NCBI GenBank assembly: GCA_035479795.1
Contig: DATIII010000002.1
Location: forward strand, 7 to 64,006
Direction of reading: 5' to 3'
Length of the DNA: 64,000 nt
Source of the DNA: Candidatus Saccharimonadales bacterium
GTDB lineage: Bacteria; Patescibacteriota; Saccharimonadia; UBA4664; SCTI01
Part shown: positions 1 to 64,000 of the stretch, piece after piece
Position numbering within the stretch: the first letter of the stretch is position 1
Layout: every line of letters starts with the position of its first letter
Position numbers and translations under genes: made by a program
The notes under the pieces: generated by a model
What the model saw: the letters and a program-made list of their open reading frames with translations, nothing else
The model's database searches: none
What the model was told of the DNA's origin: nothing

Positions 1-135
1 AACTACACCTACACTCCCAGCCCAGCCTCCTGTGCTTCCGGTGCGTGTACTTCCTACACCCTGACATCCACCTTGGAAAACACCAAGGATCCGCAGGCTA
101 CCGGTGGTACCTACACCGTCAACTCTGCTAACTAA
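1..135 (+). CDS. C-terminal fragment (truncated by window start) of a secreted/pilin-like protein ending ...CASGACTSYTLTSTLENTKDPQATGGTYTVNSAN*
   Basis: Frame-1 translation is open from nt 1 to TAA at 133-135. Thr/Ser-rich tail with a Cys-X3-Cys pair resembles pilin/pseudopilin C-termini. Confidence 0.3.
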   Translation, partial: NYTYTPSPASCASGACTSYTLTSTLENTKDPQATGGTYTVNSAN

Positions 136-150
136 TAAGATCCAACTAAA

Positions 151-184
151 AAGGACCCCGACCGAAAGGAAGGAGTCCTTTTTA
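151..184. terminator. Putative bidirectional intrinsic terminator between convergent genes
   Basis: Stem AAGGAC(151-156)/GTCCTT(175-180) is preceded by an A-run and followed by TTTTAG. It lies between the end of the upstream + gene and the stop of the - gene at 182. Confidence 0.4.
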
Positions 185-1333
185 GTCGAGGTCGAAGCCC
201 AGCTGATTAGGGTTGGGCGGAGCGTCGGCGGCCGCCGTCACATTCGCCTTGCGAACATAGCGGAAGCCGCTGGCCAGATCTGCTGGCTCAATGATGTTAC
301 CTGTGAAGCCTTGTGGGCCGAGGCGCCTGTCATTTAGCTTGATTTCGCCCCACTTATAGTAGGGGCCGGCGGGTACATTCCAGTTGCAGGTAGTTGAAAA
401 GCGGCAGGTACCGCAGGCACGCAACCATTGGTTAATAGCCGCCGTTTGATCCCATAACAAGTCCTTTTTATACAGGACAGTTGAGCGGTTATCAAATTCG
501 CCTTCCTGACGCCATTCAGCCTCAGGGTTATCCGCGCACTTTGCCTTGGAGTACAGCCAAACAGCATTGCAAAGCTCTAATGGCTCCAGGCCGGCCTCCT
601 CAGCGCACCACAAGTAAAAGTTCCTAATCGCGTCCAGGACGGTATCCGTGTAGACATTACTATCCTGGTCGCCGTACACCTTCACTATTTCATTGGCCAA
701 GGTGACCCGAGCGACATGGATGTCCACGGGGATAGGGAAGTTGAACGGGCTAACGAAGCCCGCATCCATGAAGTAATAGATAATCATGCTGACCATCTTG
801 TGCTGGAAGCCCTTAAAGCCATTGCCGCGGTGGTCGTTGCGAATACGGCGCACGGCTTCATCCCAGGAATCCAGGCCGAGAAAAATATTGCCGGGGTCGG
901 CGTCGTAGCGCTCCACCAGCCGTCGGGCGTTCTCCACCCAGAATTGCGGGGTTTGGCTTTTGCGATAGTTAAGACCGACGGCCTGCAATGCCTGACTCAG
1001 GACCTCCGGGTCCAAGTTAATGGCGTACTCCGGCAGATAATACTCCGGATGCTCATCAAAGATCTTCGACATAGCCTTAACGGCCGTCACGGAGTCCACG
1101 CCGCCGCGCATGTAGTAGTTGATATGAAACAGCAGCAGGCGATGCAGGCGACTGCCAACTTCCAGTGTTTGCGGCATATGCCGAGGGTCCTGCGGCACAA
1201 CCGCGTCGGGCCGATCAAACGGATCGGCTCCCACTCGGTAGAGCTCAAGTATGTCGTACATGACCTCCAGACCCTTTTGCCAAAAGATCCGCGTGCGCAG
1301 CTTGGGTATATTGGTTTTCGAAATAGTTCTCAC
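182..1333 (-). CDS. HhH-GPD superfamily DNA glycosylase-like protein (endonuclease III-like helix-hairpin-helix) with a Cys-rich C-terminal segment
   Basis: 383-aa ORF. The segment FKGFQHKMVSMIIYYFMDAGFVSPFNFPIPVDIHVARV matches the Nth/MutY pattern LPGVG...FG.P.FPVDTHV.RV. C-terminus CGTCRFSTTC suggests a metal cluster. Start codon is GTG or lies downstream. Confidence 0.4.
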   Translation of the reverse strand: MRTISKTNIPKLRTRIFWQKGLEVMYDILELYRVGADPFDRPDAVVPQDPRHMPQTLEVGSRLHRLLLFHINYYMRGGVDSVTAVKAMSKIFDEHPEYYLPEYAINLDPEVLSQALQAVGLNYRKSQTPQFWVENARRLVERYDADPGNIFLGLDSWDEAVRRIRNDHRGNGFKGFQHKMVSMIIYYFMDAGFVSPFNFPIPVDIHVARVTLANEIVKVYGDQDSNVYTDTVLDAIRNFYLWCAEEAGLEPLELCNAVWLYSKAKCADNPEAEWRQEGEFDNRSTVLYKKDLLWDQTAAINQWLRACGTCRFSTTCNWNVPAGPYYKWGEIKLNDRRLGPQGFTGNIIEPADLASGFRYVRKANVTAAADAPPNPNQLGFDLD

Positions 1334-1421
1334 CTCCTCTCTATGTGAAGAGAGGGTGTCAAAGGGCTTAAACGCTACCGAGTATACCAGATATGGCCGG
1401 TGACCGTTATAATCAGATCTG

Positions 1422-1988
1422 ATGAAACGCTACCGATATCGCCGAATTTCAATTTGGACGCTAATTATCGCCATCTTGACCTTGCTGGGAGCCGGAGTCA
1501 CCCAAAAAGGGCAGGTAGTACTGCCGACTCTTTCGTCACAACCGGGTTTTTACCCAGTGACGCACGTGACTGATGGCGATACCATTGAGGTCAATTTAGC
1601 TGGGAAAAATGAGATCGTAAGGCTCATTGGGATCGACACGCCGGAGGAAAAAGATCCACGCAAGCCGGTTCAATGCTATGCCTTGGCCGCTGCCCAGCAT
1701 ATGCAGCAGCTAGCGGGAGACAAGAGTGTGCGCTTGGAAGCCGACCCGGATACCAGCGACCGTGATAAATATAACCGGCTACTTCGCTACGTCTATCTAT
1801 CCGACGGTACCTTTGTAAACCAGGCTCAAGTTCAGCAGGGCTACGGCTTTGCTTACACCATTTTCCCAAACTCCAAATTAGATCAGTTTCGAGCCTGGGA
1901 GCGCGAAGCCCGGGGGGCTAATCGTGGCCTGTGGGCCGGCTGCCAAATTCACTCCGAAGGTGAGAAAGAACAAACTAACGACCAATGA
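1422..1988 (+). CDS. Thermonuclease (staphylococcal nuclease / SNase homologue) with an N-terminal membrane anchor
   Basis: Motifs HVTDGDTIEV, RLIGIDTPEE and RLLRYVYL...GLW match the SNase fold and its Ca-binding residues. A transmembrane segment is at residues 10-28. Confidence 0.8.
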   Translation: MKRYRYRRISIWTLIIAILTLLGAGVTQKGQVVLPTLSSQPGFYPVTHVTDGDTIEVNLAGKNEIVRLIGIDTPEEKDPRKPVQCYALAAAQHMQQLAGDKSVRLEADPDTSDRDKYNRLLRYVYLSDGTFVNQAQVQQGYGFAYTIFPNSKLDQFRAWEREARGANRGLWAGCQIHSEGEKEQTNDQ

Positions 1989-1992
1989 TCGT

Positions 1993-2379
1993 CTAGGAGA
2001 TCGGGGCTTCGGGTTTGCCAATCTTGGCGCTAAGGATCACCTGACGCACCTCACCATCCTTATCCTTAATTTGAGTGTCCTGAGTTTCATTGTAATAAGC
2101 TACCAAATGATGGCTCATAATTTCGGCTAAGTCTTTTTGCTTAAATTTTAGCTCTTCGAGTTCAGAATTAACGGTTTGAAAATCACGATCAGCCTCCAGC
2201 AGTTTTTTTGCCTGCTGACGTTTGGCTGTTAGCTCCTTAATTTCTTCTTGAAGCTTCTGGTACTCCTGATTCTGCAGTAGCACATCTTTGAGATTATCGC
2301 GCATTACCTTGATTTGATTGCGGACCTCGTCCATCTCTTCCATTACGCGGTGTACGGCATCAACTGTCTTTTCGTCCAT
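1993..2379 (-). CDS. Hypothetical coiled-coil protein
   Basis: 128-aa ORF, highly charged with heptad-like KELTAKRQQAKKLLEADRDFQTVNSELEELKFKQKDL. No recognisable enzyme motif. Confidence 0.45.
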   Translation of the reverse strand: MDEKTVDAVHRVMEEMDEVRNQIKVMRDNLKDVLLQNQEYQKLQEEIKELTAKRQQAKKLLEADRDFQTVNSELEELKFKQKDLAEIMSHHLVAYYNETQDTQIKDKDGEVRQVILSAKIGKPEAPIS

Positions 2380-2433
2380 TTGTTTTCCCTTAATTCTTTA
2401 ACGAGTATAGCAAACAAAATGCGTCTAATTGCT

Positions 2434-2483
2434 TTGACTTTTATATCTGTCAGGTGTTAAATATCAAAACTGTTCCCTGACAA
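2434..2483 (+). promoter_or_regulatory. Sigma70-like promoter (TTGACT-18-TAAATA) overlapped by an inverted repeat CTGTCAGG...CCTGACAA; candidate operator for the 2492-3189 operon
   Basis: -35 TTGACT at 2434-2439, -10 TAAATA at 2458-2463. Inverted-repeat arms at 2447-2454 and 2476-2483 (7/8 complementary). SD-like aaaggaa precedes ATG 2492. Confidence 0.35.
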
Positions 2484-2491
2484 AGGAAATT

Positions 2492-2878
2492 ATGCCTGCA
2501 ACAAAGCTTCAGCACGGCTGCTACAGCCTAAGAAGCGCTTTCTCCATCATCCAGCACGCCCATGCCGGAGCACCGATGGGCTATATCGAGGCCTTGGAAG
2601 TCGCCGACGCGCCTGACGGCAAGCATCGGATTGTGCTTTGCCACTACAACGGCAACCGCGGCCACTACAGGTTCGTGGAGTTCGAGAGTGTTGAAGACAC
2701 GGTCCGTGAAGTCAATCGGCTGCAATGGGGCTCGCGGGCAGCCACGGACGAGGAGTTCTATGCTTCTCGCGACGGCTTTGTGCGCTTCGTGGCACTGGAA
2801 GAAAACCAGGCCCCGTGGTTCTACGCAGAAGACGTCACCAACGTGACAAGCGACTGCGATTTCGTGATCGAAACATGA
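2492..2878 (+). CDS. Hypothetical protein (128 aa), first gene of a two-gene high-GC operon
   Basis: ATG with upstream aaaggaa and balanced amino-acid composition. Stop TGA overlaps the next ATG (ATGA). No family recognised. Confidence 0.45.
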   Translation: MPATKLQHGCYSLRSAFSIIQHAHAGAPMGYIEALEVADAPDGKHRIVLCHYNGNRGHYRFVEFESVEDTVREVNRLQWGSRAATDEEFYASRDGFVRFVALEENQAPWFYAEDVTNVTSDCDFVIET

Positions 2879-3189
2879 GCGAGTCCAAACGCGCTCACTC
2901 AGGACGGACCATCAGCTTTCTGTTTCGCTCGAGGCGTAAAGAGAACAGCGATCGGGGCATGCTTGAGATCAACCGCAAAACCAGCGTTCTGGTCACAGTC
3001 ACAAATGTCGACGACGAGCAGGCTCGAGTCACGGTCCGAACCACGGTTAATGACCATGGAGGACCACTTGATCAAACCGGCTTTATTGCGCCCAGGACCA
3101 TGCCCAGATCTGAAGTCCACGCTTTTGTCAGCGGGGTGGCTGCACTATCGCTGGCATTTACCGGCCGCGAACCGGAGGTGAAGACTTAG
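2875..3189 (+). CDS. Hypothetical protein (104 aa), translationally coupled to the upstream gene
   Basis: ATG at 2875 overlaps the preceding stop by 4 bp (ATGA). Followed by an intrinsic terminator. No family recognised. Confidence 0.4.
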   Translation: MSESKRAHSGRTISFLFRSRRKENSDRGMLEINRKTSVLVTVTNVDDEQARVTVRTTVNDHGGPLDQTGFIAPRTMPRSEVHAFVSGVAALSLAFTGREPEVKT

Positions 3190-3194
3190 GCGGT

Positions 3195-3221
3195 GGCAGG
3201 GAAACCTGCTGCCGCTTTTTT
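3195..3221 (+). terminator. Intrinsic terminator of the 2492-3189 operon
   Basis: Stem GGCAG(3195-3199)/CTGCC(3209-3213) followed by TTTTTT (3216-3221). Confidence 0.55.
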
Positions 3222-3224
3222 AAT

Positions 3225-3264
3225 GAAAAACTGAGGCGCTCCGGTCGTATATGAACGGAGCGCC
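3225..3264 (-). terminator. Intrinsic terminator of the minus-strand gene 3289-3591
   Basis: Perfect 9-bp stem GGCGCTCCG(3235-3243)/CGGAGCGCC(3256-3264). On the minus strand it is followed by a U-run (complement of GAAAAA at 3225-3230). Confidence 0.55.
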
Positions 3265-3288
3265 TATTCGGCTGGATGCGACCAAGCG

Positions 3289-3591
3289 TCAGACTCGAGA
3301 CCTGGTCGCACCAAGGGCGGCAAGGGGCCCGCCCCAGCGCCGAAGATGATCGCGGGTCCTGTTGTAGAGGCGATCTTCAAGATCGCTGTCGGGTCGCTGC
3401 GACTCCTTTTCGAAGCGTTTGAGCGCCAACCCGGGGTTGTCGCCGGAGCTGACCATCCAGCTCACCGCCTCGAACTCGCCGGTCTCGCGGTCGTTGTGCG
3501 GATGACCGCTGGCTGCCTCGTATCGCTCTTTGGCTTCGGGGTAGGAGTTGCCCCGGCCGCGGAACAGGCCCATCGCACGCTTGAGCATCAA
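3289..3591 (-). CDS. Hypothetical small Ala/Glu-rich acidic protein (100 aa)
   Basis: Strong SD AAGGGAG 5 nt upstream of the ATG. A terminator lies downstream. It is convergent with the 2492-3189 operon. No family recognised. Confidence 0.5.
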   Translation of the reverse strand: MMLKRAMGLFRGRGNSYPEAKERYEAASGHPHNDRETGEFEAVSWMVSSGDNPGLALKRFEKESQRPDSDLEDRLYNRTRDHLRRWGGPLAALGATRSRV

Positions 3592-3652
3592 TGCTCCCTT
3601 CTTTCGGAGTGAACGTGCTTATGCCAAAAATACTCCCGCCACTTATTGGTTG

Positions 3653-4912
3653 TCAACCAATAATAAATAGGCGATTTTCGGCACGAGTTACGGCTGTATA
3701 GAGCCAGCGGCGCCAGTCTTCATCGCTCATATGCTTGTTACGCTCTTCAAACACAATCACCGTATCAGCCGACGATCCTTGGGCTTTGTGAACGGTCAGG
3801 GCATAGGCGAAGTCAAACAAGTCACCTTTAATTTTTTTATCAGGTGTCTTCGGTAATTCTTTAACTGTTTCGCGGGCCCCAAATTGTTCACGCAGTAGCA
3901 AACCTTCATACTCAAAATCATCGATTTTTAAGCCCACCTGCCACCACTTCTCCTCATCGTCAGCCTCGGCCTTGTTTATCCAGCGCACCGAACCAGTCAT
4001 GCCGTTGTACAGCTTGGCCCGACTATTATTGCGTAGACAGACAACATGATCGCCTGACACTGGATCGGCTGACTCAAACCCCATGCGGCCGCGTAGCGAC
4101 TCATTGAGCCGGACTCGAGTGTGGTTGTAGCCACACAACACCAGCCAATCCGGCCGCCACTGCTCGAGCAGCTCATCCATGACCACGCCAATATCATCCG
4201 CCCCACGATCAATCTTAATAACTTCGCTGCCATAGCTGCCAGCCGGAATCTCTCCGGTAGTGCGGGCCAATGTAGCTGCTTGCACGATCCCTGAGCCTGC
4301 AGCCTGTCGATAAACCGCTTCCAGACGCAGCTGCGGATCGGCCATCAGATTAAAGCTAGATCCAACAGGCGGCAGTTGGCCATGATCGCCAACCGCTAGA
4401 ATCGGAATGCCAAATGACAACAGGTCCTTCCAAATATCGGCGGTAACCATACTAGCCTCATCGACGATTATCAGATCAAATTCTAGCTCTTTCTTTTTGC
4501 GCCAACCGGTAATCCGGCCGCCGGAGTCGGTTTCGGTATGGTAGATCAGGCCATGAATGGTCGATATATTGTCAGACTTTTTGGCAATGCGATGGCTCTT
4601 TAGAGTCTTTTCCAGCACCCGCACGGCCTTACCGGTATAGGCACAAAAGGCGACCTTGGCATCCGGATCGTTCTGACGCAGCGCCTGGCGAACATAGGCT
4701 ATCAAGGTAGTTTTGCCCGTACCAGCGTACCCACCCAGCGTTATAAATGGCTCAGATTTGGTTCGGTACCACCGGCCAATTGTCTGGAGGGCTTCAATCT
4801 GTTGTCTTGATAACTCGTAACTCACAAAGCCAAGTGTACCAAACTCCAGCATCCAAAAAATCCAGACATTTTGCGCCAGGGCGTTGGAATTAGTGCTAAT
4901 GCTGAGTATCAA
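3653..4912 (-). CDS. SF1B ATP-dependent DNA helicase, phage T4 Dda/RecD-like (AAA_30 + UvrD_C_2 architecture)
   Basis: Walker A GGYAGTGKTT, Walker B IIVDEASMV, and motifs ILAVGDHGQLPPV and YALTVHKAQGSSADTV...YTAVTRA. Length about 420 aa, like Dda. Start is TTG at 4912 or an internal ATG. Confidence 0.8.
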   Translation of the reverse strand: MILSISTNSNALAQNVWIFWMLEFGTLGFVSYELSRQQIEALQTIGRWYRTKSEPFITLGGYAGTGKTTLIAYVRQALRQNDPDAKVAFCAYTGKAVRVLEKTLKSHRIAKKSDNISTIHGLIYHTETDSGGRITGWRKKKELEFDLIIVDEASMVTADIWKDLLSFGIPILAVGDHGQLPPVGSSFNLMADPQLRLEAVYRQAAGSGIVQAATLARTTGEIPAGSYGSEVIKIDRGADDIGVVMDELLEQWRPDWLVLCGYNHTRVRLNESLRGRMGFESADPVSGDHVVCLRNNSRAKLYNGMTGSVRWINKAEADDEEKWWQVGLKIDDFEYEGLLLREQFGARETVKELPKTPDKKIKGDLFDFAYALTVHKAQGSSADTVIVFEERNKHMSDEDWRRWLYTAVTRAENRLFIIG

Positions 4913-4955
4913 ATGAATGCCATAGGATAAATTTAATTAGCTGGGAGGGCTTAGT

Positions 4956-5177
4956 ATGGAAGGAACTGCCGAAAGGAGACACCGTTTGGCGCAGTGGGCC
5001 GCCAAGATCTTGGATTCGGATCTGGACGCCCTGGCCAAGGCGCGCAAACTAGTGGCGCTAGGTTATGACGACGCCGAGGCCGACGAGTTGGTAATGCGTA
5101 GTCAGTTTGCAGCGCAGCAGCCGGTCTACTATGAACAGCTGCCGAACGCCGACTATGCACCGGACAGTGACGAGTGA
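4956..5177 (+). CDS. Hypothetical small acidic protein (73 aa)
   Basis: SD GGGAGGG 7 nt upstream of the ATG. Balanced composition. Confidence 0.4.
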   Translation: MEGTAERRHRLAQWAAKILDSDLDALAKARKLVALGYDDAEADELVMRSQFAAQQPVYYEQLPNADYAPDSDE

Positions 5178-5260
5178 TCAGTTACAAGTAACAAGGATTT
5201 GGTTTCGAGCCGCTTGTCACGTGTTACATGCTACTTGTAACTTTCGTGTAAACTGTTGGC

Positions 5261-6055
5261 ATGAAGATTTATTCCTGGAATGTCAATGGCATTCGCGCCG
5301 TTCATAACAAAGGCTTGTTTTTACCATTTATCGAGCAACATCAGCCCGATATTTTGTGCTTGCAGGAGACCAAGGCAGCCCAACACCAGTCACCAGTAGA
5401 GGTGCCGGGCTATACCGAGCATTGGAATTCGGCCGAGAAACCGGGATATTCCGGCACGGCCATCTTTACCAAGCATCAGCCAGTGGCGGTTATTAATGGC
5501 TTTCCTGAAGATCTAATTGAAAAATACCACCTGACAGGTGATGTTTACGGCGACCCTAATAAAGAGGGACGGGTGGTGGCAGCCGAATTCGACAGCTTCT
5601 ACGTTGTCACCGTCTACACACCCAATGCCAAAGATGATTTATCGCGCATCCCGTTACGCCAAAAATGGGACCCGGCTTTTTTGGAATACTGCTTGCGGCT
5701 GGAAAAAACAAAGCCAGTAATTTTCTGCGGCGACCTTAACGTGGCCCATACCGAAGATGATCTGGCTCGCCCCAAGCCTAATAAAGGCAAGAAGGGTTTT
5801 ACCGAAGAAGAGCGCGGGGGATTCCAGAGCTTTTTAGACCATGGATTCGTTGACACCTTCCGGCTGTTCCACCAGGGCAACGGCCACTATACCTGGTGGA
5901 CTCACTGGGGAAATGCCAGGGCTAACAACGTCGGCTGGCGGATTGACTATTTGTTGGCCTCCAAAGCTCTGAAAGGCAAGATCGCCAAGGCCGAAATCCA
6001 TGCCGATGTCATGGGCTCCGACCATTGCCCAATCTCTCTGACACTTGAGGGCTAA
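5261..6055 (+). CDS. xth: Exodeoxyribonuclease III (AP endonuclease, EEP family)
   Basis: Motifs MKIYSWNVNGIRA, LCLQETK, the CGDLNVAH catalytic region, and C-terminal SDHCPI. Confidence 0.9.
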   Translation: MKIYSWNVNGIRAVHNKGLFLPFIEQHQPDILCLQETKAAQHQSPVEVPGYTEHWNSAEKPGYSGTAIFTKHQPVAVINGFPEDLIEKYHLTGDVYGDPNKEGRVVAAEFDSFYVVTVYTPNAKDDLSRIPLRQKWDPAFLEYCLRLEKTKPVIFCGDLNVAHTEDDLARPKPNKGKKGFTEEERGGFQSFLDHGFVDTFRLFHQGNGHYTWWTHWGNARANNVGWRIDYLLASKALKGKIAKAEIHADVMGSDHCPISLTLEG

Positions 6056-6907
6056 GTGAATTTCTTAAAGCAGGCGGAAGAGCCGCTTTTCCCGGACATC
6101 CTCTGGAATCGACCACTCGTCAAAAATCGGGGAGGCCGCCTGTTGGCTCTCGGTGGTCACTCACGCGGTTTTGCGGCCATCCAGGCGGTTTTCCAGTTGG
6201 CCGAAGCCGCCGGGATCGGCGAGTGCTTGATTGGTATTCCCGACAGTCTGGCCAAGTTAGTGGGTGATGCCCCCGAAATCATGGGCTTACCGGCCAGCCC
6301 ATCAGGATCCCTGGGCAAGGCGGCACTGGGCGAAGTTCTCCATACGGTGGCCGATTGCGATGGTCTACTAGTGGGTCTGGATTTAACCAACAATTCTGAA
6401 ACAGCCGTTTTAGTCGAATCCGTTCTGCAGAAGGCCGAAAAGCCAATCATGATGACCGAGGAAGCCCTGGATACTTTGCCTGGTTCGGCCCAGGTTATCA
6501 CTGAGAATGCAGAGGCTGTTTTGATTGGTAGTATGAATGCCATTATTGCCGTTGCCAATCGAAACAAGTTGGCCCTGCAACTTCGACCAGAGAAACAGCT
6601 AATTGGCCGGATTGAAGCCGTCCAGCAAATCGCAGACGCAGCTAAATGCGCTCTGGTAATAATTGGACGCGAGATTATTGTCTGTGCTGATGGCCAAACC
6701 AGCATCACGCCCCAGCGGGGTGATGCGTCGGACCATCCGGCCGTGCAAGCAGTGTTTGCTCCATTCTGGTTGCAAAATAAATCTAAACGCTTCGAAGCTC
6801 TGACCACGGCTGCCTTCGTTTTAAGCAAGTCACTACCCGCCGATCAAGATCTGACCTACGGCCAGATCGCGGGGAGTATTCGCACGGCCCTGCAGCATTT
6901 CAGTTAA
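6056..6907 (+). CDS. YjeF C-terminal-like / carbohydrate-kinase-fold protein (possible NAD(P)HX dehydratase-like, divergent)
   Basis: Spacing of GG....A...A..AA.G motifs, LLVGLDL, and DAL...P resembles Nnr2/YjeF_C. The canonical C-terminal GxGDxLxG is absent. Confidence 0.35.
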   Translation: MNFLKQAEEPLFPDILWNRPLVKNRGGRLLALGGHSRGFAAIQAVFQLAEAAGIGECLIGIPDSLAKLVGDAPEIMGLPASPSGSLGKAALGEVLHTVADCDGLLVGLDLTNNSETAVLVESVLQKAEKPIMMTEEALDTLPGSAQVITENAEAVLIGSMNAIIAVANRNKLALQLRPEKQLIGRIEAVQQIADAAKCALVIIGREIIVCADGQTSITPQRGDASDHPAVQAVFAPFWLQNKSKRFEALTTAAFVLSKSLPADQDLTYGQIAGSIRTALQHFS

Positions 6908-6940
6908 CCTCCGGCTGAAAAATGTTATGCTATAGAGGTA

Positions 6941-7960
6941 ATGCTTACCGCCAAGTCGGAAAGTCGTGGAGTTCGCAGCATGGATGGCCTTCGTCGATCG
7001 CGGCCGCTACTGCAGCCTGCCCAGTCTCTGGCAGGCCGACCGATCACTCTAGCTGGCACACCGCCACAAGAGCCAATTGAGCCAGCTGCTGTTTTGGCCA
7101 CGACCAACATTGTCGTACCTCGCCGTAATTTAAAGCCATACATCTTAACCGCTGCCTTTAGCGCGGCTGTGCTTTCGGTAACGCCAATTTACAATTACCT
7201 TCAGCAACCCAACGTGGCCTTTGATCAACTGGTTGTCAAAACCATTAACATCGTCCACCCCCAGCCTATAGTGACTGTCGAGTGGGCAAAAATTGATTCA
7301 AGTCTTCCAGCTCTAATTAACTCATCCTCTGGCCTAAAAATAGGGGTATCGGTTATTGATCTTTCAACTGGCAAGCAAAGCAGTTATGGCGAGACCGGGG
7401 CCTTTACTGGTGCCAGCACCACCAAGGTTGTAACCGCCATCGCCTTCTTGCAGATGGTGGAACAAGGGAAAGTCAGCCTATCTGAGAAGCTCGGGAGTAG
7501 TCCAGCAGATTACCAGCTACGCCAGATGATCCAACGCAGCAATAATGATTCATGGGCGCTCCTGAACGCGCGAGTGGGTACGGCCAGCCTACAAAAGCTG
7601 GCGCCAAGTTATGGGGCCAATTCTTATAAGTACATCGGCAATAAGATTTCCGCCGCCGATGATGCAACCATGCTTGCCAGACTATATCAGGGCAAGTTAC
7701 TCAATGCCGACCACACGCAGCTGCTGCTTTCGTACATGCAGAACACCAACAATGAGCAATTAATTGCCGGATCTGATTTGCCATCTGGCGCCACCGTTTA
7801 CCATAAATACGGCCAGCTTGACGAGAACCTGCATGACACCTCGATAATTAAAATTGACGGCCGGCCGCTTATCCTTTCCATCTACACCGCGGGAAGCGGG
7901 GACTATACCACGCGGACCAATCTCATACACCAAATTACCGATTTAGTCATAGCCAAATAG
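6941..7960 (+). CDS. Class A beta-lactamase-like serine hydrolase (penicillin-binding fold)
   Basis: SxxK as STTK, SxN as SNND, and a KTG-like KYG motif. N-terminal hydrophobic segment. Confidence 0.55.
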   Translation: MLTAKSESRGVRSMDGLRRSRPLLQPAQSLAGRPITLAGTPPQEPIEPAAVLATTNIVVPRRNLKPYILTAAFSAAVLSVTPIYNYLQQPNVAFDQLVVKTINIVHPQPIVTVEWAKIDSSLPALINSSSGLKIGVSVIDLSTGKQSSYGETGAFTGASTTKVVTAIAFLQMVEQGKVSLSEKLGSSPADYQLRQMIQRSNNDSWALLNARVGTASLQKLAPSYGANSYKYIGNKISAADDATMLARLYQGKLLNADHTQLLLSYMQNTNNEQLIAGSDLPSGATVYHKYGQLDENLHDTSIIKIDGRPLILSIYTAGSGDYTTRTNLIHQITDLVIAK

Positions 7961-7964
7961 TCCG

Positions 7965-8495
7965 ATGCCATCAGAAACCCCAGCCGATTTGCCCACCCAA
8001 GCAAACCAACTAGTAAGTAAAAGCACTGACACTTTCAAGATCGAAATAGTCCAATCAATAATTGCAAGGCGGAGGAACAGTGCTCGATGGGCCGTAGGGA
8101 TAGTTTTGGTGGTATTGTTTGGTTCCACTTATTTTGATAAACACTACGATGCCGAGGCGTTAATCATTGCGGGTTCCATTTTTGTTCCGTGGTTTACAAC
8201 GCTTTATTTCGTCAACGCCGCAAACTGCCTGCAGCCTAGGACATATTATCGGCATTGGAACAAGATTGTGTACTATTCTCTGGCCAAGTTGGCAGTATTT
8301 TTTAATATCATTGATACCACTGGTGATGCGAAAGGAATCTTCAACCCTTGGCACGGCTTAATGGATTCCACCGTGTCTTCTAGACCGACCTTATTAACGG
8401 ACATGGCAATTTCTGCCGGCACTGGCTACAAAATTCAAAGAAGCCTGAAGCCCGCTGAATATATCGAAGCATATTTCAAACAGCAGCTTGGGTGA
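7965..8495 (+). CDS. Hypothetical membrane protein
   Basis: 176-aa ORF with 3-4 predicted transmembrane segments. No family recognised. Confidence 0.35.
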   Translation: MPSETPADLPTQANQLVSKSTDTFKIEIVQSIIARRRNSARWAVGIVLVVLFGSTYFDKHYDAEALIIAGSIFVPWFTTLYFVNAANCLQPRTYYRHWNKIVYYSLAKLAVFFNIIDTTGDAKGIFNPWHGLMDSTVSSRPTLLTDMAISAGTGYKIQRSLKPAEYIEAYFKQQLG

Positions 8496-8559
8496 CTGCC
8501 ACCCCCTCCAGCTTTCGTTTCTCGGCCGATGGGCGGTAGAAAGCTGACTAAATAATTGC

Positions 8560-8646
8560 TGGTACCGCCGGTCGGGCTCGAACCGACATGAGGTTGCCCT
8601 CACGGGATTTTGAGTCCCGCGTGTCTACCAATTCCACCACGGCGGC
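8560..8646 (-). tRNA. tRNA-Leu (anticodon CAA), CCA encoded
   Basis: Reverse-complement folds as a cloverleaf: acceptor GCCGCCG/CGGCGGU, D-arm with GGAATTGGTAG, anticodon loop CUCAAAA, long variable arm, T-loop GGTTCGAGCCC, 3' ACCA. Confidence 0.85.
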
Positions 8647-8732
8647 GTGCTTCTTGAAACCCCTATTGTTTGGTTCCAGAACCTAAAAAGATTATCATAA
8701 AACAACACGGATATGAAAGATAAACCTAGCCC

Positions 8733-9758
8733 ATGAGCGAAGCCAAAATAGTCCATTTTCCGCACCACAAACGATCCGATTCTGCTAATAATCCGGATGC
8801 GGCCGAACACGCCCGAGCTCGGATCGCGGCTTTGCCCGATCAATACGCTAGCCACGCATCACCTCGCCCGGATCTGGCACGCAAAATCCCCCCCGCCAGC
8901 CCAGCCGCCCAAGATCAGCCACTCAGCTCGGAGATACCAGGTATCGATGATCTTACCGAAATCGGCCGCCAGCTAAAGGGTGGAAATTCACAAGAAGCTC
9001 CAGAAGGCCAGCCGTCAGAAAGCCCACAGGAAACGACAACTAAAAAACGTCGTTTACCAAGCCAGGCTAAGCCCCTGATTTCCGCGGCAGTTACCTTTGT
9101 CATTATCTTTATGGTTTTTAAGGCGCCTATCTTTCTGACCCAGCTGAGTTACGCCACCCAGAAACCTCCGGTAACCGCGCCTTCCAATAACTCTACTGCC
9201 GTTGGCCCCGACCCGGTGATCGATATTGCTAAAATCAACGTCCACGCGCCAATCGCCTTTGCGCACAGCAATACCGAAAGTGATATTCAAAAAGATCTCG
9301 AAGGGGGAGTGGTGCACTATGCCAACACGGCCCTTCCCGGGACCACCGGCAACAGCGTCATCTTTGGACACTCATCAAACGACTGGTGGGAGCCGGGAAA
9401 TTACAAGTTCGTCTTTGTGTTATTAGACAAACTAGCAGTGGGTGATACCTTTACAATCAATTACAACTCAAAGCAGTATCTTTACAAAGTTGCCGAAGTG
9501 AAGGTTGTCGAGCCCACGGATCTGAGCGTACTCAACCAAACCTCTGACGCCGAAGTAACCTTGATCACCTGCACTCCACCAGGTACCAGCTGGAAACGCT
9601 TAATCGTTCGTGCCAACCAAACCACACCGGTAACCCAAAAATCGGCTCCGGTCCAGCCGGAAAAGCACGGCATTTTGCCAAGTAACGCCCCCGGCATTGT
9701 AGACAGCCTCGGCCGCCTGTGGAACAGCGTGGTTAACTTGTTCTCAACCGATAAGTAG
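8733..9758 (+). CDS. Sortase-family transpeptidase with a Pro-rich N-terminal region and a transmembrane anchor
   Basis: Catalytic region FGHSS...TLITCTP (TLxTC motif) with the conserved His. N-terminal transmembrane segment. Confidence 0.7.
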   Translation: MSEAKIVHFPHHKRSDSANNPDAAEHARARIAALPDQYASHASPRPDLARKIPPASPAAQDQPLSSEIPGIDDLTEIGRQLKGGNSQEAPEGQPSESPQETTTKKRRLPSQAKPLISAAVTFVIIFMVFKAPIFLTQLSYATQKPPVTAPSNNSTAVGPDPVIDIAKINVHAPIAFAHSNTESDIQKDLEGGVVHYANTALPGTTGNSVIFGHSSNDWWEPGNYKFVFVLLDKLAVGDTFTINYNSKQYLYKVAEVKVVEPTDLSVLNQTSDAEVTLITCTPPGTSWKRLIVRANQTTPVTQKSAPVQPEKHGILPSNAPGIVDSLGRLWNSVVNLFSTDK

Positions 9759-11150
9759 TTATTTGCGAACCGTAATGGCCCGAATCTGAGCCTCCCCTGT
9801 AGATGTCGTCGCTACAGTTAAAGCACTCTTATTATCGGTTGAACTAAAGGCCGGTAGCGCACCCGCCTTAGTCAAAACATTGGAGTAATTACCATCAAAT
9901 TCAGTCATGACAATCAAGCCGCCACGATTGAGCAGGAGGTGATAATTGTCAAACCAATTAACACCGGTAGCACCATTATTCAAGTCACTAAAAGCGTAAT
10001 TCTTATCCCTCTCGACGTCATAAGTCCCCACTGCTGAGCTTGTGGATACTAAGAGAAAACGCCCATCACTATTGAATTTGGCGGTGTCTGCCGGGAGACC
10101 CACATCTATGCGCGTAATTTGGTTACCAAAGACGTTCCCGTAAATTACCGCTCGATGAGTATCATTGTTAACGACAGCCACCTGGGCACTCCCAATGTAA
10201 GTAGCAAAATCTAAACTGTAGTGCTCGCCCGCTGGCAGGGCAGATACCAACTGCTGCTTCTTGCCACCATGGTCCATTAACCAAAGTGAGTGAGTCGGCT
10301 TCGACCCATCGACATAAACAACCCTATCACCAGCGAAGCTGTAGGACATGACATGGTCAGCCAGCACGGGCGAGGTTGACCCAGCGGCAATGTCTAAACG
10401 CCGTAATTCACCGCCAGAAAGCAGATAAATCTCACGCCAGTTACTCGGGCTGATGTTGGCGACAGCCAGATCAACCTTAAACACATCAGTCAGATTAATA
10501 GGTGTATCGCCGCCTGAGCTCAGCATTAAATAGCGCACGGCGTCGCCAATCTGGCTGCGCACCATCAAATGGGTGGCATCATCTGACCAAGCCATAAGCT
10601 GGACACTTTCTGCGGACTGAGTGTCATTGGCCGGTGCCGAAGCAAAAATTTTTGTCTGTGCCCGTGAATTTGAGTCCACCCACCAAACTCCGGCATCTGG
10701 CCCGGTAGGGACGACATAGCCGATGCGTCGGTGATCACGACTGGCCATAAATTGGCTAATGGCCGCCCGATTGACCACCTCCTTGGCCTGGATATGCTGA
10801 GGCATAAGAATGACGTACTGAGCCAGGCTAACTTGAGCTGGAATCGCCTCAATGAGTTTGTGCCAGGTGCGATAGCCGTCCTTGGACACCACAAAGTCAT
10901 GTTGACCGCCAACAAAGGTGTTGCGGTAGGGGGTTTTCTGCTTAATCAACTTACCGTCTACGGTAATCTTGGCGCCACTGGGAATAGATTCGAGGATCAC
11001 TAAGCCACGATGCTGCAGTCGGCCGGATTTAAAATCGTAGCTATAGCCGTTGCCATAGGCAATCAATAAAACCGTTCCGCCAACAATCAAGAGGGCGGCC
11101 AGTAGGTAGCTAAGGATGACAAGCAATCTTTTAGGCATTGGATTCAGCAT
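9759..11150 (-). CDS. Membrane-anchored PEGA-domain protein with a C-terminal beta-propeller-like region
   Basis: N-terminal transmembrane segment. PEGA-like ESIPSGAKITVDGKLIKQKTPY. The remainder resembles TolB-like repeats. Confidence 0.5.
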   Translation of the reverse strand: MLNPMPKRLLVILSYLLAALLIVGGTVLLIAYGNGYSYDFKSGRLQHRGLVILESIPSGAKITVDGKLIKQKTPYRNTFVGGQHDFVVSKDGYRTWHKLIEAIPAQVSLAQYVILMPQHIQAKEVVNRAAISQFMASRDHRRIGYVVPTGPDAGVWWVDSNSRAQTKIFASAPANDTQSAESVQLMAWSDDATHLMVRSQIGDAVRYLMLSSGGDTPINLTDVFKVDLAVANISPSNWREIYLLSGGELRRLDIAAGSTSPVLADHVMSYSFAGDRVVYVDGSKPTHSLWLMDHGGKKQQLVSALPAGEHYSLDFATYIGSAQVAVVNNDTHRAVIYGNVFGNQITRIDVGLPADTAKFNSDGRFLLVSTSSAVGTYDVERDKNYAFSDLNNGATGVNWFDNYHLLLNRGGLIVMTEFDGNYSNVLTKAGALPAFSSTDNKSALTVATTSTGEAQIRAITVRK

Positions 11151-11215
11151 TCAGGATACAGGATTCGGAAAAAAGCTTCCAGATCTCAGGTTCGCACCCT
11201 AAAGCCTAAATCCTA

Positions 11216-11227
11216 TATAATGCCGTT
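11216..11227 (+). promoter_or_regulatory. -10 box TATAAT placed 6 nt before the mreB ATG (leaderless-type promoter)
   Basis: TATAAT at 11216-11221, ATG at 11228. No Shine-Dalgarno sequence is possible. Confidence 0.4.
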
Positions 11228-12235
11228 ATGTTTGGAAAACGCTTAGCCCTCGATCTGGGCACCTCAAATATCCTGGTGTACGTCCCGAAGCAAGGGATCG
11301 TCGTTAATGAACCAAGTGTGGTGGCCCTGAGCACTAGCGATTCCAGCGTTATGGCCATCGGTACGGATGCCAAGGAAATGCTGGGCCGTACACCGGATAG
11401 TATTGTGGCATCTCACCCTTTAAAGGATGGTGTAATTGCGGACTATCGGATAACTCAGGCCATGATCAAGCACTTTATTGGTAAGGTTCTAGGGGGCTTT
11501 CGACTAACTCGCCCAGATGTCATGGTGACCGTGCCGGCTGGAGCCACCTCCACTGAACGACGCGCCGTGGTTGATGCCACTTTAGCCGCTGGCGCCCGGG
11601 CGGCCTATATTATTCGTGAGCCGGTGGCGGCAGCCCTAGGTGCCGGCGTCCCAATCGCTTCGGCGGCCGGCAATATGGTAGTCGACATCGGCGGAGGCAC
11701 TACCGAGATTGCCATTCTCTCTTTAGGCGGAGTGGTAGCCCAAGCCTCGGTGCGGGTGGGCGGCAATAAGCTAGATGCCGCCATTGCCGAAGGCATCCGG
11801 CGCAGCCACGGTCTGGCTATTGGGCAACAAACCGCTGAAGAAATTAAACACACCCTTGGCAGCGCCTTAATCCTCAAACAGGACGAGCACATGGAAATAC
11901 GCGGTCGCGATGTGATAGCCGGCCTGCCAAAGACCATAACGATTTCATCGAATGAAATAACCCATACCATCGCCGACGAACTGGAAAAAATTATTCTGGC
12001 CATCAAATCGGTATTAGAACAAACACCCCCCGAGCTGTCCAGTGACATCATTGATCGCGGCATGGTGCTAACCGGTGGCGGAGCGCTCCTAAAAAATATT
12101 GATAAGCTCCTTACTAACGTCACAGGCGTGCCCTGCGTCGTTGCCAAAGACGCCCAGCTCTGCGTAGCCAAGGGTGCCGGTATTGCTTTGGATAATCTCG
12201 AAGAGTATAAACGTAGTCTGGCTGGTCTTAAGTGA
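11228..12235 (+). CDS. mreB: Rod shape-determining actin homologue MreB
   Basis: N-terminus LALDLGTSNILVY and motifs DIGGGTTEIA and LTGGGALL. Confidence 0.9.
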   Translation: MFGKRLALDLGTSNILVYVPKQGIVVNEPSVVALSTSDSSVMAIGTDAKEMLGRTPDSIVASHPLKDGVIADYRITQAMIKHFIGKVLGGFRLTRPDVMVTVPAGATSTERRAVVDATLAAGARAAYIIREPVAAALGAGVPIASAAGNMVVDIGGGTTEIAILSLGGVVAQASVRVGGNKLDAAIAEGIRRSHGLAIGQQTAEEIKHTLGSALILKQDEHMEIRGRDVIAGLPKTITISSNEITHTIADELEKIILAIKSVLEQTPPELSSDIIDRGMVLTGGGALLKNIDKLLTNVTGVPCVVAKDAQLCVAKGAGIALDNLEEYKRSLAGLK

Positions 12236-12248
12236 TCCTGGAGCCGTC

Positions 12249-13502
12249 TTGCTAGAATCTAAGCGTTTAATCAGATGGGGTTCTTTGGCTTTAATGGCCC
12301 TTATGCCCCTACATGCCTTTTTAAGTGTTTCGGCGGGTCATATCTTCGGTCACCAGGCAATGTGGCAGAGCTGGAAGGAAGGGTTGCTCGTCTTGATGAC
12401 CTTGGCGGCTATCAAGCTACTGGTTTCCGACCCGACCGCCTGGCGGCAATTCAAAAAACCACTCAATCTATCAATCATCATATTCGCAGCAGTGGCTCTC
12501 ATTGTAACCGCCATTACCCGGCCACCACTGGTCGCCACGCTTTTTGGGCTCAAGACTGATCTAGAATTTTTGCTGGTCTTCGGGCTTGTCCAGCTGACGG
12601 CTGATCGAGGGTTTCGCCATCTACTGACCAAAGTTCTCCTAATCAGCTCCGGAGTAGTGATAGGCTTTGGCCTTCTCCAAATCTACGTGCTACCAGCTGA
12701 TTTTCTGACCCAGCTTGGCTACGGCCCCACAACGGTCGCCGCCTTCCAGGATGTTGACCCGGCCATTCGATCGGTCCGCATTATCTCGACCCTGGGTGGG
12801 GCAAATCAACTAGGTAGCTTTTTAATCCTCCCGTTAGCCCTAGTTTTCTGGCGAATACTGAAACGCCCACGGCTCTGGCAGGTTTTATATCTCGCAAGCG
12901 GCTTAGTCGTGGAATGGCATACCTATTCGCGAAGCGCTTGGATTGGTACGGGCTTAGCCCTGGTAATCTTATTTGTGGCAGCATTGAGAAAAGCTTGGCG
13001 AGCCCCAGCGACGTTGATATTGGTCCTGAGCGCTGGCCTAATTATGCAGCTGCTCGTGAACTCAGCCGGACAGGATAATAAGTTGCAGTACTATCTTTTC
13101 CACCAAAGAGTATCCGACACTGGCTTCAAAGGCTCTACCGATTTACACTCGTTGGCCTTCGACGCTGGTCTGCGCGAAGCCACAGCCATGCCTCTGGGCG
13201 AGGGGCTGGGGTCGGCCGGCCCAGCCTCGTTCCATAATAACCGAACCTTAATTCCCGAAAGCTATTATCTACAGATCGCAATTGAAACCGGCATCCTCGG
13301 ACTCATGACCTATCTTGCCACCCAGTTACTCTTAGGCCTCAATTTATTCAAACGAGGAACTGGATGCAGTGTGGGATTACCGCTGCTGGCAACTCTGGCC
13401 GGCATGGCCGTCGTGAATCTATTTCTTCATGGCTGGGCCGATAGCTCCACGGCTTTAACGTTCTGGACACTGGCCAGTGCGGCTGTAGGGGAGAAGACCT
13501 AG
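12249..13502 (+). CDS. O-antigen ligase-like (Wzy_C family) polytopic membrane protein
   Basis: About 10 transmembrane segments with a central SRSAWIG loop, typical of the O-antigen ligase / polymerase fold. The ORF-track start at 12174 overlaps mreB; a TTG at 12249 or an ATG at 12288 is more likely. Confidence 0.45.
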   Translation: MLESKRLIRWGSLALMALMPLHAFLSVSAGHIFGHQAMWQSWKEGLLVLMTLAAIKLLVSDPTAWRQFKKPLNLSIIIFAAVALIVTAITRPPLVATLFGLKTDLEFLLVFGLVQLTADRGFRHLLTKVLLISSGVVIGFGLLQIYVLPADFLTQLGYGPTTVAAFQDVDPAIRSVRIISTLGGANQLGSFLILPLALVFWRILKRPRLWQVLYLASGLVVEWHTYSRSAWIGTGLALVILFVAALRKAWRAPATLILVLSAGLIMQLLVNSAGQDNKLQYYLFHQRVSDTGFKGSTDLHSLAFDAGLREATAMPLGEGLGSAGPASFHNNRTLIPESYYLQIAIETGILGLMTYLATQLLLGLNLFKRGTGCSVGLPLLATLAGMAVVNLFLHGWADSSTALTFWTLASAAVGEKT

Positions 13503-14359
13503 TGTCCAAGCAAGCCAAATATCCAAAAGTAAAGATTCTCGGTGTTGACATCGACGCCCTGAGCATGCGGGAGGCTTGTGATTATATCTTAGCCCTCAGC
13601 TCAAAAAAGTCGGCTTGCTACATAGCCAAGCCCTACGTTGAGTTTATGGATCGGGCGGCTAGCGACCGCCGTGTGCGACAATTATTGGCTGATAGTGAGT
13701 TGTGTTTGCCCGATGGAGTTTCCCTGCAATGGGCGGCCGCCTATAAACAGGGAAAAGGTGGACTGGGTCGAGCTCTCGGGTTGGCGGCAGCCATTGTTTT
13801 TCAGCCCTCACGCATTTCTGATCCGCTCCCGGAAAAGTTTGGTGGGACGGTCTTTACCTGGCAACTACTAGCGGCAGCGATGGAGGCTGGAAAATCGATT
13901 TATCTAATCGGATCGCCTGCCAACAACCCCATTGCTCACACCGCCAAGGTAATTAATAATGCCTTGCCAGATCTAACAATAGTAGGGCATTGGCCTGGTC
14001 GTCTAGCCGGAAAGTCAGGTGACAGTTTATATAAGGCACTGGCTAGCGGTCGGATTGAAGGAGAGCTGGTCGACGATATTCAGCAAAAGCAGCCGGACAT
14101 TATCTTGGTCGGTATGGGTTTTCCAATCCAAGAAGCACTTATGGCCAAGCTGACGCCCCAGCTGCATCACGGAGTTTTGATAGGCGAGGGTGGGACCTTC
14201 GATTACGACAGTTTTGGTGGCGGTCGGCGCAAGGCACCAGCCTGGCTTCAGCGATCGGGGCTGGAATGGTTTTGGCGGCTCATACTTGAACCTTCGCGAC
14301 TTAAGCGGCAGTTAGCCATACCGCGCTTTATGTGGAAAGTTTACAAAAGCAAAATTTAG
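13502..14359 (+). CDS. WecB/TagA/CpsF-family glycosyltransferase (UDP-ManNAc(A) transferase-like)
   Basis: ILGVDIDAL near the N-terminus and the C-terminal signature LEWFWRLILEPSRLKRQLAIPRF. GTG start overlaps the upstream stop (TAGTG). Confidence 0.7.
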   Translation: MSKQAKYPKVKILGVDIDALSMREACDYILALSSKKSACYIAKPYVEFMDRAASDRRVRQLLADSELCLPDGVSLQWAAAYKQGKGGLGRALGLAAAIVFQPSRISDPLPEKFGGTVFTWQLLAAAMEAGKSIYLIGSPANNPIAHTAKVINNALPDLTIVGHWPGRLAGKSGDSLYKALASGRIEGELVDDIQQKQPDIILVGMGFPIQEALMAKLTPQLHHGVLIGEGGTFDYDSFGGGRRKAPAWLQRSGLEWFWRLILEPSRLKRQLAIPRFMWKVYKSKI

Positions 14360-14425
14360 TGGCCTAGAAATACTGTTCAAACCACTGGCCTTGATGTAAC
14401 ATAAGCACAATAAGGGTAATCATCA

Positions 14426-15556
14426 ATGCAGTGTCCTAGCTGCGGCAAGACTGGATTCGTCACAATTGGAACTAAGCGCTACTGCAGCAACTGCGGTTGC
14501 TTGCTGTCGGGGGTTGCCACCCCGAGCTTGTCTGATATCAAAGTCGGCCCCAAGACCCCACTAGCTCCGGCGCCAAAAACAGCTTCGGAAATGCACGGCG
14601 CCCAAATTGGGCCCATTAAGACTAGCGGTGTACTCGATCTTCGCCAAGCAAAACCTAAGCCCGCTCCGCAACCAATTTCCGTTTTGCCCCCGGCCCTGGA
14701 AAAGCCCACCGAACCCGTCGCAGCGCCTCAACCGAAAGCCGTAGCACCACCTGCACCTGCACCTGCACCTGCACCTGCACCTGCACCTGCACCTAAAGTG
14801 TCGGCGCCGATAGCCTCGCCCACAAGCTCGATCCTGCCACCGCCTTCTACTAGCCCTCAGACCCAATTATCAGCCGATACTTCTCCGCGCAGTCCAATGT
14901 TCCGCAAATTCAATCCGCATCCGGCAGTCGCCAAGCCAGTCGGCCAGCCCTCAGTCGCTAAAGACATGCCAGCCCAAGTAGCAGCCCAAATAGACTCCAT
15001 GGGTGCCCTGGCCCAGTCCGCGCCTGAGCCTACTGCTGCAGAGCCGGTGAAACCAAAATCTCCAGAACTTGAGAAAGCCATTAATGCTGCTCGTCCAGGC
15101 CAGACCTTCACCCCTGCCCGCGCCGCCGCCGGTGTGGCAATTGTCGCCATCCTAGCCGGCTTTGTCTGGTTGCAGAATTCCCCCAAACTAGCCTTCCATG
15201 ATGCCGCCGCCAAGGCTGGAATTGAGGCCAGTCTACCAACCTACGTGCCTTCCAGCTATCGTCAAGCCGGGCCAGTAGAGGCGGGAAATGGTCAGGTGAG
15301 CCTACACTTTACCACTCCTGGCTCGGATGAAAAGTTAAATATAGTACAGAAGAAAACCGACTGGGACCCAGACTCATTGCGAGAAAATTATGTGGCTAAA
15401 CAGAGCGATAATTTTCTAGCTGTCCAAGGTCAGGGCTTAACGATTTATGTCTTCAACAATCAAGCCAACTGGGTCAACCACGGGATCTGGTATTCCATTA
15501 GTGGGACTTCAAAACTGTCACGCGAACAAGTCCTCAAAATCGCCTACGGCCTGTAA
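14426..15556 (+). CDS. Zinc-ribbon (CxxC-N13-CxxC), Pro/Ala-rich, single-pass membrane protein with a C-terminal extracytoplasmic domain
   Basis: N-terminal MQCPSCGK...CSNCGC. A long PA-rich linker including (AP)n. A transmembrane segment at about residue 230. Confidence 0.5.
   Translation: MQCPSCGKTGFVTIGTKRYCSNCGCLLSGVATPSLSDIKVGPKTPLAPAPKTASEMHGAQIGPIKTSGVLDLRQAKPKPAPQPISVLPPALEKPTEPVAAPQPKAVAPPAPAPAPAPAPAPAPKVSAPIASPTSSILPPPSTSPQTQLSADTSPRSPMFRKFNPHPAVAKPVGQPSVAKDMPAQVAAQIDSMGALAQSAPEPTAAEPVKPKSPELEKAINAARPGQTFTPARAAAGVAIVAILAGFVWLQNSPKLAFHDAAAKAGIEASLPTYVPSSYRQAGPVEAGNGQVSLHFTTPGSDEKLNIVQKKTDWDPDSLRENYVAKQSDNFLAVQGQGLTIYVFNNQANWVNHGIWYSISGTSKLSREQVLKIAYGL
14745..14788 (+). repeat. Hexanucleotide tandem repeat (ACCTGC)n, about 7 units, encoding (PA)n
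   Basis: Six perfect CTGCAC units at 14751-14786, plus partial flanking units. Confidence 0.9.
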
Positions 15557-15563
15557 CCCACCT

Positions 15564-15596
15564 GGATCCCGGATCCCGGATCCTGTATCCTGATTC
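15564..15596 (+). repeat. Heptad tandem repeat GGATCCC GGATCCC GGATCC TGTATCC TGATTC immediately upstream of the 15598 start
   Basis: Read directly from the sequence. It leaves no room for a Shine-Dalgarno site before ATG 15598. Confidence 0.7.
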
Positions 15597-15597
15597 T

Positions 15598-15933
15598 ATG
15601 AATGATTCCGCTTGGGAACGCCTAATTGATGCAGTTGATGCCACCTGCGGCATTGATAAACACAGTAAAAATATGCGGCCGCTGGATGACCGCCCCGACT
15701 TAAACGAAACCGTTGAAGTTTTTGAGTTCGAGCGCGGTGGCCAAGCTTACAAACTAGAGCGAGTCAGCGGCCCAGCTATTATTGACCGCAAAACCCACTT
15801 TACTCATCGCGCCGGGACGGCTAATCGCATCGAAAATATTTACGACGAACATGAACTGGGACATAAAGTCACCCTATATAAAAACGAGGCGGGGGACTGG
15901 CAGCCTCAAGATATGAGCGCCTTGTCGCTATGA
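15598..15933 (+). CDS. Hypothetical protein (111 aa)
   Basis: The ORF's stop overlaps the gltX ATG (ATGA), suggesting translational coupling. No family recognised. Confidence 0.45.
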   Translation: MNDSAWERLIDAVDATCGIDKHSKNMRPLDDRPDLNETVEVFEFERGGQAYKLERVSGPAIIDRKTHFTHRAGTANRIENIYDEHELGHKVTLYKNEAGDWQPQDMSALSL

Positions 15934-17327
15934 CTGAAAAACCGAAGGTTCGCGTTCGCTTTGCCCCGAGCCCAACCGGATACCTACACATCGGTAATCT
16001 GCGCTCCGCTTTATTTAGCTATCTGTATGCGCGCCACACCCAGGGCAGCTTTATCCTGAGAATAGAAGATACCGACCGCGCTCGACTGGTCGAGGACGCC
16101 GTCGATTACGTAAAAGAGAACTTACTTTGGTTGGGCCTCAACTGGGATGAGGGGATTGAGAAGGGTGGTGAGCATGGGCCCTATGTGCAGTCAGAGCGAC
16201 TAAATCTTTACGCCGAGCATGCCGAAGCGCTAGTCGAGCAGGGGAAGGCTTACCGTGATTACACGTCGTCCCAACGACTTGAGGGACTAAGACAACATGC
16301 CCAAAAGGCCAAACAGCCATTTAAATTCACTAAAGACATGGCTCAACTTGAGCCCGACCATAAAGATGATCCATTTGTGATCCGCTTTGAAATCAAGCCC
16401 GGTCCGAATGTCATCTGGAATGACGCCGTCTGGGGAGAGCAAACTTGGAAGCGCAAAGTATTGGATGACTTTGTCGCCCTTAAGTCGGATGGCTTCCCTA
16501 CTTACAACTTTGCTGTAGTAGTGGATGATCATCTCATGGAAATCAGTCATGTCTTGCGCGGGCAGGAGTTTCTTTCGACCACGCCAAAAAATATTTTGGT
16601 TTACGAAGCTTTTGACTGGCAGATACCTCAGTTCGTGCATCTTCCGCCAGTTCTAGGCCCGGACAAATCAAAGTTATCAAAGCGCCACGGCGCCAAGTCC
16701 GCTCTCGAGTACCGCGACGCCGGCTATTTGTCTGAAGCCGTTTTTAATTACCTCGCCAGCCTAGGTTTCAATGACGGCACTACTCAAGAAATCTACACTC
16801 CAGCCGAACTAGCCAAGGTTTTTAACCTGGGCAGAATCCAAGCCAGTCCAGCCATATTTGATCCGGACCGGCTAGATTGGATGAATGGCGTGCACATTCG
16901 GCAAATGACGACCAAGCAGCTGCTGGTCCGATCAGCTGAATTCTGGCCACCCGAAGCCAAAAAATTTGATGAAGCATACCGCTTGAAAGTACTCGAACTG
17001 ATTAAGGAACGTCTGAAGTATTTTGCTGAAATACCTGAGCTAACCAGCTTTTTCTTTACCGACCCAAAACTGAACATCAAGCCCGATTCGCAGCCAATGT
17101 TGCTAAAGGTTGTTAACAAACTTGAAGACAGTGACTTTAGTGAGAAAGATCTGGAAAACCGTCTCCGGGCCCTGGTAGCCGCCGAAGATCTAAAAACAGG
17201 CCAGGTGTTTGGCATCATCCGACTGGCAGTCACCGGGAAAACAGCCGCTCCGGGTTTATTCGAGACCCTCCACGTGCTTGGCAAAGAAACCAGCCTACGC
17301 CGACTCCGTCACGCCGCCGGAGCATAA
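15930..17327 (+). CDS. gltX: Glutamyl-tRNA synthetase
   Basis: Class I HIGH motif in RFAPSPTGYLHIGN and KMSKS as KLSKR. Typical length of 465 aa. Confidence 0.9.
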   Translation: MTEKPKVRVRFAPSPTGYLHIGNLRSALFSYLYARHTQGSFILRIEDTDRARLVEDAVDYVKENLLWLGLNWDEGIEKGGEHGPYVQSERLNLYAEHAEALVEQGKAYRDYTSSQRLEGLRQHAQKAKQPFKFTKDMAQLEPDHKDDPFVIRFEIKPGPNVIWNDAVWGEQTWKRKVLDDFVALKSDGFPTYNFAVVVDDHLMEISHVLRGQEFLSTTPKNILVYEAFDWQIPQFVHLPPVLGPDKSKLSKRHGAKSALEYRDAGYLSEAVFNYLASLGFNDGTTQEIYTPAELAKVFNLGRIQASPAIFDPDRLDWMNGVHIRQMTTKQLLVRSAEFWPPEAKKFDEAYRLKVLELIKERLKYFAEIPELTSFFFTDPKLNIKPDSQPMLLKVVNKLEDSDFSEKDLENRLRALVAAEDLKTGQVFGIIRLAVTGKTAAPGLFETLHVLGKETSLRRLRHAAGA

Positions 17328-17333
17328 CCTTTA

Positions 17334-17342
17334 TGCTATAAT
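17334..17342 (+). promoter_or_regulatory. Extended -10 TGcTATAAT, 6 nt upstream of ATG 17349 (leaderless-type)
   Basis: TG at 17334-17335, TATAAT at 17337-17342, ATG at 17349. Confidence 0.4.
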
Positions 17343-17348
17343 CCAGGT

Positions 17349-18503
17349 ATGAAAGATATCCAGATCGACGGTGATCGGTTTGAGACTTCAACGCCTGATC
17401 CAGCCAATAAAAAACCTAAGCCCGACTCCTCCAGCGAAGGGCGGTTTGGTCGTTTCAAGAATTGGTTGAAGACCCACCATACGCGCATTATTTTGGGGCT
17501 GGGAGTTTTTGTGGTGGCGCCAGTGGCTGTCTGGGCGTACCTAGAGTCAACCAAGCCGGTGGAGCAGGTTTCTCAGGACGTCCATGTCAAAAAAGCCGTA
17601 AAGCCGCAAACTGAAGCCTCACCCTTAACTGGTGTACAGGTTGACCCGGCCCTGGCCGCCCGGCCCATCACCGCCGCCGTTATAGAGAACCATACCGACG
17701 CCCGACCGCAATCGGGTTTATCGGAAGCCGGCGTCGTGTATGAAGCTTTGGCCGAAGGCGGCATTACACGTTTTGAAGCCTTCTACCTTGAGAACCGGCC
17801 CAAGGAGCTGGGCCCCATCCGCTCAGTTCGTACTTACTTTGTTGATTGGGCTCTGGAATTTAATGCCCCTCTGGCCCACGCCGGCGGCAATGCCGACGCC
17901 CTCGACATTATCGGCCCTCTCGGTATGAAGGACATGAATGAATTTGTTAATGGCGGTTATTTTTACCGATCCAAGGACCGCTTTGCGCCCCATAACCTCT
18001 ACACCTCAAGCGACCAACTCGATTCTCTAGAAGCCAGACTAGGATACAACAAGCCTTCAAGCTTTAAAGCGAGCCCCCGCAAAAAGGACACCAAGAGCGC
18101 CCAGCCGGCCCACCCCGACATCAATATCAATTACTCCTACAACGGCTACCAGGTTGAATATAAGTACAATGCCGACTGCAATTGCTATGATCGCTTCCTG
18201 GCCGGCGCTCCGCACATCGACCGCAACACCGGCAAGCAAATTCAAGTTAAAAACGTCGTCGTTCAATACATGCCCACCAGCTACGGCACTACTCGCATCG
18301 GCGAACAGACGGTTATCATGGGCACTCCAGGTAGCGGCAAGGCGATTGTCTTTACTGATGGTGGGGCAGTAGAGGGGACCTGGAGTAAAGCGGCTCACGG
18401 CGAGCGCACCAAGCTGCTCGACGCAGCCGGCAAAGACATCCCCTTAAATGCTGGCAATACCTGGTATAGCATTGTGCCGACCGACAAGACTGTCAGCTAT
18501 TAA
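17349..18503 (+). CDS. DUF3048-family (YerB-like) secreted/membrane-anchored protein
   Basis: IENHTDARPQSGLSEAGVVYEALAEGGITRFEAFY and PIRSVRTYFVDWA closely match the DUF3048 N-terminal signature. N-terminal transmembrane segment. Confidence 0.7.
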   Translation: MKDIQIDGDRFETSTPDPANKKPKPDSSSEGRFGRFKNWLKTHHTRIILGLGVFVVAPVAVWAYLESTKPVEQVSQDVHVKKAVKPQTEASPLTGVQVDPALAARPITAAVIENHTDARPQSGLSEAGVVYEALAEGGITRFEAFYLENRPKELGPIRSVRTYFVDWALEFNAPLAHAGGNADALDIIGPLGMKDMNEFVNGGYFYRSKDRFAPHNLYTSSDQLDSLEARLGYNKPSSFKASPRKKDTKSAQPAHPDININYSYNGYQVEYKYNADCNCYDRFLAGAPHIDRNTGKQIQVKNVVVQYMPTSYGTTRIGEQTVIMGTPGSGKAIVFTDGGAVEGTWSKAAHGERTKLLDAAGKDIPLNAGNTWYSIVPTDKTVSY

Positions 18504-18586
18504 CCAGCCGATTGATTCAGAGTTGAGGACGAATATTTTATACATAAGCATTATGGTATAATTACATTGTAATAACCGGCTTAGCC

Positions 18587-19150
18587 GTGAAAACCAAAAT
18601 CAAACCAAAAGCCAAATCTAAACCAACAAAACGAGCATTAATAAAAGAACTGCGGGCAAAAGCTGCGCGGCGGGCTGGTCATAATGCGCGCAGGTCAAAG
18701 AAGCTAGCCCACCAGAACTTGGCAATTGTGATGTTTACTGCCATCATCACCATATCTTTTGGTGGTGTGGCTTTTGCTATCAACTTACAGCTGATTCCGC
18801 CGCCCACGGCGTTTAGCAAATATCCTGATACTCAAGCAGTGCTGGATAATTACATAAAACATCCCAAGATCACTCCAGATGGTTACCCCGACCAGATAGG
18901 TAAGGCCTCTTGGTACGCCATCGGGTTGCCGGCACCCGACGCCCTAACCTGTGCTTCAACCACTTTCCCACGTGGGACTCACCTTAAAGTTAAGAATCTC
19001 CGCAATGGGCGTGAGGTGGTCTGCCTAGTTAACGATTATGGCCCTCAGGCTTGGACGGGCAAGGTGATCGACCTTTCGCGCGGCAGCTTTGTCCAAATTG
19101 ACTCACTGAATGCCGGAACCGCACCTGTCGAGATTCGCGTTCAAAAGTAG
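18587..19150 (+). CDS. RlpA-like double-psi beta-barrel (DPBB) domain protein, membrane-anchored
   Basis: ASWYAIG...TCASTTFPRGTHLKVKNLRNGREVVCLVNDYGP...GKVIDLSRGSF matches the RlpA/expansin-like DPBB pattern. Upstream extended -10 TGgTATAAT at about 18553-18561. Confidence 0.65.
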   Translation: MKTKIKPKAKSKPTKRALIKELRAKAARRAGHNARRSKKLAHQNLAIVMFTAIITISFGGVAFAINLQLIPPPTAFSKYPDTQAVLDNYIKHPKITPDGYPDQIGKASWYAIGLPAPDALTCASTTFPRGTHLKVKNLRNGREVVCLVNDYGPQAWTGKVIDLSRGSFVQIDSLNAGTAPVEIRVQK

Positions 19151-19216
19151 TTGCGCTCCTAGGTACTTTAGGCCATAATATCTGCCGTCTGGCAAATCCC
19201 CAACCTGAGGAGAGAC

Positions 19217-19546
19217 ATGACAGACAATAAACCCGAGGAGAAGGTGGAGACGAGGAAGCTGCGCGTCATGCGCGCTGTTTTCAATAAGGATGCACCTCCG
19301 CCTCGCGGCTGGAGAGGACTGTTCCACCGGGATGGAGATCTCATCAAGGCCCTGTGCGGCCAGTCGCTGCCGAATGACCTCACCAAGGCCACACCCTGCC
19401 AAATGGGCCTGGCCCGGCTGATCTGGGACTGGCTGGCAGCCAACACTGCCCTCGAAATCCAGGAAACGACAGCCAGCCGTATCAAAGTCGTCCGTCGGGC
19501 AGCTCAAGGCGACTCCGGGGCACTAGCCCTACTTGGCCTGGCCTAG
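19217..19546 (+). CDS. Hypothetical protein (109 aa) in a high-GC patch
   Basis: SD GAGGAG 5 nt upstream of the ATG. Overlapping minus-strand ORFs look like antisense artefacts. Confidence 0.35.
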   Translation: MTDNKPEEKVETRKLRVMRAVFNKDAPPPRGWRGLFHRDGDLIKALCGQSLPNDLTKATPCQMGLARLIWDWLAANTALEIQETTASRIKVVRRAAQGDSGALALLGLA

Positions 19547-19595
19547 ACAGCCTCACCCGGCCCTGGTGGCGCACCCGCGCTACCAGGGCTGTGTG

Positions 19596-20054
19596 CTACT
19601 CAACCTTCAATAATTCAATTTCAAAAATAAGTGTGGAGTTCGCTGGAATAGTCCCGGCTCCCGGGGAACCGTAACCGAGCTCCGGCGGAATAACCAGCTT
19701 ACGCTTGCCGCCAACCTTCATGCCGGCTACACCCTGGTCCCAGCCCTGAATTACCTGACCACCACCAAGCGTAAAGCTAAAGGGTTCATTCCGATCATAC
19801 GAGCTATCGAATTTATTACCATTAGTTAGCGTGCCGACATAATTAACCGTCACTTTTTTACCGGCAACAGCCTCATCTCCGGTGCCAATAACTTCATCAG
19901 TTTTTTGGAGGCCCTGCTGCGAGGCCTGAGGTTGATCTGTCACAGGTTGCTCCTTGGTTACTGGTTTAATGGTGGCTCGGGCAAAGATAAACCCGGCCAC
20001 TATCACCACGACGATAAAAAGGCTTAGTAAACCGATTATCTGACCACTTCTCAT
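19596..20054 (-). CDS. FKBP-type peptidyl-prolyl cis-trans isomerase, membrane-anchored
   Basis: Canonical FKBP domain [21 protein letters not shown]...[39 protein letters not shown]. Confidence 0.8.
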
Positions 20055-20101
20055 ATCAAAATTATAGCATGCCGACCCTTACGCGGGTCGACATTTTGGT
20101 G

Positions 20102-20683
20102 TTAGTAACAAGTATTGGGCCAGGGGCTGCAGCCCCGAGCCGCATAGGTCTCATGCGCCTTGGCGTCCTGTACCTCGGCTGGTGCGTCGGAGGCATGACG
20201 GTAGCCACCATAGCCGCCCCAGGTACCATCGTTGTACTGGTAGGCGCCGTAGTAACCGTTGCCGGTGTTAGTGGCGTAGTTGCCACCCGATTCCCGCGCG
20301 CGAATGCGGGCAAAGATGTCTCCGCTCGGCGCAGCTGTACTGACACGGTGCGAAGCAGCCTGGTGGTGCGTTACAGGCGCCGTAGCCGCTACCGGGGCCA
20401 CGGAACCATAGCCGTCAGGCAGGGGGCGATCGGTGGTTGGTTTGCTTGGAATGGTTAATTCTTGGTCGACGCTAATTACGTCGGGATTTGATAGTTGGGC
20501 GTTGGCATTCCAGATTGGACGCCAATTTTCTAACTGGTTGTCGGCCGCAATCGAAGACAGTGATTCTCCGGTAGCGACCTTATGTTTTTCTGGCTGGTCG
20601 GTTGATCCGCTAGCAGCATGAGCACTGCCGGAGGCCATACCAATTCCCGCCGCTATTGCTAGCAGCATAATGATTTTACGCAA
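20102..20683 (-). CDS. Secreted LysM-domain protein with a C-terminal Rpf-like transglycosylase-like domain
   Basis: Signal peptide. LysM GESLSSIAADNQL...ISVDQELTIP. C-terminus ESGGNYATNTGNGYYGAYQYNDGTWGGYGG...AEVQDAKAH...CSPWPNTC matches the Rpf/transglycosylase-like pattern. TTG start with SD AAGGAG. Confidence 0.7.
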   Translation of the reverse strand: MRKIIMLLAIAAGIGMASGSAHAASGSTDQPEKHKVATGESLSSIAADNQLENWRPIWNANAQLSNPDVISVDQELTIPSKPTTDRPLPDGYGSVAPVAATAPVTHHQAASHRVSTAAPSGDIFARIRARESGGNYATNTGNGYYGAYQYNDGTWGGYGGYRHASDAPAEVQDAKAHETYAARGCSPWPNTCY

Positions 20684-20925
20684 GTTTTCTCCTTGTTTTT
20701 ACTCTAATGGCGCCCTGTCGCATACAGCCATTTTTTGGCGTCTACTTCACCTCACACAGTGGCACAAGCATTTAGGCTAACAAAGACCTCGTTAACGGTC
20801 AATAGTGCAATTTAACAGTTTTTGACGAAATTGACACGCAGCTTAAGAGGCTGATAGGTTGAGATAATTACAAAAATTGGTGGGTGAGTCCCAGGAAAGG
20901 TTTCCACCTATCCTGGGACTCCCAT

Positions 20926-21873
20926 TTACTGGCCCTGGGCCAAGCGCAACCGCTTCACGTTGGCGCTGGCCTCGGCGGCCTGGGTAGAGGCCACTTCAGT
21001 CTCGTCGGCCTCGGTCATCCCGACACTGGTGGTGACCACCGGCGGGCCGAGCAAACTAGCCACCACGGCGGCCGGCGCGGTCAGCACCTTGTCATCGAGA
21101 AGTCCCACTCCCTTGTTCAGGGCGCAGGCACTGGCATCGGCCAGGGCCTCCCTGGATACGACGACCTCACCGTAACCAGTTGGCTGCTTGCACTTGAACC
21201 CAACGTCATCGACCCGAATCCCGGCAATTCCACCGATTTCCCGAGCCTTGGTAATGATGCGCTTGTCGAGCAACCCGCGGATCAACTGCCGGTAGGTGAT
21301 CTTGCCGGCGTCCGTCTGGATGACCTGAACGATGCCCTCGTAGAGGTAATCGCTCCAGCTCGACATTTCCAGCTGCTTCTTGGCGACGTCGACCACCTGG
21401 AAGTGGATGACGGGTGTGACCTTAAAGGCCACGCAGTCGCGGGTAACGATCTTGAGCTCTTGGCACTCGTGCTTCTGAGGCCGCATATCGGTGGGGGGCT
21501 GCTTGTGGATAAACGGCAGCTTGAACCACTGGCCGGCGGTCCGGATCATCAGCTGCTGCCGCCGGGCCGGGTCCCAGCCGATCGGGCAAGGCAGAATGAA
21601 CGGGCCGAAGGCGCGCAAGCCATACCGATCCCAGTACCACGTCCGCAGGTGGAGCGGCATGCCGAAACGGGTCATGACGGACTCGTGGCCGTAGGGCATG
21701 CGAAAACAGCTCTTCTTCCCATCGGCATCGTCCTTGGCCTTCTTGGCCGCAATGCCGAGAATTCCGCCGGTAGTGACACTACCCCCGACAAGTGAAGGAA
21801 CAATTGTTGCGAGACTGGGCATAAGCCCCCTCCATGGGACTCGAGATTTACAGGTAAAACGTACTCCTCGCAC
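20926..21873 (-). CDS. SPFH/band-7 (stomatin/prohibitin-like) domain membrane protein with an Ala/Val-rich C-terminal tail
   Basis: F.MPYGHESVMTRFG, WFKLPFI and QELKIVTRDCVAFKVTPVIHFQVVD match the SPFH N-terminal signature. The likely start is the internal Met MPSLATIV. Confidence 0.55.
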   Translation of the reverse strand: MRGVRFTCKSRVPWRGLMPSLATIVPSLVGGSVTTGGILGIAAKKAKDDADGKKSCFRMPYGHESVMTRFGMPLHLRTWYWDRYGLRAFGPFILPCPIGWDPARRQQLMIRTAGQWFKLPFIHKQPPTDMRPQKHECQELKIVTRDCVAFKVTPVIHFQVVDVAKKQLEMSSWSDYLYEGIVQVIQTDAGKITYRQLIRGLLDKRIITKAREIGGIAGIRVDDVGFKCKQPTGYGEVVVSREALADASACALNKGVGLLDDKVLTAPAAVVASLLGPPVVTTSVGMTEADETEVASTQAAEASANVKRLRLAQGQ

Positions 21874-21977
21874 CCCAATAAAACCACAAGCTCAATCAAT
21901 TGTTAATAAGATTTTTGGCAGAATGCTCAAATCGGATCTACTGCTTACAGCTACAATAGGACAAAAGGAGAGTAGCC

Positions 21978-22280
21978 ATGTGGCCGAAAGATCCAGGGTC
22001 GCGTTTGCAGGACAAAGACACAGAGATCGAGCAACTGAAAGAAAAACTGGCTGACATAAAGGCGAGTCGACGTCGCAAGCTGCCGCGACCACTCCGACGC
22101 CTTTTGATAGCGCTGGTAATCTGGGAAACGGCCTGGAAGGGTGCAGCCTTATGGCGAGCAGCCAGGCGTGGCCAGATCGGCTGGTTTATCGCCATATTAT
22201 TCTCTAATACTGCTGGCGCCCTGCCAATTACCTACCTAATGCGCGGCGAAGACAACAGAGAACCGGAATCTAACCCTTAA
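21978..22280 (+). CDS. Hypothetical small membrane protein (100 aa)
   Basis: Two predicted transmembrane segments. No family recognised. Confidence 0.4.
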   Translation: MWPKDPGSRLQDKDTEIEQLKEKLADIKASRRRKLPRPLRRLLIALVIWETAWKGAALWRAARRGQIGWFIAILFSNTAGALPITYLMRGEDNREPESNP

Positions 22281-22393
22281 GCCTCCTCTCAGGAGGGTAT
22301 GAGAAACCTAGAATTTGCCCCTATACCTAGATCCATCCTCACGCTCGAGCCATTTTCAGTTATTTCTCAGCTAAATCACAGTAGAATAGTGTT

Positions 22394-23074
22394 ATGAGAA
22401 TTCTGGTTGTCGAAGACGAGCACAAAATAGCTAATGCACTCAAGCAGGGTTTGGAACAGGAATCCTACGCTGTCGATCTGGCCTACGACGCCGATGAAGG
22501 ACTGAGCTCAGCCCTAACGGCCGAGCATGATCTAATTGTGCTCGATAGAATGCTCCCCGGCATGATCGAAGGCATTGAGATTGCCAAAGAGGTGCGGGCT
22601 AACAAGATTCATACGCCAATACTAATGCTGACTGCTAAAGATCAGATTCGCGATCGCGTGGCCGGGCTAAATGCCGGAGCTGATGATTATTTAGTGAAGC
22701 CTTTTGCTTTCGAGGAGCTGCTTGCACGCGTCAAAGCCTTGCTGCGACGGCCACAGGATAGCTTGGCCAACATCCTACAAATCCATGACCTGTCGCTCAA
22801 CACGCTGACCTACGAGGTCAAGCGCGCCGGCAAGGTAGTTGGCCTGACCAGCAAGGAATACGCCCTGTTGCACTACCTCATGCGTAATCAAAACCGAGTC
22901 TTGAGCAAAAACAGTATTATTAGCCATGTCTGGGATTTTGATGCCGACATCCTGCCTAACACCGTGGAAGTTTATATGGGCTACTTGCGTAATAAAATCG
23001 AGCGACCATTTAAAGGCCCAGCTTTAATCCACACCATGCGAGGCTTTGGCTACAAGATAGGGGTGGAGGAATGA
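22394..23074 (+). CDS. OmpR/PhoB-family two-component response regulator
   Basis: Receiver motifs (VVEDE ... D at about position 54) and a winged-helix C-terminus GFGYKI. Confidence 0.9.
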   Translation: MRILVVEDEHKIANALKQGLEQESYAVDLAYDADEGLSSALTAEHDLIVLDRMLPGMIEGIEIAKEVRANKIHTPILMLTAKDQIRDRVAGLNAGADDYLVKPFAFEELLARVKALLRRPQDSLANILQIHDLSLNTLTYEVKRAGKVVGLTSKEYALLHYLMRNQNRVLSKNSIISHVWDFDADILPNTVEVYMGYLRNKIERPFKGPALIHTMRGFGYKIGVEE

Positions 23075-24090
23075 GAGAAGTGCGTCGGTGGTGGCAAAGT
23101 TTGGACCCAGCCATTCGGCTGACAGGATCATACCTGCTCATCATTATGCTGATCAGCTTCTTTTTCAGTGTGGTGCTGTACTACATGGCGGCCGGGCAAC
23201 TTTCCGAGGGCCTGCGCCATCAGTATTTGCGCTTCGGCTGCGGACCGGGCTGCGACCCGCAGGGTCCGGTGGGCTTAATTGTCCGAGAAGAACTAGCCAT
23301 CGAAAAGGGCAGACTAATAGCCCAGCTAGCCTATTTTAATATCCTCATCCTAATAATGGCCGCCGCCTCGAGCTTGTGGTTGGCCAGGCGGACCCTCAGA
23401 CCGATCGAAGCCGCCCTAGAAGCTCAGAGCCGCTTTTCTTCGGACGCCTCTCACGAACTCCGCACACCTTTATCGGCCATGCAGGCCGAAATCGAAGTCG
23501 CCCTGCGCAATAAGAAGCTTTCGAAAGATGAGGCCATCAATGTGTTAAAAAGCAATCTGGAGGAAGTTATCAAACTGCGCGGTCTTTCTGACTCGCTACT
23601 ACGCCTGGCCCGCGAAAACGGCCTGGATTATACCGCTGTCGATTTGAAAATAGCTACAGCCGAGGCTGTCAGCCGGTTGCAAGTTTTAGCGGACAAAAAG
23701 CACATTAAAATCGTGGACCAAACAGATTCAGCAATTGTCTCCGGTGATTATATTAGCTTAGTCGATCTAATATCTATCCTGATCGACAATGCCGTCAAAT
23801 ATAGTCCTGAGAATAGTCAGATTACGATTCTTTCCGACACATCCAGCCGTTTCGCTAGTCTGACTGTCAAAGATAACGGCCCGGGCATTGGCAATACGCA
23901 CCTAACACGTATATTTGAACGATTTTACCGGGCTGACGTCTCGCGCACGGGTAGTGGCGGATACGGATTAGGGCTCTCTATAGCCAAAAAGCTGGCTGAT
24001 CTACATCAAGGTAAAATTGAGGTTAAGAGCCAGGCAGGCAAAGGCTCAGAATTTACCTTAAAAATACCTGTTCTAAAGCAGGGGGCTTAA
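23071..24090 (+). CDS. Sensor histidine kinase (HisKA + HATPase_c), 2 transmembrane segments
   Basis: H-box SHELRTPLSAM and G-boxes DNGPGI / GYGLGLSI. ATG overlaps the response-regulator stop (ATGA). Confidence 0.85.
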   Translation: MREVRRWWQSLDPAIRLTGSYLLIIMLISFFFSVVLYYMAAGQLSEGLRHQYLRFGCGPGCDPQGPVGLIVREELAIEKGRLIAQLAYFNILILIMAAASSLWLARRTLRPIEAALEAQSRFSSDASHELRTPLSAMQAEIEVALRNKKLSKDEAINVLKSNLEEVIKLRGLSDSLLRLARENGLDYTAVDLKIATAEAVSRLQVLADKKHIKIVDQTDSAIVSGDYISLVDLISILIDNAVKYSPENSQITILSDTSSRFASLTVKDNGPGIGNTHLTRIFERFYRADVSRTGSGGYGLGLSIAKKLADLHQGKIEVKSQAGKGSEFTLKIPVLKQGA

Positions 24091-25559
24091 TACTCCTCAA
24101 AAAATAGAGTTAGGCCAAGCTTTGTAGCCTCCGCCTCTAGCTTTTCCTTACCGACTGAGTCAATGGTTGATTGGTCAACTCGTACGATCACCTCAATATG
24201 CGGGTATTCCCGAGCAATAGTAGTCGCTAGCTCTCGACCGGTGTTGAAAGGTAGCGACACCGATTCGATGTCTTCCACGCCAACGCCACCCAATATCTGG
24301 GCCTCCACATAATATGGATCACGCCCTCTCTCACCCTCATACTCGCGTCGTAGAAGCTCGGCCTCTACCGCGTCATCAACGGTGAGAATATTTTCCGCCC
24401 CAGACAGCAGTGGAGCAGAACCGTCCCTAAGCGAGTCCCCATACGAAAATGTTGTCCTTGTCTCGACAACCTCCGGTTTGATCGTGACCGCGCATTCACC
24501 GTAACGATTGTCGCCCAAGCCGACTGCCTTAGAATCCGGCCCCGCGGCTAACGCACCATAAACTATTCGGCTTTCAAGCACGTCGTCTTTTTCCCGACGA
24601 CCAGTCCGACTCTCCATATTTTGGCGTCGAGTTGAATCAGGTGTGCCACCAGAGGTTTCAATTTCACCGTAACCGAGCAGTCGATGACTATCAAATAAAA
24701 CCCGTGCCAAGACTTCTGGCTTGGTATGAACCACCCCAGCTCGCTCGGCGGCTTGGGCCTCTTCGTGTACCTTTTCGGCAGTGCCTTGGTCAAGATGGAG
24801 TCGAGCATAGACGGCGGCCAGAGCGGCTGGACTTTTTTCTTCGGCAGCCGCCACACGCTCCTGAGCCGGGACATGGTTCTCCTGAATGCTTTTCAATATC
24901 TGCTCTAGTTCGTGGCTTGAAATCAACTCCAGAGCCATTGCAGCCTCCTCAGGCCGCGCCACATACTTGTGCTCAAAAAACTTCCAGGCCTCGACAGCTA
25001 ACAGGTCACGTTCCGAGGATTCAGGTAGGTGCCTGAGCAGGGGAATAATCATATCGGCTTCGGCCTTGGCAGCTTCTCGAGTTGCGGTTCGTGTATCCTG
25101 GTCATGCCGGAACCGAAAGGGGTCAGTAATTTCGGCTAACGCCTGGATACGCTCCTGAGCAAGTCCTACATTCAGCCCAGCCAGGTCAGCTTGGTTTAGT
25201 GGAATAGGCTCACGGATGACGCGCTCGGATTTACCAATTTTTGAGTATGAATTATATAGGCCTTTCACCTCTGAACGCCGAAACTCTCGGGACAATCTAG
25301 AAACTACCTCAGCCACCTGGCCTGAATCGGCTGGCTGTTCACGCTCTAAGGCACTAGTAACCCCCTCAAAGCAATCTTTGAGCTTTTCTGGGTCTCGCAA
25401 ATCCTTAGCTTGCTCGACCCTGCGAACATCATGGCTGGTAATTTCCGACCGGGCAACCTTTAAAGCCTCTTCCAGACCGGGGGTAGCACTTGTTTCCGAA
25501 GCCTTGGAATGAAATTCTTCTGCTTCTGGTGTGGCGACTTCGCTCATAAGCGCTAGCAT
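24087..25559 (-). CDS. Large orphan protein (490 aa): Ala/Glu-rich helical N-terminal half plus a globular C-terminal domain
   Basis: Long ORF with good coding statistics, convergent with the kinase. No recognisable motifs; not a match to any family I can name. Confidence 0.5.
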   Translation of the reverse strand: MLALMSEVATPEAEEFHSKASETSATPGLEEALKVARSEITSHDVRRVEQAKDLRDPEKLKDCFEGVTSALEREQPADSGQVAEVVSRLSREFRRSEVKGLYNSYSKIGKSERVIREPIPLNQADLAGLNVGLAQERIQALAEITDPFRFRHDQDTRTATREAAKAEADMIIPLLRHLPESSERDLLAVEAWKFFEHKYVARPEEAAMALELISSHELEQILKSIQENHVPAQERVAAAEEKSPAALAAVYARLHLDQGTAEKVHEEAQAAERAGVVHTKPEVLARVLFDSHRLLGYGEIETSGGTPDSTRRQNMESRTGRREKDDVLESRIVYGALAAGPDSKAVGLGDNRYGECAVTIKPEVVETRTTFSYGDSLRDGSAPLLSGAENILTVDDAVEAELLRREYEGERGRDPYYVEAQILGGVGVEDIESVSLPFNTGRELATTIAREYPHIEVIVRVDQSTIDSVGKEKLEAEATKLGLTLFFEEY

Positions 25560-25684
25560 AGACTATAGACCTGTAAACTGCTATAGTGGTCGGGTTCAAT
25601 CCAGGCATTGCCACTTCTCCATACATTGCGTATCACGCCATCGCTCGGAATATACTTGTGCCAAAAAAGTGCATTCCTCGCTCT

Positions 25685-25760
25685 GGCCCCATCGTCTAGA
25701 GGCCTAGGACGCCGGGTTCTCAGTCCGGTAACAGGGGTTCGAATCCCCTTGGGGCTACCA
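25685..25760 (+). tRNA. tRNA-Glu (anticodon CUC), CCA encoded
   Basis: Cloverleaf: acceptor GGCCCCA/UGGGGCU, anticodon stem CCGGG/UCCGG with loop UUCUCAG, T-loop GGTTCGAATCC, 3' ACCA. Confidence 0.85.
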
Positions 25761-25766
25761 AAAAGT

Positions 25767-25793
25767 GTCCGACTTTCATGTCGGGCATTTTTT
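25767..25793 (+). terminator. Intrinsic terminator after tRNA-Glu
   Basis: 7-bp stem GTCCGAC/GTCGGGC (one G-U pair) followed by ATTTTTT. Confidence 0.6.
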
Positions 25794-25926
25794 AGTAAGC
25801 TTTTCTCGGTTTTATATGATATTAGTGCTTTTTGAGAGGCCAACATCCTTGTTAACCTCTCAAGTGGATCACACCAGAGTCCGGCCCATGATGGTGTCGA
25901 GCGATGCCGCCATGACCACACGCTCC

Positions 25927-26073
25927 TTATGGTCGGCATAGTGGGCGATCTCCGTGTACCTCATAGACACGACGAATCGTATCGAACATCTTGTTAAAAG
26001 CAATCTGGTCTTCAGGGAGGAGCTCCATGAAGCCGCTCAGGATGCGAGGCGTAACTCGCTGGGGATCCGACAT
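25927..26073 (-). pseudogene. hisS: N-terminal remnant (48 codons) of a histidyl-tRNA synthetase-like gene
   Basis: Translation MSDPQRVTPRILSGFMELLPEDQIAFNKMFDTIRRVYEVHGDRPLCRP* matches the HisRS N-terminal pattern (..DFLPEE.....FDTI..VFE.HGF.PLETP). A stop codon comes where motif 1 should continue, and no continuation exists in other frames. Confidence 0.35.
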
Positions 26074-26268
26074 TCCGGAGTCCTTTCTTAATAGGTTTAG
26101 CCCTGTTGTCGAGGTACTGGCCCTTGAGCCACCTCAATCCAAAAGCTAGTTATATCCTTTTACCATTAATACTATAGAATGACAAGGCTTTATATCGAGC
26201 TAATTAACCTAAAATCCTTGGCTTTTTAAGCTAATAACGGCATAATAAAACAAAACATAAGAGGTTTC

Positions 26269-28074
26269 GTGCAGCTAGCAAGTCGCCGTTTTTCAATCCT
26301 GGCTAATATCCAGATAGCGCTAGGCGCCGTTATTGGTGCGGCGATTTTTGCAACCTATTATCTTGACCCTACCTCGCTGCGTCAGGCCAGCCTGGGGGTG
26401 GCGGTTGGTGGCCTGGGGGCGGTCACTGCCATCTACGGCCTAACCGGCCACCAATTACTCAAAAAAAACCAGATGAAGACTTCGGTGACAATCCTAAGCG
26501 TTCTGTCTGGCGCCAACATATTACTGGTAATTCTAGCCAGTGGCGGCCTAGATTCGCCTTATTACTCCTTGTGGCTGCTTGGCATTGTAGTGGCCGGTTT
26601 TTTTGGTTCTATTGCCACCCTGGTGACTCTGGCAGTTACGGCAGGCTACTTTGTCTATGATTTTTGGGTGCACGGCTTTGCCTCGAGCTATATCACGGGG
26701 CACATTGGCCAGCTGGCTATCAGCCTGACAACCGGCGGGATTGCCGAATGGATTCACTTGAGTCTGGGGAGGGGGTCTATGCAGCATGCCCAGGTGGCTT
26801 CCTTGTCCGGTAAACTTAGTCAGGAGCAACTCAAGGCCGATGTCTTGATGCAAAGTGTGGGTGAAGGTGTGCTGGTGGTAAATGCCAACCGCCAGATTCA
26901 ACTCTTTAATCCAGCGGCCGCCCGCATTACCGGCTGGGATGAGCCCAGCGCGCAGGGTATTGATTACCGGCTGGTGTTAAACCTGCACGATGCCAAGGGG
27001 AATAAGATTGAAGACCGCGATGATCCCTTCACGGCGAGCTGGCGTGAGGGCAAGAGCACGGTCCATACTGATCTGACAATGGAAACTAAGGGCGGTCACA
27101 AGATTGCCATCGAGCTGTCATTGTCACCGATTTTTGATGCCAACCACAAGGTAAGCGGCGGTATCGCTCTGTTTCGTGACATTAGTGCCGAAAAAGAGAT
27201 TGAGCGCCAACGCGCCGAGTTTATTTCGACGGCCTCCCACGAAATGCGTACTCCCGTCGCCGCCGTCGAAGGCTATCTGTCGCTAGCCATGAATGCGGCT
27301 GTGGCAACTGTGGATGACCGCGCCAAGGGATACCTGGAAAAAGCCCACGCCTCGACCCAGCACCTGGGTGAATTATTTCGGGACCTGCTATCGGTTACCA
27401 AGCTAGAAGATTCCGGCAAAAGCGACGCTATGGAGGTCTTCGACCTGACAAAGTTGGTAAAAGATTCCTCAGCCGACATGGCCTTTACCGCCGAAAAGAA
27501 GGGCTTGGAAGTGCAGTTTTCGGCCGCCGAGCAGAGCGTTCGTAGCGAACGGGCCGTACTGCCCATTTACGCGGTGCGAGCAAACCCCCAGCGGATCCGC
27601 GAGGTCGTAATGAATCTCATAGAAAATGCCGTCAAGTTCACTAGCCAAGGCAGCATCCACATTACCATCGGCGGCACTGCTGATACCGTGACCGTTAGCG
27701 TGACGGATACGGGGATTGGTATCTCGCCAGAAGACGCTTCGCACTTATTCCAAAAATTCTACCGAGTTGATAATTCGGCTACCCGCACCATTGGTGGTAC
27801 TGGACTGGGACTCTACCTCTGCCGCACCATTATCGAAATCGCCGGGGGCCGTATCTGGGTGGAAAGTAAACCCGGAGAAGGCAGCGCTTTTAGATTTAGC
27901 TTGCCGCGAGTGGCTAGCCAGGCAGTGGGAGCCGTGCCTAACCCAGCGACAGCCTCCCCAGTTAAACCAGCCTCGCCCACCCCCCAGCCAGTGCCGATAG
28001 CGGTTACATCAACGCTAGCGGCAAAGGCCAACCCGCCCCAGGTTTCCAGCACACCACCGGTTGGGGTAAAATAA
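26269..28074 (+). CDS. Sensor histidine kinase with a multi-TM N-terminus, a PAS domain and a Pro-rich C-terminal tail
   Basis: About 5 transmembrane helices. PAS-like region. H-box SHEMRTPVAAV. HATPase motifs DTGIGI and GGTGLGL. GTG start with SD AAGAGG. Confidence 0.85.
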   Translation: MQLASRRFSILANIQIALGAVIGAAIFATYYLDPTSLRQASLGVAVGGLGAVTAIYGLTGHQLLKKNQMKTSVTILSVLSGANILLVILASGGLDSPYYSLWLLGIVVAGFFGSIATLVTLAVTAGYFVYDFWVHGFASSYITGHIGQLAISLTTGGIAEWIHLSLGRGSMQHAQVASLSGKLSQEQLKADVLMQSVGEGVLVVNANRQIQLFNPAAARITGWDEPSAQGIDYRLVLNLHDAKGNKIEDRDDPFTASWREGKSTVHTDLTMETKGGHKIAIELSLSPIFDANHKVSGGIALFRDISAEKEIERQRAEFISTASHEMRTPVAAVEGYLSLAMNAAVATVDDRAKGYLEKAHASTQHLGELFRDLLSVTKLEDSGKSDAMEVFDLTKLVKDSSADMAFTAEKKGLEVQFSAAEQSVRSERAVLPIYAVRANPQRIREVVMNLIENAVKFTSQGSIHITIGGTADTVTVSVTDTGIGISPEDASHLFQKFYRVDNSATRTIGGTGLGLYLCRTIIEIAGGRIWVESKPGEGSAFRFSLPRVASQAVGAVPNPATASPVKPASPTPQPVPIAVTSTLAAKANPPQVSSTPPVGVK

Positions 28075-28106
28075 TTGCGAAGCGGGTTTATGCTTGTTAT
28101 GCTTAA

Positions 28107-28631
28107 ATGGAACGGGAGACCCTAGTGGCAAAGGTATTATTGGTAGAAGACGACTTTAGTTTGCGCGATATTTATAGTGCTCGTTTTCAAGCTGAGGGTT
28201 ACGCTGTGGTTACCGCTTCGGATGGCGAAGAAGCCCTGGCCGTAGCTGTACGTGAGCGCCCAGACCTGATCGTACTTGATGTTATGATGCCCAAAATCAG
28301 CGGCTTTGATGTGCTGGACATCCTCCGCTCGACGCCCGAAACTAAGGAAACCAAGGTTATTATGATGACCGCTCTGAGTCAAGATGCTGATCGCGAGCGG
28401 GGTGAATCGTTGGGAGTTAACAAATACTTGGTAAAGTCACAGGTGACCCTTGAGGACGTAGTAGTTGCTGTTAAGCAAGCCCTGGAGGGAGCCCCAGCTC
28501 CGGTTGCACCAGCCACCCCAGGTGCTGCTCCAGCCACACCTCAGCCACAGGCCGCCGCTCCACCAGCCGAAGCAACCACCCAAACGCTACCGCCCCCGCC
28601 AGCTGGCGAAGAGCCACCAGCGGCTACCTAA
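28107..28631 (+). CDS. Single-domain (CheY-like) response regulator with a Pro/Ala-rich C-terminal tail
   Basis: Receiver motifs LLVEDD and the phospho-acceptor D in LIVLDVMMP. No output domain. Confidence 0.75.
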   Translation: MERETLVAKVLLVEDDFSLRDIYSARFQAEGYAVVTASDGEEALAVAVRERPDLIVLDVMMPKISGFDVLDILRSTPETKETKVIMMTALSQDADRERGESLGVNKYLVKSQVTLEDVVVAVKQALEGAPAPVAPATPGAAPATPQPQAAAPPAEATTQTLPPPPAGEEPPAAT

Positions 28632-28642
28632 AGGCAGCGCAC

Positions 28643-29293
28643 ATGCGCATTAACCAATATATTGCCCGAGCCACGGGCATGTCGCGCCGCCAAGCCGACG
28701 AGATGGTAGCCGGTGGACGAGTAATGATTAACCATATCTCCGCAGCGGCCGGACAACAGGTGGCCGATGGCGACGTCGTAATGCTAGATGACAAAGCGCT
28801 ATCCATTACCGCCGATAGAACCATCATGATTAACAAACCGGTAGGCTACTTGGTTAGCCGTACCGCCCAGGGTGCGCCCACCATCTACGAGTTACTCCCT
28901 CCTGATATGGCTGGCTTAAAGCCAGCTGGCAGACTGGACAAGGATTCGTCTGGCTTACTGGTTATGAGTAATAATGGTCAAGTGATTCATAAATTTAGCC
29001 ACCCTTCTAAAAACCTGTGGAAGGTTTATCAAGTGACTCTAGACCGCCCTCTGAAACTTGACCACGCAAAACAGCTAGAAAAGGGCGTTAGCTTAGAAGA
29101 TGGGATAAGCCGATTACGGATTGAGATCCAGCCTAACCATTTAACCGTGCAATTGCAGGAAGGCCGCAATCGGCAGATCCGGCGAAGCTTTGCGGCACTC
29201 GGTTATGAGGTTAAGACTTTGCACCGCACAGCCATCGGCAATCTCAAGTTAGCAGACCTGGCTTCAGGCCGGTACCAGGAGATCAGGGCGTGA
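28643..29293 (+). CDS. RsuA/RluB-family pseudouridine synthase (S4 RNA-binding domain + catalytic domain)
   Basis: N-terminal S4 motif RINQYIARATGMSRRQADEMV and catalytic GRLDKDSSGLL. Confidence 0.8.
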   Translation: MRINQYIARATGMSRRQADEMVAGGRVMINHISAAAGQQVADGDVVMLDDKALSITADRTIMINKPVGYLVSRTAQGAPTIYELLPPDMAGLKPAGRLDKDSSGLLVMSNNGQVIHKFSHPSKNLWKVYQVTLDRPLKLDHAKQLEKGVSLEDGISRLRIEIQPNHLTVQLQEGRNRQIRRSFAALGYEVKTLHRTAIGNLKLADLASGRYQEIRA

Positions 29294-30198
29294 GCTGGAT
29301 AGCCACCTTATCGCTGGTTTTACTCAGCCTGCTCCCGTGGCAGCCAGCTGGATTAACCAAAACATTGGAGAGCTGGAGCATCGAGCCTGCTGGAGCCGAG
29401 GTAAATTTGAATCAAGCCCCTCCGCTACCAAAAGTCCAAATCCCGATCCGTCGTAGTAACCCGAATCTAAATCTGCAAGCTGCCAGCGCCTACGCTATTG
29501 ACGTAGAAACAGCTCAGCCACTTTACGAACAGAATGCTAACACCCAGCAACCGATCGCTTCGGTTACGAAACTGATCACGACCCTGGTGATTCTCCAGGA
29601 CCACCCGCTGTCAGATAAAATTACCGTTCCCACACTGCCAGCCTATACTCCGGCCGATGATCTGCTGGGCTTAACTCCAGGCGAGGTATTCAGCGTCAGT
29701 GATCTGCTGCAGGCAGCCTTGGTTCATTCGGCCAATGACGCCGCCGATGCCTTAGCAATTGCCGATAGCGGCTCACGCGAAGCCTTCGCCACCAAGATGA
29801 ACGCCTACGTCGCCAAATGGGGAATTGAAGGAACTCAGTTTTCTAATCCAACCGGGTTAACCGACGCTGGCAACAGCGCCACGGCTATGGCCCTGGGCAA
29901 ACTATCTCTTCTGGCACTGCAGCGGCCTGCCATTCGCCAATTTGGCAACCAAGGCGGGGGCGTGGTAGCTGATGCTGCGGGTCGTAAATTTGCGCTCCGA
30001 CCCACCGACGATTTATTGTCAACCGGCCGGTTTCATGGTATAAAAACAGGGTACACAGCTGCCGCCGGCGGCTGTTTTGTTGGGCTGACCACCATTAACG
30101 GACACGAGATTATTACTGTTGTTCTTGGCAGCCCCGACCGCTTCGGCGAAACCGTACAACTGGCTAATTGGATCCAAGCAAACTACATATGGCTGTAA
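29290..30198 (+). CDS. D-alanyl-D-alanine carboxypeptidase (PBP5/6, S11 peptidase family)
   Basis: SxxK as SVTK, SxN as SAND, KTG as KTGYT. Signal peptide. GTG start overlaps the upstream stop (GTGA). Confidence 0.8.
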   Translation: MSWIATLSLVLLSLLPWQPAGLTKTLESWSIEPAGAEVNLNQAPPLPKVQIPIRRSNPNLNLQAASAYAIDVETAQPLYEQNANTQQPIASVTKLITTLVILQDHPLSDKITVPTLPAYTPADDLLGLTPGEVFSVSDLLQAALVHSANDAADALAIADSGSREAFATKMNAYVAKWGIEGTQFSNPTGLTDAGNSATAMALGKLSLLALQRPAIRQFGNQGGGVVADAAGRKFALRPTDDLLSTGRFHGIKTGYTAAAGGCFVGLTTINGHEIITVVLGSPDRFGETVQLANWIQANYIWL

Positions 30199-31499
30199 CG
30201 CCCCTCATCGCAATCGTCGGCCGACCTAATGTCGGGAAATCAAGTCTGTTCAACAGGTTGGTTGGCGTGCGCCAAGCCATTACTCACGAAACTGCCGGCA
30301 CCACCCGCGATGCCAATTACGGGGCCCTAACCTGGAATAAGAAGCACTTTATCTTAGTCGATACCGCCGGCATCCACCGCGCCGATGGCGAATTAGACCT
30401 GGCCGTTCAAGACCAAGTGAAGGAAGTGGCCAAGCTAGCCGACATTATTGTAGTCGTCGTCGACGCCGGGAACATAATTACGGATGAAGACCGCGAAGCC
30501 GCTACCTTGGCTCTCAAAACCCGCAAACCAGTTATTTTAGTGACTAATAAGATAGATACGGTTCGGGCCGGTAAAGCCGATTCCTTTGAGCGACTGGGGG
30601 TAAAGGAAATAATCGAGACTTCGGCCATCCACGGCAGCGGATCTGGAGATTTACTAGACGCGGTCGCCAGCCAGATAGCCGAAGACACTGCGCCGGCTGA
30701 AAAAGAAGACGTAATCACCCTAGCTTTCCTCGGTCGTCCCAACGTCGGCAAATCCAGCCTATATAACTCACTGGTAGGGAAGCAACAAGCTATCGTTAGC
30801 CAGATCGCTGGCACCACGCGGGATATTGGCTCGACTGACCTGAAATATCATGGTCAAACCATTCGGCTTCTCGATACTGCCGGTTTGCGGCGGCGGGGCA
30901 AGATCGAAGCTGGGGTGGAGAAGTATTCCAGCCTGCGAACCTTGGCCGCCGTGGCGCAAGCCGACATTTGCGTAGTGGTTATTGATGCCACGGAGTTGAG
31001 CGTGGCCGGCGACCAACACATTGCCGGACTGGCTGCCGAGGCTGGCAAGGGAATAATTTTGGTGGTAAACAAATGGGACCTGATTGAGCGGGACGACAAA
31101 ACCCAGGCTCGCTACACCCGCCGGCTAGTTAGCGACTTTGCCTTCATCCACTGGGCCCCTTTGGTTTATACCTCGGCCATTCAGGGACTTAATGTTGCAC
31201 GGCTATTTGAGTTAACTCGTCAGATCGCCGAGACCCGTAGAATCACTATCCCAACCGGCAAACTCAATTCTTTGATTGAGAAAATGGTGGCCAAGCAGCC
31301 GCCGGCCGGCCTAAAAGGTCGGCAGCCCAAGATTAAATACGCCACCCAAACTGGTACCAACCCGCCAACTTTCAGAATTTTTGCCAGTTACCCCTCCTTA
31401 GTCCACTTTTCCTACCAGCGTTACTTAGAAAACGGCCTCCGCGACGCCTATGAGTTTATTGGAACGCCGATTAAACTAGAGTTTAAGGCCAAATCTTAA
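30189..31499 (+). CDS. der: Ribosome-associated GTPase Der/EngA (tandem GTPase domains + KH-like C-terminus)
   Basis: Two G1 motifs, GRPNVGKSS at residues 10 and 190, with DTAG after each. Start taken at the internal Met MAVTP. Confidence 0.9.
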   Translation: MAVTPLIAIVGRPNVGKSSLFNRLVGVRQAITHETAGTTRDANYGALTWNKKHFILVDTAGIHRADGELDLAVQDQVKEVAKLADIIVVVVDAGNIITDEDREAATLALKTRKPVILVTNKIDTVRAGKADSFERLGVKEIIETSAIHGSGSGDLLDAVASQIAEDTAPAEKEDVITLAFLGRPNVGKSSLYNSLVGKQQAIVSQIAGTTRDIGSTDLKYHGQTIRLLDTAGLRRRGKIEAGVEKYSSLRTLAAVAQADICVVVIDATELSVAGDQHIAGLAAEAGKGIILVVNKWDLIERDDKTQARYTRRLVSDFAFIHWAPLVYTSAIQGLNVARLFELTRQIAETRRITIPTGKLNSLIEKMVAKQPPAGLKGRQPKIKYATQTGTNPPTFRIFASYPSLVHFSYQRYLENGLRDAYEFIGTPIKLEFKAKS

Positions 31500-31631
31500 T
31501 ACTACGAAAGAATTTTTTATGTTAGTAGAGTTCAAGGAAGAAACGAGCAGGGCAAACGAGACGTACAAAACGTACGGCGAGTGCGCAGCGCAGCTTGTGA
31601 CGATGAAATGTGCTGACAGAGGAAATTCTCT

Positions 31632-32198
31632 ATGAAATTAATTATCGGACTCGGAAACGTCGGCAAACAATACCACGCAACCCGCCATAATCTGGGGTTT
31701 GCGGTTGTCGACGTGTTGGCCATTACTTTTGGCCAACCAGGAGGCTTCAAAAAGCATTCCAGGGCGGCGTCTGATATTTTAGACCTCAAAGCCAGCCACG
31801 GCTGCATTTTGGCCAAACCAACAACCATGATGAACCTTAGTGGCCAGGCGGTAGGGGAATTATTGCGCTTTTATAAGGTCGAACCTAAAGATGTTTGGGT
31901 TATTTACGATGATTTGGATCTGCAGTTCGGCCAAATGCGCGTGCGCGTAGGAGGCGGTAGCGCTGGGCATAATGGGGTAAAGTCCATTATTCAACACATC
32001 AGCGAAGACTTCTGGCGCGTGCGGCTAGGGATTCAGAATCAATACCTGGCCACCACTCCCACCGATAAGTTCGTATTAGATCCCTTCACAGCCGAAGAGG
32101 CCCCTAAAGTCCCTGCCATTGTCGAATCGGCTGCTAATGAAGTCGAATCCGCCTTACTCAAAGGTGAACTGACCGATCACACTCTTAACCTGATTTAG
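31632..32198 (+). CDS. pth: Peptidyl-tRNA hydrolase
   Basis: N-terminus MKLIIGLGNVGKQYHATRHNLGF and motif GHNGVKS. Confidence 0.9.
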   Translation: MKLIIGLGNVGKQYHATRHNLGFAVVDVLAITFGQPGGFKKHSRAASDILDLKASHGCILAKPTTMMNLSGQAVGELLRFYKVEPKDVWVIYDDLDLQFGQMRVRVGGGSAGHNGVKSIIQHISEDFWRVRLGIQNQYLATTPTDKFVLDPFTAEEAPKVPAIVESAANEVESALLKGELTDHTLNLI

Positions 32199-32203
32199 GC
32201 AAG

Positions 32204-32227
32204 AAAAAGCCCCACATAATGTGGGGC
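32204..32227 (-). terminator. Intrinsic terminator downstream of minus-strand gene 32269-32766
   Basis: 8-bp stem GCCCCACA/TGTGGGGC with loop TAA. On the minus strand it is followed by a U-run (A-run at 32204-32208 on plus). Confidence 0.55.
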
Positions 32228-32268
32228 GGGTGGGCGGCCACCGGTTTGCGACCGCCCCTGAACTGGTA

Positions 32269-32766
32269 CTACGAGCCGGGAGCCTCCTTGACGCTAGCAG
32301 GAACATCCTGAGGACTCTGGAAGGCCGGACCGTGAGTCGCCGCCCACCAGGTGCATCCACGAGGCCAGGGCTTGGGCCGCTTGCCCTCACGAACCTGGGT
32401 AACCAGGCGAGAGCACTTCTTGGCCGAAAGCCGGGTGATGGTTTCGCTGCCGCTGACGGCCGCGATCCGGCAATGCCTTGGCAGGCTACCCACGTCAAAC
32501 CCCGTTGCGGAGCTACCCAGAGGCTTTGCCTTCTTGCATGAGTCAAGGAAGGGGATGTCCCTCCTGAACTCAGCCACCTTGCTGCGCTGAACGCAGTAGA
32601 TCGTGTCATCGACCTGGATCGAGACACAGCCAGAGGCCGTTGTGGGTGCCTGTGCCGGCTGAGCTGCCGTCTGCCGATCAGAAGAACCACAGGCGGAGAC
32701 GAGGAGAGCGAGGACCAACCCCGCCATAATCGTCGTGAAACGAATGATGCGGGCGAAGTGGCCCAT
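32269..32766 (-). CDS. Cys-rich putative lipoprotein (165 aa), high-GC
   Basis: Signal peptide with lipobox LVSAC and 8 Cys residues. No family recognised. Consensus promoter upstream. Confidence 0.5.
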   Translation of the reverse strand: MGHFARIIRFTTIMAGLVLALLVSACGSSDRQTAAQPAQAPTTASGCVSIQVDDTIYCVQRSKVAEFRRDIPFLDSCKKAKPLGSSATGFDVGSLPRHCRIAAVSGSETITRLSAKKCSRLVTQVREGKRPKPWPRGCTWWAATHGPAFQSPQDVPASVKEAPGS

Positions 32767-32883
32767 GATTACCGTCCAAGGGTGAGTAGTGTTTTCAAAT
32801 TCCTGGACCAGGATGCGATTTGCTCGCTTCCTGGTTGAGAACCTGACCCTACAAAGTGCGTCTCACCTCTGAGATTGTTAACT

Positions 32884-32912
32884 ATAATAGCATAGTGGTT
32901 ACGTTTTGTCAA
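32884..32912 (-). promoter_or_regulatory. Consensus sigma70-type promoter cassette (TTGACA-17-TGcTATTAT) for 32269-32766
   Basis: Minus-strand -35 TTGACA (plus 32907-32912), 17-bp spacer, -10 TATTAT (plus 32884-32889) with TG at -15/-14. Confidence 0.6.
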
Positions 32913-32936
32913 GAAGATCCAATTTTCTAGACATGG

Positions 32937-32960
32937 AAAAGCCGGCCGCGAACGACCGGC
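32937..32960 (-). terminator. Intrinsic terminator downstream of minus-strand gene 32980-33528
   Basis: Stem GCCGG(32941-32945)/CCGGC(32956-32960). On the minus strand it is followed by UUUU. Confidence 0.5.
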
Positions 32961-32979
32961 TAAACCAGAACTTCAACTT

Positions 32980-33528
32980 CTACTTCTTGAGATGGCAACC
33001 TTTGGGCCGTACCACCTTGCCGACGTATGGCTTGTTCTTAGGAGTTGGGCGCATGTACTCGCGCCACTCCGAACACGTCAACTTCACGATGCGAACCGGG
33101 CCTTTCTTCATCGGATACGGGTTCGCCTTCTGCCGTAGCTCCGGGCAGTCCTCGTAGAGGTGGGGCGGGTCCGCCTCGGGGTTCTTCGGCACTGGAGATT
33201 CTTGCTCCTGCTCGTAGGCCTTGCAGTCGACCTTGGGCCGCTGCTTCGGGATCTTGCAGTAGTCGAACGGCTCACCATCGGGGCTGGTCTGACCATTGGG
33301 GTCTTCGGCCCCCAAGGGGCTGTTCGACTCGTAGCCGGGCTGCCTGCTGTAATACTGTTGATCCTTAACCCACCACTTGGGCGGATCGCACTTCTGGACG
33401 AAGGCCTGCGGCTCCGAGTAGTCGGGAAAATCCCGGTCGTACTGGATCTGCTGGCCAATGACCATGCCGACCAGGAGAGCAACAAGACCGCAAACGACAG
33501 CAGCCCAAACGACGTCGGACTTCTTCAT
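32980..33528 (-). CDS. Membrane-anchored Cys/Pro-rich secreted protein (182 aa), high-GC
   Basis: N-terminal transmembrane anchor. SD GGGAGGG. 8 Cys residues, Pro/Lys-rich. No family recognised. Confidence 0.5.
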   Translation of the reverse strand: MKKSDVVWAAVVCGLVALLVGMVIGQQIQYDRDFPDYSEPQAFVQKCDPPKWWVKDQQYYSRQPGYESNSPLGAEDPNGQTSPDGEPFDYCKIPKQRPKVDCKAYEQEQESPVPKNPEADPPHLYEDCPELRQKANPYPMKKGPVRIVKLTCSEWREYMRPTPKNKPYVGKVVRPKGCHLKK

Positions 33529-33591
33529 GACACCCTCCCGGGTAGTAGACAGATTGTGTATGTTCTGGACCGGTAAAAACCGATAAGTACT

Positions 33592-33620
33592 ATAATAGCA
33601 TTATTCTTATGTTTTGTCAA
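33592..33620 (-). promoter_or_regulatory. Consensus promoter cassette (TTGACA-17-TGcTATTAT) for 32980-33528
   Basis: Minus-strand -35 (plus 33615-33620), 17-bp spacer, -10 (plus 33592-33597). Near-identical to the cassette at 32884-32912. Confidence 0.6.
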
Positions 33621-34022
33621 TATATATGCAGGATAGGACTAGACTTAAATATCCTTCGACGTAGTTTGCCCTGAGCGAAGCCGAAGGGCTGAAGCCGAAG
33701 GGCTCAGGATGACAAATCCGACAAGTAGTCTAGATATAAATAAAACCCCATGCAAGGGACAGGGTGGCCTGCCACGGGCATCGGGTTTTATTGCACCCTC
33801 CAATACCTGCCCAGGGGCATTTTCGCGATCTGGCAAATGTGAGGAGATCGGGTATTCGAGGGACTGAACTACCTGCTGGCGAATCTAAAGGAGGGTGCAT
33901 TCAGACTCCCCTAGCAGGCAGGTCAGTAGGGTTTACTGGTTGAAAGTACCACCTCAAAAAGGTATGATTGGGATAGTAACATTAAATGTTATAAATGTCA
34001 ATCGAATTTATGTAAACTGACT

Positions 34023-34874
34023 GTGCAACCCTCTAAAATTACTTATGCTAATTCCCAATATCCAGATGCGCTTCGTGAGATAGCGGCGGCCCCGAAGCAG
34101 CTTTACGTACTGGGTGACTTGAAGGCCGGGCCGTTGGTCGCGGTTGTCGGGTCACGCCGCCCTACAGATTATGGCAAACAGGTGACCCATCAGTTGGCAA
34201 CCGACTTGGCCCGAGCCGGGGTGGGGATTGTATCTGGGCTGGCCCTGGGTATTGATACGATAGCTCATCAAGCGGCTGTGGAGGCCGGGGGTTATACCAT
34301 TGCCGTCCAAGGTAATGGGCTTGATAAGGTCTACCCTCATAGTAATCGCGGATTAGGCATTAAGATTCTTGAATCAGGCGGAGCCATTATTAGCGAATAC
34401 GACCCGGGTATGCCGGCTTTAAAACAGAACTTTCCAGCCCGCAACCGCATTATTTCGGGCTTAAGTTTGGCGGTGATTGTGACCGAAGCGGATGCCTCCA
34501 GCGGCTCGCTGATTACTGCCAATTTTGCGGTTCAGCAGAACCGGCAGGTTTTAGCAGTACCGGGCAACATTACCAGCCAGCGCTCGGCCGGACCAAATAA
34601 CCTGCTTAAACTCGGCGCCATACCAGTCACCAGCGCCAGCGATGTGCTGGCCGCGCTCGACCTGGAATCCCGGGCCTTAAAGGCTCGGCCAGCCATTGCA
34701 CAGAGTGCTGAGGAGGCCAAGTTACTCGAACTTATGGATACTGGCACCACCCAAAGCCAGCAACTGATTGAAGGCGCTGATATGACGGCAAGTCAGTTTG
34801 CCTACGTGATTAGCTTGATGGAGATCACCGGCAAGGTGCGCAACCTAGGCGCCGGTATTTGGGTGCGCCGCTAG
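34023..34874 (+). CDS. dprA: DNA processing protein A (DprA/Smf)
   Basis: Rossmann-like core VAVVGSRRPTDYG...GVGIVSGLALGIDTIAHQAAV. GTG start. Confidence 0.85.
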   Translation: MQPSKITYANSQYPDALREIAAAPKQLYVLGDLKAGPLVAVVGSRRPTDYGKQVTHQLATDLARAGVGIVSGLALGIDTIAHQAAVEAGGYTIAVQGNGLDKVYPHSNRGLGIKILESGGAIISEYDPGMPALKQNFPARNRIISGLSLAVIVTEADASSGSLITANFAVQQNRQVLAVPGNITSQRSAGPNNLLKLGAIPVTSASDVLAALDLESRALKARPAIAQSAEEAKLLELMDTGTTQSQQLIEGADMTASQFAYVISLMEITGKVRNLGAGIWVRR

Positions 34875-35882
34875 CTTCAGCCGCTCTTGGCTTATCGTAA
34901 TATCCAGACCAATATATAGCAGCAATTGGAAAACAAACACGGGAATATCGCGAAACTCGTGTAGATAAAAGCCCACGAATTGGACTACAAATAGGTTTAC
35001 CAGTACAGCCGATTTGAACATTTCCAAGGCGCTTAGCCGCATCACCGGGTTGCTCAGATTACGAGCTGCCCGAATCATGAGTAGCAAAGAGATCAACAAG
35101 GCTGTTAATTGGGCGTAACTAGCATAGGCCAAGTCAGCAGATAGCGGCTTTTCCCAACCCAAGCCGGGTGGCACTAAAGACCACGCGCTTAAGATCGCAA
35201 ACAGTGTGGCTTGGGCAATAAGAAAGAAGGAGATAGATCTGTTTACCGCTGGCTTGGCGGCTAGCTTGGTGTAGAAACGCAGCAGGCCGGCCTTGAACCG
35301 ACGCCAAGACAATTGGCGCCGGATTGGCAGAGGCTTTATATCGTCAATAATGCTCAGTAGCGCCTTGGCGGTGGGGTTATTGCCGGCCTTGAATAATAAG
35401 AACTCGGTGCGTTTTTTCTCGGCCTCATCCAAATCATTCAATACCACTTCTTCCATCTGATGCAAGGCATTTAGGAGGTACTCAGTAGACGAAAGCTCCT
35501 GGTTGCGTGCAATGCGGCGGAATAGGAAGAACAGGGCTAAAAATAAGGCATATAAAATAGCAGCTGTTGGCCGAAAAAAGTAATTGTTGTCGCGGGTTAT
35601 AAACTTGCCCAGCTCATCTATAAAGATGCCGAAACCAATCCCACCAAGGATAGCCGAAAGCCGCCGGGTGCGTTCGGTTAGGTAAATCAGCGTGAGCACA
35701 ATTGCGGCTGCCATAAGCAGTCCGCCATAAAGCATATGGGCAATATGCAGACGCCCACCTATCTGGGGATAGCCGGTTACGAAGAGGTAGAACCGCATTA
35801 ATAGTAGGCTAGCAATGGCCGTAACCATGAAGGTTTCTAGCAGTTCGCCAGCGTGAATATTGCGTTGTAACATGCGACTCAT
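34845..35882 (-). CDS. Hypothetical polytopic membrane protein (345 aa)
   Basis: About 8 transmembrane helices. Overlaps the dprA 3' end by 30 nt. No family recognised. Confidence 0.45.
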   Translation of the reverse strand: MSRMLQRNIHAGELLETFMVTAIASLLLMRFYLFVTGYPQIGGRLHIAHMLYGGLLMAAAIVLTLIYLTERTRRLSAILGGIGFGIFIDELGKFITRDNNYFFRPTAAILYALFLALFFLFRRIARNQELSSTEYLLNALHQMEEVVLNDLDEAEKKRTEFLLFKAGNNPTAKALLSIIDDIKPLPIRRQLSWRRFKAGLLRFYTKLAAKPAVNRSISFFLIAQATLFAILSAWSLVPPGLGWEKPLSADLAYASYAQLTALLISLLLMIRAARNLSNPVMRLSALEMFKSAVLVNLFVVQFVGFYLHEFRDIPVFVFQLLLYIGLDITISQERLKLAAHPNTGA

Positions 35883-35950
35883 GCTTATATCCTAGCTGTC
35901 ATCTCGAGCCCAGTCGAGAGATCTATTTGAAAGATGTCTCGAATACCTCG

Positions 35951-35994
35951 ACATGACAATAAAAAAGCCCCGGAGGGACCCCGCACCTGGTGAG
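35951..35994 (-). terminator. GC-rich hairpin plus U-run downstream of gene 36021-36533
   Basis: 10-bp stem CCCCGCACCT(35969-35978)/AGGTGCGGGG(35985-35994). The U-run is 12 nt beyond the stem on the minus strand. Confidence 0.4.
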
Positions 35995-36020
35995 AGGTGC
36001 GGGGTATCGCGGGGGTGTGG

Positions 36021-36533
36021 CTAGAGGACCTCACCTTCGAGGTATTTCCAGCCGGGGCGCCGCTCCTTGCAGGCCTGAATCGGCCGTAAGGCTGCGTCGG
36101 TGCGGAGGTGGATGACATGGTCGACCACCCTGCAGAAGACCCACCAGTCGGACTCCTCCTTGAGTCCCGATGCACCACCGGTGTAGTCCCGGTAGGTGCC
36201 AGCGCCAGCCCAGGGGAAGTCCCCAGGCTCGACCAGATCGGGTCGGAGCGCCGCCTCGGAGGATGGGAGGCCGGTGCGAAGAACGAACCTGAGCTTGTGG
36301 TCGACGTTGTCGGTCAGACCCTCCTCCGCGCTGATTCGGGTCTCGTCGCCAACGCTCACGAAGTAGAGGCCGGTGGAGCAGGGATCCGAAGGATCCGGCA
36401 CCCTTGCCGGGTCCAAGATCACCACAGAGACTTCCACATCGTCGCCGTACTTCTGTTGAAGGTTCGGGACCATCACTTGATGGAACCAAGTATCCAGCTG
36501 CCGCTGGATGAGGAGGCCGAATCGCTCGGACAC
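36021..36533 (-). CDS. Hypothetical protein (170 aa), high-GC, cytoplasmic
   Basis: GTG start with SD AAAGGAA. Chosen over two overlapping Arg/Gly-rich frames. No family recognised. Confidence 0.45.
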   Translation of the reverse strand: MSERFGLLIQRQLDTWFHQVMVPNLQQKYGDDVEVSVVILDPARVPDPSDPCSTGLYFVSVGDETRISAEEGLTDNVDHKLRFVLRTGLPSSEAALRPDLVEPGDFPWAGAGTYRDYTGGASGLKEESDWWVFCRVVDHVIHLRTDAALRPIQACKERRPGWKYLEGEVL

Positions 36534-36580
36534 GGGTTTCCTTTCGTAGTAGGGGCTACCTCAAAAAAGGCATGAGTACT

Positions 36581-36609
36581 AGAATAGCATAAGAAGCTTA
36601 TTTTGTCAA
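36581..36609 (-). promoter_or_regulatory. Consensus promoter cassette (TTGACA-17-TGcTATTCT) for 36021-36533
   Basis: Minus-strand -35 (plus 36604-36609), 17-bp spacer, -10 (plus 36581-36586). Confidence 0.55.
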
Positions 36610-36632
36610 GATTCTAACAGATGGGATATAAT
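36603..36632 (+). promoter_or_regulatory. Divergent plus-strand promoter TTGTCA-18-TATAAT for the dihydrouridine synthase gene, sharing its -35 region with the minus-strand cassette
   Basis: TTGTCA at 36603-36608, TATAAT at 36627-36632 overlapping the ORF-track ATG. The first ATG after it is 36643. Confidence 0.45.
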
Positions 36633-36642
36633 GCTGTTTAAG

Positions 36643-37653
36643 ATGAAAAACTTCTGGAAAGACCTACCAAAGCCGTTCTTTTGCCTCGCCCCCCTTGATG
36701 ACGTCTCCGACACCGTCTTTCGCGAGGTGGTTATCCGCGCCTGCCTGTCCGGTAGGCAGGCTGGCGCGCCGAACGCCGTGTTTACCGAGTTTGCGAATAC
36801 CGATGGCTACTTACACCCAAAGGGTCGTATTAGCGTTCAGCGAAAGCTAGATGTGAATGACAGTGAACGAGAGCTGGGTGTGCCGTTAATTGCCCAGATA
36901 TGGGGCGCTAATCCAGATCATTACTACCAAACTGCCAAAGAGCTGGCGTCTACCGGAATGTATGCCGGAATTGATATAAATATGGGCTGTCCAGAAAAGG
37001 GCATTGTTAAGCGTGGCTGCTGCGGGGGGCTGATTAAAGAAGAGAATTGGGATAACGCCGCCGCCATTATCCAGGCTGTCAAAAAGGGCGGCGACGATCT
37101 GCCGGTCAGTGTTAAAACCCGGATTGGGGTTAATAAGATTATTACTGAGGATTGGATCAGTCATATCCTCAAGCAAGATATTGCCCTCTTAACCGTGCAC
37201 GGTCGCACAGTGAAGGAAATGAGCAAAGTACCGGCCCACTGGGAAGAGATCGGCAAAGCCGTGAAGCTACGGGACCAGATTGCACCGCACACGCTAATTG
37301 TTGGCAATGGCGACGTGGAGTCGCGTGAGCAAGGGGAGGAACTGGCTGCCAAATACGGCTTGGATGGCATTATGATCGGCCGCGGCGTGTTTCATAACCT
37401 GTTTGTCTTTAATAAGGAGCAAACCGATCACACACCTGAGGAGATGCTAAAAATCCTCCTTAACCATGTTGATCTGTATGGGCGCACCTGGGGGAGCGAT
37501 AAGAGCTACCAGCCGCTCAAGAAGTTCTTCAAAATCTACGTTTCCGGTTTTCCGAATGCGGCGGAACTGCGCGCCCAGCTGATGGGGACTAAGACTCCAG
37601 ACGAAGCCCGCGAGATCGTTAATTCTTATCTGAAACAACCTATAACTGCATAA
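36643..37653 (+). CDS. tRNA-dihydrouridine synthase (Dus family, TIM barrel)
   Basis: FCLAPLDDVSD, NMGCPEKGIVKRGCCGGL and VSVKTRIG motifs. Start moved to ATG 36643 because the -10 box overlaps the upstream ATG. Confidence 0.8.
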   Translation: MKNFWKDLPKPFFCLAPLDDVSDTVFREVVIRACLSGRQAGAPNAVFTEFANTDGYLHPKGRISVQRKLDVNDSERELGVPLIAQIWGANPDHYYQTAKELASTGMYAGIDINMGCPEKGIVKRGCCGGLIKEENWDNAAAIIQAVKKGGDDLPVSVKTRIGVNKIITEDWISHILKQDIALLTVHGRTVKEMSKVPAHWEEIGKAVKLRDQIAPHTLIVGNGDVESREQGEELAAKYGLDGIMIGRGVFHNLFVFNKEQTDHTPEEMLKILLNHVDLYGRTWGSDKSYQPLKKFFKIYVSGFPNAAELRAQLMGTKTPDEAREIVNSYLKQPITA

Positions 37654-37686
37654 CAAAACGCTCCCGGTAAAGGGAGCGTTTTGCGT

Positions 37687-38232
37687 TTACAACAGGCCTA
37701 ATTTACGGGCACAGGCAGGCCACGGGCGCCAGCCGCGAACGGCTTGGTCGGCGTGGGCCTTAGTATCCTGGACCTCGGCCGGGGCTAAGTCCGGACGGGC
37801 ATAGCCACCGTAGTTGTTCCAGGTACCCAGACTGTACTGGTAGGCGCCGAAGTAACCGTTACCCGAGTTACGGGTGTAGGTACTACCGGACTCACACAGA
37901 CGAATCTGGTAAAAGGCATCATCGCCAGCCGGGGCAACTACCTTAGTGGTAGCAACCTTAACAGCGGCGCGGCGGGCGGCCAATTTGGCAGCCTTAGTAG
38001 CCTCTTGCTTGGCCTTCAGCGGGGCAATCACGTCGGTATCGAAGTTAGGCTTCGGAGCGACGACAACTGTCACCGGTTGGACCTGTAGGGTATCGAGTTT
38101 GATCTCGTAAGGTGCGGGGGTCTCAACACTGGCCTGAGCCGTTGCTGAGGCGGTTATCAGACCGGTAAACGGGCTGATGACCTGGGCCGTTAGTGACAGA
38201 TGTGCCACCAACGTATGTAGATAGTTACGCAT
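37687..38232 (-). CDS. Secreted Rpf-like (resuscitation-promoting-factor / transglycosylase-like domain) protein
   Basis: C-terminus CESGSTYTRNSGNGYFGAYQYSLGTWNNYGG...AEVQDTKAH...WRPWPACA matches the Rpf domain pattern (CESGGNW..NTGNGYYGGLQ...TW...GG...WP.C). Start taken at ATG 38232 because the ORF-track ATG lies inside the promoter spacer. Signal peptide follows. Confidence 0.65.
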   Translation of the reverse strand: MRNYLHTLVAHLSLTAQVISPFTGLITASATAQASVETPAPYEIKLDTLQVQPVTVVVAPKPNFDTDVIAPLKAKQEATKAAKLAARRAAVKVATTKVVAPAGDDAFYQIRLCESGSTYTRNSGNGYFGAYQYSLGTWNNYGGYARPDLAPAEVQDTKAHADQAVRGWRPWPACARKLGLL

Positions 38233-38290
38233 AGCGCAGTTCGTAAAACGAGCTGTGATACGTCCTTTCTGGTTAGTGGTGCTGCCCAAT

Positions 38291-38320
38291 AAAAAGGACC
38301 TCGCATTGAGGTCTTTTATC
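38291..38320 (-). terminator. Intrinsic-terminator-like hairpin + U5 in the 5' leader of the Rpf-like gene
   Basis: 7-bp stem GGACCTC/GAGGTCT. On the minus strand it is followed by UUUUUAUU. It lies between the -10 at 38332-38337 and the start codon at 38232. Confidence 0.5.
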
Positions 38321-38331
38321 GAACGCGGAAT

Positions 38332-38360
38332 ATAATAAACCATAAGTGGTATTTTGTCAA
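38332..38360 (-). promoter_or_regulatory. Consensus promoter cassette (TTGACA-17-TATTAT) for the Rpf-like gene
   Basis: Minus-strand -35 (plus 38355-38360), 17-bp spacer, -10 (plus 38332-38337). Confidence 0.55.
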
Positions 38361-38461
38361 TACTTAACAGGTGGCTAGGTTTTCCCTACATCTGTAGAAT
38401 CAACTTAAGCATTCTCTCAGGTCATAGGGCTAGGCTATGATCAGTAAAAGGAATTACACCT

Positions 38462-38974
38462 ATGAAAGTTCGTAAATCATTAATTGTGGCCTGTGCGGCG
38501 GGTAGCCTTGGTCTGGCCAGTGTAGGCGCACTGGCTGCCACTAGCACAAACTCTTCCGGCAGTTTAGTGGATGATGTAACCAACCATTTCCATCTAAACA
38601 AATCAGAGGTCCAGCAGGTATTTGATAATCATCGAAAAACCGAGAAGGCCAATCACGAGCAGAAATATGAAGATAGGCTAAACCAGGCCGTCAAGGATGG
38701 CAAGCTGACATCGGATCAGAAAGATAAAATTCTGGCCAAGCACAAAGAGATGATCAGCTTTATGGAGTCACTAAAGGATAAGACGCCACAAGAGCGCCAC
38801 GACGCTATGAAGACTAAGATGGACGAGCTAAAAACCTGGGAGAAAGATAATAACATCCCAGTGGGTTACCTGGGCGGACCGGGAATGGGGCATCATGGTT
38901 TCGGACACGGGCCGAAAGGTGATGGACCAGGTGAGGGGATAGGCATGCGCATGATGGACGGCGAGCCTCGATAA
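38462..38974 (+). CDS. Secreted LTxxQ-motif (Spy/CpxP-like) protein with a His/Gly-rich C-terminal tail
   Basis: Signal peptide. Helical, charged core with LTSDQKDKI. C-terminus GGPGMGHHGFGHGPKGDGPGEG suggests metal binding. Confidence 0.4.
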   Translation: MKVRKSLIVACAAGSLGLASVGALAATSTNSSGSLVDDVTNHFHLNKSEVQQVFDNHRKTEKANHEQKYEDRLNQAVKDGKLTSDQKDKILAKHKEMISFMESLKDKTPQERHDAMKTKMDELKTWEKDNNIPVGYLGGPGMGHHGFGHGPKGDGPGEGIGMRMMDGEPR

Positions 38975-38998
38975 ATATAATAAATAAAGACTTGTCTC

Positions 38999-39028
38999 GG
39001 AGGCCGGCGATATTGCCGGCCTCCTTTT
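38999..39028 (+). terminator. Intrinsic terminator (10-bp GC stem + TTTT), usable by both convergent genes
   Basis: GGAGGCCGGC(38999-39008)/GCCGGCCTCC(39015-39024), then TTTTGG. A/T-rich on the other side as well. Confidence 0.6.
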
Positions 39029-39035
39029 GGTATGA

Positions 39036-39533
39036 CTAGCTGCCCCAGCAGGTCTGGCAACCACCCCAGTCACGCCTGGTTAGCCCATCGCTACGAAAAG
39101 CAGATACGGCCGGAGGCGATACCGCACTCTCAGGCGGCGGCACAGCCCACATCTCCGGATCGAACTTGATGCCGTGGTCCTGCATGAACGCGACGGTCGA
39201 CGTCACGTCGCGAGCCGTTATCTGCGCAGACGGGTCATCGTTAGGCTCATGGTGAATGAACCGTCGAGCCACCTGGTGGAAGAACACGGTGTAGTTGGTG
39301 GTGTAAAGCAAAAAGGCGTGCCAGCCGATGTCAATCTTCCCGGATGGTGTAAAGGCCTCGTCGGGATGATCGCCACACAGCTTGAGGAAGCCGAGAGTGG
39401 CGTCCATGATCCGTTCGGCCTCCCTGACGCTGGTTCCGTGATCTTTACAGATCCGACCGGTCAGTCGCAGCCAGAGGATGGAGTCGATCAGGTCCCGATA
39501 AAGGAACTGTCGAGGTTCGGCGCGAGTGGGCAT
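39036..39533 (-). CDS. Hypothetical protein (165 aa), high-GC
   Basis: Contains IDIGWHAFLLYTTNYTVFFHQVARRFIHHEP, which has a weak resemblance to the glycine-rich-domain / DUF1399-like WH...L..Y...HH.P pattern. Consensus promoter upstream. Confidence 0.45.
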   Translation of the reverse strand: MPTRAEPRQFLYRDLIDSILWLRLTGRICKDHGTSVREAERIMDATLGFLKLCGDHPDEAFTPSGKIDIGWHAFLLYTTNYTVFFHQVARRFIHHEPNDDPSAQITARDVTSTVAFMQDHGIKFDPEMWAVPPPESAVSPPAVSAFRSDGLTRRDWGGCQTCWGS

Positions 39534-39567
39534 AACAACTCACTTTCGTCGTTTGATGCGCGACAAA

Positions 39568-39596
39568 TTTATACCACTATGTACCCAAGGCGTCAA
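39568..39596 (-). promoter_or_regulatory. Promoter cassette (TTGACG-17-TGgTATAAA) for 39036-39533
   Basis: Minus-strand -35 (plus 39591-39596), 17-bp spacer, extended -10 (plus 39568-39573). Confidence 0.5.
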
Positions 39597-39628
39597 TGTG
39601 AGATAATTGAAATCAAAAGGAGAATACA

Positions 39629-39799
39629 ATGAGAAAAAGTGCATTTGGTGGTGGATTTTACTTCCTAGTATTCATAGGAGCTTCAGTCTATTACCTCGAA
39701 AACGCCCACAGCTTTGGTCAAGGCTTTATTGGCTTGGTAAAGGCATTATTTTGGCCGGCCGTGGTGGCCTTCCAAGCCTTTACTCTGATGCATATGTAA
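39629..39799 (+). CDS. Small two-TM membrane protein (56 aa) not in the ORF track
   Basis: ATG 39629 is preceded by SD AAAGGAG at a 7-nt spacing. Translation: MRKSAFGGGFYFLVFIGASVYYLENAHSFGQGFIGLVKALFWPAVVAFQAFTLMHM*. Preferred over the overlapping 72-aa Trp-rich frame. Confidence 0.45.
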   Translation: MRKSAFGGGFYFLVFIGASVYYLENAHSFGQGFIGLVKALFWPAVVAFQAFTLMHM

Positions 39800-39816
39800 T
39801 TTTGCCCTCTTGGAGC

Positions 39817-39828
39817 TATAATTAAGCC
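39817..39828 (+). promoter_or_regulatory. -10 TATAAT 6 nt before the ku ATG (leaderless-type)
   Basis: TATAAT at 39817-39822, ATG at 39829. Confidence 0.4.
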
Positions 39829-40617
39829 ATGAGAGCTCTCTGGACTGGGTCCCTTAGCTTTGGCTTAATCAACATCCCCGTACGGCTATATTCGGGTAGT
39901 GAGTCACGGGGTGGTATTGAGCTGACCATGCTTCATAAAAAGGACCTTTCACCAATCCGTTATGCCCGAATTTGCCGCGCCGACGGCAAGGAAATTCCGT
40001 TCGACCAGATTGTAAAGGGCTACGAGTACCAGGAAGGTGACTACGTGGTGCTAACCGATGACGATCTGAAAAAGGCCAATGCCCGGCGGACCAAGAGCAT
40101 TGATATCGAAGAGTTTGTGCACGAGGATGAGATTGATGTGCGCTACTACGAAAAGCCATACTATCTAGAACCTGATAAAAATGCGGCCAAACCTTACGCT
40201 CTGCTACGAGAGGCTTTGAATAAAAGCGGACGCGTGGCGATTGCCAAGTTTGTGCTGCGCAATAAGGAGCATTTAGCCGCCGTTAAACCGGTTGGCAAGG
40301 TATTGGTTCTGGAGCAAATGCGCTTTCCATCAGATCTGCGAGCGCCATCCAAGCTAGATATCCCGGAAGCCTCAGCCGCCACCAAAAAGGAGATTGATAT
40401 GGCCCTGGCGCTGATTGATCAACTGAGTGCGCCATTTATACCTGAAGATTTTCACGACACCTATACCGAGGAACTCGAAGCACTGATTGAAGCCAAAGCT
40501 AAAGGCAAAAAGCCCAAAGCCGCTGGACCAGCACCCAAGGCCACACCGAGTAAAGACCTAATGAGCATGCTCAAGGCCAGCCTAGAGAAGGAGCGCGACA
40601 AAGCCGCGTCCAAATAA
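39829..40617 (+). CDS. ku: Non-homologous end-joining protein Ku
   Basis: N-terminus MRALWTGSLSFGLINIPVRLYSG and the Ku core. Lys-rich C-terminus. Confidence 0.9.
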   Translation: MRALWTGSLSFGLINIPVRLYSGSESRGGIELTMLHKKDLSPIRYARICRADGKEIPFDQIVKGYEYQEGDYVVLTDDDLKKANARRTKSIDIEEFVHEDEIDVRYYEKPYYLEPDKNAAKPYALLREALNKSGRVAIAKFVLRNKEHLAAVKPVGKVLVLEQMRFPSDLRAPSKLDIPEASAATKKEIDMALALIDQLSAPFIPEDFHDTYTEELEALIEAKAKGKKPKAAGPAPKATPSKDLMSMLKASLEKERDKAASK

Positions 40618-43062
40618 ATGGCCCTGGCCGAATATAAAAAGAAGCGGACATTCAAGAGTAGTCCTGAACCGGCTGGCAAATTACATAAGCCGGAAAAGCA
40701 CTTGCGATTTGTGGTCCAAAAACACCACGCCAGCCAGCTCCATTATGATTTTCGACTAGAGCTCGATGGCGTCTTAAAGAGCTGGGCGGTGCCCAAGGGC
40801 CCCTCTTTAAATCCAGATGACAAGCGACTAGCTATGATGGTCGAAGATCACCCCTATGAGTACCGGGATTTCGAAGGGGTTATTCCGAAAGGCAATTATG
40901 GCGCCGGCAAGGTGATCGTATGGGACGAGGGTACTTATGAAGATTACGAGCAATCAAAAGATCTAAAAACTCAGATTAAAAATCTTCGCGCGGGACTAAA
41001 GAAAGGCGACTTTAAGTTTGTGCTGCATGGCCAAAAGCTGAATGGGGCCTACGTGTTGGCTAAGATGCAGGGTCGGGGTGAAAATAATTGGCTACTGATC
41101 AAGAAAAAGGACGATTTTGCCACCGCTGAGGATGTGACCAAACAAGGCGAATCTGTAAAATCCGGCCTGGACGTAGAAGCGGTCGGTGATGTTCCGGGCA
41201 AAAAATGGCTCAAGACGCCGAAGTTAAATCTGAAAGACGCTCCTAAGGCCACCCAACCAGGCAAGCTAGAACCGATGCTGGCGACATTATCAAAGGAAGC
41301 ATTTGACGGTCCGGACTGGCTGTATGAGATCAAGTGGGACGGCTACCGAATATTGGCGCATCTGGGAGACGGTGAGGTGAAACTACTTAGCCGCAATGGC
41401 AAAGACTACACCGAAGTGTTCGCGCCGATTGCAACGGAGCTATCAAGCTTGAAATTAAATGCCATCTTGGACGGCGAGATCGTGGTCTTGGACAAGGATG
41501 GCAAAAGTGACTTTGGGGCCCTCCAGGATTACCAAAAAACGGGTGCGGGCCATCTGGTATACGAGGTTTTTGACGCTCCTTTTGCAGATGGTCACGACCT
41601 TCGCGAACTCTCATTGACTAAGCGAAAGGAGATCGTCGCCGAAGCCATAGAGGATCTGGAAAACGTCCGCTATAGCGACCACATTACCGGAGGCGGCAAG
41701 GCCTTCTTCGCCCAGGCCGAAAAGCTGGGCTTGGAAGGCATAATGGCTAAACAAAATGACAGCCAATACTTAAATGGCAAACGGGGACAAAGTTGGCTGA
41801 AGATTAAGACCCACCAACGGCAGGAGGTGGTGGTTGGCGGCTGGACAGAGCCGCGCGGCGGTCGCAAAGGTATGGGCGCCCTTATTGTTGGCGTTTATGA
41901 GGAGAAGAGTCTACGCTACGTCGGTAATGTTGGTGGCGGATTTACTGAAAAGAGCATTGATGACATTTTGGTAAAATTGAAGCTCTTGGAGCGCAGGACA
42001 TCACCCTTTAGCGGGCCAGTCAAAAATGATACTGCCATCCATTGGGTGAAGCCCGATCTGTTAGCCGAGGTAAAGTTTGCCGAATGGACAGGGGACGGCC
42101 ATCTGCGGCAGCCGATATTCTTGGGACTGCGTGAAGATAAGGAGGCCCAGAAGGTGCAAAAGGAAGAAGCCATCGAACCAGGTGGGAAGTTTACACCGAC
42201 TCATCGCGATAAGGTATTTTGGCCCAAGGAAAAATACACCAAGGGTGACGTGATTGATTATTACGATGCCGTATCTGCCACCATCCTGCCGCACCTGGTT
42301 TATCGGCCGCAGTCAATGAATCGTCATCCGAACGGCATTAAGGGGGCTAGCTTCTTTCAGAAGGATGTCGAAAAACACCCTGATTGGGTCAAAACCAAAC
42401 CGATTTACTCAGAGTCAAACGATGGGGATATTAACTGGCTGATCTGTAACGACCGCGACACACTGTTATACATGGCCAATTTGGGCTGTATTGAGCTCAA
42501 CCCCTGGCACTCGCGCACCGCTAGCTTGGATAAGCCAGATTACTGTTTGATCGACCTTGATGCCAAGACCACCAAATTTGAAGTCGTTGTCGAAGTGGCC
42601 AAAGCGGCTAAGAAGCTACTAGATGAGATTAGCGCCGATTGCTTTGTAAAAACTTCTGGAAAAACTGGCATGCACATATTGATACCGCTAGGTGCTAAAT
42701 ATTCCTATGAACAATCCCGGCAATTTGCACAATTAATTGTTGGCAAATTGAATGAAAGATTGCCGAAGATAACCAGCGTGGAGCGCAATCCAGATAAACG
42801 TCGCGGTAAGATCTATCTGGATTACCTACAAAACCGCAAAGGCCAGACGATGGCAGCCGCCTACTGCCTGCGACCCGTCGAAGGCGCCCCCGTTAGCGCC
42901 CCTCTTAAATGGAGCGAAGTTAAGAAGGGCCTTGATCCCCGAAAATTCAACATAAAAACTATGCCAGCTCGTATCAAGAAAGTCGGTGATCTTCATAATG
43001 GCCTTACTGGTCACAGAGGCATTGATATGATGAAATGCCTCAAAAATCTCGAAAAGTCTTAA
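40618..43062 (+). CDS. ligD: Multidomain ATP-dependent DNA ligase LigD (3'-phosphoesterase, ligase and polymerase/primase domains)
   Basis: PE domain HYDFRLELDG...WAVPKGPS. Ligase KxDG as EIKWDGYR. C-terminal LigD polymerase domain. 814 aa. Immediately follows ku. Confidence 0.9.
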   Translation: MALAEYKKKRTFKSSPEPAGKLHKPEKHLRFVVQKHHASQLHYDFRLELDGVLKSWAVPKGPSLNPDDKRLAMMVEDHPYEYRDFEGVIPKGNYGAGKVIVWDEGTYEDYEQSKDLKTQIKNLRAGLKKGDFKFVLHGQKLNGAYVLAKMQGRGENNWLLIKKKDDFATAEDVTKQGESVKSGLDVEAVGDVPGKKWLKTPKLNLKDAPKATQPGKLEPMLATLSKEAFDGPDWLYEIKWDGYRILAHLGDGEVKLLSRNGKDYTEVFAPIATELSSLKLNAILDGEIVVLDKDGKSDFGALQDYQKTGAGHLVYEVFDAPFADGHDLRELSLTKRKEIVAEAIEDLENVRYSDHITGGGKAFFAQAEKLGLEGIMAKQNDSQYLNGKRGQSWLKIKTHQRQEVVVGGWTEPRGGRKGMGALIVGVYEEKSLRYVGNVGGGFTEKSIDDILVKLKLLERRTSPFSGPVKNDTAIHWVKPDLLAEVKFAEWTGDGHLRQPIFLGLREDKEAQKVQKEEAIEPGGKFTPTHRDKVFWPKEKYTKGDVIDYYDAVSATILPHLVYRPQSMNRHPNGIKGASFFQKDVEKHPDWVKTKPIYSESNDGDINWLICNDRDTLLYMANLGCIELNPWHSRTASLDKPDYCLIDLDAKTTKFEVVVEVAKAAKKLLDEISADCFVKTSGKTGMHILIPLGAKYSYEQSRQFAQLIVGKLNERLPKITSVERNPDKRRGKIYLDYLQNRKGQTMAAAYCLRPVEGAPVSAPLKWSEVKKGLDPRKFNIKTMPARIKKVGDLHNGLTGHRGIDMMKCLKNLEKS

Positions 43063-43125
43063 TAAATAGATGTGGAGAAAAATAGGGTTGCGCCGCGATG
43101 ACTCTTTATTTAATGTATAGCGGAT

Positions 43126-45423
43126 ATGGCCAAGAATCTAGTAATAGTTGAGTCACCAGCCAAGGCAGCAACCGTTCAAAAGTTCCTAAATAAGGATACA
43201 TATGAGGTAGCGGCCAGTGTTGGTCATGTCCGTGATTTGCCCAAAAAGGGCATGTCCATCGACATCGATCACGGCTTTGCCCCAACGTACGAAATTAACG
43301 CCGATAAGAAAAAGGTAGTATCGGAGCTCAAGAAGAAGGCCAAAGCAGCTGATCATGTCTGGCTGGCCAGCGATCCCGATCGCGAAGGAGAGGCTATAGC
43401 CTGGCATCTTAGCCAGGCGCTGGCGCTCAAGCCTGATCAAACCAAACGCGTGGTGTTTCGCGAGTTCACTCAATCAGCTGTGAAGTCGGCTATGGACTCG
43501 CCTCGAGCCGTCGATGAGCATCTGGTAGACGCCCAACAAGCCCGGCGAGTACTGGACCGTTTGGTCGGTTATGAGTTATCGCCGATTCTCTGGAAGAAGA
43601 TTCAGACCGGCCTAAGTGCCGGACGCGTGCAATCGGTGGCAGTACGATTGATTGTAGAGCGCGAGCGCGAGATTGAAAATTTTGAAGCCAAATCGTCATT
43701 TAAGGTTATAGGCCTATTTGACGCCGATGGTGCCAGGCTTAAGGCTGAACTGACCAAAAAATTGGCCACCGAAGATGAAGCTCGCAAAGTATTAGAAGCA
43801 CTTGCTAATGACAGTTTTAAAGTAACGGCACTGGATCAAAAGCCGGCCACGCGCAACCCGGCCCCTCCGTTTACCACTTCGACCTTACAGCAGGAGGCCA
43901 GCCGCAAGCTATCATTTAGCGTTCGTCAGACAATGAGCGTAGCCCAAAAACTTTACGAGCAGGGTTTTATTACTTATATGCGTACTGATTCAGTCAATCT
44001 TTCTGCAACGGCTATTAACGCCGCACTGAAGGTTATTGAAAAAGAGTACGGCAAGGAATATGCCAAACAGCGCACCTACACCACCAAAACGGCCGGCGCC
44101 CAGGAGGCCCATGAAGCCATCCGGCCAACCGACTTTAGCCGGCAAACGATTAGTGGCGATCGCAACCAGGAGAGGTTGTACGAGCTAATTTGGAAGCGAG
44201 CGATTGCCACACAGATGGCGGAAGCAAAATTGGAAAAGACGATTGTCACCGTCAGCGGCACACCCAGCGGTAGTGAATTTAAGGCGCAGGCTGAAACCAT
44301 CCAGTTTGATGGATTTCTCAAAGTTTATATGGAGGGCCGCGACGAGGAGGACGAGACCGAAGAAAACTTGCTACCAGCTCTCAAGCCTAGCCAAGACCTG
44401 CCCCTCCTAGAGGCCTCCGCCAAGCAGACCTACGACCGCCCAAAGCCCCGTTACTCGGAAGCTATGCTGGTGCGCAAACTGGAAGAAATGGGCATTGGTC
44501 GGCCGTCTACCTATGCACCCACGATCTCGACCATTCAAGATAGAGGCTATGTTGAAAAAGCCGACATTGAGGGCAAGGAACGCTCCAGCATCGAGCTGAA
44601 ACTGACTGACGGCAAAATCGATCGCCAAGAAGTAACCGAAACTTACGGCGCCGATCGAGCCAAACTGCTACCAACGGCCGTTGCCATGTTGGTTACCGAC
44701 TTTCTTGTTAAGTATTTCCCTAACATTGTCGACTTTGACTTCACGGCGAAGGCCGAGGGGGAGTTCGATGAAATCGCTGATGGTAAGAAGGCTTGGAATG
44801 CTATGATTGCCGAATTTTACGGCCCATTTCATGAAACCGTCGTGGCCGCCGAAGGTGTCAGCCGGCAAGAAGCCTCACAGGCCAGGGAACTGGGTACCGA
44901 CCCCAAAACCGGCAAGCCCGTAATAGCACGTTTGGGTCGATTCGGCCCAATGGTACAACTGGGGCGCGCTGAGGATGAAGAAAAACCAGTTTTTGCAGCT
45001 CTGCCAGCTGGCAAGCAGCTCCATACCGTTACTATGGAGGAGGCCATGGAGTTGCTGAGCCTGCCGCGGCTGGTCGGCCAGACTGAAGACGGCCAGGATA
45101 TCCAAGCCAACTTCGGCCGCTTTGGCCCTTATATTAAGGTCGGCACCACCTTTGTCTCAATTAAACCGGATGACCCCTTTAATATCACTCTCGAACGAGC
45201 TCGAGAACTGTGGACGGAAAAGCAATCAGCCGATGCTGCCAAAAACATCAATGAATTTCCTGGTGGAGTGAAGGTGCTTAATGGGCGGTTTGGGCCCTAT
45301 GTTACTGACGGCAAGAAGAATGCTAAAATTCCTAAAGGAACTGACCCTGCCAGCATTTCTGAGCAAGAAGCCAAGGCTTTACTGACGGCCGCAAAGCCAG
45401 CCAGACCCCGGCGGCGACGTTAA
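43126..45423 (+). CDS. topA: DNA topoisomerase I
   Basis: Toprim N-terminus LVIVESPAKA. Active-site region. C-terminal repeats with RFGPY motifs. Lys/Arg tail. Confidence 0.9.
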   Translation: MAKNLVIVESPAKAATVQKFLNKDTYEVAASVGHVRDLPKKGMSIDIDHGFAPTYEINADKKKVVSELKKKAKAADHVWLASDPDREGEAIAWHLSQALALKPDQTKRVVFREFTQSAVKSAMDSPRAVDEHLVDAQQARRVLDRLVGYELSPILWKKIQTGLSAGRVQSVAVRLIVEREREIENFEAKSSFKVIGLFDADGARLKAELTKKLATEDEARKVLEALANDSFKVTALDQKPATRNPAPPFTTSTLQQEASRKLSFSVRQTMSVAQKLYEQGFITYMRTDSVNLSATAINAALKVIEKEYGKEYAKQRTYTTKTAGAQEAHEAIRPTDFSRQTISGDRNQERLYELIWKRAIATQMAEAKLEKTIVTVSGTPSGSEFKAQAETIQFDGFLKVYMEGRDEEDETEENLLPALKPSQDLPLLEASAKQTYDRPKPRYSEAMLVRKLEEMGIGRPSTYAPTISTIQDRGYVEKADIEGKERSSIELKLTDGKIDRQEVTETYGADRAKLLPTAVAMLVTDFLVKYFPNIVDFDFTAKAEGEFDEIADGKKAWNAMIAEFYGPFHETVVAAEGVSRQEASQARELGTDPKTGKPVIARLGRFGPMVQLGRAEDEEKPVFAALPAGKQLHTVTMEEAMELLSLPRLVGQTEDGQDIQANFGRFGPYIKVGTTFVSIKPDDPFNITLERARELWTEKQSADAAKNINEFPGGVKVLNGRFGPYVTDGKKNAKIPKGTDPASISEQEAKALLTAAKPARPRRRR

Positions 45424-45556
45424 TTCCTATCTTGTAAATCTGTACAATTGGTTGTACGCTAATTTGTGAAATCGTCTAAAGTCTGGTTGTTACAAGCTAG
45501 TCTTGTTGACCGAAAACTAATGTAATTACTAGAGGCGAGGAGTCGTTAGAAAAACT

Positions 45557-47890
45557 ATGGCAAAGCGACGCAAAAAAAAGCGGTCATTCTATAAAACGCG
45601 AAAGCCAGCGGTCGTTTTGGCAAGCCCTGAAATTATGCTACACATCCCGGCTGTTGTCCCCACGGGATGGGCCCTTATTAAATATGATGCCCCGGCCGTA
45701 ATACACGACATCGCCGAGCAGATCCGGCGAATACAACGAGCGCTTTGGAGTGTGCCCGCCAAGGCCGTTTATTACCTCGGTGCCATAACGGTCGGATTTG
45801 GCACCTTAGGGTTTGGAGCCGTAACCGCCTATGATACCCTCCAGCACTACGGACCAACTCTTAATAATCCAGCGGTAATAATGAATACCAAAAACACCGG
45901 CACGACCATTCTCGATCGCAATGGTGAGGTTTTATATCAGGGCTATGGAGCCGTCTTGCGTCACAATATACCGTACGAGGAAATGCCGACCAGTCTGAAG
46001 CAAGCCACCCTGGCGGCCGAAGATCCTGATTTTTACAAGCACCAGGGGTTCTCCTGGAAGGGAACGGCCCGAGCAGTCTACCAGGATGCTATTCATACCG
46101 GGAAGATCCAGGGCGGTTCGACCATTACCCAGCAGCTCGTCAAAAATACTCTGTTGTCATCCGAGAAGTCGTTTACGCGCAAGTACAAAGAAATCATTTT
46201 GTCGATACAGCTAGAGCACAATTACAGCAAAGACCAGATAATGCAGATGTATCTAAATACCATTTATTTCGGCCAAGGTGCCTATGGGGTAGAGTCGGCG
46301 GCTGAAACCTACTTCCATAAGTCACCCAAAAATTTAACTCTAGAAGAGAGCGCCCTCCTAGCGGGCCTACCGCAAAGTCCCAGTGTTTATGATCCGAACA
46401 TAAACCCTGATGGTGCCTTGGAAAGACGGAATTATGTGCTGCAGCGGATGCAAGAGCTTGGCTATATTTCTCCTCAGACAGCCAAAATAGCGGTAACCAG
46501 TGCCGTCCAAGCCGGGATTCGTGACTACACCATCAAAGCCCCTCATTTTGTTTTTTATGTACTGGACCAGCTGCGCAGCCAGTACGGATCGGAGATGGTC
46601 GAAAAGGGCGGTATTGTGGTCCACACTTCGCTGGACTATGCCAAGCAGCAGAAGGCCGAGGAGATAGTTAAAACCCAGGTCACGAAGCTAGCCGGGCATC
46701 ATGCCACCAACGGTGGGCTCGTATCGATTGATACCCATAATGGTGACATCCTGGCAATGGTCGGCAGTGCCAACTACGACAACCCCAACTTTGGGGCCGT
46801 CAATGTGACTTTGGCCCAATTGCAGCCAGGATCAAGCTTCAAACCCATCGCCTACGTAACGGCCTTTGCAAAGGGTTGGAATGGTGCAACTAAGGTGGAT
46901 GACAAACCAATCAAGCTGCCCCAGGGTGACGGTACGATTTATGCGCCCCAAAACTACGACCAGAAGTTCCGCGGGCCAGTAACTCTGCGCCGAGCACTGG
47001 CTAACTCACTCAATATCCCGGCCGTCGAAGTTCTTCAATATGCTGGGATTCACGACACGATTAACACTGCCCACGCGCTCGGTATTCAGGCTCCCAGCCT
47101 GACCGACGAAAGCCGGTATGGGATGAGCTTGGTGCTGGGGGGTGGGGAGGTCCGGCCGATCGATATGGCAGGAGTTTATGCCACCTTTGCTAACAAAGGG
47201 GTTTCGGTTCAACCGCGAGCCATTACCCGAGTTGAAGATCGATTTGGTAACAACATTACTCAGCCAAGGCATCAAAAGGCCAATCAAGCCGTTGATGGTC
47301 GGCTGGCCTACATGATTACTAATATTTTAAGCGACAATGGCGCCAGAACTGAAGAATTTGGGGCTAATTCACCCCTGAAGCTGAGCCGTCCAGCAGCCGC
47401 CAAGACGGGTACCACCAATGACTTTCGGGACAACTGGACTGTGGGTTACACGCCAGATATAGCCACAGCCGTCTGGGTAGGTAATAATGACCACACGCCT
47501 ATGCAGAATGTGGACGGCATTACTGGCGCCGCTCCAATTTGGCATGATTATATGGAAATGGCTCTCGCCGGTACTCCAGTAAATAACTTTGCTATACCAT
47601 CCGGCTTAGTCACGGCCAAGGTCTGTGCCACCGACGGCGGACTAGTCGACGACAACGATACTAAAGGCGTAACAGAAGTCTTCCTGGCTGAGGCTAAACC
47701 AACCCAGCACTGTGGCTGGTCCAGCCCGAAGCCCAAGCCAGTTTTGGTTCAGGCCGAAACACCGGCCGCTGCGCCGGCCCAAGTGGCGTCTGCGCCCGAG
47801 GAGGGGGGGAGAGGTGGAGGTGATCCGAGCCAGGATCAAAATCCTCCTACCCCGAATCCAGGGAATGTTCCGACGCCCCGAAAACCCTAA
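45557..47890 (+). CDS. Bifunctional class A penicillin-binding protein (PBP1A: GT51 transglycosylase + transpeptidase)
   Basis: GT motif EDPDFYKHQGF. TP motifs SSFKP, SLN and KTGT. N-terminal transmembrane segment. Pro-rich C-terminus. Confidence 0.85.
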   Translation: MAKRRKKKRSFYKTRKPAVVLASPEIMLHIPAVVPTGWALIKYDAPAVIHDIAEQIRRIQRALWSVPAKAVYYLGAITVGFGTLGFGAVTAYDTLQHYGPTLNNPAVIMNTKNTGTTILDRNGEVLYQGYGAVLRHNIPYEEMPTSLKQATLAAEDPDFYKHQGFSWKGTARAVYQDAIHTGKIQGGSTITQQLVKNTLLSSEKSFTRKYKEIILSIQLEHNYSKDQIMQMYLNTIYFGQGAYGVESAAETYFHKSPKNLTLEESALLAGLPQSPSVYDPNINPDGALERRNYVLQRMQELGYISPQTAKIAVTSAVQAGIRDYTIKAPHFVFYVLDQLRSQYGSEMVEKGGIVVHTSLDYAKQQKAEEIVKTQVTKLAGHHATNGGLVSIDTHNGDILAMVGSANYDNPNFGAVNVTLAQLQPGSSFKPIAYVTAFAKGWNGATKVDDKPIKLPQGDGTIYAPQNYDQKFRGPVTLRRALANSLNIPAVEVLQYAGIHDTINTAHALGIQAPSLTDESRYGMSLVLGGGEVRPIDMAGVYATFANKGVSVQPRAITRVEDRFGNNITQPRHQKANQAVDGRLAYMITNILSDNGARTEEFGANSPLKLSRPAAAKTGTTNDFRDNWTVGYTPDIATAVWVGNNDHTPMQNVDGITGAAPIWHDYMEMALAGTPVNNFAIPSGLVTAKVCATDGGLVDDNDTKGVTEVFLAEAKPTQHCGWSSPKPKPVLVQAETPAAAPAQVASAPEEGGRGGGDPSQDQNPPTPNPGNVPTPRKP

Positions 47891-47962
47891 ACAATCATTT
47901 ACTTTACCTCAATCCTGGATTCCGTGTTCTTAAATCCCCAAATCCTGCTCCTAAATCCTTAA

Positions 47963-47991
47963 TTGACACCTTTTGGGACATATTTTATAAT
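47963..47991 (+). promoter_or_regulatory. Perfect consensus sigma70 promoter TTGACA-17-TATAAT giving an essentially leaderless GTG start at 48001
   Basis: TTGACA at 47963-47968, TATAAT at 47986-47991. Preceded by the palindrome AATCCtGGATT (47911-47921) and three AAATCC repeats (47932-47958). Confidence 0.6.
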
Positions 47992-48000
47992 GTATCTAAC

Positions 48001-49032
48001 GTGGAAACCGATACACTCACAGCCGGGAAGGCAATTGATTATCGAAAAACCGCCGAGGCTATCCTCAGCGTCCTCAAGCAGGAACGCGATCGCGAGATAG
48101 TAGCCCGGCGTTTTGGGCTGGGAATTGACCGCCGCCACACTCTCGAGAAGATTGGTCAAGCCTTCGGTATTACCAGAGAACGAGTCCGTCAGATTGAAAA
48201 ATCGGCGACCGCCAAACTGATGGCTAGCCAGCACCAGCATATTAAGGACGTGGATGCCATTCTTAGTCAGCACCTGGCTCGAGTCGGGCACATTGCCCCC
48301 TTACGCGAGGTCACCGAGGCCATTGGAGCCAAAACTCCAGCCGAACGAGCCTATGTGACCTTCCTAGCCACTCTGGCGCCGTCGATCGAGGTAATTGATG
48401 AAAATGATTACTTCCATGCAGCCATCGCCAGTCTTCCCCAGTTTGACCGTATGAAGCTGTCCATCGCCACTAGTAAAATTAAGGCCCAGCTCGACAAACA
48501 TGGTCAGCCGGAAAGCCTGGCCCGGCTACATAAACTAACAACTCCTGATCTGCCCCGAGAATCAGTCGAAAACATTGCCAAGATTTCGAAGACGCTGGCT
48601 GAGCTTGATGGGAAGTGGGGACTGGTTCATTGGCCTCAAGTTAATCCTCGGTCAATTCGCGACAAGACCTTCTTGATTTTAAACAAGCATAATCAGCCCA
48701 TGCACTTCACCGACATTGCCGGCCGCATTACTGATCTGGGACAGCGCCGGCGCGAAGTAACTGTTCAGGCGGTTCACAACGAACTAATCAAAGACCCTCG
48801 GTTTGTACTGGTAGGGCGGGGGATTTATGCCCTCAGCGACTGGGGCTACACTCCCGGAACTGTGGCCGACATTATCACCGAAGTCCTGAAGCAGCAGTCA
48901 CCATTACATAAAGATGAGATCGTAAAACGAGTGCTGCAGAAGCGCCAGGTGAAAACCACCACCATCGTCTTAAACTTACAAGAAAAAGACCAGTTTGTGC
49001 GGGTGGCGAAGGCTACCTACGGTTTGAGGTAA
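48001..49032 (+). CDS. DNA-binding protein with an N-terminal sigma-70 region-4-like HTH and a C-terminal HARE-HTH / RpoE-delta-like winged helix
   Basis: EIVARRFGL...TLEKIGQAFGITRERVRQIEKSA matches sigma70 region 4. C-terminus FVLVGRGIYALSDWGY matches the HARE-HTH signature. Confidence 0.6.
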   Translation: METDTLTAGKAIDYRKTAEAILSVLKQERDREIVARRFGLGIDRRHTLEKIGQAFGITRERVRQIEKSATAKLMASQHQHIKDVDAILSQHLARVGHIAPLREVTEAIGAKTPAERAYVTFLATLAPSIEVIDENDYFHAAIASLPQFDRMKLSIATSKIKAQLDKHGQPESLARLHKLTTPDLPRESVENIAKISKTLAELDGKWGLVHWPQVNPRSIRDKTFLILNKHNQPMHFTDIAGRITDLGQRRREVTVQAVHNELIKDPRFVLVGRGIYALSDWGYTPGTVADIITEVLKQQSPLHKDEIVKRVLQKRQVKTTTIVLNLQEKDQFVRVAKATYGLR

Positions 49033-49033
49033 C

Positions 49034-51736
49034 ATGGGCGTACTCGGAGGGATTGTTTCAGCCATTCTGCAAATCCTCGGCATCATGCTGTTTAAACTTT
49101 ACGGCTGGGTGGTTATTGTCGCTATCTTGGGATACCTAATCTGGCAGAATCGCCGCCGCGAGCAGTGGGTCACCCAGACCGATCATATCCTGCTGCTAGT
49201 AGAAGTCCCTAAAGATAATGAAAAAAAGGAACTGTCGGCCGAGCAAATGTTTGCCAGCCTTCACGGCATCTTACGGCCGAAGTCTGAGCTGCGCCGCGAG
49301 GGTTCGCTCCAGGAGCACATCAGCTTGGAACTGGCGGCCCGTGACAATCAAATCCAGTTTTATGTTTGGACACCCAAGCACCTGAAGGATTTTGTGGAAG
49401 GCCAGATTTACGCTCAGTATCCATCGGTGCGTATCCGAGAGGGGGTGGAAGACTACACCACGATCGAAAAGGGGGCGCGGGAAGTTTACACGACCGAGCT
49501 ATCTCTCACTAAGGACGACGTATTGCCGATCAAAACCTTCCAGACCTTTGAAGTCGACCCGTTGGCCGGTATTACCGCCGTCTTGGCCAAGCTCGAGGAG
49601 ACAGGCGAGGAAATGTGGATTCAAATCCTGGCGCGACCAATTGACGATTCCTGGCAAGATGATGGGCATAAGTACATTGAAGACATTAAAAATGGCCGGA
49701 CGCCCCATTTTCGCCGAGCCTTGCTTGATCAACTGATTGCCATACCTCTACATGTCGTAGCTAATTTTGTAACAGCCTTGGCATCGCCGCCGGAGTCGGC
49801 GGACAAGAAGGGCGGGGAAGTTAAACTCTCAACCGGACAGCAAGCCGTCATAAAGGCGGTGGAGAGCAAGGTAGCCAAGCTGGGTTATCAGGTTAAAATT
49901 CGGATTACTTATCTTGGGAGTGACGCCGATCGAGCTAAACAACGGGTTCAAGCCATTGTGGGCGGTTTTAAGCAGTTTAATACCACCAGTCTCAATGGCT
50001 TTACAACTAGGCACAGTCTGGTAGGGGACGCCGGGCTAGCAGAATATCAGGCCCGGCTATTCATGGGCGAAGGGTCGACCTTAAATATTGAAGAGCTGGC
50101 CAGTGTTTACCACCTACCGCACAAGAGCGTCGAAACTCCCAATATGGTATGGACCACCGTTAAAACCTCCGAGCCGCCGTCTAGTCTACCAGCCGAAGGG
50201 GCGGTCGCGCCCGAAGACGTCAGCTTGTTTGGTCAAACCAACTTCCGCGGGCATCAAATTAAGTTCGGCATTAAGCGTCGCGACCGTGACCGTCATATGT
50301 ACATCATCGGCCAAACCGGTACGGGTAAGTCGAAGCTATTAAACCTCCTGACCCTGTCTGACATCTATCACGACATCGGATTGGCGATTGTCGACCCGCA
50401 CGGCGACTTCGCCACAGATATGCTGCAGTATATACCCGAGCATCGGCTAAAAGATGTGATCTACTTTAACCCGACCGACCGCGACTTTCCGATCGCCTTT
50501 AACCCCCTTGAGGTCTACGATCCGGCCTTTAAAAACGATATTAGTTCGGAAATGATTGGCGTCTTAAAGCGGATGTTCGACTCCTGGGGGCCCAGATTGG
50601 AGTACATTCTGCGATACACCATCTTGGCGCTGCTCGATTATCCGGATTCGACCATGCTAGGGATTACCCGCATGCTGACCGAAAAGGAATTCCGTAAAAA
50701 GGTGATCCGCGAGATCAAAGATCCGGTGGTGAAGAATTTCTGGGTTAACGAATTTGCTAGTTGGAATGATAAATTTGCCAACGAAGCAGTGGCCCCGGTG
50801 CTGAACAAGGTCGGTGCTTTTACCGCTAACCCGCTGATCCGTAATATCATTGGCCAGCCCAAGAGCAAGTTGGATCTACGGGGCATAATGGACGAAGGCA
50901 AGATCCTAATTGTTAACCTCAGCCGCGGCCAGATTGGCGAGGATAATGCCAGTATCCTGGGCGCTCTAATGGTCACTAAGATTCAGCTAGCCGCCATGAG
51001 CCGAGCTAACATCCCGCTCGAGCAGCGCCGGCCATTCTATCTATATGTCGACGAGTTCCAAAACTTTGCTACCGATTCGTTCGCGACCATTCTGTCCGAG
51101 GCCCGCAAATACCAACTAAATCTGACCGTCGCTAACCAGTATATTGCCCAGATGCCCGAACAGGTGAGAGACGCCGTGTTTGGCAACGTTGGGACCATGG
51201 TAAGCTTCCGTGTGGGCGCGGGCGACGGGCAAGTGATTGGTAAATACTTTACTCCAGCCTTCGAGCCTGAAGATCTCATAAAGTTAAATAATCAGCATAT
51301 TGTACTCGACATGACTATTGACGGCGAAAAGAACATCCCGTTCTCGGCTACCACTCTGCGCATGCCGGAGCCAGAGCGTAACTACACACCCGAAATGATC
51401 GCTTACACACGCAGCCACTACGCCAGTGCCAGGGGCGATGTAGAGCGCGAAATCTCGGAGTGGACACTTGGTCAAAGCGCTGCCGAAAAGGCCACTGATG
51501 AGCAAGCCACTCCCGAAGAACAAAAACCGAACACGTTTTTAGGCAATCTCAAAAATCCCAATCCGCCAGCAGCCAGCCACTCAAGCCACGGAAATTCTAA
51601 TCGAAACCGTAATCGAAATCGGAAATCAACAGGTGGCCAAACCAGAGAAAGCCAGCACAGAGGCCAACAGGAGTCTCGATCTGGTGAACGGGAAAGGGCG
51701 TCTGTTGGCGCTCAAAACAGCCAAAAACAGGATTAA
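49034..51736 (+). CDS. Membrane-anchored P-loop ATPase of the FtsK/HerA-TraD/VirD4 (T4SS coupling-protein-like, AAA_10/DUF87) class with an Arg/Asn/Gln-rich tail
   Basis: N-terminal transmembrane helices. Walker A IIGQTGTGKSK followed by IVDPHGDF. Walker B-like LYVDEFQNF. 900 aa. Confidence 0.55.
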   Translation: MGVLGGIVSAILQILGIMLFKLYGWVVIVAILGYLIWQNRRREQWVTQTDHILLLVEVPKDNEKKELSAEQMFASLHGILRPKSELRREGSLQEHISLELAARDNQIQFYVWTPKHLKDFVEGQIYAQYPSVRIREGVEDYTTIEKGAREVYTTELSLTKDDVLPIKTFQTFEVDPLAGITAVLAKLEETGEEMWIQILARPIDDSWQDDGHKYIEDIKNGRTPHFRRALLDQLIAIPLHVVANFVTALASPPESADKKGGEVKLSTGQQAVIKAVESKVAKLGYQVKIRITYLGSDADRAKQRVQAIVGGFKQFNTTSLNGFTTRHSLVGDAGLAEYQARLFMGEGSTLNIEELASVYHLPHKSVETPNMVWTTVKTSEPPSSLPAEGAVAPEDVSLFGQTNFRGHQIKFGIKRRDRDRHMYIIGQTGTGKSKLLNLLTLSDIYHDIGLAIVDPHGDFATDMLQYIPEHRLKDVIYFNPTDRDFPIAFNPLEVYDPAFKNDISSEMIGVLKRMFDSWGPRLEYILRYTILALLDYPDSTMLGITRMLTEKEFRKKVIREIKDPVVKNFWVNEFASWNDKFANEAVAPVLNKVGAFTANPLIRNIIGQPKSKLDLRGIMDEGKILIVNLSRGQIGEDNASILGALMVTKIQLAAMSRANIPLEQRRPFYLYVDEFQNFATDSFATILSEARKYQLNLTVANQYIAQMPEQVRDAVFGNVGTMVSFRVGAGDGQVIGKYFTPAFEPEDLIKLNNQHIVLDMTIDGEKNIPFSATTLRMPEPERNYTPEMIAYTRSHYASARGDVEREISEWTLGQSAAEKATDEQATPEEQKPNTFLGNLKNPNPPAASHSSHGNSNRNRNRNRKSTGGQTRESQHRGQQESRSGERERASVGAQNSQKQD

Positions 51737-52176
51737 ATACATAGGCAGTAGTAGCGGATAGTCGGCGCAGGGAAGAGCAGGAAATAATTCTCGCCACCGA
51801 CATGATATTAGACCGGGCGAGCGTGAAGTAATGAAGAATGAAGCAATGTGTGATAGCGTCGCACAATGTATATTTTGCGACATACATCTATCTGTGAAAC
51901 CGGTGTATGGTTGAACCTTGAAAGATAGCAGCTAACAGGTATAAATGCCTTTATGGAGCTATTATTCTCTCTGCTAATGGGATGTAATGCCATTAACGGC
52001 CCTATTGTAAAAACTACATTCACTTGGGTGTTCGGTTAATATTCAGCGGGTCTCTACTCCACCCTACCCTGTTACTGCTAATGTTTATTAACAATGATTT
52101 ATTTACCGCCAACAACGTACTAACTACGCCGGTGAACGAAAACCGAACATGGGGGAGAGAAGAGAGTTATCCTCTT

Positions 52177-52983
52177 TTATTTATAGTAGGCTTTGTGCTC
52201 GACCCGAAGATCAATATACTCACTAGGCGACTTCCTGCTTCGTGCTAACTCGCTCATCACGGCTGCTAAGTCCCCCAGTTCCTCCCCCGCCGGGCGAGTG
52301 GTATCCACCTTTAGTAAAAATCCTTTATCAGTTTTTACATAAAGCTCACTAGTGCTTTGGCTGACCGACGATTCCCCTGCCTTCAAACCAGTCTTAGTCG
52401 TCAATCCATTTAAAAACTCGTTGCAGAATGACACGAAGGCAGAAGATACGGCGGATTTACCCGGTTTTACCGGTACGTTACTAGCGTCGATGACCACCGG
52501 TAACCTGGAATAAATGCCCTTAGTCGGTGCGATGACCGTGCCATCAACATCTAAAAGATAGGTAGTGTCGCCAGTTCTCCAATTTAGTCCAGGCTGTCGC
52601 TCAACCACCTTTATCTTTAGTCTTCCTGGTAGTGATCTCTCAATAGCGACATCTTTTAGAGCTGGCTCGGCCTGTTCGAGATAGTTAGCCAAGGTCCCCG
52701 TGTCCGCCAGAACAGTATTACGACCAAAGATTTGTTTATGAAGCCCGTCATTCGCAAGAGCAGTCACCCGTTCTTTGGGAAGGGCCGTATTTCCCGAAAC
52801 ACTGATCGACTTTAGGGCTGTCCACCGAGATATAACGACCAACAAGACAAGGATGGCTACACCGACACCTGCTAGCCGGATCCATGATGATGGAATACTA
52901 ATATCACGACGGGGCTTTGATCGACGCGGTGGCCGTCGATCAAAGTTGGGTCGACCAACTCGGTTGACTTGGCGTGGTGGCAT
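52177..52983 (-). CDS. ftsQ: Cell division protein FtsQ/DivIB-like (POTRA domain)
   Basis: Single transmembrane segment followed by a POTRA-like region ISVSGNTALPKERV. Located after murG in the dcw order. ATG overlaps the murG stop (TAATG). Confidence 0.6.
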   Translation of the reverse strand: MPPRQVNRVGRPNFDRRPPRRSKPRRDISIPSSWIRLAGVGVAILVLLVVISRWTALKSISVSGNTALPKERVTALANDGLHKQIFGRNTVLADTGTLANYLEQAEPALKDVAIERSLPGRLKIKVVERQPGLNWRTGDTTYLLDVDGTVIAPTKGIYSRLPVVIDASNVPVKPGKSAVSSAFVSFCNEFLNGLTTKTGLKAGESSVSQSTSELYVKTDKGFLLKVDTTRPAGEELGDLAAVMSELARSRKSPSEYIDLRVEHKAYYK

Positions 52984-54098
52984 TATCGATCGCCCCCGGC
53001 TTGCAAGATCACCTGGGCCAATTTATCAGCGGCATCTTTCGCCCCAAATTGTTTTATATTGTGGCTCAACTCGGCTCGCTTTGAAGGGTTATTAACTATA
53101 TCCAGAATGGTGTCTAAAAACTGCGCTGATGATAGCTTGGCCTCATTCAGCACAACGGCGGCACCCGCTTGGTCTAAACGGCGGGCATTACCAACTTGGT
53201 GGGCGGCCATCTGTCGATTAGGGATTATGATACTGGGTTTGGCCAGCGTCGCCAGCTCAGCGATGGTATTGGCGCCAGCTCGGCTCACCACCACGTCGGC
53301 CGCTGCATAGGCCAATGCGAAATCATCCTTTAGATAGGAAGCTACAAAGTAGCGATCCCCTCCCCTTTTCCTAATTTCTCCGTATTCTGCTGGGCCGGTA
53401 ACATGAATTACCTGGCAGCCCCGAGTCAACTCATCAATGATAGTTTCGACCAACTGGTTAATATTATGAGCTCCCTGGCTCCCCCCGATTACTAAAACTG
53501 TCGGCAGATCACGATCAAAGCCAAAGTGATCAAGACCGGCTAGGCGCTTGGCCTTCATTAGTTCGGGTCTGACTGGAGTGCCCGTAAATATCAGGTGGCG
53601 GTGCCAGAAACGATAAACCTCTACTGGGAAGCCGACTGCAACCTGAGCGGCCCACTTGGCTAGAATTTTGTTATTTAGACCAGGAGTGGAATCTGGTTCG
53701 TGAATAACCATGGGTACCCGTAGAGCCCACGCGGCAAGACCAACGGGAAGTCCAACAGTTCCAGCTTTGTTAAAAATAACATCGGGCCGAAACCACAGGA
53801 TGTGCCACATTGCTTGAAAAGCCGCTAAAAATACCAAAATAATATCCCGTAGGTTCAAGACGAGGTTGGTAAGACCAAGGTTGCCCAGTACACCACGCCC
53901 GGGCAAACGCCGGAACTTTCCTCCAAGTACAGGTCTGAAAGGCAGCTTGGCTGCCCTAACCAATCCTGCCTCGATACCAGAGGCCCGACCAATATATAAA
54001 AACTGGACCGATTTATCGCGACGTTTGAGGGCGTCGGCGACTGCCAACACCGGCGAGACGTGGCCGGCTGTTCCCCCACCGCTCAGCAGAATTCGCAT
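52983..54098 (-). CDS. murG: UDP-GlcNAc:undecaprenyl-PP-MurNAc-pentapeptide GlcNAc transferase MurG
   Basis: N-terminus MRILLSGGGTAGHVSP and C-terminal GT-B motifs. Confidence 0.9.
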   Translation of the reverse strand: MRILLSGGGTAGHVSPVLAVADALKRRDKSVQFLYIGRASGIEAGLVRAAKLPFRPVLGGKFRRLPGRGVLGNLGLTNLVLNLRDIILVFLAAFQAMWHILWFRPDVIFNKAGTVGLPVGLAAWALRVPMVIHEPDSTPGLNNKILAKWAAQVAVGFPVEVYRFWHRHLIFTGTPVRPELMKAKRLAGLDHFGFDRDLPTVLVIGGSQGAHNINQLVETIIDELTRGCQVIHVTGPAEYGEIRKRGGDRYFVASYLKDDFALAYAAADVVVSRAGANTIAELATLAKPSIIIPNRQMAAHQVGNARRLDQAGAAVVLNEAKLSSAQFLDTILDIVNNPSKRAELSHNIKQFGAKDAADKLAQVILQAGGDR

Positions 54099-55218
54099 TT
54101 TCTACCTCTTTTACCGTGTACTTAGAAATATTTAGTAGCATTCCGACAGCGAACATCATGATAACCAGGCTCGACCCACCATAGCTTATAAACGGCAGCG
54201 GGATGCCCGTTAGGGGCACTAGCGAAACCATGGCGGCAATATTAATGAAGGCCTGGAAAAACAGCACGAGCGTCAATCCTCCGGCTACTAGGCGAGCAAA
54301 CATATCCGGCGCAGTTTGAGCGATTTTAATCCCCCGCCAAACTAAAACACCAAACAAACCAATGATTAGCAGCGCTCCAATTAGCCCAAATTCTTCGCCA
54401 ATTACTGCAAATATCGAGTCATTAGACGCCTCTGGTAGATACCCATAGATCTGGATGCTTTTGCCCAAACCTGCTCCCAAGATCCCCCCACTGCCAATCG
54501 CAATCAGAGCTTGGTTTACGTGATAACCTCCTCCACTGGCATCTTTACTCGGGTCTAAAAAGGTAGCCAAACGGCTCAGGCGATGCGGGAAGCTAACGAT
54601 CGCCATCCAACCAGCCACTACGGCTCCAGAGACTAAGATTCCCAGATCACGCAAACGAATTCCCGCTAGGTAAAACATGCCCATTGCCGACATTGCGACA
54701 ACCAGCATTGTTCCCATGTCACGCTGAAAAACAACCACTATGACACTCATAATCCCCAGCATGATCGCGAAGGGCACCACTCCGTCCCAAAAGCTTTTAA
54801 CCTCGGCTTGGCGCTTTTCAAACCAGGCCCCCAGATATACGACCATGGAAAGCTTGAGCAGCTCCGCCGGCTGGAAGGACACAGGACCCAGATTGAGCCA
54901 TCTGGTGGCTCCGTTTTTGGAGAAGCTTAAACCTGGCACCCAGAGAGCCAACAGAGCGATCACCGAGATTACCAAAAAGAGCAAGGCGTAGCGTCGCCAA
55001 ACCTTATAATATATGCTCGAGGCAATCATGAATGAAATCACCCCGGCAGCAATATTGATCAGCTGACCCTTAAAGTAGTAACCAGCATCAACGCGTCCAA
55101 GGAGCTTTTGGCTAAGTGCCGGGTTAATGTTATACATCATTATCAGCCCAAAAGTTAAAAGAACGCTGACAATAACCGTCAGCATGTAGTCCGGCCGATG
55201 CGCCCGGGCCGTGTTCAC
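54013..55218 (-). CDS. ftsW: SEDS-family peptidoglycan polymerase FtsW
   Basis: 10 transmembrane segments and SEDS motifs. Lies between mraY and murG. The 3' end overlaps the murG start by 86 nt in the ORF track. Confidence 0.85.
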   Translation of the reverse strand: MNTARAHRPDYMLTVIVSVLLTFGLIMMYNINPALSQKLLGRVDAGYYFKGQLINIAAGVISFMIASSIYYKVWRRYALLFLVISVIALLALWVPGLSFSKNGATRWLNLGPVSFQPAELLKLSMVVYLGAWFEKRQAEVKSFWDGVVPFAIMLGIMSVIVVVFQRDMGTMLVVAMSAMGMFYLAGIRLRDLGILVSGAVVAGWMAIVSFPHRLSRLATFLDPSKDASGGGYHVNQALIAIGSGGILGAGLGKSIQIYGYLPEASNDSIFAVIGEEFGLIGALLIIGLFGVLVWRGIKIAQTAPDMFARLVAGGLTLVLFFQAFINIAAMVSLVPLTGIPLPFISYGGSSLVIMMFAVGMLLNISKYTVKEVENANSAERWGNSRPRLAGVGSRRRPQTSR

Positions 55219-56252
55219 AAACTATGATTTCCGAGTAAGCCAATCACCAAACCAATCGCGCCAACCACCTGGCCAACCACCCAGAATCGCATAGTAACCT
55301 TGGTTTCCGGCCAACCAATAGCTTCAAAATGATGATGGATGGGCGCTGATAGGAAAATCTTTCGCTTAAATAGCTTCTTTGACATTATTTGTAGCGCACT
55401 TGAACCGGCTTCCACCACAAACACGGCCCCAATAATCGGTAGGACCACGATCGAATTGGTCAGCACAGCGATAACACCCAGAGTCGTTCCCATGGCAAAG
55501 GCACCTGAATCCCCCATCAGAAAGCGCATCGGGTAAATACTAAACCAGGTGTAAGCCAGCATTATCCCCACCAAGGTCGCACAAAAAGCGGCTATGCCAA
55601 AGTTTCCCTGGAAATACGCGATTACGGCGTAAGCTGCAAAAGCGGTAGACAGCAATCCCCCGGCAAGGCCGTCGAGACCATCTGTTATGTTAACCGCATT
55701 GGCAGTCGATACTACCACGGCCACGAACAGTGGAATATACAGCCAACCAATAGAAAAATCACCAACGGCGGGTATATGAATAAGATGATAGCCCAGCTTA
55801 AAGTAAAAATAGAGCGAACCGAGAATCGCGATGATTAAAATGAGATTGAATTTAAGCTTCGCTCTCAGGCCTCCGGCCAGGTTGGATGATCCTCTGATGT
55901 TGATATAGTCATCGAGTAACCCAACTAGCCCAGCCGCAACTAGTACAAACAAAGGCAGATAGGTTTGACTCCGACTCAAGTTCAGCAGCAGCGTGACGAC
56001 TACCGCCGTAATAATCATGATCATGCCCCCCATTGTCGGGATGTCACGTTTATGTTTAGCTGCCTGCAGACTATGAACAATCGGAGCCGCCTCACCCGTT
56101 GTGGCGTGAGTACGGGCCTTCTTCCACCACTTGAATCTAAACGCTAGTGTGGTGTACACGGGCGTCAGCAGCATGGCCAAAGCGAAGCCAGCTGCGCCTA
56201 GCAAAAAGACGTGCGAAAGCGGAACTATTTGTGATTCGTGGACGAAGGTCAT
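55215..56252 (-). CDS. mraY: Phospho-N-acetylmuramoyl-pentapeptide transferase MraY
   Basis: Polytopic. Motifs TMGG and NAVNITDGLDGLA. Confidence 0.9.
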   Translation of the reverse strand: MTFVHESQIVPLSHVFLLGAAGFALAMLLTPVYTTLAFRFKWWKKARTHATTGEAAPIVHSLQAAKHKRDIPTMGGMIMIITAVVVTLLLNLSRSQTYLPLFVLVAAGLVGLLDDYINIRGSSNLAGGLRAKLKFNLILIIAILGSLYFYFKLGYHLIHIPAVGDFSIGWLYIPLFVAVVVSTANAVNITDGLDGLAGGLLSTAFAAYAVIAYFQGNFGIAAFCATLVGIMLAYTWFSIYPMRFLMGDSGAFAMGTTLGVIAVLTNSIVVLPIIGAVFVVEAGSSALQIMSKKLFKRKIFLSAPIHHHFEAIGWPETKVTMRFWVVGQVVGAIGLVIGLLGNHSL

Positions 56253-56281
56253 TGCTCTAACATTACCATTTTCTCATCTGT

Positions 56282-58015
56282 TTATCCAGATGGCGGCACC
56301 GCATAATATTGCAGCAACCAGCGCGTTAAATTAGCAAAAATCGGCACCGTAGTACTTTCGGCAAAGCCAGCTACCTTGGGTTTATTGACCCGCACCATAA
56401 CCACGAACTTGGGATCTTCAATCGGCGCAAACCCAGCGAATGATCCAATGTTGACGCCCTCGATATATCCTGGGCCGTTCGGGTTAGGAATCTGGGCCGT
56501 ACCGGTTTTACCAGCAATTTTGTAGCCCGGGGTAAAGGCGCGATAGCCAGACCCATGATGCACCACCACCTCCATCATATTACCCAAGTCGGTAGCCGTC
56601 TGCTTAGAAATGACCTTGGGGTTAATTACTTTTGGAGCAGTTTTTTGCACCGATCCATCAGCCTTATCTCGCTCGGCTACCACATATGGCTGGTAGAGTT
56701 TACCTCCATTGGCTATGGCGCCGACGGCGGCAGCCACTTGAATCATGGTGGTTGAGATTCCCTGCCCGAATGACATATTGGCGAAGGTGACGTCACTGCT
56801 CGTCGGAGGTGGCACGTAGCCGCTGGCCTCGCCCTGTTGTTCAATTCCGGTGCGTTTGCCGAACTTGAAATGATCAGTTATGAAGCTTCGAAATGACTGC
56901 TTTGAGGTAGAGGTTATCTTGTTCGGATCAGTCCCTAATAATTTAAGTATGTACATGACACCGGTATTCAGCGAGTCTCGCAGAACCACTGTCATCGTCG
57001 TATTGGGGCCTTCATGATGGTTCTCGGCATTACAGACCTTGTAGCCACTTACCTGCTCACAACCATTATCGGTATAGGTGCTATCTGGCTTAACTTTACC
57101 CAAATCGAGGCCGGCAGCCATGGTAAAGACCTTGAAAACAGAGCCTGGCTCAAATTGGTTTGTTACCACGCTGTTGGAAAATGTGGTGTAATCCGCGACC
57201 TTTGTGTAATCGTTAGGGTCGTAGGTTGGATAATTGGCCATGGCTTTTACGGCACCAGTGTCCGGATCAAGCACTACTACACTACCCGATTCCGCCTTAA
57301 CCTCCTCCACCCCCTGTTTTAAGAAAGTTTCGGCTTGGGATTGAATGTTTCGATCAAGCGTTAAAACCAAACCAGTGCCATCAGTTGGCTGTTTAATTAC
57401 GTTGTCGGTGGTAGCAATCGGCACACCATTAGTGTCAGTTTTGGCATTCAACTGACCAGGGTTCCCTTTGAGTTCGGTGTTGAGAAAACCCTCCACTCCA
57501 TACTGTCCATCGCCGTCATTATTTACAAAACCTAGCGCCTGGCTGGCCAATGAGCCCTCCGGATAAGTACGATAATCTTGATTAACCATACCAACTCCGC
57601 GCAAATGAAGACTAGTAATGGCGGCTGCCATCTTTTCATCAACGCGCGTCTTTAAAACCGCATATTCATGGCCTTTGTTTAAGGCGTCGAGCAGTTTGTC
57701 GGCTGGATCGCCAGTTACAGCTGCCAATTTTGTGGCGGCCGACGCCTTGTCCTCCATGATGCTGGGGTCGGCGTAAACCAGCTTTAGGGTTTGATTGAGC
57801 GCTAAGGGGACTTTGTTGTCACCATCTTTGACATAAATTTGGCCTCGAGCGGCCGGAATCTCATATTTGCGTTGATGTTCGCTGAATGCTAGCTGCCGGT
57901 AATGGCTATATTGAATAATTTGTAAATCAACCAGCCGGCTGACAATTAAGACACCTAAAACAACCACGACAAACTTTAAGCTGCTAACCCGCAGATTTTG
58001 TCCGAGCGACTGCAT
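56282..58015 (-). CDS. ftsI: Class B penicillin-binding protein FtsI (PBP dimerisation + transpeptidase domains)
   Basis: N-terminal transmembrane segment. SxxK as SVFK, SxN, and KTG as KTGTA. Confidence 0.85.
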   Translation of the reverse strand: MQSLGQNLRVSSLKFVVVVLGVLIVSRLVDLQIIQYSHYRQLAFSEHQRKYEIPAARGQIYVKDGDNKVPLALNQTLKLVYADPSIMEDKASAATKLAAVTGDPADKLLDALNKGHEYAVLKTRVDEKMAAAITSLHLRGVGMVNQDYRTYPEGSLASQALGFVNNDGDGQYGVEGFLNTELKGNPGQLNAKTDTNGVPIATTDNVIKQPTDGTGLVLTLDRNIQSQAETFLKQGVEEVKAESGSVVVLDPDTGAVKAMANYPTYDPNDYTKVADYTTFSNSVVTNQFEPGSVFKVFTMAAGLDLGKVKPDSTYTDNGCEQVSGYKVCNAENHHEGPNTTMTVVLRDSLNTGVMYILKLLGTDPNKITSTSKQSFRSFITDHFKFGKRTGIEQQGEASGYVPPPTSSDVTFANMSFGQGISTTMIQVAAAVGAIANGGKLYQPYVVAERDKADGSVQKTAPKVINPKVISKQTATDLGNMMEVVVHHGSGYRAFTPGYKIAGKTGTAQIPNPNGPGYIEGVNIGSFAGFAPIEDPKFVVMVRVNKPKVAGFAESTTVPIFANLTRWLLQYYAVPPSG

Positions 58016-58018
58016 CGG

Positions 58019-58399
58019 CTACTTAGCGTAGGTAACTTGGGTGGTTGGTACCAAGCCTTTGACCGCTTGGGAGTTTTGAATTTGCTGAATTGAAGTTAAC
58101 CTGGCGGCCTCAACTTCCAAGGCTTGCTTTGATTGCAAGGCCTGCTTCTGCTGTGCTTGCAGAGCTGATAGCTGATAGCCAAAGACACTAGATTTGGTTA
58201 TTTGGTTGAGATACAAGAGCGCTAGAACTGTGATGGTCAAGATCATCACGACCGTAGCCGATACCGGACCAAGTTTAAGTTCGGTCCCGGTCCGGGCCAG
58301 GTTCTGGTTGCGCCGCATAGCATAGGTTGCGGTCGACATGTGTAAGGCTTCCTTTTTGGTTTTGGTTTTTGGTGCTTTATACGGGTTGGCGGTGCTCAT
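58019..58399 (-). CDS. ftsL: FtsL-like division protein (single TM + coiled coil)
   Basis: Position between rsmH and ftsI. Transmembrane segment then QAQQKQALQSKQALEVE coiled coil. Real start is probably the internal Met. Confidence 0.5.
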   Translation of the reverse strand: MSTANPYKAPKTKTKKEALHMSTATYAMRRNQNLARTGTELKLGPVSATVVMILTITVLALLYLNQITKSSVFGYQLSALQAQQKQALQSKQALEVEAARLTSIQQIQNSQAVKGLVPTTQVTYAK

Positions 58400-58511
58400 C
58401 TCGCCCGACTTTTACATCGGGCCACCGCCAACCCTGGGGTTGTCGGTCGTTATTTAACGACGCGGACTTTGATGCGCTGAGCGCGTTGCGGGGCTACTTT
58501 GATGACTAAAG

Positions 58512-59435
58512 TCACTTTGGCTCCTTTTGGTTTTTTATTTTCACTGCGGCTCGAAGTTTTGCGCTGCGAGCACGCGGGTTAAAAGCATCTTCGGTCCCGG
58601 AAACTGCCTTTCGAGTCAGTTTCTTCAAGGATGCCACATGGTCGCAAACACATATCGGTTGCTCGGATGGGCAGATACAGTCCCGGGATTCTTGGTTAAT
58701 AAACTCTTTAACAATTCTGTCTTCTAACGAGTGGAAGCTAATAACAGCCAGTCGTCCTTCAACATTCAAGATGTCGACAAGAATCGGTAGAGCTGACGTG
58801 AGTTGCTCGAGCTCGCTGTTTACAGCTATGCGGAGAGCTTGGAAGGTACGGGTTGCTGGATGAATGTCTTCGCGGTAGCCAATAGTTTTGCCGATTAGAT
58901 CCGCCAGCGCTTTGGTGCTACTAAGCGGTCGGGCGGCAACAATGGCCCCCGCGATACGACGTGATTTTCGTTCCTCTCCGAACTTGTATATTAAGTTCGC
59001 CAGCCGTTGCTCATCGTAATGGTTAACGATATCAGCAGCTGTCAGATTACCCACGGCGTCCATACGCATGTCGAGTGGCCCATCGGTTCGAAAACTAAAG
59101 CCTCTTTCTGGCGTGTCCAGCTGTGGTGACGAAACCCCTAAATCGAGCAGTACCATGTCTATCTGAGTGCCTCGCTCTTTTAAATCTTGAGCGGCTTCCA
59201 GATAGTTTTCATGGATAATCTCTACCCTATTTGCAAACTTCTGCTGCAGACTTTTAACTGCTTCGGAGTCGCGATCAACCAGTATGGCTTCTCCGCTTTC
59301 GCCGATAATTTCGATTATGGCTGCAGCGTGCCCGCCGTAACCCGCAGTACCGTCAAAGTAAGTCTCACCAGCCTTAGGGGCTAGCAGCTCAACGACTTTG
59401 TCGCGCAGTACAGGAATGTGTGGTTGGGTGGTCAT
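58512..59435 (-). CDS. rsmH: 16S rRNA (cytosine1402-N4)-methyltransferase RsmH (MraW)
   Basis: N-terminus HIPVL and SAM motifs DGTAGYGGH and DLGVSS. Confidence 0.9.
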   Translation of the reverse strand: MTTQPHIPVLRDKVVELLAPKAGETYFDGTAGYGGHAAAIIEIIGESGEAILVDRDSEAVKSLQQKFANRVEIIHENYLEAAQDLKERGTQIDMVLLDLGVSSPQLDTPERGFSFRTDGPLDMRMDAVGNLTAADIVNHYDEQRLANLIYKFGEERKSRRIAGAIVAARPLSSTKALADLIGKTIGYREDIHPATRTFQALRIAVNSELEQLTSALPILVDILNVEGRLAVISFHSLEDRIVKEFINQESRDCICPSEQPICVCDHVASLKKLTRKAVSGTEDAFNPRARSAKLRAAVKIKNQKEPK

Positions 59436-59725
59436 TTCAAGGTCACCTATTTAGCAGCCAGCTTTTGTTTGAAGTTTTTGTTTTTGTAGAGTTTTTCCGC
59501 CGAAGGCGGAAGTTAGTCTCTAAAGCGAGACTAGATGTGGTAAGGAATTTCTCATAATTCCATGTGGAAGTGTGGGTCATTCCTTAAAACGAAAAGTGTG
59601 TGAGGTGGAGTTTTTTGTTGGTAGGAGCCAGGGCGTTTGCGGTATCCCTAAGGACCGTTGCGCTGACTGCCAAGTAGTTGGTCTTGAATTTTTGTTTTTG
59701 TATTTTCAAAGAGCGGGTGTGGTTT

Positions 59726-60115
59726 TTAGCTACGAGGAGTTTTCAGTCTCCAGTAATCCCCTGGCAGCTTAGTAGCGACTACTTCACGGTTTTTGTCGAA
59801 CCCGCCGTAAGCCAGCAATTCCTTATCGATGATGATACGGCCCTGCTTGGTATCCATGGTTGTCTCGCTCAGTCCTTCGATGATTCGATCAGCCATATCG
59901 GCTAGATCTTCGTCGAAAAGAATGGGCATGGCCCCGCCTCCGCGACCTTTGGTGGCCGCTTCGAACTGAGTATTCCAGACGTTCTCCGGGTAGAGATGTA
60001 AGTAGTCTTTAAAGCCTTTAGTGATAACAATCTTCCCCCCTGCAAACTCGTCATGGAGCTCGGCTGGAATTGTCAGCCGGTTCTTGTCATCGAGTTTGCG
60101 TCGGAAGTATCTCAC
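59726..60115 (-). CDS. mraZ: Transcriptional regulator MraZ
   Basis: Tandem MraZ half-domains with DxxxR as DDKNRLTIP and DKELL. Confidence 0.8.
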   Translation of the reverse strand: MRYFRRKLDDKNRLTIPAELHDEFAGGKIVITKGFKDYLHLYPENVWNTQFEAATKGRGGGAMPILFDEDLADMADRIIEGLSETTMDTKQGRIIIDKELLAYGGFDKNREVVATKLPGDYWRLKTPRS

Positions 60116-60176
60116 TTATGCTCCTTTTCAACCCTCTTGAATTACCCTCTTTTGTAATTCACTGTCATCAGTTTAT

Positions 60177-60214
60177 CACCCACTTTTACCCACTGTCAAC
60201 AACATTTACCCACT
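60177..60214 (-). promoter_or_regulatory. Putative MraZ operator: three direct repeats AAGTGGGT (minus-strand reading), 10 and 20 bp apart, upstream of mraZ
   Basis: Plus-strand ACCCACT at 60178, 60188 and 60208. The reverse-complement contains AAAGTGGG, matching the GTGGG / AAAGTG[GT]G repeats reported for MraZ boxes. Confidence 0.45.
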
Positions 60215-60290
60215 TTCTTCCAGTATTTTACATCTAAAAAAATAATGGCTCTGCGGAGCCATTATTTGTTAAACTTAGCTATTTTGACTG

Positions 60291-61685
60291 CTAGTTAGCT
60301 GGGGAGTTAAACCCTTCCAGCTGTTTCCAAACCTCTACCTGCAGGTTCTCAATCGGTACTCTCACCTGTTCCAGGGTGTCACGGTGACGGATAGTTACCT
60401 GCTTATCATCGAGTGATTCGAAATCCACGGTCACGCACAGCGGCGTACCAATTTCATCCTGGCGGCGGTAACGGCGGCCGATTGACTGGGTCTCGTCATA
60501 TTCAGTGCGGTATTTATCGCTGAGCTGGTCAAAAACTTCGTGCGCGAGCTTAGACAGCTCCGGTTTTTTAGAAAGTGGAAGAACAGCTACCTTAATTGGG
60601 GCTACCTCCGGCGTAAACTTCAGCACCACCCGCTTTTCTCCATTCACCTCCTCCTCATGGTAGGCGCTGTGGAGTAGGGCTAACATGAGCCGTCCAACGC
60701 CGACTGAAGGCTCAATGACATTTGGAGTATAGCGATTGCCACTAGCCTCATCGAAATAGCTAAGATCTTTCCCACTCCCCTCGCTCTGGGCCTTGAGATC
60801 AAAGTCGGTACGGTTAGCGATGCCCCACAGCTCTTTCTTGCCAAAGGGATAGGCGTATTGGATGTCAGTGCTAGCCGCCGCGTAGTGTGCTCGCTCATCT
60901 TTATCGTGATCATACCAACTGATGTTGTCTTTTTTTAAACCGATCCTGAGCAACCAGTCCCAGCAGTACTGTTTCCAGCGCTCATATTCAGTTTTTTGGT
61001 CATCCGGGTGAATGAAGAACTCAAGCTCCATCTGTTCAAGTTCGCGAACTCTAAAGATAAAGTCTCCGGGTGTTATTTCATTACGAAAGGCCTTGCCTAT
61101 CTGAGCAATACCAAAGGGAATGCGCTGGCGGCTAGTCTCCATCACATTGGCAAACTGGGCAAAGATGCCACCAGCCGTTTCGGGACGCAGGTAGGCTAAA
61201 TTGGCATCATCTTGAACCGGGCCGACATAGGTCTTAAACATCATTTGAAAAGTTCGAGTTGGAGTAAAGGTACCTTTCTTCCCGCAATTAGGACATGCCA
61301 TGTCTTCAAGAGCCTTATCGTATTGCTTTAGATCTTTGGTCTCAATCCCAGCAATGTGATCCGCCCGAAAGCGATGTTTGCAATTTTTGCAGTCCACCAT
61401 CGGATCTACAAAGGTCTCAACATGACCGCTGGCCTGCCACATTTTGGGGTTCTGAATAATGGTTGAATCCAAGCCAACTACGTTGTCATGCTTCCAGACA
61501 AAGGCCTTCCACCAGGCATCACGGATATTTTTAGCCAACTCGGTGCCGTAAGGGCCATAATCCCAAAACCCGGCCAGGCCCCCGTAAATTTCACTGGCCT
61601 GAAACACAAAGCCCCGCCGCTTGGTCAGCGAAACGAGCTCTTCCATGCTTGGGCCATTAAGTTTTTGAGTTTTTGCCATTACCAC
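60291..61685 (-). CDS. glyQS: Glycyl-tRNA synthetase, dimeric class II type
   Basis: Class II motifs FRNEITPGDFIFRVRE and GVGRLML. Typical insertion and anticodon-binding domain. 464 aa. Confidence 0.9.
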   Translation of the reverse strand: MVMAKTQKLNGPSMEELVSLTKRRGFVFQASEIYGGLAGFWDYGPYGTELAKNIRDAWWKAFVWKHDNVVGLDSTIIQNPKMWQASGHVETFVDPMVDCKNCKHRFRADHIAGIETKDLKQYDKALEDMACPNCGKKGTFTPTRTFQMMFKTYVGPVQDDANLAYLRPETAGGIFAQFANVMETSRQRIPFGIAQIGKAFRNEITPGDFIFRVRELEQMELEFFIHPDDQKTEYERWKQYCWDWLLRIGLKKDNISWYDHDKDERAHYAAASTDIQYAYPFGKKELWGIANRTDFDLKAQSEGSGKDLSYFDEASGNRYTPNVIEPSVGVGRLMLALLHSAYHEEEVNGEKRVVLKFTPEVAPIKVAVLPLSKKPELSKLAHEVFDQLSDKYRTEYDETQSIGRRYRRQDEIGTPLCVTVDFESLDDKQVTIRHRDTLEQVRVPIENLQVEVWKQLEGFNSPAN

Positions 61686-61713
61686 TAATTATATGTTCAG
61701 ATCAACCCCTGGC

Positions 61714-62442
61714 TCAAGCTAAAACCTGCTCGCTCCTGAAGCGTTTGCCGAAAGTATAGTCGTAAAAGGCGTTACAAATGACTAGACCCTCTGATGACAG
61801 CTTGGCAATGTCGGCAATCTCTCGAATTGTTTCCGGAGGTCGGCTGAGCATTATCCGCCACAGTTTAATCTGGGTTTGATCCATCGGCAAATTGCCGGCG
61901 GTCGAGCAGCCATCATCAACAATCCCCCCGAGCTCCAAATTAAACCGGTAACCTCGCTGATCATCGCTGGCTTTGCAAATCATACAACCCTCTAAAGCCG
62001 GCCGATAGCCCAACTTATCAAGCAGCCCCAGCTTAAACCACAGCTCTAAAGTCGGGCCAGCCTGCCCTCTATCCAACTCTGCCAGCGAAGTAGCCAATAG
62101 CTCGTATAGCCCGTCATGATGCTGATTTTCGCCTCCAAGCTTGGCCACAATTTCGCTAAATAAATAAGCCTGACGCAACTGTTCGTAATCGCCAACTAAG
62201 GTTGCTGGGAGTTTTACCAGACGAGCTGAAGTTAGAACATCCATACTCTTGCCTTTGACGAGCATTAATTCGCTTTCGTTAAACGGTTCCAGATGACCAG
62301 CCAGTTTGCTTTTGGCCCGACGCAGGCCTTTCCCGACCACGCGTATCATCCCTCGGTCCCTGGTTAGAATCGTCAGAATTCGATCGGCTTCGCCCAGGTT
62401 CGTACGGCTTAAAATTATGCCGGTAGTTTTATAGCTACGCAT
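61714..62442 (-). CDS. recO: DNA repair protein RecO
   Basis: N-terminal OB-fold MRSYKTTGIILSRTNLGEADRILTILT and a C-terminal Cys cluster CMICKASDD. Confidence 0.7.
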   Translation of the reverse strand: MRSYKTTGIILSRTNLGEADRILTILTRDRGMIRVVGKGLRRAKSKLAGHLEPFNESELMLVKGKSMDVLTSARLVKLPATLVGDYEQLRQAYLFSEIVAKLGGENQHHDGLYELLATSLAELDRGQAGPTLELWFKLGLLDKLGYRPALEGCMICKASDDQRGYRFNLELGGIVDDGCSTAGNLPMDQTQIKLWRIMLSRPPETIREIADIAKLSSEGLVICNAFYDYTFGKRFRSEQVLA

Positions 62443-62516
62443 GGTTTTAGTATCTAGGATTTAGGATGTAGGATCTAGAGTCCTTTTGGTCTAAACCTCA
62501 ATTCTAAATTCTGAAT

Positions 62517-62891
62517 CTAACTGAGTGCTTTCATCACTTTTGTGACAACTTCGTCTGGAGTGTGATGGGATTTGATTAGATAATCGTTAACGCCCAGCGC
62601 CCGAGCCAGCTCTTGGTTCATATCGACTTCTTGCTCACCTAGATTTGTTAACAAAATGACTGGCAGATTACGTAGATTCGGCTTTTTCTTAATCTCTTTC
62701 AAGACATGAAAGCCGTTGAGTTTGGGCATAAGAATATCCAGCAAAATAATATCGGGCAGATAGTCCTCTAGAAGATCCAGACACTCTTGACCATTGGTGG
62801 CCACCACAATATCGTGGCCTTCAAGTTCAAACTTTGCCTGATACATTTCAACCAAAATGGCATCATCTTCCACCAGCATTATCTTGGCCAT
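62517..62891 (-). CDS. Single-domain CheY-like response regulator
   Basis: Receiver motifs MLVEDD, IILLDILMP and a conserved Lys. Confidence 0.8.
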   Translation of the reverse strand: MAKIMLVEDDAILVEMYQAKFELEGHDIVVATNGQECLDLLEDYLPDIILLDILMPKLNGFHVLKEIKKKPNLRNLPVILLTNLGEQEVDMNQELARALGVNDYLIKSHHTPDEVVTKVMKALS

Positions 62892-62928
62892 ATTTGATTA
62901 CTCCTTTTCGTATCCCAGTATTATACAC

Positions 62929-64000
62929 CTACTGCAGAAGCGGCAACTGCTTGGCTATGGGCATGGTAAAACTAAACTTAGATCCCTTGTGCTCGCGACT
63001 GGTAGCCCAGATGCGCCCGCCATGAGATTCCACTAAATTCTTCACGATGTACAGCCCCAGACCGCTGCCCCCCGCCTGCATACTCATGGGGTTATAAATG
63101 CGACCAAACTTTTGAAACAACTGGTCAACATTGGCAGCCGTAATGCCCACCCCCTGGTCGGTAATACTGGTCACCAGCTCATTACCTTGGACCTTAAAGT
63201 CGATATTGACCTCACTTTTGGGCAACGAATATTTGATAGCGTTATCAACTAAATTCAGTAGGATCTGTCTAAGTCTGGTCTCGTCGGCCAAGACTAATGG
63301 CAGTTTCTGGCGGCGATTTATTTTAATCATGATTTGCCGCTCAAAACCCTTCGAGGCCAGCTCGCTAACCACGTCACTAATTAACGGCTCAACCGCTAGC
63401 GGCGCTACCTTAAGCCGAATCTTGCCGCTTTCGATATAGCTGGCATCAAGCAGGTCTTCGACCAAGTTGATCATGCGCTGATTAGTTTGGTACACCCTAG
63501 TCAGAAAATGAAACTGCTTCTCGGAAAGTTCACCAAAATCCTTTTTGATGAGCATAGATAAGAAGCCTTTGATAGCACTCAGGGGTGTCCGCAGCTCATG
63601 CGAGACAATGGAAATAAAGTCGCTTTTGACCGCCTCAATTTCGCGCTCCTTTTGCACATTCGAAATTACCGCGATGCCACTAATAACCACGCCAGCGCTA
63701 TCAAAGATTGGCGAGTAACTGATTTCTGTCCAAATATGTTGGCCGTTTTTGGCCTGGAGCAGCGCCTCTCGCTTGGTTACCACTTCACCCTCACCCAGAA
63801 CATGTTTAATTGGCGACAAGGCCGACAGATTAAAGCCCTCAGGTGAAATCGTCCGCACCACATCCGTAAACAGCCGACCAACCACCTCCCCGCTATTGAA
63901 ACCGGTGAGCTTGCAGGCTGCTGGGTTGAAGCCAACAATCCGGCCATTCTTATCGAAGATCACAATGCCTTCTTCGGCAAACTGAAAGACCGCCTCCCAT
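62929..64000 (-). CDS. PAS-domain sensor histidine kinase (5' end beyond window)
   Basis: H-box SHELRTPLSAIKGF and HATPase motifs DQGVGI and GGSGLGL. The ORF is still open at the window end. Confidence 0.8.
   Translation of the reverse strand, partial: WEAVFQFAEEGIVIFDKNGRIVGFNPAACKLTGFNSGEVVGRLFTDVVRTISPEGFNLSALSPIKHVLGEGEVVTKREALLQAKNGQHIWTEISYSPIFDSAGVVISGIAVISNVQKEREIEAVKSDFISIVSHELRTPLSAIKGFLSMLIKKDFGELSEKQFHFLTRVYQTNQRMINLVEDLLDASYIESGKIRLKVAPLAVEPLISDVVSELASKGFERQIMIKINRRQKLPLVLADETRLRQILLNLVDNAIKYSLPKSEVNIDFKVQGNELVTSITDQGVGITAANVDQLFQKFGRIYNPMSMQAGGSGLGLYIVKNLVESHGGRIWATSREHKGSKFSFTMPIAKQLPLLQ

Follow-up and report, generated by a model that had tools for sequence, protein, structure and literature searches.

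A probable variable accessory-gene slot beside a conserved helicase gene in a Saccharimonadales genome

A compositionally atypical block in the genome of a Candidatus Saccharimonadales bacterium is probably a variable accessory-gene slot and not one acquired module. The slot spans 1,273 bp (positions 2380-3652 of the window, the whole 64,000-nucleotide stretch analysed), from the stop codon of an SF1B helicase gene to the start codon of a gene for a coiled-coil protein. It holds two small genes, here called A and C, and an open reading frame, B, arranged as two convergent transcription units with back-to-back intrinsic terminators between them. An earlier note on this DNA had proposed an island carrying a defence or toxin-antitoxin module. 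Slot content varies among relatives rather than recurring as the same unchanged block, and family scans revealed no housekeeping homology of the small proteins, so the idea of an island survives; that of a defence or toxin-antitoxin module including the helicase does not.

The contents of the same position in related genomes carry the argument. In five relatives (L001, L006, L008, L009 and L010), the helicase and coiled-coil genes are separated by 36-85 bp and the slot is empty. It contains A alone in L013 and L016, C alone in L017 and an unrelated 272/276-aa gene in L007 and L014, the two copies being 44% identical to each other. A also adjoins the coiled-coil gene in L005, on a contig that ends before any helicase. 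The combination of A, B and C was found in this genome alone among the loci compared. Thus, the three small genes do not form the single unit proposed in the note: A occurs without B or C, C occurs without A or B, and B occurs nowhere else. Outside the slot, homologues are found in unrelated contexts (A in L012, C in L015, and further A or C homologues in L018 and L019), with no conserved partner gene.

This comparison set is small, comprising about 13 related loci, several of them on short or chimeric contigs. A word-indexed search with concatenated A, B and C returned a single match (P0001, on the chimeric soil contig L005), and the A and C families were found through a full HMMER scan. In neighbour-joining trees of the coiled-coil protein and of the helicase, carriers of A do not form a clade, and L006, in which the slot is empty, groups with the occupied L007 and L014. 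These trees are built from short proteins and are poorly resolved, such that repeated insertion and repeated loss are not formally separable.

Flanking genes and composition of the block

The slot interrupts a conserved gene order, which in Saccharimonadia runs 283-aa gene, AP endonuclease, 73-aa gene, SF1B helicase, coiled-coil gene and SNase. In every close relative examined, conserved synteny links the helicase to s73, the 283-aa gene, the coiled-coil gene, SNase and, in most cases, nfo. The repair genes previously reported to flank the block were recovered here, with matches to SNase (3.4e-21), an AGOG-like glycosylase (1.9e-6) and Exo_endo_phos/xth (1.3e-34).

The helicase (3653-4912, minus strand) is a flanking core gene that lies outside the variable block. 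It matches AAA_30 (2.4e-21), AAA_19 (1.9e-20), UvrD_C_2 (5.9e-17) and PHROG 325, 'Dda-like helicase' (2.4e-84), and it has the features of the SF1B Dda/RecD-like class, namely the motor domain with a Walker A sequence GYAGTGKTT, a DEAS box and a C-terminal UvrD_C_2 domain. The earlier description of a phage Dda-like helicase is right as to SF1B class, but the gene is a syntenic core gene and not a phage-type neighbour. A RecD2 assignment was rejected, as the score against the TIGR01448 equivalog model was 131.8 bits against a cut-off of 500 and model positions 316-688 alone were matched. The true start of the gene probably lies downstream of the TTG at 4912, given that homologues align from residue ~30 and that the public call is 399 aa. 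Among close relatives with at least the C-terminal two-thirds of the gene on the contig (L001, L006-L009, L013, L014 and L016), the helicase is 66-72% identical; identity falls to 44-52% in the more distant L002 and L003. At the other edge of the slot, the 128-aa coiled-coil protein (1993-2379, minus strand), likewise a flanking core gene, is 64-81% identical in 11 loci, the lowest value coming from a 45-residue fragment in L005. It has its own TATACT -10 box at 2404-2409, which is invariant in six loci, whatever the state of the slot.

The block is compositionally atypical and outside this conserved backbone. Its GC content (0.588 at 2480-3600 compared with 0.516 for the window) lies +2.9 SD from the mean of same-size windows and is reached by 0.25% of sliding windows. 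The GC island noted earlier is thus real, but the comparator of about 47% given for it was misleading: it was the Lys/Glu-rich coiled-coil gene (43.9% GC), which inflated the contrast. GC3 is 0.71 in A, 0.61 in B and 0.77 in C, against 0.563 +/- 0.063 across 30 long open reading frames, and codon-usage log-odds are about 0.10 per codon in the block genes compared with 0.25-0.43 in adjoining genes. Homologues of A and C in other genomes were above local GC in eight of nine comparisons, by 1.5-13 points (A 2.1-6.3, C 1.5-13.4), indicating that the island signal is partly intrinsic to A and C. An independent assembly made from run SRR9179562 shows the same arrangement, with 100% identity.

Signs of an integrative mobile element were absent: no mobility genes were found among the open reading frames of positions 1-9000, and the block has no integrase or transposase, no tRNA target or att-like repeats, and no flanking direct or inverted repeats above chance. 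The nearest tRNA (8560-8646) lies beyond the block. The whole slot had no blastn match in plasmids and phages, A, B and C had no relatives in viral contigs and no paralogues inside the window, and an Rfam search of 2300-3750 at E <= 1 gave no match. As the note had stated, the three small proteins fall outside recognised families; neither A, B and C nor their homologues and the 272/276-aa slot proteins matched Pfam, NCBIfam, PHROGs or PADLOC.

Genes A and C and open reading frame B

Gene A (2492-2878, plus strand) encodes an acidic protein of 128 aa (pI 5.0) that represents a diverged, free-standing version of an uncharacterised, beta-rich domain with the signature HG...QH.YAG...GY.E.LE...P.G...PWFYA. 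Elsewhere, this domain makes up residues ~50-170 of ~370-aa hypothetical proteins. The full HMMER scan yielded ~129 homologues of A, with E-values from 1e-40 (P0005) down to the reporting cut-off of 1e-3, and a profile of the long form yielded 217 cluster representatives. All named matches to the long-form profile are from Patescibacteria and all are annotated 'hypothetical protein'; signature and significant profile match together place A in this 'HG / QH.YAG / GY.E.LE / PWFYA' family. In a 42-sequence alignment (A3), W109 is invariant and G9, E33, L35, E36, P41, P108, F110 and Y111 are at least 90% conserved. Compared with L005, codon-position identity is 79/78/34.5%, with pN 0.21 and pS 0.86; L016, L013 and L012 were also compared by codon. 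In both A and C, synonymous sites are saturated, as they are in the flanking core genes, and the codon-position signature is that of purifying selection. By these substitution patterns, A is a real gene under purifying selection.

An AF2 model of A from the 42-sequence alignment reached pLDDT 93.6 and replaced a first run from a 2-sequence alignment (51.5). The model has no fold relative in PDB or BFVD. An RRM assignment, which calls for a beta-alpha-beta-beta-alpha-beta fold with RNP1 and RNP2 motifs, was rejected, A showing only a local RRM-like motif (E ~ 0.002). All-against-all comparison of neighbours revealed no conserved partner gene of the A family. We also considered whether A and B might be a split version of the ~370-aa long form and found no hhalign match of B, or of the C family, to the long-form alignment.

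Upstream of A, reading of the sequence suggests a candidate sigma-70-like promoter for A and B (TTGACT-17 nt-TTAAAT, 2434-2462, plus strand). It was missed by a consensus scanner, the -10 box having no A at position 2; the A homologues in L013 and L016 are preceded by TATAAT-type -10 boxes. An inverted repeat lies around the -10 box (TGTCAGG at 2448-2454 and CCTGACA at 2476-2482, with a 21-bp gap). The repeat had been reported as an 8-bp repeat over the promoter and is indeed present there, but 7 bp are perfect, not 8. An equally good repeat arose in ~31% of shuffles of the promoter region and the repeat is not conserved in L005, L013, L016 or L012, suggesting that it probably reflects chance and offers no evidence of an operator.

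Gene C (3289-3588, minus strand) encodes a 99-aa Arg-rich, basic protein (pI 9.6). The earlier note had called this convergent gene Ala/Glu-rich and acidic, a description that fits A instead. The open reading frame extends to 3591, with the ATG at 3588 the likelier start, 5 nt after AAGGGAG. Public gene calls use starts other than the one given here for A and the TTG start of C. The full HMMER scan identified five homologues (37-51% identity), giving a six-member family with the pattern FEAxSW...P..AL..F...L.RW, in which the two named members are Candidatus Saccharimonadales. The homologue in L017 has the same position and strand, with codon-position identity of 74/73/58%, pN 0.24 and pS 0.56. 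A WXG100/EsxB-like identity was rejected: the best PDB profile match, EsxB, had E = 0.43 and no WXG motif was present in alignment A4.

The putative promoter of C (TTGACA-18 nt-TATTTT, 3627-3656, minus strand, 10/12 matches) overlaps the helicase stop codon with its -35 box, and its core, TTGAC...GTATTTTT.GCATAA, is kept in L017. A perfect 10+1+10 palindrome, TTATTGGTTG-T-CAACCAATAA (3643-3663), spans the same stop codon and -35 box. It was dismissed as a recurring regulatory site, as its core occurs just once in the window and in none of 19 related loci. The independent assembly breaks within this palindrome. Downstream of C is an intrinsic-terminator-like hairpin (GGCGCTCCG...CGGAGCGCC, followed by CAG TTTTT; 3226-3265, minus strand, stem 3234-3265), which abuts the terminator of the A-B unit (3188-3223, plus strand), in agreement with the back-to-back pair described earlier. 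The latter consists of a 13-pair stem with 8 G-C pairs (hairpin 3188-3217), followed by TTTTTT, and starts at the B stop codon.

ORF B (2875-3189, plus strand), a putative gene for a basic protein of 104 aa (pI 10.3), shares an ATGA stop/start overlap with A, so that the two-gene pair of the earlier note is present as described. We found no homologue of B besides itself in 1.84 billion representatives or in 5.8 billion clusters, and a phmmer match to the designed repeat protein SAKe6AC (1.4e-9) was discarded as a repeat-summing artefact with no significant stretches. B is an orphan specific to this lineage and may be a young gene or an ORF without function. The second of these, in which B would be a chance frame in GC-rich DNA, being either untranslated 3' sequence of the A mRNA or the remains of a decayed gene, is a substantial possibility, though we do not lean towards it. 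It fits the lack of a homologue in about 15 billion proteins, the ATG without a preceding Shine-Dalgarno motif and a frame that is open upstream to 2725, as expected of GC-rich DNA. It also fits the loci in which A stands alone, where A ends 37-55 bp from the helicase stop codon without B-like sequence. However, the B frame alone of the six has a positive codon score, comparable to that of A (0.095 per codon without the stop codon and 0.022 with it in the six-frame scan, compared with -0.14 or lower for the other five). Its start overlaps the A stop codon, the strong terminator begins exactly at its own stop codon, and 104 stop-free codons at such composition have, by our estimate, p ~0.02 per frame.

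Origin of the slot contents and competing explanations

In the explanation that we favour, a sigma-70-like promoter would drive A and then B, with B translationally coupled through the ATGA overlap, and a promoter overlapping the helicase stop codon would drive C on the opposite strand. A and C would be old, dispensable residents of the slot that have been repeatedly lost by deletion and at times replaced; the 272-276-aa gene in L007 and L014 would be one such replacement. These exchanges probably went through homologous recombination in which the conserved flanking genes served as arms. Natural competence is known in Saccharibacteria (PMC10187176), and gene transfer in Patescibacteria is mostly within the group (PMC12455944). 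Most likely, the encoded proteins are cytoplasmic, non-essential and tied by no obligatory link to one another or to the helicase. A and B may have a functional link in this genome. The pS of C against L017 is lower than that of the adjacent coiled-coil gene (0.81), which could reflect more recent exchange of C or shared high GC3. The atypical codon usage would, against our preferred explanation, also fit recent transfer.

An alternative is that A and C are accessory factors of the helicase, coiled-coil and nuclease DNA-repair cluster. The neighbourhood is rich in repair genes, A or C directly adjoins the helicase and coiled-coil genes in four genomes (the window, L013, L016 and L017), A adjoins the coiled-coil gene in L005, and L014 has a homologue of C 3.6 kb away from its helicase. 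Yet five relatives have the helicase and the coiled-coil gene without A and C, A and C have homologues in unrelated genomic settings (L012, L015, L018 and L019), and the fold of A has no convincing nucleic-acid-binding relative beyond the local RRM-like motif. We consider this role unlikely.

Slightly less probable still is that A and B form a type II toxin-antitoxin-like or anti-phage pair, perhaps regulated by C and acting through the helicase. The ATGA overlap, the acidic upstream and basic downstream products, the atypical codon usage and GC, the variable presence between relatives and the matches of generic SF1B helicase models of PADLOC to the helicase are all consistent with such a pair. 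However, A and B do not co-occur as a conserved pair across genomes: in L013 and L016, A is present and B is not, and the L012 copy of A has other neighbours, with no match to B by tblastn at that locus. A is also a domain of ~370-aa proteins in Parcubacteria-type genomes, B has no homologue, and the promoter repeat is at chance level and not conserved. A, B, C and their relatives have no PADLOC, Pfam, NCBIfam or PHROG match, with PADLOC-DB v2 giving no match for A, B, C, P0007, P0008, the long forms or the 272/276-aa proteins, and neither a toxin superfamily nor an antitoxin DNA-binding domain (RHH, HTH, AbrB or Phd) was found. The helicase is a syntenic core gene with only partial PADLOC matches (137 residues of the 691-position PDC-M16A model; RecD2 far below its cut-off). 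The lack of a conserved A-B pair, the negative PADLOC search and the core status of the helicase together argue against the candidate defence or toxin-antitoxin module put forward in the earlier note. A bolder and similarly improbable combination would make the helicase/coiled-coil junction a dedicated exchange site for small CPR-specific genes in competent Saccharimonadia, operating by homologous recombination, and would make A-B a new conflict module of two genes, of toxin-antitoxin-like or anti-phage type, based on a CPR-only domain with a confidently predicted fold that lacks a relative in PDB or BFVD.

Recent horizontal acquisition of the block from a high-GC non-CPR donor, for example the actinobacterial host of an epibiont, is very unlikely: it would account for the GC content (58.8% against 51.6%), a GC3 of up to 0.77 and codon log-odds about one-third of those of neighbouring genes, but the homologues of A and C are all on uncultured metagenomic contigs, the named ones Patescibacteria or Saccharimonadales, and are GC-elevated in other genomes too, A and C occupy the same slot and orientation in relatives at divergence comparable to that of core genes, and no matches were found in plasmid, phage or viral collections, which leaves this reading for B alone.

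Comparison with known systems

As it stands, the slot illustrates how accessory genes come and go on a small scale in a streamlined CPR genome, and it corrects the tempting reading of a helicase beside small orphans as defence. Together with the neighbouring xth/nfo slot, it shows that a conserved repair neighbourhood tolerates frequent presence or absence and replacement of single genes, and both slots bear on gene turnover in reduced Saccharimonadia genomes. With at least 217 cluster representatives and no curated model, the A family is a reasonable structural and functional target within CPR 'dark matter'.

The flanking helicase resembles T4 Dda and RecD2-type SF1B helicases in its combination of AAA_30 and UvrD_C_2, its GYAGTGKTT and DEAS motifs and its match to PHROG 325. 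Unlike RecD2, it is ~390 aa long and lacks the N-terminal RecD2 domains, and, unlike SF1B helicases in a phage or defence setting, it is chromosomal, syntenic in close Saccharimonadia relatives and located beside repair genes. A and B recall type II toxin-antitoxin operons in their 4-bp ATGA overlap, an acidic product preceding a basic one and an inverted repeat near the promoter. They differ from such operons in that the pair is not conserved, no toxin or antitoxin family is matched, A is a domain of larger proteins elsewhere and the repeat is at chance level.

As a whole, the slot is most like core-flanked accessory 'hotspots', with a fixed position that takes alternative, unrelated contents (five states here), atypical composition and occupants that are all hypothetical genes. 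It is tiny by comparison (at most 1.3 kb, with one to three genes), lacks an integrase, a tRNA, att-like repeats and recognised defence genes and, in the case of at least A and C, appears to hold old residents differentially lost rather than incoming cargo. Finally, the A family, with named members that are all hypothetical proteins of Patescibacteria and without a Pfam model, and the C family, with its two named Saccharimonadales members, are like the CPR-enriched protein families of unknown function (Meheust et al. 2019, PMC6744442), a likeness by category; within its family, A here represents a short, 128-aa stand-alone form as compared with the ~370-aa form.

Occupancy of the slot beside the helicase gene

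The 1,273-bp interval between the helicase and coiled-coil genes is a variable slot in which A-B and C form independent transcription units that converge on each other. Genes A and C are unrelated and lineage-restricted, and relatives carry one or the other alone at this position. Synteny gave the decisive evidence; loci were fetched through the helicase, the coiled-coil protein and individual homologues and then compared by tblastn. The slot was empty in five loci (L001, L006, L008, L009 and L010), where the coiled-coil gene lies 36-85 bp past the helicase and is followed by SNase on the opposite strand. An A homologue alone, in the window's orientation (divergent from the coiled-coil gene, convergent with the helicase), occupied L013 and L016, and in the soil contig L005 an A homologue also adjoins the coiled-coil gene. 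L017 carried a C homologue alone, placed and oriented like C in the window and with its promoter core conserved. In L007 (4997-5815) and L014 (11133-11963) the slot instead held an unrelated gene of 272 and 276 aa, respectively, on the opposite (minus) strand. These two genes share 44% identity and had no match in PADLOC, NCBIfam or PHROGs, or in Pfam for the L007 copy; they represent another uncharacterised family. Only the window combined A, B and C. A TATACT box about 30 nt 5' of the coiled-coil gene ATG was invariant in all slot states and thereby defines the edge of the slot.

Carriers of A formed no clade in neighbour-joining trees built for the coiled-coil protein and for the helicase, and the empty L006 grouped with the occupied L007 and L014. 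Homologues also occurred outside the slot: A in L012, and C in L015 and, at a distance of 3.6 kb from the helicase, in L014. L018 and L019 carried long A-family proteins in housekeeping contexts. GC content exceeded the local value in 8 of 9 comparisons of A and C homologues, by 1.5-13 points. We found no integrase, transposase, flanking repeats or adjacent tRNA at the block (2480-3600), and no similar sequence in phage, plasmid or viral collections. Most economically, A and C would be old residents of the slot that have been lost repeatedly and replaced occasionally. Replacement, we infer, plausibly made use of the conserved flanks for homologous recombination. Saccharibacteria are naturally competent (PMC10187176), and gene exchange in Patescibacteria is mostly within the group (PMC12455944).

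Two loci had peculiarities of their own. At L005 ~600, GC jumps from ~0.55 to ~0.70 and in-frame DUF748/DnaJ_C-like sequence follows (~600-1270); this contig is most likely a chimeric assembly and the source of the 316-aa 'fusion' protein P0001. In L016, a 494-bp spacer (489-982) separates the coiled-coil gene from A and contains a 64-aa hydrophobic ORF (660-854) that is not called as a gene.

Layout and composition of the block

Gene A (2492-2878, plus strand, the ORF as first described) shares an ATGA overlap with B (2875-3189, plus), and C (3289-3588/3591) and the helicase ORF (3653-4912) lie on the minus strand, all as the earlier note had placed them. The terminators that it described behind both units are also present: a strong one beginning at the B stop codon and followed by T6 (3188-3217, plus), and a hairpin 3' of C followed by TTTTT (3234-3265, minus). 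C is preceded by a promoter, TTGACA-18-TATTTT (3656-3627, minus), and a ribosome-binding site, AAGGGAG. A separate assembly of run SRR9179562 matches the stretch 106-3662 at 100% identity, which excludes a chimeric arrangement. The window corresponds to contig CAZQMU010000001.1 (assembly GCA_964594805.1), and gene C has also been deposited as HSX41120.1 ('Candidatus Saccharimonadales bacterium'); the organism is accordingly an uncultured CPR/Patescibacteria member.

GC content in the block is 58.8% (+2.9 SD), a value reached by only 0.25% of equally long windows, against 51.6% overall; GC3 and codon usage are likewise atypical. The reported GC excess is thus real, although the 47% comparator first used for it came from an unusually AT-rich coiled-coil gene. 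Two details of the initial description had to be corrected. The supposed 8-bp inverted repeat at the A-B promoter is 7 bp long and at chance level (31% of shuffles have one), and the convergent gene, described as Ala/Glu-rich and acidic, encodes a basic, Arg-rich protein (C, pI 9.6), the acidic Ala/Glu-rich protein being A.

A perfect 10+1+10 palindrome, TTATTGGTTG-T-CAACCAATAA (3643-3663), covers both the helicase stop codon and the C promoter's -35 box. It has no second copy in the window, 19 related loci lack it, and the Logan contig of the independent assembly stops within it, at 3662. An operator, a hairpin or a chance occurrence would each be conceivable. Elsewhere in the window, the GC content of the block is matched by just two 1.1-kb stretches (~20700-21900 and ~32200-33500), with ORFs that likewise have no or marginal Pfam matches: a weak Band_7 match (7.9e-4) for ORF 20926-21873, and none for the ORFs at 32154-33528, directly after pth. 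Both stretches may be further accessory regions.

Coding status and families of A, B and C

Judged by codon-position divergence, A is a real gene. Against the L005 homologue, codon positions 1, 2 and 3 were 79, 78 and 34.5% identical (pN 0.21, pS 0.86), with the same pattern against L016, L013 and L012. C, on the minus strand, is by the same kind of comparison also a real gene: identities to L017 were 74, 73 and 58% (pN 0.24, pS 0.56), and third-position identity to L015 and L014 was 34-37%. A full HMMER scan with a concatenated B+C+A query against 1.84 billion representatives recovered the three query proteins themselves plus ~129 relatives of A and five of C; B had none. None of the three matched Pfam, PHROGs, PADLOC or NCBIfam. 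The six-member C family has conserved FEAxSW, P..AL..F and L.RW motifs, and its two named members are both from Saccharimonadales. B is unique to this genome and may or may not be a functional gene; of the six frames, only that of B scores positively for codon usage, and its limits are exactly the A stop codon on one side and the terminator on the other.

Relatives of A are mainly short (~100-150 aa) or long (~340-420 aa; 58 sequences), with some intermediate, and the A-like domain occupies residues ~50-170 of the long forms. A long-form profile matched 217 clusters at E <= 1e-5, and the named matches were all Patescibacteria, each annotated 'hypothetical protein'. These named matches came from Nealsonbacteria, Lloydbacteria, Pacebacteria/Paceibacterota, Parcubacteria and Moranbacteria, none with a precomputed Pfam domain. 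The family signature is HG...QH.YAG...GY.E.LE...P.G...PWFYA, and its conserved His/Gln-His/Glu-x-x-Glu positions would be candidates for metal binding. AlphaFold2, run on a 42-sequence alignment, gave a confident, beta-rich model (pLDDT 93.6, pTM 0.87) with no relative in PDB or BFVD, and a comparison of all neighbours revealed no conserved partner gene. A local RRM-like motif (E ~ 0.002) was considered and rejected, as the fold search gave no backing.

Public gene calls begin A at Met29 (100 aa; P0002; L020 3702-4004). Residues 1-28 (MPATKLQHGCY...FSIIQHA; window 2492-2575) are conserved in L005, L016 and L013 and hold the family HG and QH motifs, which places the annotated start too far downstream. 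Among family members, P0080 has additional N-terminal pentapeptide repeats, and P0089 has C-terminal Laminin_G_3 and PG_binding_1 domains that hint at cell-envelope association, but its contig is short (3,959 bp) and may be chimeric.

The helicase neighbourhood and the defence reading

The earlier note took the helicase for a phage-type, Dda-like neighbour of the small genes. It is not phage-derived but belongs to the syntenic core, an SF1B helicase set among repair genes (AGOG-like glycosylase, SNase and AP endonuclease). Divergent from it, a 73-aa gene (4956-5177, plus) is kept in place in L006-L009, L013 and L014 (42-49% identity), with no curated-family match. A second variable slot, 1.5 kb away, lies between this conserved gene and a 283-aa gene. 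It holds an AP_endonuc_2 (nfo-type) AP endonuclease in L001 (9118-9957), L008 (3491-4321), L009 (3578-4414), L013 (4483-5319) and L014 (8700-9473), nothing in L006 and L007, and in the window an Exo_endo_phos (xth-type) enzyme, xth (5261-6055), as if the AP endonuclease had been replaced in place by a non-orthologous one.

The proposal that the block forms a defence or toxin-antitoxin module fails wherever membership can be tested, as we found no conservation of the pair, no family matches and no meaningful operator. It survives, at low probability, solely for A-B as found in this single genome. Variable, atypical and unannotatable though it is, the block does not form a module and has no link to the helicase; the original observation was largely correct and its interpretation only partly supported. 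A represents an uncurated domain family of Patescibacteria, with a confident model that has no PDB or BFVD relative. The slot itself is a fresh instance of a feature type already known, the strain-variable accessory slot.

Follow-up and report, generated by a model that had tools for sequence, protein, structure and literature searches.

GC-rich patches in the window

The window, a stretch of 64,000 nt from a metagenome-assembled genome (MAG) of Candidatus Saccharimonadales, has a GC content of 51.6%. Eight patches had been marked as GC-rich in a first-pass annotation, and all eight are real: pooled, they measure 58.9% GC (55.8–62.6% singly), against 50.8% outside. They lie at about 2480–3600 (patch 1, 58.8%), 19150–19560 (patch 2, 60.1%), 20060–20700 (patch 3, 56.5%), 20880–21900 (patch 4, 60.6%), 32200–33560 (patch 5, 58.4%), 35940–36560 (patch 6, 62.6%), 37690–38350 (patch 7, 55.8%) and 39030–39540 (patch 8, 58.9%). 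The GC content of patches 1, 4, 5 and 6 is matched by none of the equally long windows outside the patches, and that of the other four (2, 3, 7 and 8) is reached by 0.5–2.9% of them. Patch edges track gene boundaries, lying about 70 nt at most from the edge of an ORF; the 120-nt flanks mostly have 33–56% GC. The list was incomplete, as it left out a region at 14418–15339 (up to 61% GC), which contains the top 500-nt GC window outside the listed patches. The statement that core genes stay near 50% is roughly right only (mreB 54.3%, gltX 50.4%, topA 52.2% GC). The long antisense ORFs rich in Arg, Gly and Leu exist as described, and each mirrors a coding frame: the one at 20884–21795 (+), with GC1 of 0.80, lies opposite the gene at 20926–21873 (-), with GC3 of 0.78.

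The mosaic has two unrelated causes. Class A is made by eight genes, which cover 11% of a 37-kb interval and reside in six patches (1, 2, 4, 5, 6 and 8); class B is made by the two Rpf-like genes of patches 3 and 7. A uniform GC3 and tetranucleotide signature, the outcome named beforehand as speaking against a mosaic, is not what the six class A patches feature, and GC3 is ordinary (0.58, 0.60) in the two Rpf-like genes.

Composition and organization of class A genes

GC3 ranges from 0.69 to 0.79 in class A, against 0.545 +/- 0.048 in 53 other genes (z = 3.1–5.1). Pooled GC1/GC2/GC3 values are 0.62/0.47/0.75 in class A and 0.585/0.41/0.55 in the core, and G/C-ending codons are raised for 18 of the 18 degenerate amino acids. 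Tetranucleotide usage is likewise foreign (r = 0.37; 0.87 +/- 0.02 in equal-sized core control samples). Base composition and codon usage unlike those of the host, the mark of compositional islets, were thus found in the eight class A genes, and not in the two Rpf-like genes. The window includes no highly expressed reference genes for a codon-selection comparison.

Class A genes are small and mostly orphans, and the inserts measure 0.3–0.9 kb. Export signals, as read from the sequences, are carried by three of the eight proteins. Several genes, including every one for which a check was possible, are self-contained units, provided with a near-consensus sigma-70 promoter-like site, a hairpin terminator, or both. 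Near-consensus extended -10 promoters are predicted at three of them, and patch edges coincide with predicted promoters and terminators.

Patch 1 hosts two orphans. The gene p1a (2492..2878, +; 128 aa, GC3 0.71, z = 3.4) gave no match in Pfam, PHROG and NCBIfam searches, and has at least four related 50%-identity clusters among the matches listed; p1c (3289..3591, -; 100 aa, GC3 0.78, z = 4.9) has one, at 53% identity, among the matches listed, and a promoter-like site at 3656–3627. A possible second small ORF (2959..3189, +) has a weak coding signal (GC3 0.58), ends at a strong terminator (3188–3217, a 13-bp stem plus a T-run), and found no match in the family search. A Dda-like helicase adjoins the patch; a recombinase is absent. 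In patch 2, p2 (19217..19546, +; 109 aa, GC3 0.69–0.70, z = 3.1) shares the hairpin at 19554–19595 with the convergent FKBP gene. Patch 5 includes p5a (32269..32766, -; GC3 0.71–0.72, z = 3.5), an orphan lipoprotein of 165 aa (152 aa in the NCBI annotation) with a lipobox-like LVSAC motif, a predicted promoter at 32912–32884 and a terminator at 32227–32209, and p5b (32980..33528, -; 182 aa, GC3 0.79, z = 5.1), an orphan with an N-terminal membrane anchor, high in Cys, Pro, Lys and Glu, with a predicted promoter at 33620–33592. Three class A genes have no homologue among the matches listed in a search of 1.8 billion cluster representatives: p2, which retrieved itself only, p5a and p5b.

The gene of patch 4 (20926..21873, -; GC3 0.78, z = 4.9) encodes an SPFH-like membrane protein of 315 aa (298 aa from the NCBI start), for which just two other clusters are known. 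The earlier label SPFH corresponds to a sub-threshold Band 7 (PF01145) match (20 bits, cut-off 23.6). Stomatin structures in the PDB are matched at E = 0.6–0.8, and the AF2 model (pLDDT 30) is unusable as a fold test.

Patch 6 hosts p6 (36021..36533, -; 170 aa, GC3 0.79, z = 5.1), with a predicted promoter at 36609–36581 and a terminator at 35982–35964. It belongs to a conserved unnamed family of 60 members, all metagenomic, which share conserved motifs. Searches against Pfam, NCBIfam and PHROG gave no sequence match. The AF2 model (pLDDT 88) retrieved Ybr137w, HbpS, NahX and EfgA in Foldseek, with probability near 1, TM about 0.5 and E = 5e-4; the p6 fold hence superposes moderately on that of the GlcG/HbpS/Ybr137w (DUF336-type) proteins, but differs from them in having no sequence-profile match. 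In Streptomyces, HbpS acts together with a sensor kinase, and p6 homologues similarly adjoin or lie near kinase/regulator pairs in two loci (L080, L077).

Patch 8 hosts p8 (39036..39533, -; 165 aa, GC3 0.71, z = 3.4), flanked by a bidirectional terminator at 38999–39024. It belongs to a large family: at E<=0.001 the cluster search gave 1070 clusters, of which 150 were listed, almost all with their match in the p8 segment. A precomputed match to PF27765 (UCP032817-like) is recorded for the homologues P0085, P0083 and P0080. Our own Pfam profile search gave no PF27765 match, even for these three homologues. Since p8 is 50–56% identical to homologues annotated in this way, it is probably UCP032817-like.

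GC-rich genes of ordinary third-position composition

Patch 3 corresponds to a gene (20102..20683, -; GC3 0.578, z = 0.7; GC2 0.56) for a secreted protein with LysM (32 bits) and Transglycosylase-like (PF06737; 64.2 bits, cut-off 27) domains, both above cut-offs. Patch 7 corresponds to a second gene for an Rpf-like secreted protein (37687..38343, -; GC3 0.60, z = 1.2; GC2 0.50; PF06737, 58.4 bits, cut-off 27). Pooled, the two proteins contain 15.6% Ala. The stretch left out of the patch list resides in a conserved gene (14426..15556, +; GC2 0.54, GC3 0.52), which includes a CACCTG tandem repeat at 14748–14789. All three genes are GC-rich because their proteins are high in Ala, Gly, Pro and Thr, which raises GC2.

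The GC excess of the Rpf-like patches thus stems from amino-acid composition and not from acquisition, with support from synteny for 20102..20683 only: this gene has a syntenic orthologue in the related locus L090 (67% identity), and no syntenic relative of 37687..38343 was found in the loci examined. The gene at 14426..15556 also has a syntenic orthologue in L090 (66% identity). Both 20102..20683 and 14426..15556 look vertically inherited. The Rpf/transglycosylase-like domain (PF06737) is typical of Actinobacteria. Both class B genes carry this domain, one along with LysM, but their excess of GC does not represent a foreign signature, given the background GC3 and the one syntenic orthologue.

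Corresponding slots in related genomes

Seven of the eight class A genes are missing from the orthologous slot in syntenic relatives, the SPFH-like gene, present in L090, being the exception. In L090, which lacks p2, the DPBB and FKBP genes that flank it in the window are 25 nt apart. The Pth|DprA slot has neither p5a nor p5b in L105 (where the gap measures 363 nt), L001 and L002; the membrane|Dus slot lacks p6 in L105 (with a gap of 56 nt), L002 and L001, and the p8 slot lacks p8 in L105 and L001. Relatives have other genes in these slots: L001 has an ABC transporter and two GC3-rich orphans, which are unrelated, L002 a gene of 386 aa, and L105 eight further small ORFs. A p1a homologue (P0082) is present in L105 at another site, flanked by Dus and Ku.

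The p6 and p8 families recur at differing sites in other Patescibacteria-like genomes, with a composition that is local in some and GC-anomalous in others. Homologues of p6 with 39–56% identity adjoin gltX in L077 and, in L080, Ku-LigD and a kinase/regulator pair; in L079 and L093 they occupy other sites. The GC3 of p6 homologues equals that of the locus in L093 (0.63 vs 0.63) and L095 (0.90 vs about 0.90), and exceeds that of the host by 0.18–0.28 in four genomes (44–54% GC). A p8 homologue sits within a ribosomal-protein operon in L104, and others neighbor DnaE or a methyltransferase gene in L107 and L106, two loci whose composition they match. As both families match local composition in other genomes, no GC pressure is intrinsic to them.

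In 33 Patescibacteria loci, mid-GC genomes yield high-GC3 outliers and GC-rich genomes low-GC3 outliers, the direction expected from exchange among lineages of differing GC. Non-conserved genes of these loci are not systematically rich in GC3 (23 GC3-high, 36 GC3-low).

No integrase, transposase, tRNA target or flanking direct repeat was found at any class A insertion; the two tRNAs of the window, at 8560 and 25685, lie away from the patches. An integron gene cassette was considered and rejected, as several genes have their own promoter-like site, and lack a shared flanking repeat or an integrase.

Origin of the class A genes

Piecemeal horizontal acquisition had been proposed as one of two readings of the patches. 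It is the best reading of the six class A patches, on the grounds of unusual GC3 and tetranucleotide usage, of slots in which syntenic relatives lack the genes, and of homologues placed elsewhere in other genomes, and fails for the two Rpf-like genes, in which GC3 is normal and GC2 high. Acquisition of class A from a GC-richer gene pool, with class B and the unlisted gene explained by amino-acid composition, is the reading that we favor, with a probability of about 65%. By a mechanism that we infer, eight small accessory genes would have entered variable gaps between the conserved genes of a Saccharimonadales chromosome of ~51% GC, singly or in pairs. Their codon-position composition may still be that of a GC-richer source, which we take to be roughly 57–63% GC from the Muto-Osawa and Lawrence-Ochman regressions. 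As immediate donors we regard other Patescibacteria/Saccharimonadia as the likeliest, or mobile elements that circulate in these groups; many genomes related to this one are at 54–62% GC. The searches did not yield a donor: class A homologues are at most 63% identical among the matches listed. Most inferred transfers into Patescibacteria come from other Patescibacteria (mSystems 2025, PMC12455944).

GC-rich genes could alternatively have come directly from high-GC Actinobacteria hosts, or from their phages or plasmids, by competence uptake and end-joining integration, which we consider unlikely. Cultured Saccharibacteria have no known hosts other than Actinobacteria, and genes for DprA, Ku, LigD and a T4SS coupling-protein-like ATPase are present in the window. 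The link to Actinobacteria raised earlier is no more than hinted at, by the carriers of p8: in tblastn, homologues of p8 are found in the Streptomyces phage Kromp and in plasmids that belong in 9 of 10 cases to Actinobacteria (7 Streptomyces, Nonomuraea, Rhodococcus), and 10 of 12 IMG/VR contigs with p8 are at 65–70% GC. The plasmid and phage copies are, however, 27–40% identical to p8, against 50–56% for its closest relatives among the matches listed, which reside in Patescibacteria-like contexts. Relatives of p6 (33–40% identity) occur on contigs of 72–73% GC (without taxon label), and a GC3-rich ferredoxin gene in L015 matches seven Streptomyces plasmids, whereas normal-GC control genes match plasmids of diverse taxa. 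The signal comes effectively from two or three families, and the class A GC3, about 0.75, is well under the 0.85–0.95 of the high-GC carriers. Donor tests disagree. By tetranucleotides, class A comes closest to a Streptomyces plasmid (r = 0.74), compared with 0.34–0.42 (0.66 in one) for GC-rich Saccharimonadales loci, values confounded by shared gene content and GC3 structure; Deinococcus, Cupriavidus and Sinorhizobium also reach 0.60–0.62. G/C-ending codon preferences (GCC 0.76, ACC 0.72) fit Saccharimonadales (r = 0.84–0.93; 0.68 and 0.79 in two loci) at least as well as Streptomyces (0.87). Little weight may likewise be given to the notion that patches in mid-GC Saccharimonadales are traces of actinobacterial host, phage or plasmid DNA, imported via competence or a T4SS, and fixed by Ku-LigD.

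Somewhat less probable still is a gene-specific regime, in which class A genes would be long-term residents with a GC3 held high either by GC-biased gene conversion, at sites prone to recombination, or by selection (for expression or for properties of the mRNA). The SPFH-like gene speaks for such a regime. This gene is syntenic in L090-L092, and GC3 is 0.78 in the window (core 0.545) and 0.775 in L090 (core 0.67), although synonymous sites are saturated between the two, as in neighbor genes. Given synteny, saturation and a like GC3 over differing cores, the SPFH-like gene does not fit recent transfer. The excess of p6 homologues over four of their hosts points the same way, as do the extended -10 promoters, which suggest strong expression. 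Against such a regime, p6 and p8 agree with local composition in other genomes, seven of the eight genes are missing from the slot in relatives, the tetranucleotide signature is foreign as well, and non-conserved genes of the 33 loci show no overall GC3 richness; the codon shift, moreover, involves all amino acids and G- and C-ending codons alike, as a background would, rather than a preferred set. The mutational regime on secreted-protein genes put forward earlier is not supported, as export signals mark three class A proteins only, and the Rpf-like genes are explained by amino-acid composition.

An artefact, either assembly chimeras with co-occurring GC-rich organisms or spurious ORFs, is highly improbable. 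In its favor are the metagenomic nature of the assembly, the long ORFs that GC-rich DNA yields in several frames, and a related case, L120, with a fragment of GC3 0.95 at a contig end. The same proteins are however encoded on 2–3 contigs of different source, from NCBI (156 kb) and Logan (162 kb), and three separate sequencing runs share the surroundings of the SPFH-like gene. The chosen frames feature GC3 > GC1 > GC2, of which the antisense ORFs are mirrors, the p6 model and the conserved motifs of its 60 homologues speak for a genuine protein, and promoters and terminators mark the patch edges.

Relation to known systems and implications

As they stand, the class A patches are a known kind of feature, probably ordinary horizontal gene transfer. 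Lawrence and Ochman, in J Mol Evol in 1997, are said to have recognized acquired genomic islets by their atypical base composition, which gradually ameliorates. Class A genes resemble such islets in codon-position GC and oligonucleotides unlike the host, absence in relatives and patchy homologues, but are single genes of 0.3–0.9 kb lacking integrases, tRNA targets and direct repeats, and exceed the host in GC. In most bacteria, ORFans and genes of recent acquisition are reportedly AT-richer (Daubin and Ochman, 2004).

In Patescibacteria, single transferred genes and islands, which make up to 13% of genome length, have been inferred from sequence similarity between MAG pairs (PMC12455944). The share of the interval occupied by class A, and the nearest homologues in Patescibacteria-like contexts, are in line with such exchange; here the evidence is compositional and syntenic, without a sampled donor.

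Roughly one tenth of the interval would be recently gained accessory DNA, of the sort that composition-based binning and codon-based gene callers tend to mishandle. GC content alone over-calls transfer, as two of the eight patches and one unlisted stretch reflect amino-acid composition. Inter-gene slots in Saccharimonadales are documented as hypervariable, with differing small genes in each relative. Two unnamed families moving among Patescibacteria are flagged, p6 (GlcG/HbpS-like fold) and p8 (UCP032817-like), both with relatives on high-GC contigs, and p8 also on actinobacterial mobile elements. Should the host-derived reading be true, the patches would provide a handle on the hosts of uncultured soil Saccharibacteria.

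Composition and gene content of the patches

Exact protein matches assign the window to a Candidatus Saccharimonadales metagenome-assembled genome, with proteins HSX41118-HSX41159 encoded on a 156-kb contig. Eight GC-rich patches are found at 2480-39540. The window has an overall GC content of 51.6%, the single patches 55.8–62.6%, and the pooled patches 58.9%, against 50.8% outside. The mosaic described by the first-pass annotation is borne out by comparison with windows of equal length: the GC content of patches 1, 4, 5 and 6 is reached by no such window outside the patches, and that of the other four by 0.5–2.9% of the outside windows. Patch edges fall at ORF edges. A comparable stretch missed at first (14418-15339, up to 61% GC) is contained in the conserved gene 14426-15556, which also hosts a CACCTG tandem repeat (14748-14789).

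Genes were called with a codon model, and frames checked by codon-position GC. In every patch the NCBI-annotated frame features the coding pattern GC3 > GC1 > GC2; the long Arg/Gly/Leu-rich antisense ORFs are mirror images of the coding frame, as originally proposed. Patch genes had been described as mostly orphans, Rpf-like genes and a gene for an SPFH protein. Two transglycosylase-like (Rpf-like) proteins, one carrying LysM, were confirmed by Pfam. For the SPFH assignment there is only a match below threshold (Band_7 at 20 bits, cut-off 23.6; PDB stomatin matches non-significant), and the gene is called SPFH-like here. The remaining patch genes are not matched in Pfam, PHROG or NCBIfam. No paralogy was detected among patch genes (blastp E<0.1), and Rfam identified no non-coding RNA in the patches, the only two tRNAs being located outside.

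The core context includes mreB, gltX, a DUF3048 gene, two-component systems, der, pth, dprA, dus, the Ku and LigD genes, topA, a PBP gene and the dcw cluster. A 380-nt non-coding stretch (33640-34020) separates patch 5 from dprA, and contains a hairpin with 25-nt arms (33739-33792); the stretch is not matched in Rfam. Patch 1 adjoins a Dda-like/RecD-like helicase gene (3653-4912; PHROG 325, E = 2e-84), preceded by genes for a nuclease (1422-1988) and an AGOG-like glycosylase (182-1333; GC3 0.68, borderline high). The first 5 kb of the window are not syntenic with any of the relatives examined.

Two classes of GC-rich genes

The 53 non-patch genes have a GC3 of 0.545 +/- 0.048. Eight genes residing in six patches (2492-2878, 3289-3591, 19217-19546, 20926-21873, 32269-32766, 32980-33528, 36021-36533 and 39036-39533), denoted class A, have GC3 values of 0.69–0.79 (z = 3.1–5.1). 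In these genes G/C-ending codons are raised in 18 of 18 degenerate amino acids, C over T and G over A alike, and pooled GC1/GC2/GC3 values are 0.62/0.47/0.75. Their mononucleotide-normalised tetranucleotides correlate with those of the other genes at r = 0.37, versus 0.87 +/- 0.02 (minimum 0.80) for random core samples of equal size. The two Rpf-like genes, denoted class B, have background GC3 (0.58 and 0.60), but high GC2 (0.56 and 0.50 vs 0.41), because their products are rich in Ala, Thr and Pro; gene 14426-15556 behaves likewise. Uniformity of GC3 and tetranucleotides, named by the first-pass annotation as grounds for refutation, therefore fails in six patches, and holds in the two Rpf-like ones, whose GC excess is an effect of amino-acid composition.

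Variable slots between conserved genes

Gaps between conserved genes were compared across syntenic loci. Locus L090 (58% GC) spans window positions 14-31 kb and shares 13 orthologues (55–90% identity). The first Rpf-like gene is present (67% identity) and the SPFH-like gene is in place, but the 19217-19546 gene is missing, the flanking DPBB and FKBP genes being 25 nt apart. In L105 (54% GC; window positions 28-41 kb) Pth and DprA genes are separated by 363 nt, and the membrane gene and Dus by 56 nt, hence this locus lacks all three genes of patches 5 and 6; the Dus-Ku gap houses eight other small ORFs, one of which is a homologue (54–58% identity) of the patch-1 gene. Genes of patches 5, 6 and 8 are also missing in L001 (51.5% GC) and L002 (57% GC), which carry an ABC transporter and a 386-aa gene, respectively, between Pth and DprA. 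L001, the closest relative of 51.5% GC, has two unrelated orphans of its own (9508-9909 in the membrane-Dus slot, 15312-15824 upstream of topA), with GC3 of 0.67 and 0.87 versus 0.44–0.59 in the core, at positions equivalent to slots filled by class A genes in the window. Relatives thus have different contents in the same slots: these gaps are hypervariable, each lineage carrying cargo of its own.

Several class A genes are self-contained, featuring their own promoter-like and/or terminator-like sites. Promoter-like sites were found at 32912-32884, 33620-33592 and 36609-36581 on the minus strand, and at 3656-3627; hairpin terminators at 32227-32209, 35982-35964, 38999-39024, 19554-19595, 20886-20921 and 3188-3217. 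The three minus-strand sites share an 18-base pattern, TTGACA-N14-TGCTATTNTAGT (32881-32912, 33589-33620 and 36578-36609), with 3 matches against 0 expected. The pattern was found neither before core genes nor in the 120 loci compared. It was rejected as a sign of common source, being common in IMG/VR viral contigs, and thus corresponds to a generic strong extended -10 promoter. At class A inserts, searches for an integrase, a tRNA target or repeats on either side gave nothing; a 15-nt inverted repeat flanking the slot of patch 6 is explained by similar 5' leaders of the divergent genes on its two sides.

A Ku-LigD end-joining pair of normal GC3 (39829-43062; LigD is a full ligase/primase-polymerase/phosphoesterase) also occurs in L105 and L080; L001 and L002 lack it at the corresponding position. 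The pair plausibly makes up a DNA uptake and integration toolkit with two further proteins of the window, DprA (34023-34874) and a T4SS coupling-protein-like ATPase (49034-51736).

Class A families in other genomes

For three class A genes, a search of 1.8 billion cluster representatives gave no homologue, and no class A protein matches PHROGs, searched for signs of phage origin. The protein encoded at 36021-36533 (p6) belongs to a conserved family with 60 metagenomic members, and none in IMG/VR. Its model (pLDDT 88) resembles Ybr137w, HbpS and NahX (TM about 0.5). Homologues reside in varied genomic contexts, and exceed the local GC3 in L077 (0.67 vs ~0.39), L079 (0.75 vs ~0.52) and L080 (0.80 vs ~0.62); those in L093 (0.63 vs 0.63) and in contigs of 72–73% GC match local composition. 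Tetranucleotide typing of the latter contigs did not discriminate. In L080 (10001-12454) and L077 (10001-15029) the homologues adjoin or neighbour histidine-kinase/response-regulator pairs, an organization which recalls HbpS-SenS-SenR of Streptomyces. L079 also carries purine-synthesis-type genes (12637-19715; AIRS-like, and an AIRC+SAICAR_synt fusion) with GC3 of 0.75–0.78, and glycosyltransferase genes with GC3 of ~0.5; the former may be a metabolic module acquired by a Saccharimonadales-like genome.

The protein encoded at 39036-39533 (p8) belongs to a large family. In L106 and L107, homologues at 50–56% identity conform to the composition around them. In L104, from a genome of 47.5% GC, the copy has GC3 of 0.82 within a ribosomal-protein operon averaging 0.47; there the p8 homologue, an AT-rich methyltransferase gene (GC3 0.36) and a PIG-L gene are found between rpsJ and rplC (7121-9529). 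The p8-methyltransferase pair recurs in L106. Distant members (27–40% identity) reside in plasmids of seven Streptomyces, a Nonomuraea and a Rhodococcus, in Streptomyces phage Kromp, and in 12 IMG/VR contigs, 10 of which have 65–70% GC. L120, a viral contig of 44% GC, has part of a p8 gene (GC3 0.95) at its extreme end (6001-6240), which reflects either very recent transfer or chimeric assembly.

Source of the class A genes

Class A tetranucleotides are closest to those of a Streptomyces plasmid (r 0.74), followed by Deinococcus, Cupriavidus and Sinorhizobium (r 0.60–0.62); GC-rich Saccharimonadales loci correlate weakly (r 0.34–0.42, one at 0.66). Homology between these loci and the window core inflates the core correlation and confounds the contrast, and class A resembles high-GC bacteria in general; typing of the donor by tetranucleotides was rejected. 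At 4 kb, noise was too high for Markov-normalised tetranucleotides to be of use. Typing by G/C-ending codon preferences was also discarded, Saccharimonadales (r = 0.84–0.93; two loci 0.68 and 0.79) and Streptomyces (0.87) being inseparable. According to the Muto-Osawa and Lawrence-Ochman codon-position regressions, the core fits a genome of 51% GC, and class A a source of ~57–63% GC, inside the range of related Saccharimonadales (54–62%) and below high-GC carriers. The plasmid comparison is only roughly controlled, as the control set included housekeeping genes (SmpB, GatB/YqeY, heliorhodopsin). The suggested link to Actinobacteria stands as a lead from two or three families, not as a result.

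GC-rich orphans are not a rule of the clade. In 33 Patescibacteria loci, GC3 of non-conserved genes was high in 23 and low in 36 cases (|d| > 0.1). Genomes of intermediate GC tend to have high outliers, GC-rich genomes low ones, the directions expected from exchange among lineages of <30% to >60% GC.

Origin of the mosaic

Piecemeal horizontal acquisition, one of two origins initially proposed, best explains six of the patches; it does not extend to the two Rpf-like ones. The other, a special regime on genes for secreted proteins, is not supported as a mutational one, because only 3 of the 8 class A proteins have export signals. The SPFH-like gene does not fit a recent transfer: its GC3 is 0.78 in the window and L090 alike, despite cores of 0.545 and 0.67, and synonymous codon identity is at the saturation expectation in all 13 orthologue pairs, this gene included. 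It may have been acquired long ago from a very GC-rich source and be incompletely ameliorated, or have undergone independent replacement in this slot, or its composition may be sustained by a pressure specific to the gene. The mosaic is a fresh instance of a well-known phenomenon.

Follow-up and report, generated by a model that had tools for sequence, protein, structure and literature searches.

Two conserved Rpf-type (PF06737) genes in a Candidatus Saccharimonadales genome

Resuscitation-promoting factors (Rpf) are usually regarded as a speciality of the Actinobacteria that is tied to the exit from dormancy, and in these bacteria they stimulate growth from outside the cell. The founding member, Rpf of Micrococcus luteus, is a small secreted protein consisting of an Rpf catalytic domain and a LysM module. 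A ydaO-type c-di-AMP riboswitch controls some of the rpf genes of Actinobacteria.

No paper on Rpf proteins in Saccharibacteria or Patescibacteria was found, and the sole mention met with is one annotated row among the supplementary tables of PMC10633639. According to that source, all cultivated Saccharibacteria are epibionts of Actinobacteria. The gene SEML1_0667 of Southlakia epibionticum codes for an RpfB-like protein with two DUF348 domains, a G5 domain and PF06737 (KEGG K21688) and lies beside rsmA (PMC10633639, annotation data). PF06737 was therefore already known for the phylum. SEML1_0667 was scored non-essential (NE/NE/NE) by Tn-seq in co-culture and is the only one of the PF06737 genes of Saccharibacteria for which genetic data are available.

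The window described here, i.e. the whole stretch of 64,000 nucleotides that was analysed, comes from a Candidatus Saccharimonadales (CPR) genome and carries two Rpf-type genes, A and B. Their features are collected in Table 1. Both open reading frames were found on the minus strand at the positions given in a first-pass annotation, and no third PF06737 domain was detected in the window by profile search. We estimate a probability of roughly 0.75 that A and B are long-resident paralogues encoding exported Rpf-type (PF06737, lysozyme-like) peptidoglycan enzymes, for which export and cleavage of glycan strands are predicted from sequence.

Table 1. Positions of the features of genes A and B in the window (aa, amino acid residues).
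Feature	Position	Strand	Basis
Gene A, secreted (predicted) LysM + Rpf-type PF06737 protein, 193 aa, TTG start	20102..20683	-	ORF, Pfam
Shine-Dalgarno-like AAGGAG, 5 nt upstream of gene A TTG	20689..20694	-	read from sequence
Gene A predicted Sec signal peptide, aa 1-23, MRKIIMLLAIAAGIGMASGSAHA/A	20615..20683	-	sequence pattern
Gene A LysM peptidoglycan-binding domain, aa 34-79	20447..20584	-	PF01476 31.7 bits, cut-off 20.9
Gene A Rpf-type catalytic domain, aa 118-193	20105..20332	-	PF06737 64.2 bits, cut-off 27
Codon of Glu131, gene A predicted catalytic general acid	20291..20293	-	alignment
Terminator-like hairpin, 10-bp stem, 6 G-C pairs, in 47-nt gap after gene A stop	20069..20094	-	pattern scan, consensus match only
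Gene A conserved neighbours: GltX 15930-17327, DUF3048 17349-18503, RlpA-like DPBB 18587-19150	15930..19150	+	Pfam
Gene B, secreted (predicted) Rpf-type protein, 181 aa, without LysM	37687..38232	-	ORF, PF06737 58.4 bits
Sigma-70-like promoter TTGACA-17-TATTAT, 11/12, upstream of gene B	38332..38360	-	pattern scan, consensus match only
Gene B Rpf-type catalytic domain, aa 102-181	37690..37929	-	PF06737, alignment, Foldseek
Codon of Glu114, gene B predicted catalytic residue	37891..37893	-	alignment

The Rpf-type identity of both domains, as proposed in the first-pass annotation, is confirmed by several lines of evidence. The profile matches lie well above the cut-off of 27 bits (Table 1). The best matches of a PDB sequence search were RpfB, RpfC and RpfE of M. 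tuberculosis, with E = 1.3e-12 for the catalytic domain of gene A against RpfB (PDB code 1xsf). The AlphaFold models of A and B have pLDDT >90 in the catalytic domain. In Foldseek comparisons RpfB, RpfE and RpfC were matched at TM 0.74-0.77 for gene A and 0.74-0.82 for gene B with rmsd about 2 Å, and the top matches were 4emn, 3eo5, 4cge and 4ow1. The catalytic Glu is invariant: Glu131 in 60 sequences of family A and Glu114, together with C113 and C174, in 58 sequences of family B. Both residues align with the catalytic Glu of RpfB, which belongs to its 'CEAGG' motif. The Sps/YabE-type assignment that had been named as the alternative did not occur; the 3D domain of these proteins was unmatched in A and B up to E = 1 (Pfam).

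It is important to compare these proteins with the structurally characterized proteins RpfB, RpfC and RpfE of M. tuberculosis (1xsf, 3eo5, 4emn, 4ow1, 4cge). PF06737, the predicted fold and the catalytic Glu are common to all of them, and the catalytic domains are 35-45% identical with TM 0.74-0.82. However, the M. tuberculosis motif 'GG[LV]QF...REEQI' corresponds to 'GAYQ[YF]...AP..VQD' in A and B. The Cys pair flanking the domain is shared by the M. tuberculosis proteins and gene B, while gene A has no Cys beside the Glu. Unlike RpfB, neither A nor B contains DUF348 or G5, and their lineage is Patescibacteria, not Actinomycetota. An RpfB-type identity was rejected, with neither domain matched by Pfam and with FKBP and DPBB genes (gene A) or Dus and Ku genes (gene B) as neighbours in place of rsmA (ksgA). 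The equivalog models NF046106 (Rpf) and NF046107 (RpfC) gave 37.5-52.6 bits for A and B against cut-offs of 180 and 200, so that both belong to the same domain family but are not orthologues of the actinobacterial Rpf and RpfC. A Lactobacillus-type aggregation-promoting factor was also rejected, as only gene A was matched and this below the cut-offs (NF052398, 33.4 bits against 170; NF052397, 21.9 against 40). A and B are members of a known enzyme family and represent a mild variant of it. In both architecture and genomic context they differ from SEML1_0667, which is the single PF06737 entry of the S. epibionticum genome; no protein of the A or B type is listed there (PMC10633639, annotation data).

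The catalytic domains of A and B are 59% identical to each other (BLASTP, E = 2e-27); at the DNA level, 77 aligned codons show 66% identity. The first-pass annotation assigned to both a common motif CESG...WP.C. This is correct for gene B, which has the canonical C113-E114 ... W-P-A-C174 followed by the tail ARKLGLL, but not for gene A, where the motif is R-A-R-E-S-G-G and the C-terminus is ...G-C-S-P-W-P-N-T-C-Y, i.e. WPxxC. In family A the catalytic Glu is preceded by R in 97 sequences, by K in 16, by H in 2 and by A in 1, but never by C, while in family B it is preceded by C in 112/112 matched sequences. In addition, C185 and C192 are invariant in the 60 family A sequences. As judged from these alignments, family A has lost the canonical Cys beside the catalytic Glu and gained a Cys pair at the C-terminus, and a C185-C192 disulfide is predicted. 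Gene B keeps the Cys pair flanking the Rpf domain (C113, C174), which is the pair expected to form the disulfide of this domain.

A shared stretch of 45 nt with about 87% identity had also been reported. The likeness is indeed strong, with 38/45 (84%) in the best ungapped alignment (for example, 20233-20277 with 37833-37877), but the positions originally quoted give only 10/45; the two stretches were out of register, the start quoted for gene B being displaced by about 22 nt. Gene conversion over this 84%-identical segment was considered and gave no clear signal. Identical codons are used at 24/43 identical residues, compared with 16.9 expected from window-wide usage (z = 2.3) and with 23.7 expected from the preferred codon frequencies of the two domains themselves, an expectation that is partly circular.

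The protein encoded by gene A begins with a putative signal peptide, assigned by sequence pattern. It has n-, h- and c-regions ending in A-H-A, a pattern kept in the family consensus, contains no lipobox Cys, and has low pLDDT in the AlphaFold model. The orthologues of gene A likewise begin with M-R-K, and the gene is called with 193 aa in the MAG GCA_964594805.1. The LysM domain is modelled with pLDDT >90 as β-α-α-β (E32-35, H42-48, H55-60, E75-78), and LysM structures appear among the Foldseek matches. The same two kinds of module occur in M. luteus Rpf in the opposite order, with LysM after the Rpf domain, while in gene A LysM precedes it. To our knowledge, resuscitation activity has been shown solely for the actinobacterial M. 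luteus protein.

The architecture and length of gene A are found also in proteins with a signal peptide, LysM and a classical Rpf domain from other Saccharibacteria (L036, L064 and L080, and L058, which is labelled Parcubacteria). These are collinear with gene A from end to end at 33-34% identity, and the linker motif 'IP..RPLP' is common to them. However, their catalytic domain is of the classical CESGGNW...GGLQF...REEQI...WPACS.KLGLR type, unlike that of gene A. Positional orthology with these genes was rejected, as there are no neighbours in common. Rpf proteins of the LysM-classical and of the RpfB-like form are thus present elsewhere in the Saccharibacteria.

In the protein of gene B a putative signal or anchor segment is followed by a helical linker and then by the PF06737 domain, and the gene is flanked by the Dus and Ku genes. 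The ATG at 38232 of the first-pass annotation, which gives 181 aa, is the better choice of start. A Candidatus Saccharimonadales transglycosylase family protein of 181 aa at NCBI is 100% identical, all orthologues have about 180 aa, and the candidate promoter overlaps the alternative ATG at 38343. Neither at gathering thresholds nor with the limit relaxed to E = 10 was a riboswitch or leader matched upstream of A or B.

Each of the two genes belongs to an orthologue family of its own in Saccharimonadia, with a diagnostic sequence signature. Family A has 1407 homologues and family B 339. The best 120 of the 1407 in family A are nearly all full-length and 48-72% identical to gene A, with one at 100%; for the best 120 of each family together the range is 46-82% apart from that single match, and the majority extend over 90% or more of the query. 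Members of both families are found on one contig in four cases (414741, 405478, 915730 and 642521 bp), where a common contig was taken from the equal size of the longest contig for one member of each family. The occurrence of full-length families A and B together on long contigs indicates that the split between them is old. Acquisition followed by duplication, as the first-pass annotation had it, is not borne out, since A and B are separate conserved orthologue families in the same genomes; their sisterhood has a bootstrap value of 10-15% in the neighbour-joining tree. The order GltX-DUF3048-DPBB is kept beside a 63%-identical orthologue of gene A in another locus (L091). For the family B orthologues no conserved synteny was seen between the genomes compared.

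The local GC content requires separate consideration, because the genes had been described as patches of about 60% GC in a genome of about 50% GC. The figure of about 60% holds for the domain-coding parts, with 62% (A) and 60% (B), but the whole genes have 57.7% and 58.1% (the latter for the 181-aa form), while the window has 51.6% and its genes a mean of 52.1% (sd 2.8). The excess lies at codon position 2, where GC is 0.557 in A and 0.498 in B (218-aa ORF) as against 0.418 (sd 0.045) for the genes of the window, and therefore reflects amino acid composition: the fraction of Gly, Ala, Pro and Arg is 0.37 in A and 0.34 in B, compared with 0.283 (sd 0.033). Whole-gene GC3 is 0.58 for A (0.576 expected, z = 0.1) and 0.63 for B (0.579 expected, z = 1.4), where the expected values are derived from the amino acid sequence of the protein and the codon usage of the window. 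The codon log-likelihood z is -0.5 for A and +2.0 for B. In nine related loci ranging from 38 to 60% GC, the GC content of the domain exceeds that of its locus in every case, by 4-12 points; GC1 and GC2 remain near 0.5-0.6, and GC3 varies from 0.29 to 0.86 and follows the genome. The 60% GC seen locally results from the richness of the domain in Gly, Ala, Pro and Arg and is no trace of recent transfer.

These data bear directly on the original proposal, in which the genes were recently acquired from a high-GC actinobacterial donor or host, left the visible 60% GC patch and were then duplicated within the genome. The GC of the domain-coding parts relative to the 51.6% of the window is in line with it, as are the actinobacterial affiliation of the nearest non-CPR relatives among the matches listed and the GC3 of 0.71 (0.58 expected, z = 2.5) in the catalytic-domain part of gene A. 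This last deviation, however, points toward the preferred codons of the window itself (log-likelihood z = +1.2), whole-gene GC3 and codon usage are native and indistinguishable from those of core genes, an outcome that the first-pass annotation had itself named as refuting, and the GC excess at position 2 is seen again in the genomes of 38-60% GC, where GC3 goes with the genome. Among the matches listed, actinobacterial sequences reach about 54-58% identity at best, as compared with up to 72-82% for the Saccharimonadia orthologues. Hundreds of Saccharimonadia proteins, at 50-82% identity, stand closest to A and B, which is not the patchy distribution of recently transferred genes. The separate signatures of families A and B are conserved in more than 100 sequences, and no integrase or transposase gene is found among the neighbours of either gene. 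A recent origin by transfer is thus very improbable. Local GC is tempting evidence of transfer but wrong here, and the present analysis corrects such use of it. A and B are both old conserved genes of the Saccharibacteria lineage and not recent imports from a high-GC donor.

The more distant history of the domain is a different matter. The first-pass annotation treated the domain as characteristic of Actinobacteria, but it occurs also in Chloroflexota and in several lineages of Saccharibacteria. Among the matches listed, the nearest relatives outside the CPR are an actinobacterial 'GAYQF' subtype (L011-L031), with a mean identity of 49-50% and up to 54-58%, which has the GAYQF and SP..QD motifs in common with A and B. 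It comes from genomes of 62-74% GC and differs in architecture. In the members from Frankia/Frankiaceae, Amycolatopsis and Nakamurella the catalytic domain stands at the N-terminus, and in Amycolatopsis (L016) and Nakamurella (L025) PG_binding_1 repeats follow it, in place of a LysM in front of it. In the members from Acidimicrobiia/Acidimicrobiales (L013, L026) it is C-terminal.

In a neighbour-joining tree of 79 columns, in which the branching inside the clade is unsupported, A and B form one clade with 16 actinobacterial 'GAYQF' sequences (Frankia, Acidimicrobiia, Amycolatopsis, Nakamurella) at 71% bootstrap. This clade stands apart from the classical 'GGLQF' Rpfs and joins the 'GMYQF' group of Actinomyces at 87.5%. 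The tree supports the grouping of A and B with an actinobacterial subtype. Such a grouping is in line with a reading in which the 'GAYQ' subtype would have moved once or twice, in either direction, between an actinobacterium and an early ancestor of Saccharimonadia, and would then have been fully ameliorated and diversified into families A and B. A and B are about as similar to the Frankia/Frankiaceae sequences (54%) as to each other (55%), among the matches listed. The tblastn matches of the gene B domain are mostly from Actinobacteria in annotated plasmids and almost all from phages of actinobacterial hosts in annotated phages. In the same search the catalytic domain of gene A was unmatched at E = 10, probably owing to low-complexity masking of a Gly/Tyr-rich segment. 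Contact between the two groups is also at hand, as cultivated Saccharibacteria live on Actinobacteria (PMC10633639).

Against this exchange it should be noted that the tree is based on few columns with weak inner branching, that the domain is present in Chloroflexota too, and that the genome scan is biased toward hits most similar to gene B (at least 600 stretches from species-representative genomes, with 80 matches most similar to gene B, which is no census of phyla). Moreover, Saccharibacteria carry the classical LysM-Rpf and an RpfB-type protein beside rsmA, and in the actinobacterial records compared the annotated resuscitation-promoting factor is likewise followed by rsmA; vertical descent from a common ancestor fits this pattern equally well. 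An ancient exchange with Actinobacteria is possible, at somewhat less than even odds. It agrees with the reading of A and B as long-resident paralogues on the present-day state and differs from it only in the ultimate origin.

In the proposed mechanism both proteins would be exported via Sec. The protein of gene A would be held on peptidoglycan by the N-terminal LysM, with a disordered Pro/Ala linker leading to the catalytic domain, while in gene B a short β-hairpin and a long helix would take the place of LysM. As the invariant residues, E131 of A and E114 of B may serve as the general acid that cuts the MurNAc-β-1,4-GlcNAc bond, the predicted specificity. The organism builds its own wall, since the window encodes MurG, FtsW, MraY and PBPs of classes A and B, and gene A is part of a conserved gene cluster that contains an RlpA-like lytic transglycosylase too; the neighbourhood also includes FKBP. 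This peptidoglycan machinery and the RlpA-like neighbour favour a role on the cell's own wall, and remodelling of that wall in growth and division is the most likely function, with the target deduced from gene content.

Alternatively, the predicted-secreted A and B could be directed at the host, thinning its wall at the attachment site for nutrients or releasing muropeptides that stimulate a dormant actinobacterial host. Both proteins are predicted from sequence to be exported, actinobacterial Rpf proteins stimulate growth from outside the cell, and gene A has a LysM, a module that binds peptidoglycan in general. The suggestion of the first-pass annotation that the organism is an epibiont was apt, as the window derives from a Candidatus Saccharimonadales MAG, and this lineage is epibiotic, its cultivated members living on Actinobacteria (PMC10633639). 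However, gene A is located among envelope and housekeeping genes in a conserved order, the organism needs autolysins for its own wall, and neither gene is linked to the type IV secretion ATPase gene (49034-51736) or to pili in the window. Families A and B are apparently absent from the cultivated S. epibionticum, which on its host can do without the one PF06737 gene that it has (PMC10633639). This dispensability of SEML1_0667 agrees neither with an essential function in housekeeping nor with an essential part in host attack. Host-directed action of A and B is considered a real alternative, but an unlikely one.

A wider form of this proposal, which we regard as quite improbable, is that Saccharibacteria secrete their own Rpf-type factors onto actinobacterial hosts, opening the wall at the contact site or waking dormant hosts with muropeptides, with family A as the specialisation for host targeting. 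The features of the family A variant taken up in this proposal are the LysM anchor, the lack of Cys beside the Glu and the new C-terminal Cys pair. If it were true, an epibiont could turn a resting host into one on which it can feed.

The practical value of this analysis is modest, and includes the definition of two sequence families, each with a clear signature. For the biology of the group it is important that two conserved and native Rpf-type enzymes, predicted to be secreted, are maintained in one order of Saccharibacteria or more.

Two minus-strand genes of the window, gene A and gene B, encode proteins whose catalytic domains are like those of the resuscitation-promoting factors (Rpf), and both reading frames were found where the first-pass annotation had placed them (see the table). 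In the Pfam search, residues 34-79 of gene A match LysM (PF01476, 31.7 bits) and residues 124-190 match PF06737, 'Transglycosylase-like' (64.2 bits; the cut-off is 27). For gene B the PF06737 score is 58.4 bits, and Pfam shows no LysM. Both scores are well above the cut-off, which bears out the Rpf-like assignment. The catalytic domains of A and B share 59% identity (E = 2e-27), and a profile search in all six reading frames found no third PF06737 copy in the window. The motif CESG...WP.C attributed to both proteins holds only in part, because gene A reads RARESGG and ends in GCSPWPNTCY. The 45-nt segments quoted as nearly identical are out of register, with 10/45 identical positions; the best ungapped 45-mer has 38/45 (84%), for example 20233-20277 and 37833-37877, and nucleotide identity across the whole domain is 66%.

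The 181-residue form of gene B chosen in that annotation is preferred over a 218-residue reading frame, since an NCBI protein of 181 residues is 100% identical, every orthologue has about 180 residues, and a near-consensus promoter, TTGACA-17-TATTAT (38360-38332), runs across the upstream ATG at which the longer frame would begin. Between this strong promoter-like site and the ATG of gene B lies a leader of about 95 nt with a 6-bp hairpin and, after it, a T-run (38313-38297). For gene A, a Shine-Dalgarno sequence of its own was identified along with a terminator-like hairpin. No Rfam family was matched upstream of either gene.

Coordinates of features in the window and in comparison loci (L-numbers) from other genomes and plasmids
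Feature	Position	Strand	Remarks
DUF3048 protein	17349-18503		just upstream of gene A
RlpA-like DPBB protein	18587-19150		N-terminal membrane segment; just upstream of gene A
Gene A	20102-20683	-	193 aa; TTG start, AAGGAG just before it
High-GC3 gene	20926-21822	-	GC3 0.775; sub-threshold SPFH/Band 7 match, 20 bits
High-GC3 gene	32980-33528	-	GC3 0.79; no Pfam match
Gene B	37687-38232	-	PF06737 without LysM
Gene B promoter-like site and leader	38232-38360	-	
Ku (262 aa), then LigD (814 aa)	39829-43062	+	LigD_N, ligase and primase-polymerase domain matches
Class A PBP	45557-47890		
900-aa protein	49034-51736	+	HerA/DUF87 and TrwB-type (type IV secretion coupling protein) ATPase matches
FtsQ, MurG, FtsW, MraY, class B PBP	52177-58015		division/cell-wall cluster
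LysM + classical Rpf	L036 2623-3243		other Saccharibacteria
LysM + classical Rpf	L064 2566-3222		other Saccharibacteria
LysM + classical Rpf	L080 2518-3222		other Saccharibacteria
LysM + classical Rpf	L058 2440-3225		MAG labelled Parcubacteria
LysM + family-B-like PF06737	L021 644-1342		MAG labelled Gammaproteobacteria
GAYQF domain, PG_binding_1 repeats	L016 2719-3561		Amycolatopsis
GAYQF domain, PG_binding_1 repeats	L025 2647-3861		Nakamurella
PF06737 protein	L010 610-2631		Gordonia plasmid pGKT1

The closest solved structures by sequence are RpfB (1xsf, E = 1.3e-12), RpfC and RpfE. AlphaFold models of A (from 60 family sequences) and B (from 58) have pLDDT >90 across the catalytic domain, and their top Foldseek matches are RpfB, RpfE and RpfC, with TM values of 0.74-0.82 and rmsd of about 2 Å. 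A cross-phylum alignment of 13 sequences and the families of both genes keep the catalytic Glu without exception. A grouping with the Firmicutes Sps/YabE proteins, named earlier as the alternative, finds no 3D-domain match in A or B. The NCBIfam equivalog scores are 38-53 bits, far under the cut-offs of 180-200 for Rpf and RpfC, so A and B are not orthologous to these two named proteins.

Gene A has 1407 homologous proteins and gene B 339, mostly from Candidatus Saccharimonadia, Saccharimonadales or Saccharibacteria where named; those of Saccharimonadales are already automatically annotated in databases as 'transglycosylase family protein'. The best 120 matches of family A are nearly all LysM + PF06737 proteins of 188-226 residues with 48-72% identity (one 100%), while the best 120 of family B have about 180 residues (a few up to 255) and 46-82% identity. 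In family A the catalytic Glu is preceded by R (97), K (16), H (2) or A (1) and never by C, and the proteins end in RGCSPWPNTC[YR], in which C185 and C192 never vary. Family B has C before the Glu in 112/112 matched sequences and a W.PWP.CARKLGL[LM] tail. In four pairs, one protein from each family has a longest contig of equal length (414741, 405478, 915730 and 642521 bp), which is taken as a single shared contig, and the proteins of genes A and B are both encoded in MAG GCA_964594805.1 (contig CAZQMU010000001.1). The separate signatures, the many orthologues and the presumed presence on the same contigs therefore indicate that A and B separated long ago. Family A is a mild structural variant of known Rpf-type enzymes. 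The protein of Gordonia plasmid pGKT1 (AEHESGG...WPVTS) lacks both canonical cysteines, so Cys-less variants exist outside family A.

The high GC content of the two genes had been read as compatible with acquisition from a high-GC donor. The figures are right (62% and 60% in the domain-coding parts of A and B, against 51.6% for the window), but the inference drawn from them is wrong, as GC3 and codon usage are native. The excess is at codon position 2, where GC is 0.557 in A and 0.498 in B (218-aa frame) and the 47 window genes have 0.418 (sd 0.045). Gly, Ala, Pro and Arg make up 37% of A and 34% of B, against 28.3% (sd 3.3). Whole-gene GC3 (0.577 for A, 0.603 for B) lies inside the distribution of the window genes (0.562, sd 0.061). 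The amino acids and window codon usage predict 0.576 and 0.579; the observed values are 0.580 and 0.630 (z = 0.1 and 1.4). Codon usage is typical or better than typical, with leave-one-out log-likelihood z of -0.5 for A and +2.0 for B. GC3 is raised only in the 76-codon catalytic part of A (0.71, z = 2.5), where it leans to the preferred codons of the window (likelihood z = +1.2). Most telling are nine related loci of 38% to 60% GC, where the domain always exceeds its own locus by 4-12 points and GC1 and GC2 stay near 0.5-0.6, while GC3 tracks the genome from 0.29 to 0.86. The position-2 excess, the native GC3 and this recurrence show that a GC-rich patch belongs to the Rpf-type domain itself. 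Recent transfer from a high-GC donor is refuted by codon usage, the very evidence that the first-pass annotation had named.

The two high-GC3 genes in the table are stronger GC3 outliers than both Rpf-type genes. They use window-preferred codons (z = +2.5 and +1.0, in the order listed) against a window GC3 of 0.56, and could be highly expressed. The most atypical codon usage of the window is found in the four genes from FtsQ to MraY (52177-56252; z = -2.8 to -5.1), which may reflect some membrane proteins rather than foreign origin.

Older contact with Actinobacteria is a separate question. In tblastn searches with the gene B domain, matches on annotated plasmids are mostly from Actinobacteria (Streptomyces, Gordonia, Pseudonocardia, Actinomyces oris and others). 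Proteobacteria contribute a few weak ones; all are <60% identical, and 36-46% among the 40 records listed. Matches in annotated phages are nearly confined to phages of actinobacterial hosts; in those of Mycobacterium, Rhodococcus and Streptomyces they fall on tape-measure proteins, lysins and transglycosylases. The best 80 of at least 600 matching stretches in species-representative genomes are mainly from Actinomycetota, with 3 from Chloroflexota, 4 from Saccharibacteria, 2 from Parcubacteria-labelled MAGs and 1 from a Gammaproteobacteria-labelled MAG (39% GC). Two motif subtypes occur in the sample. The classical 'GG[LVI]QF...REEQI' is found in RpfB, most sampled Actinobacteria, Chloroflexota and Saccharibacteria L036, L059, L064 and L080. 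The second, 'GAYQ[FY]...SP..QD', unites the two families of the window genes with 16 actinobacterial sequences (Frankia, Acidimicrobiia, Amycolatopsis, Nakamurella and Actinomycetota MAGs). Mean identity is 0.54 between A and B, 0.49-0.50 from either to actinobacterial GAYQF sequences and 0.39-0.41 to classical ones. A neighbour-joining tree (134 sequences, 79 columns, 200 bootstraps) gives 71% support to the GAYQ-type clade spanning both phyla, or 87.5% with the Actinomyces 'GMYQF' group, and only 10-15% to the sisterhood of A and B. The window proteins are 54% identical to Frankia/Frankiaceae sequences and 55% to each other. This cross-phylum clade and the near-equal identities make an ancient exchange with Actinobacteria plausible, in either direction and in one or more events, perhaps followed by the duplication that the first-pass annotation proposed.

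Two side observations concern this sample. L021, on a 39% GC contig, clusters with family B and is probably a misbinned CPR contig. In the Amycolatopsis and Nakamurella proteins the GAYQF domain is N-terminal to the repeats, and no description of this subgroup was found in the literature searched.

Low-GC Saccharibacteria have proteins with a signal peptide, LysM and a classical Rpf domain that are collinear with full-length gene A at 33-34% identity, although their loci are not syntenic with it. The four LysM + classical Rpf proteins in the table have the architecture of gene A with the other catalytic subtype (CESGGNW...GGLQF...REEQI), which suggests either that the domain subtype was replaced or that a single architecture diverged deeply. 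Among the entries drawn from PMC10633639, SEML1_0667 is the sole PF06737 entry for Southlakia epibionticum, a cultivated Saccharibacterium; this RpfB-like gene has two DUF348 domains, G5 and PF06737 (KEGG K21688), lies directly beside rsmA and is non-essential in all three Tn-seq classification columns. In the actinobacterial records examined, rsmA likewise comes directly after the annotated resuscitation-promoting factor. Full-text searches found no papers discussing Rpf-type proteins in Saccharibacteria or Patescibacteria.

The window also encodes TopA and GltX besides the division and wall-synthesis proteins and the Ku-LigD pair, and is therefore ordinary chromosomal DNA of a peptidoglycan-making CPR bacterium. 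Neither gene A nor gene B sits in a mobile context. The order GltX-DUF3048-DPBB is retained in L091 beside a 63%-identical gene A orthologue and is gone beside a 48%-identical one; DUF3048 and DPBB may form a small conserved cell-envelope cluster of Saccharimonadales. The neighbourhoods of family B are variable, yet made of housekeeping genes. Ku and LigD, about 1.6 kb from gene B, form a pair for non-homologous end joining, here in a CPR genome that is reduced. The HerA/TrwB-type ATPase gene adjoins neither Rpf-type gene.

Both proteins would be exported by the Sec pathway, gene A with the predicted signal MRKIIMLLAIAAGIGMASGSAHA followed by A, and gene B with a hydrophobic N-terminus ending in A-Q-A. 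LysM would anchor the gene A protein non-covalently on peptidoglycan; its linker (residues 97-120, AlphaFold pLDDT <50) is read as disordered. Glu131 of A or Glu114 of B would serve as the general acid in cutting the MurNAc-GlcNAc bond, and in family A a local C185-C192 bridge may take the place of the canonical domain-spanning disulfide. The earlier, conditional suggestion of an epibiont was a good one, as the source lineage is Saccharimonadales, and cultivated members of the Saccharibacteria group are described in PMC10633639 as growing on Actinobacteria. Putative action of A and B on the wall of such a host is a minority alternative. Because the cell has the genes to make its own wall and an RlpA-like DPBB protein accompanies gene A, remodelling of the cell's own wall is rated the most likely role of both proteins.
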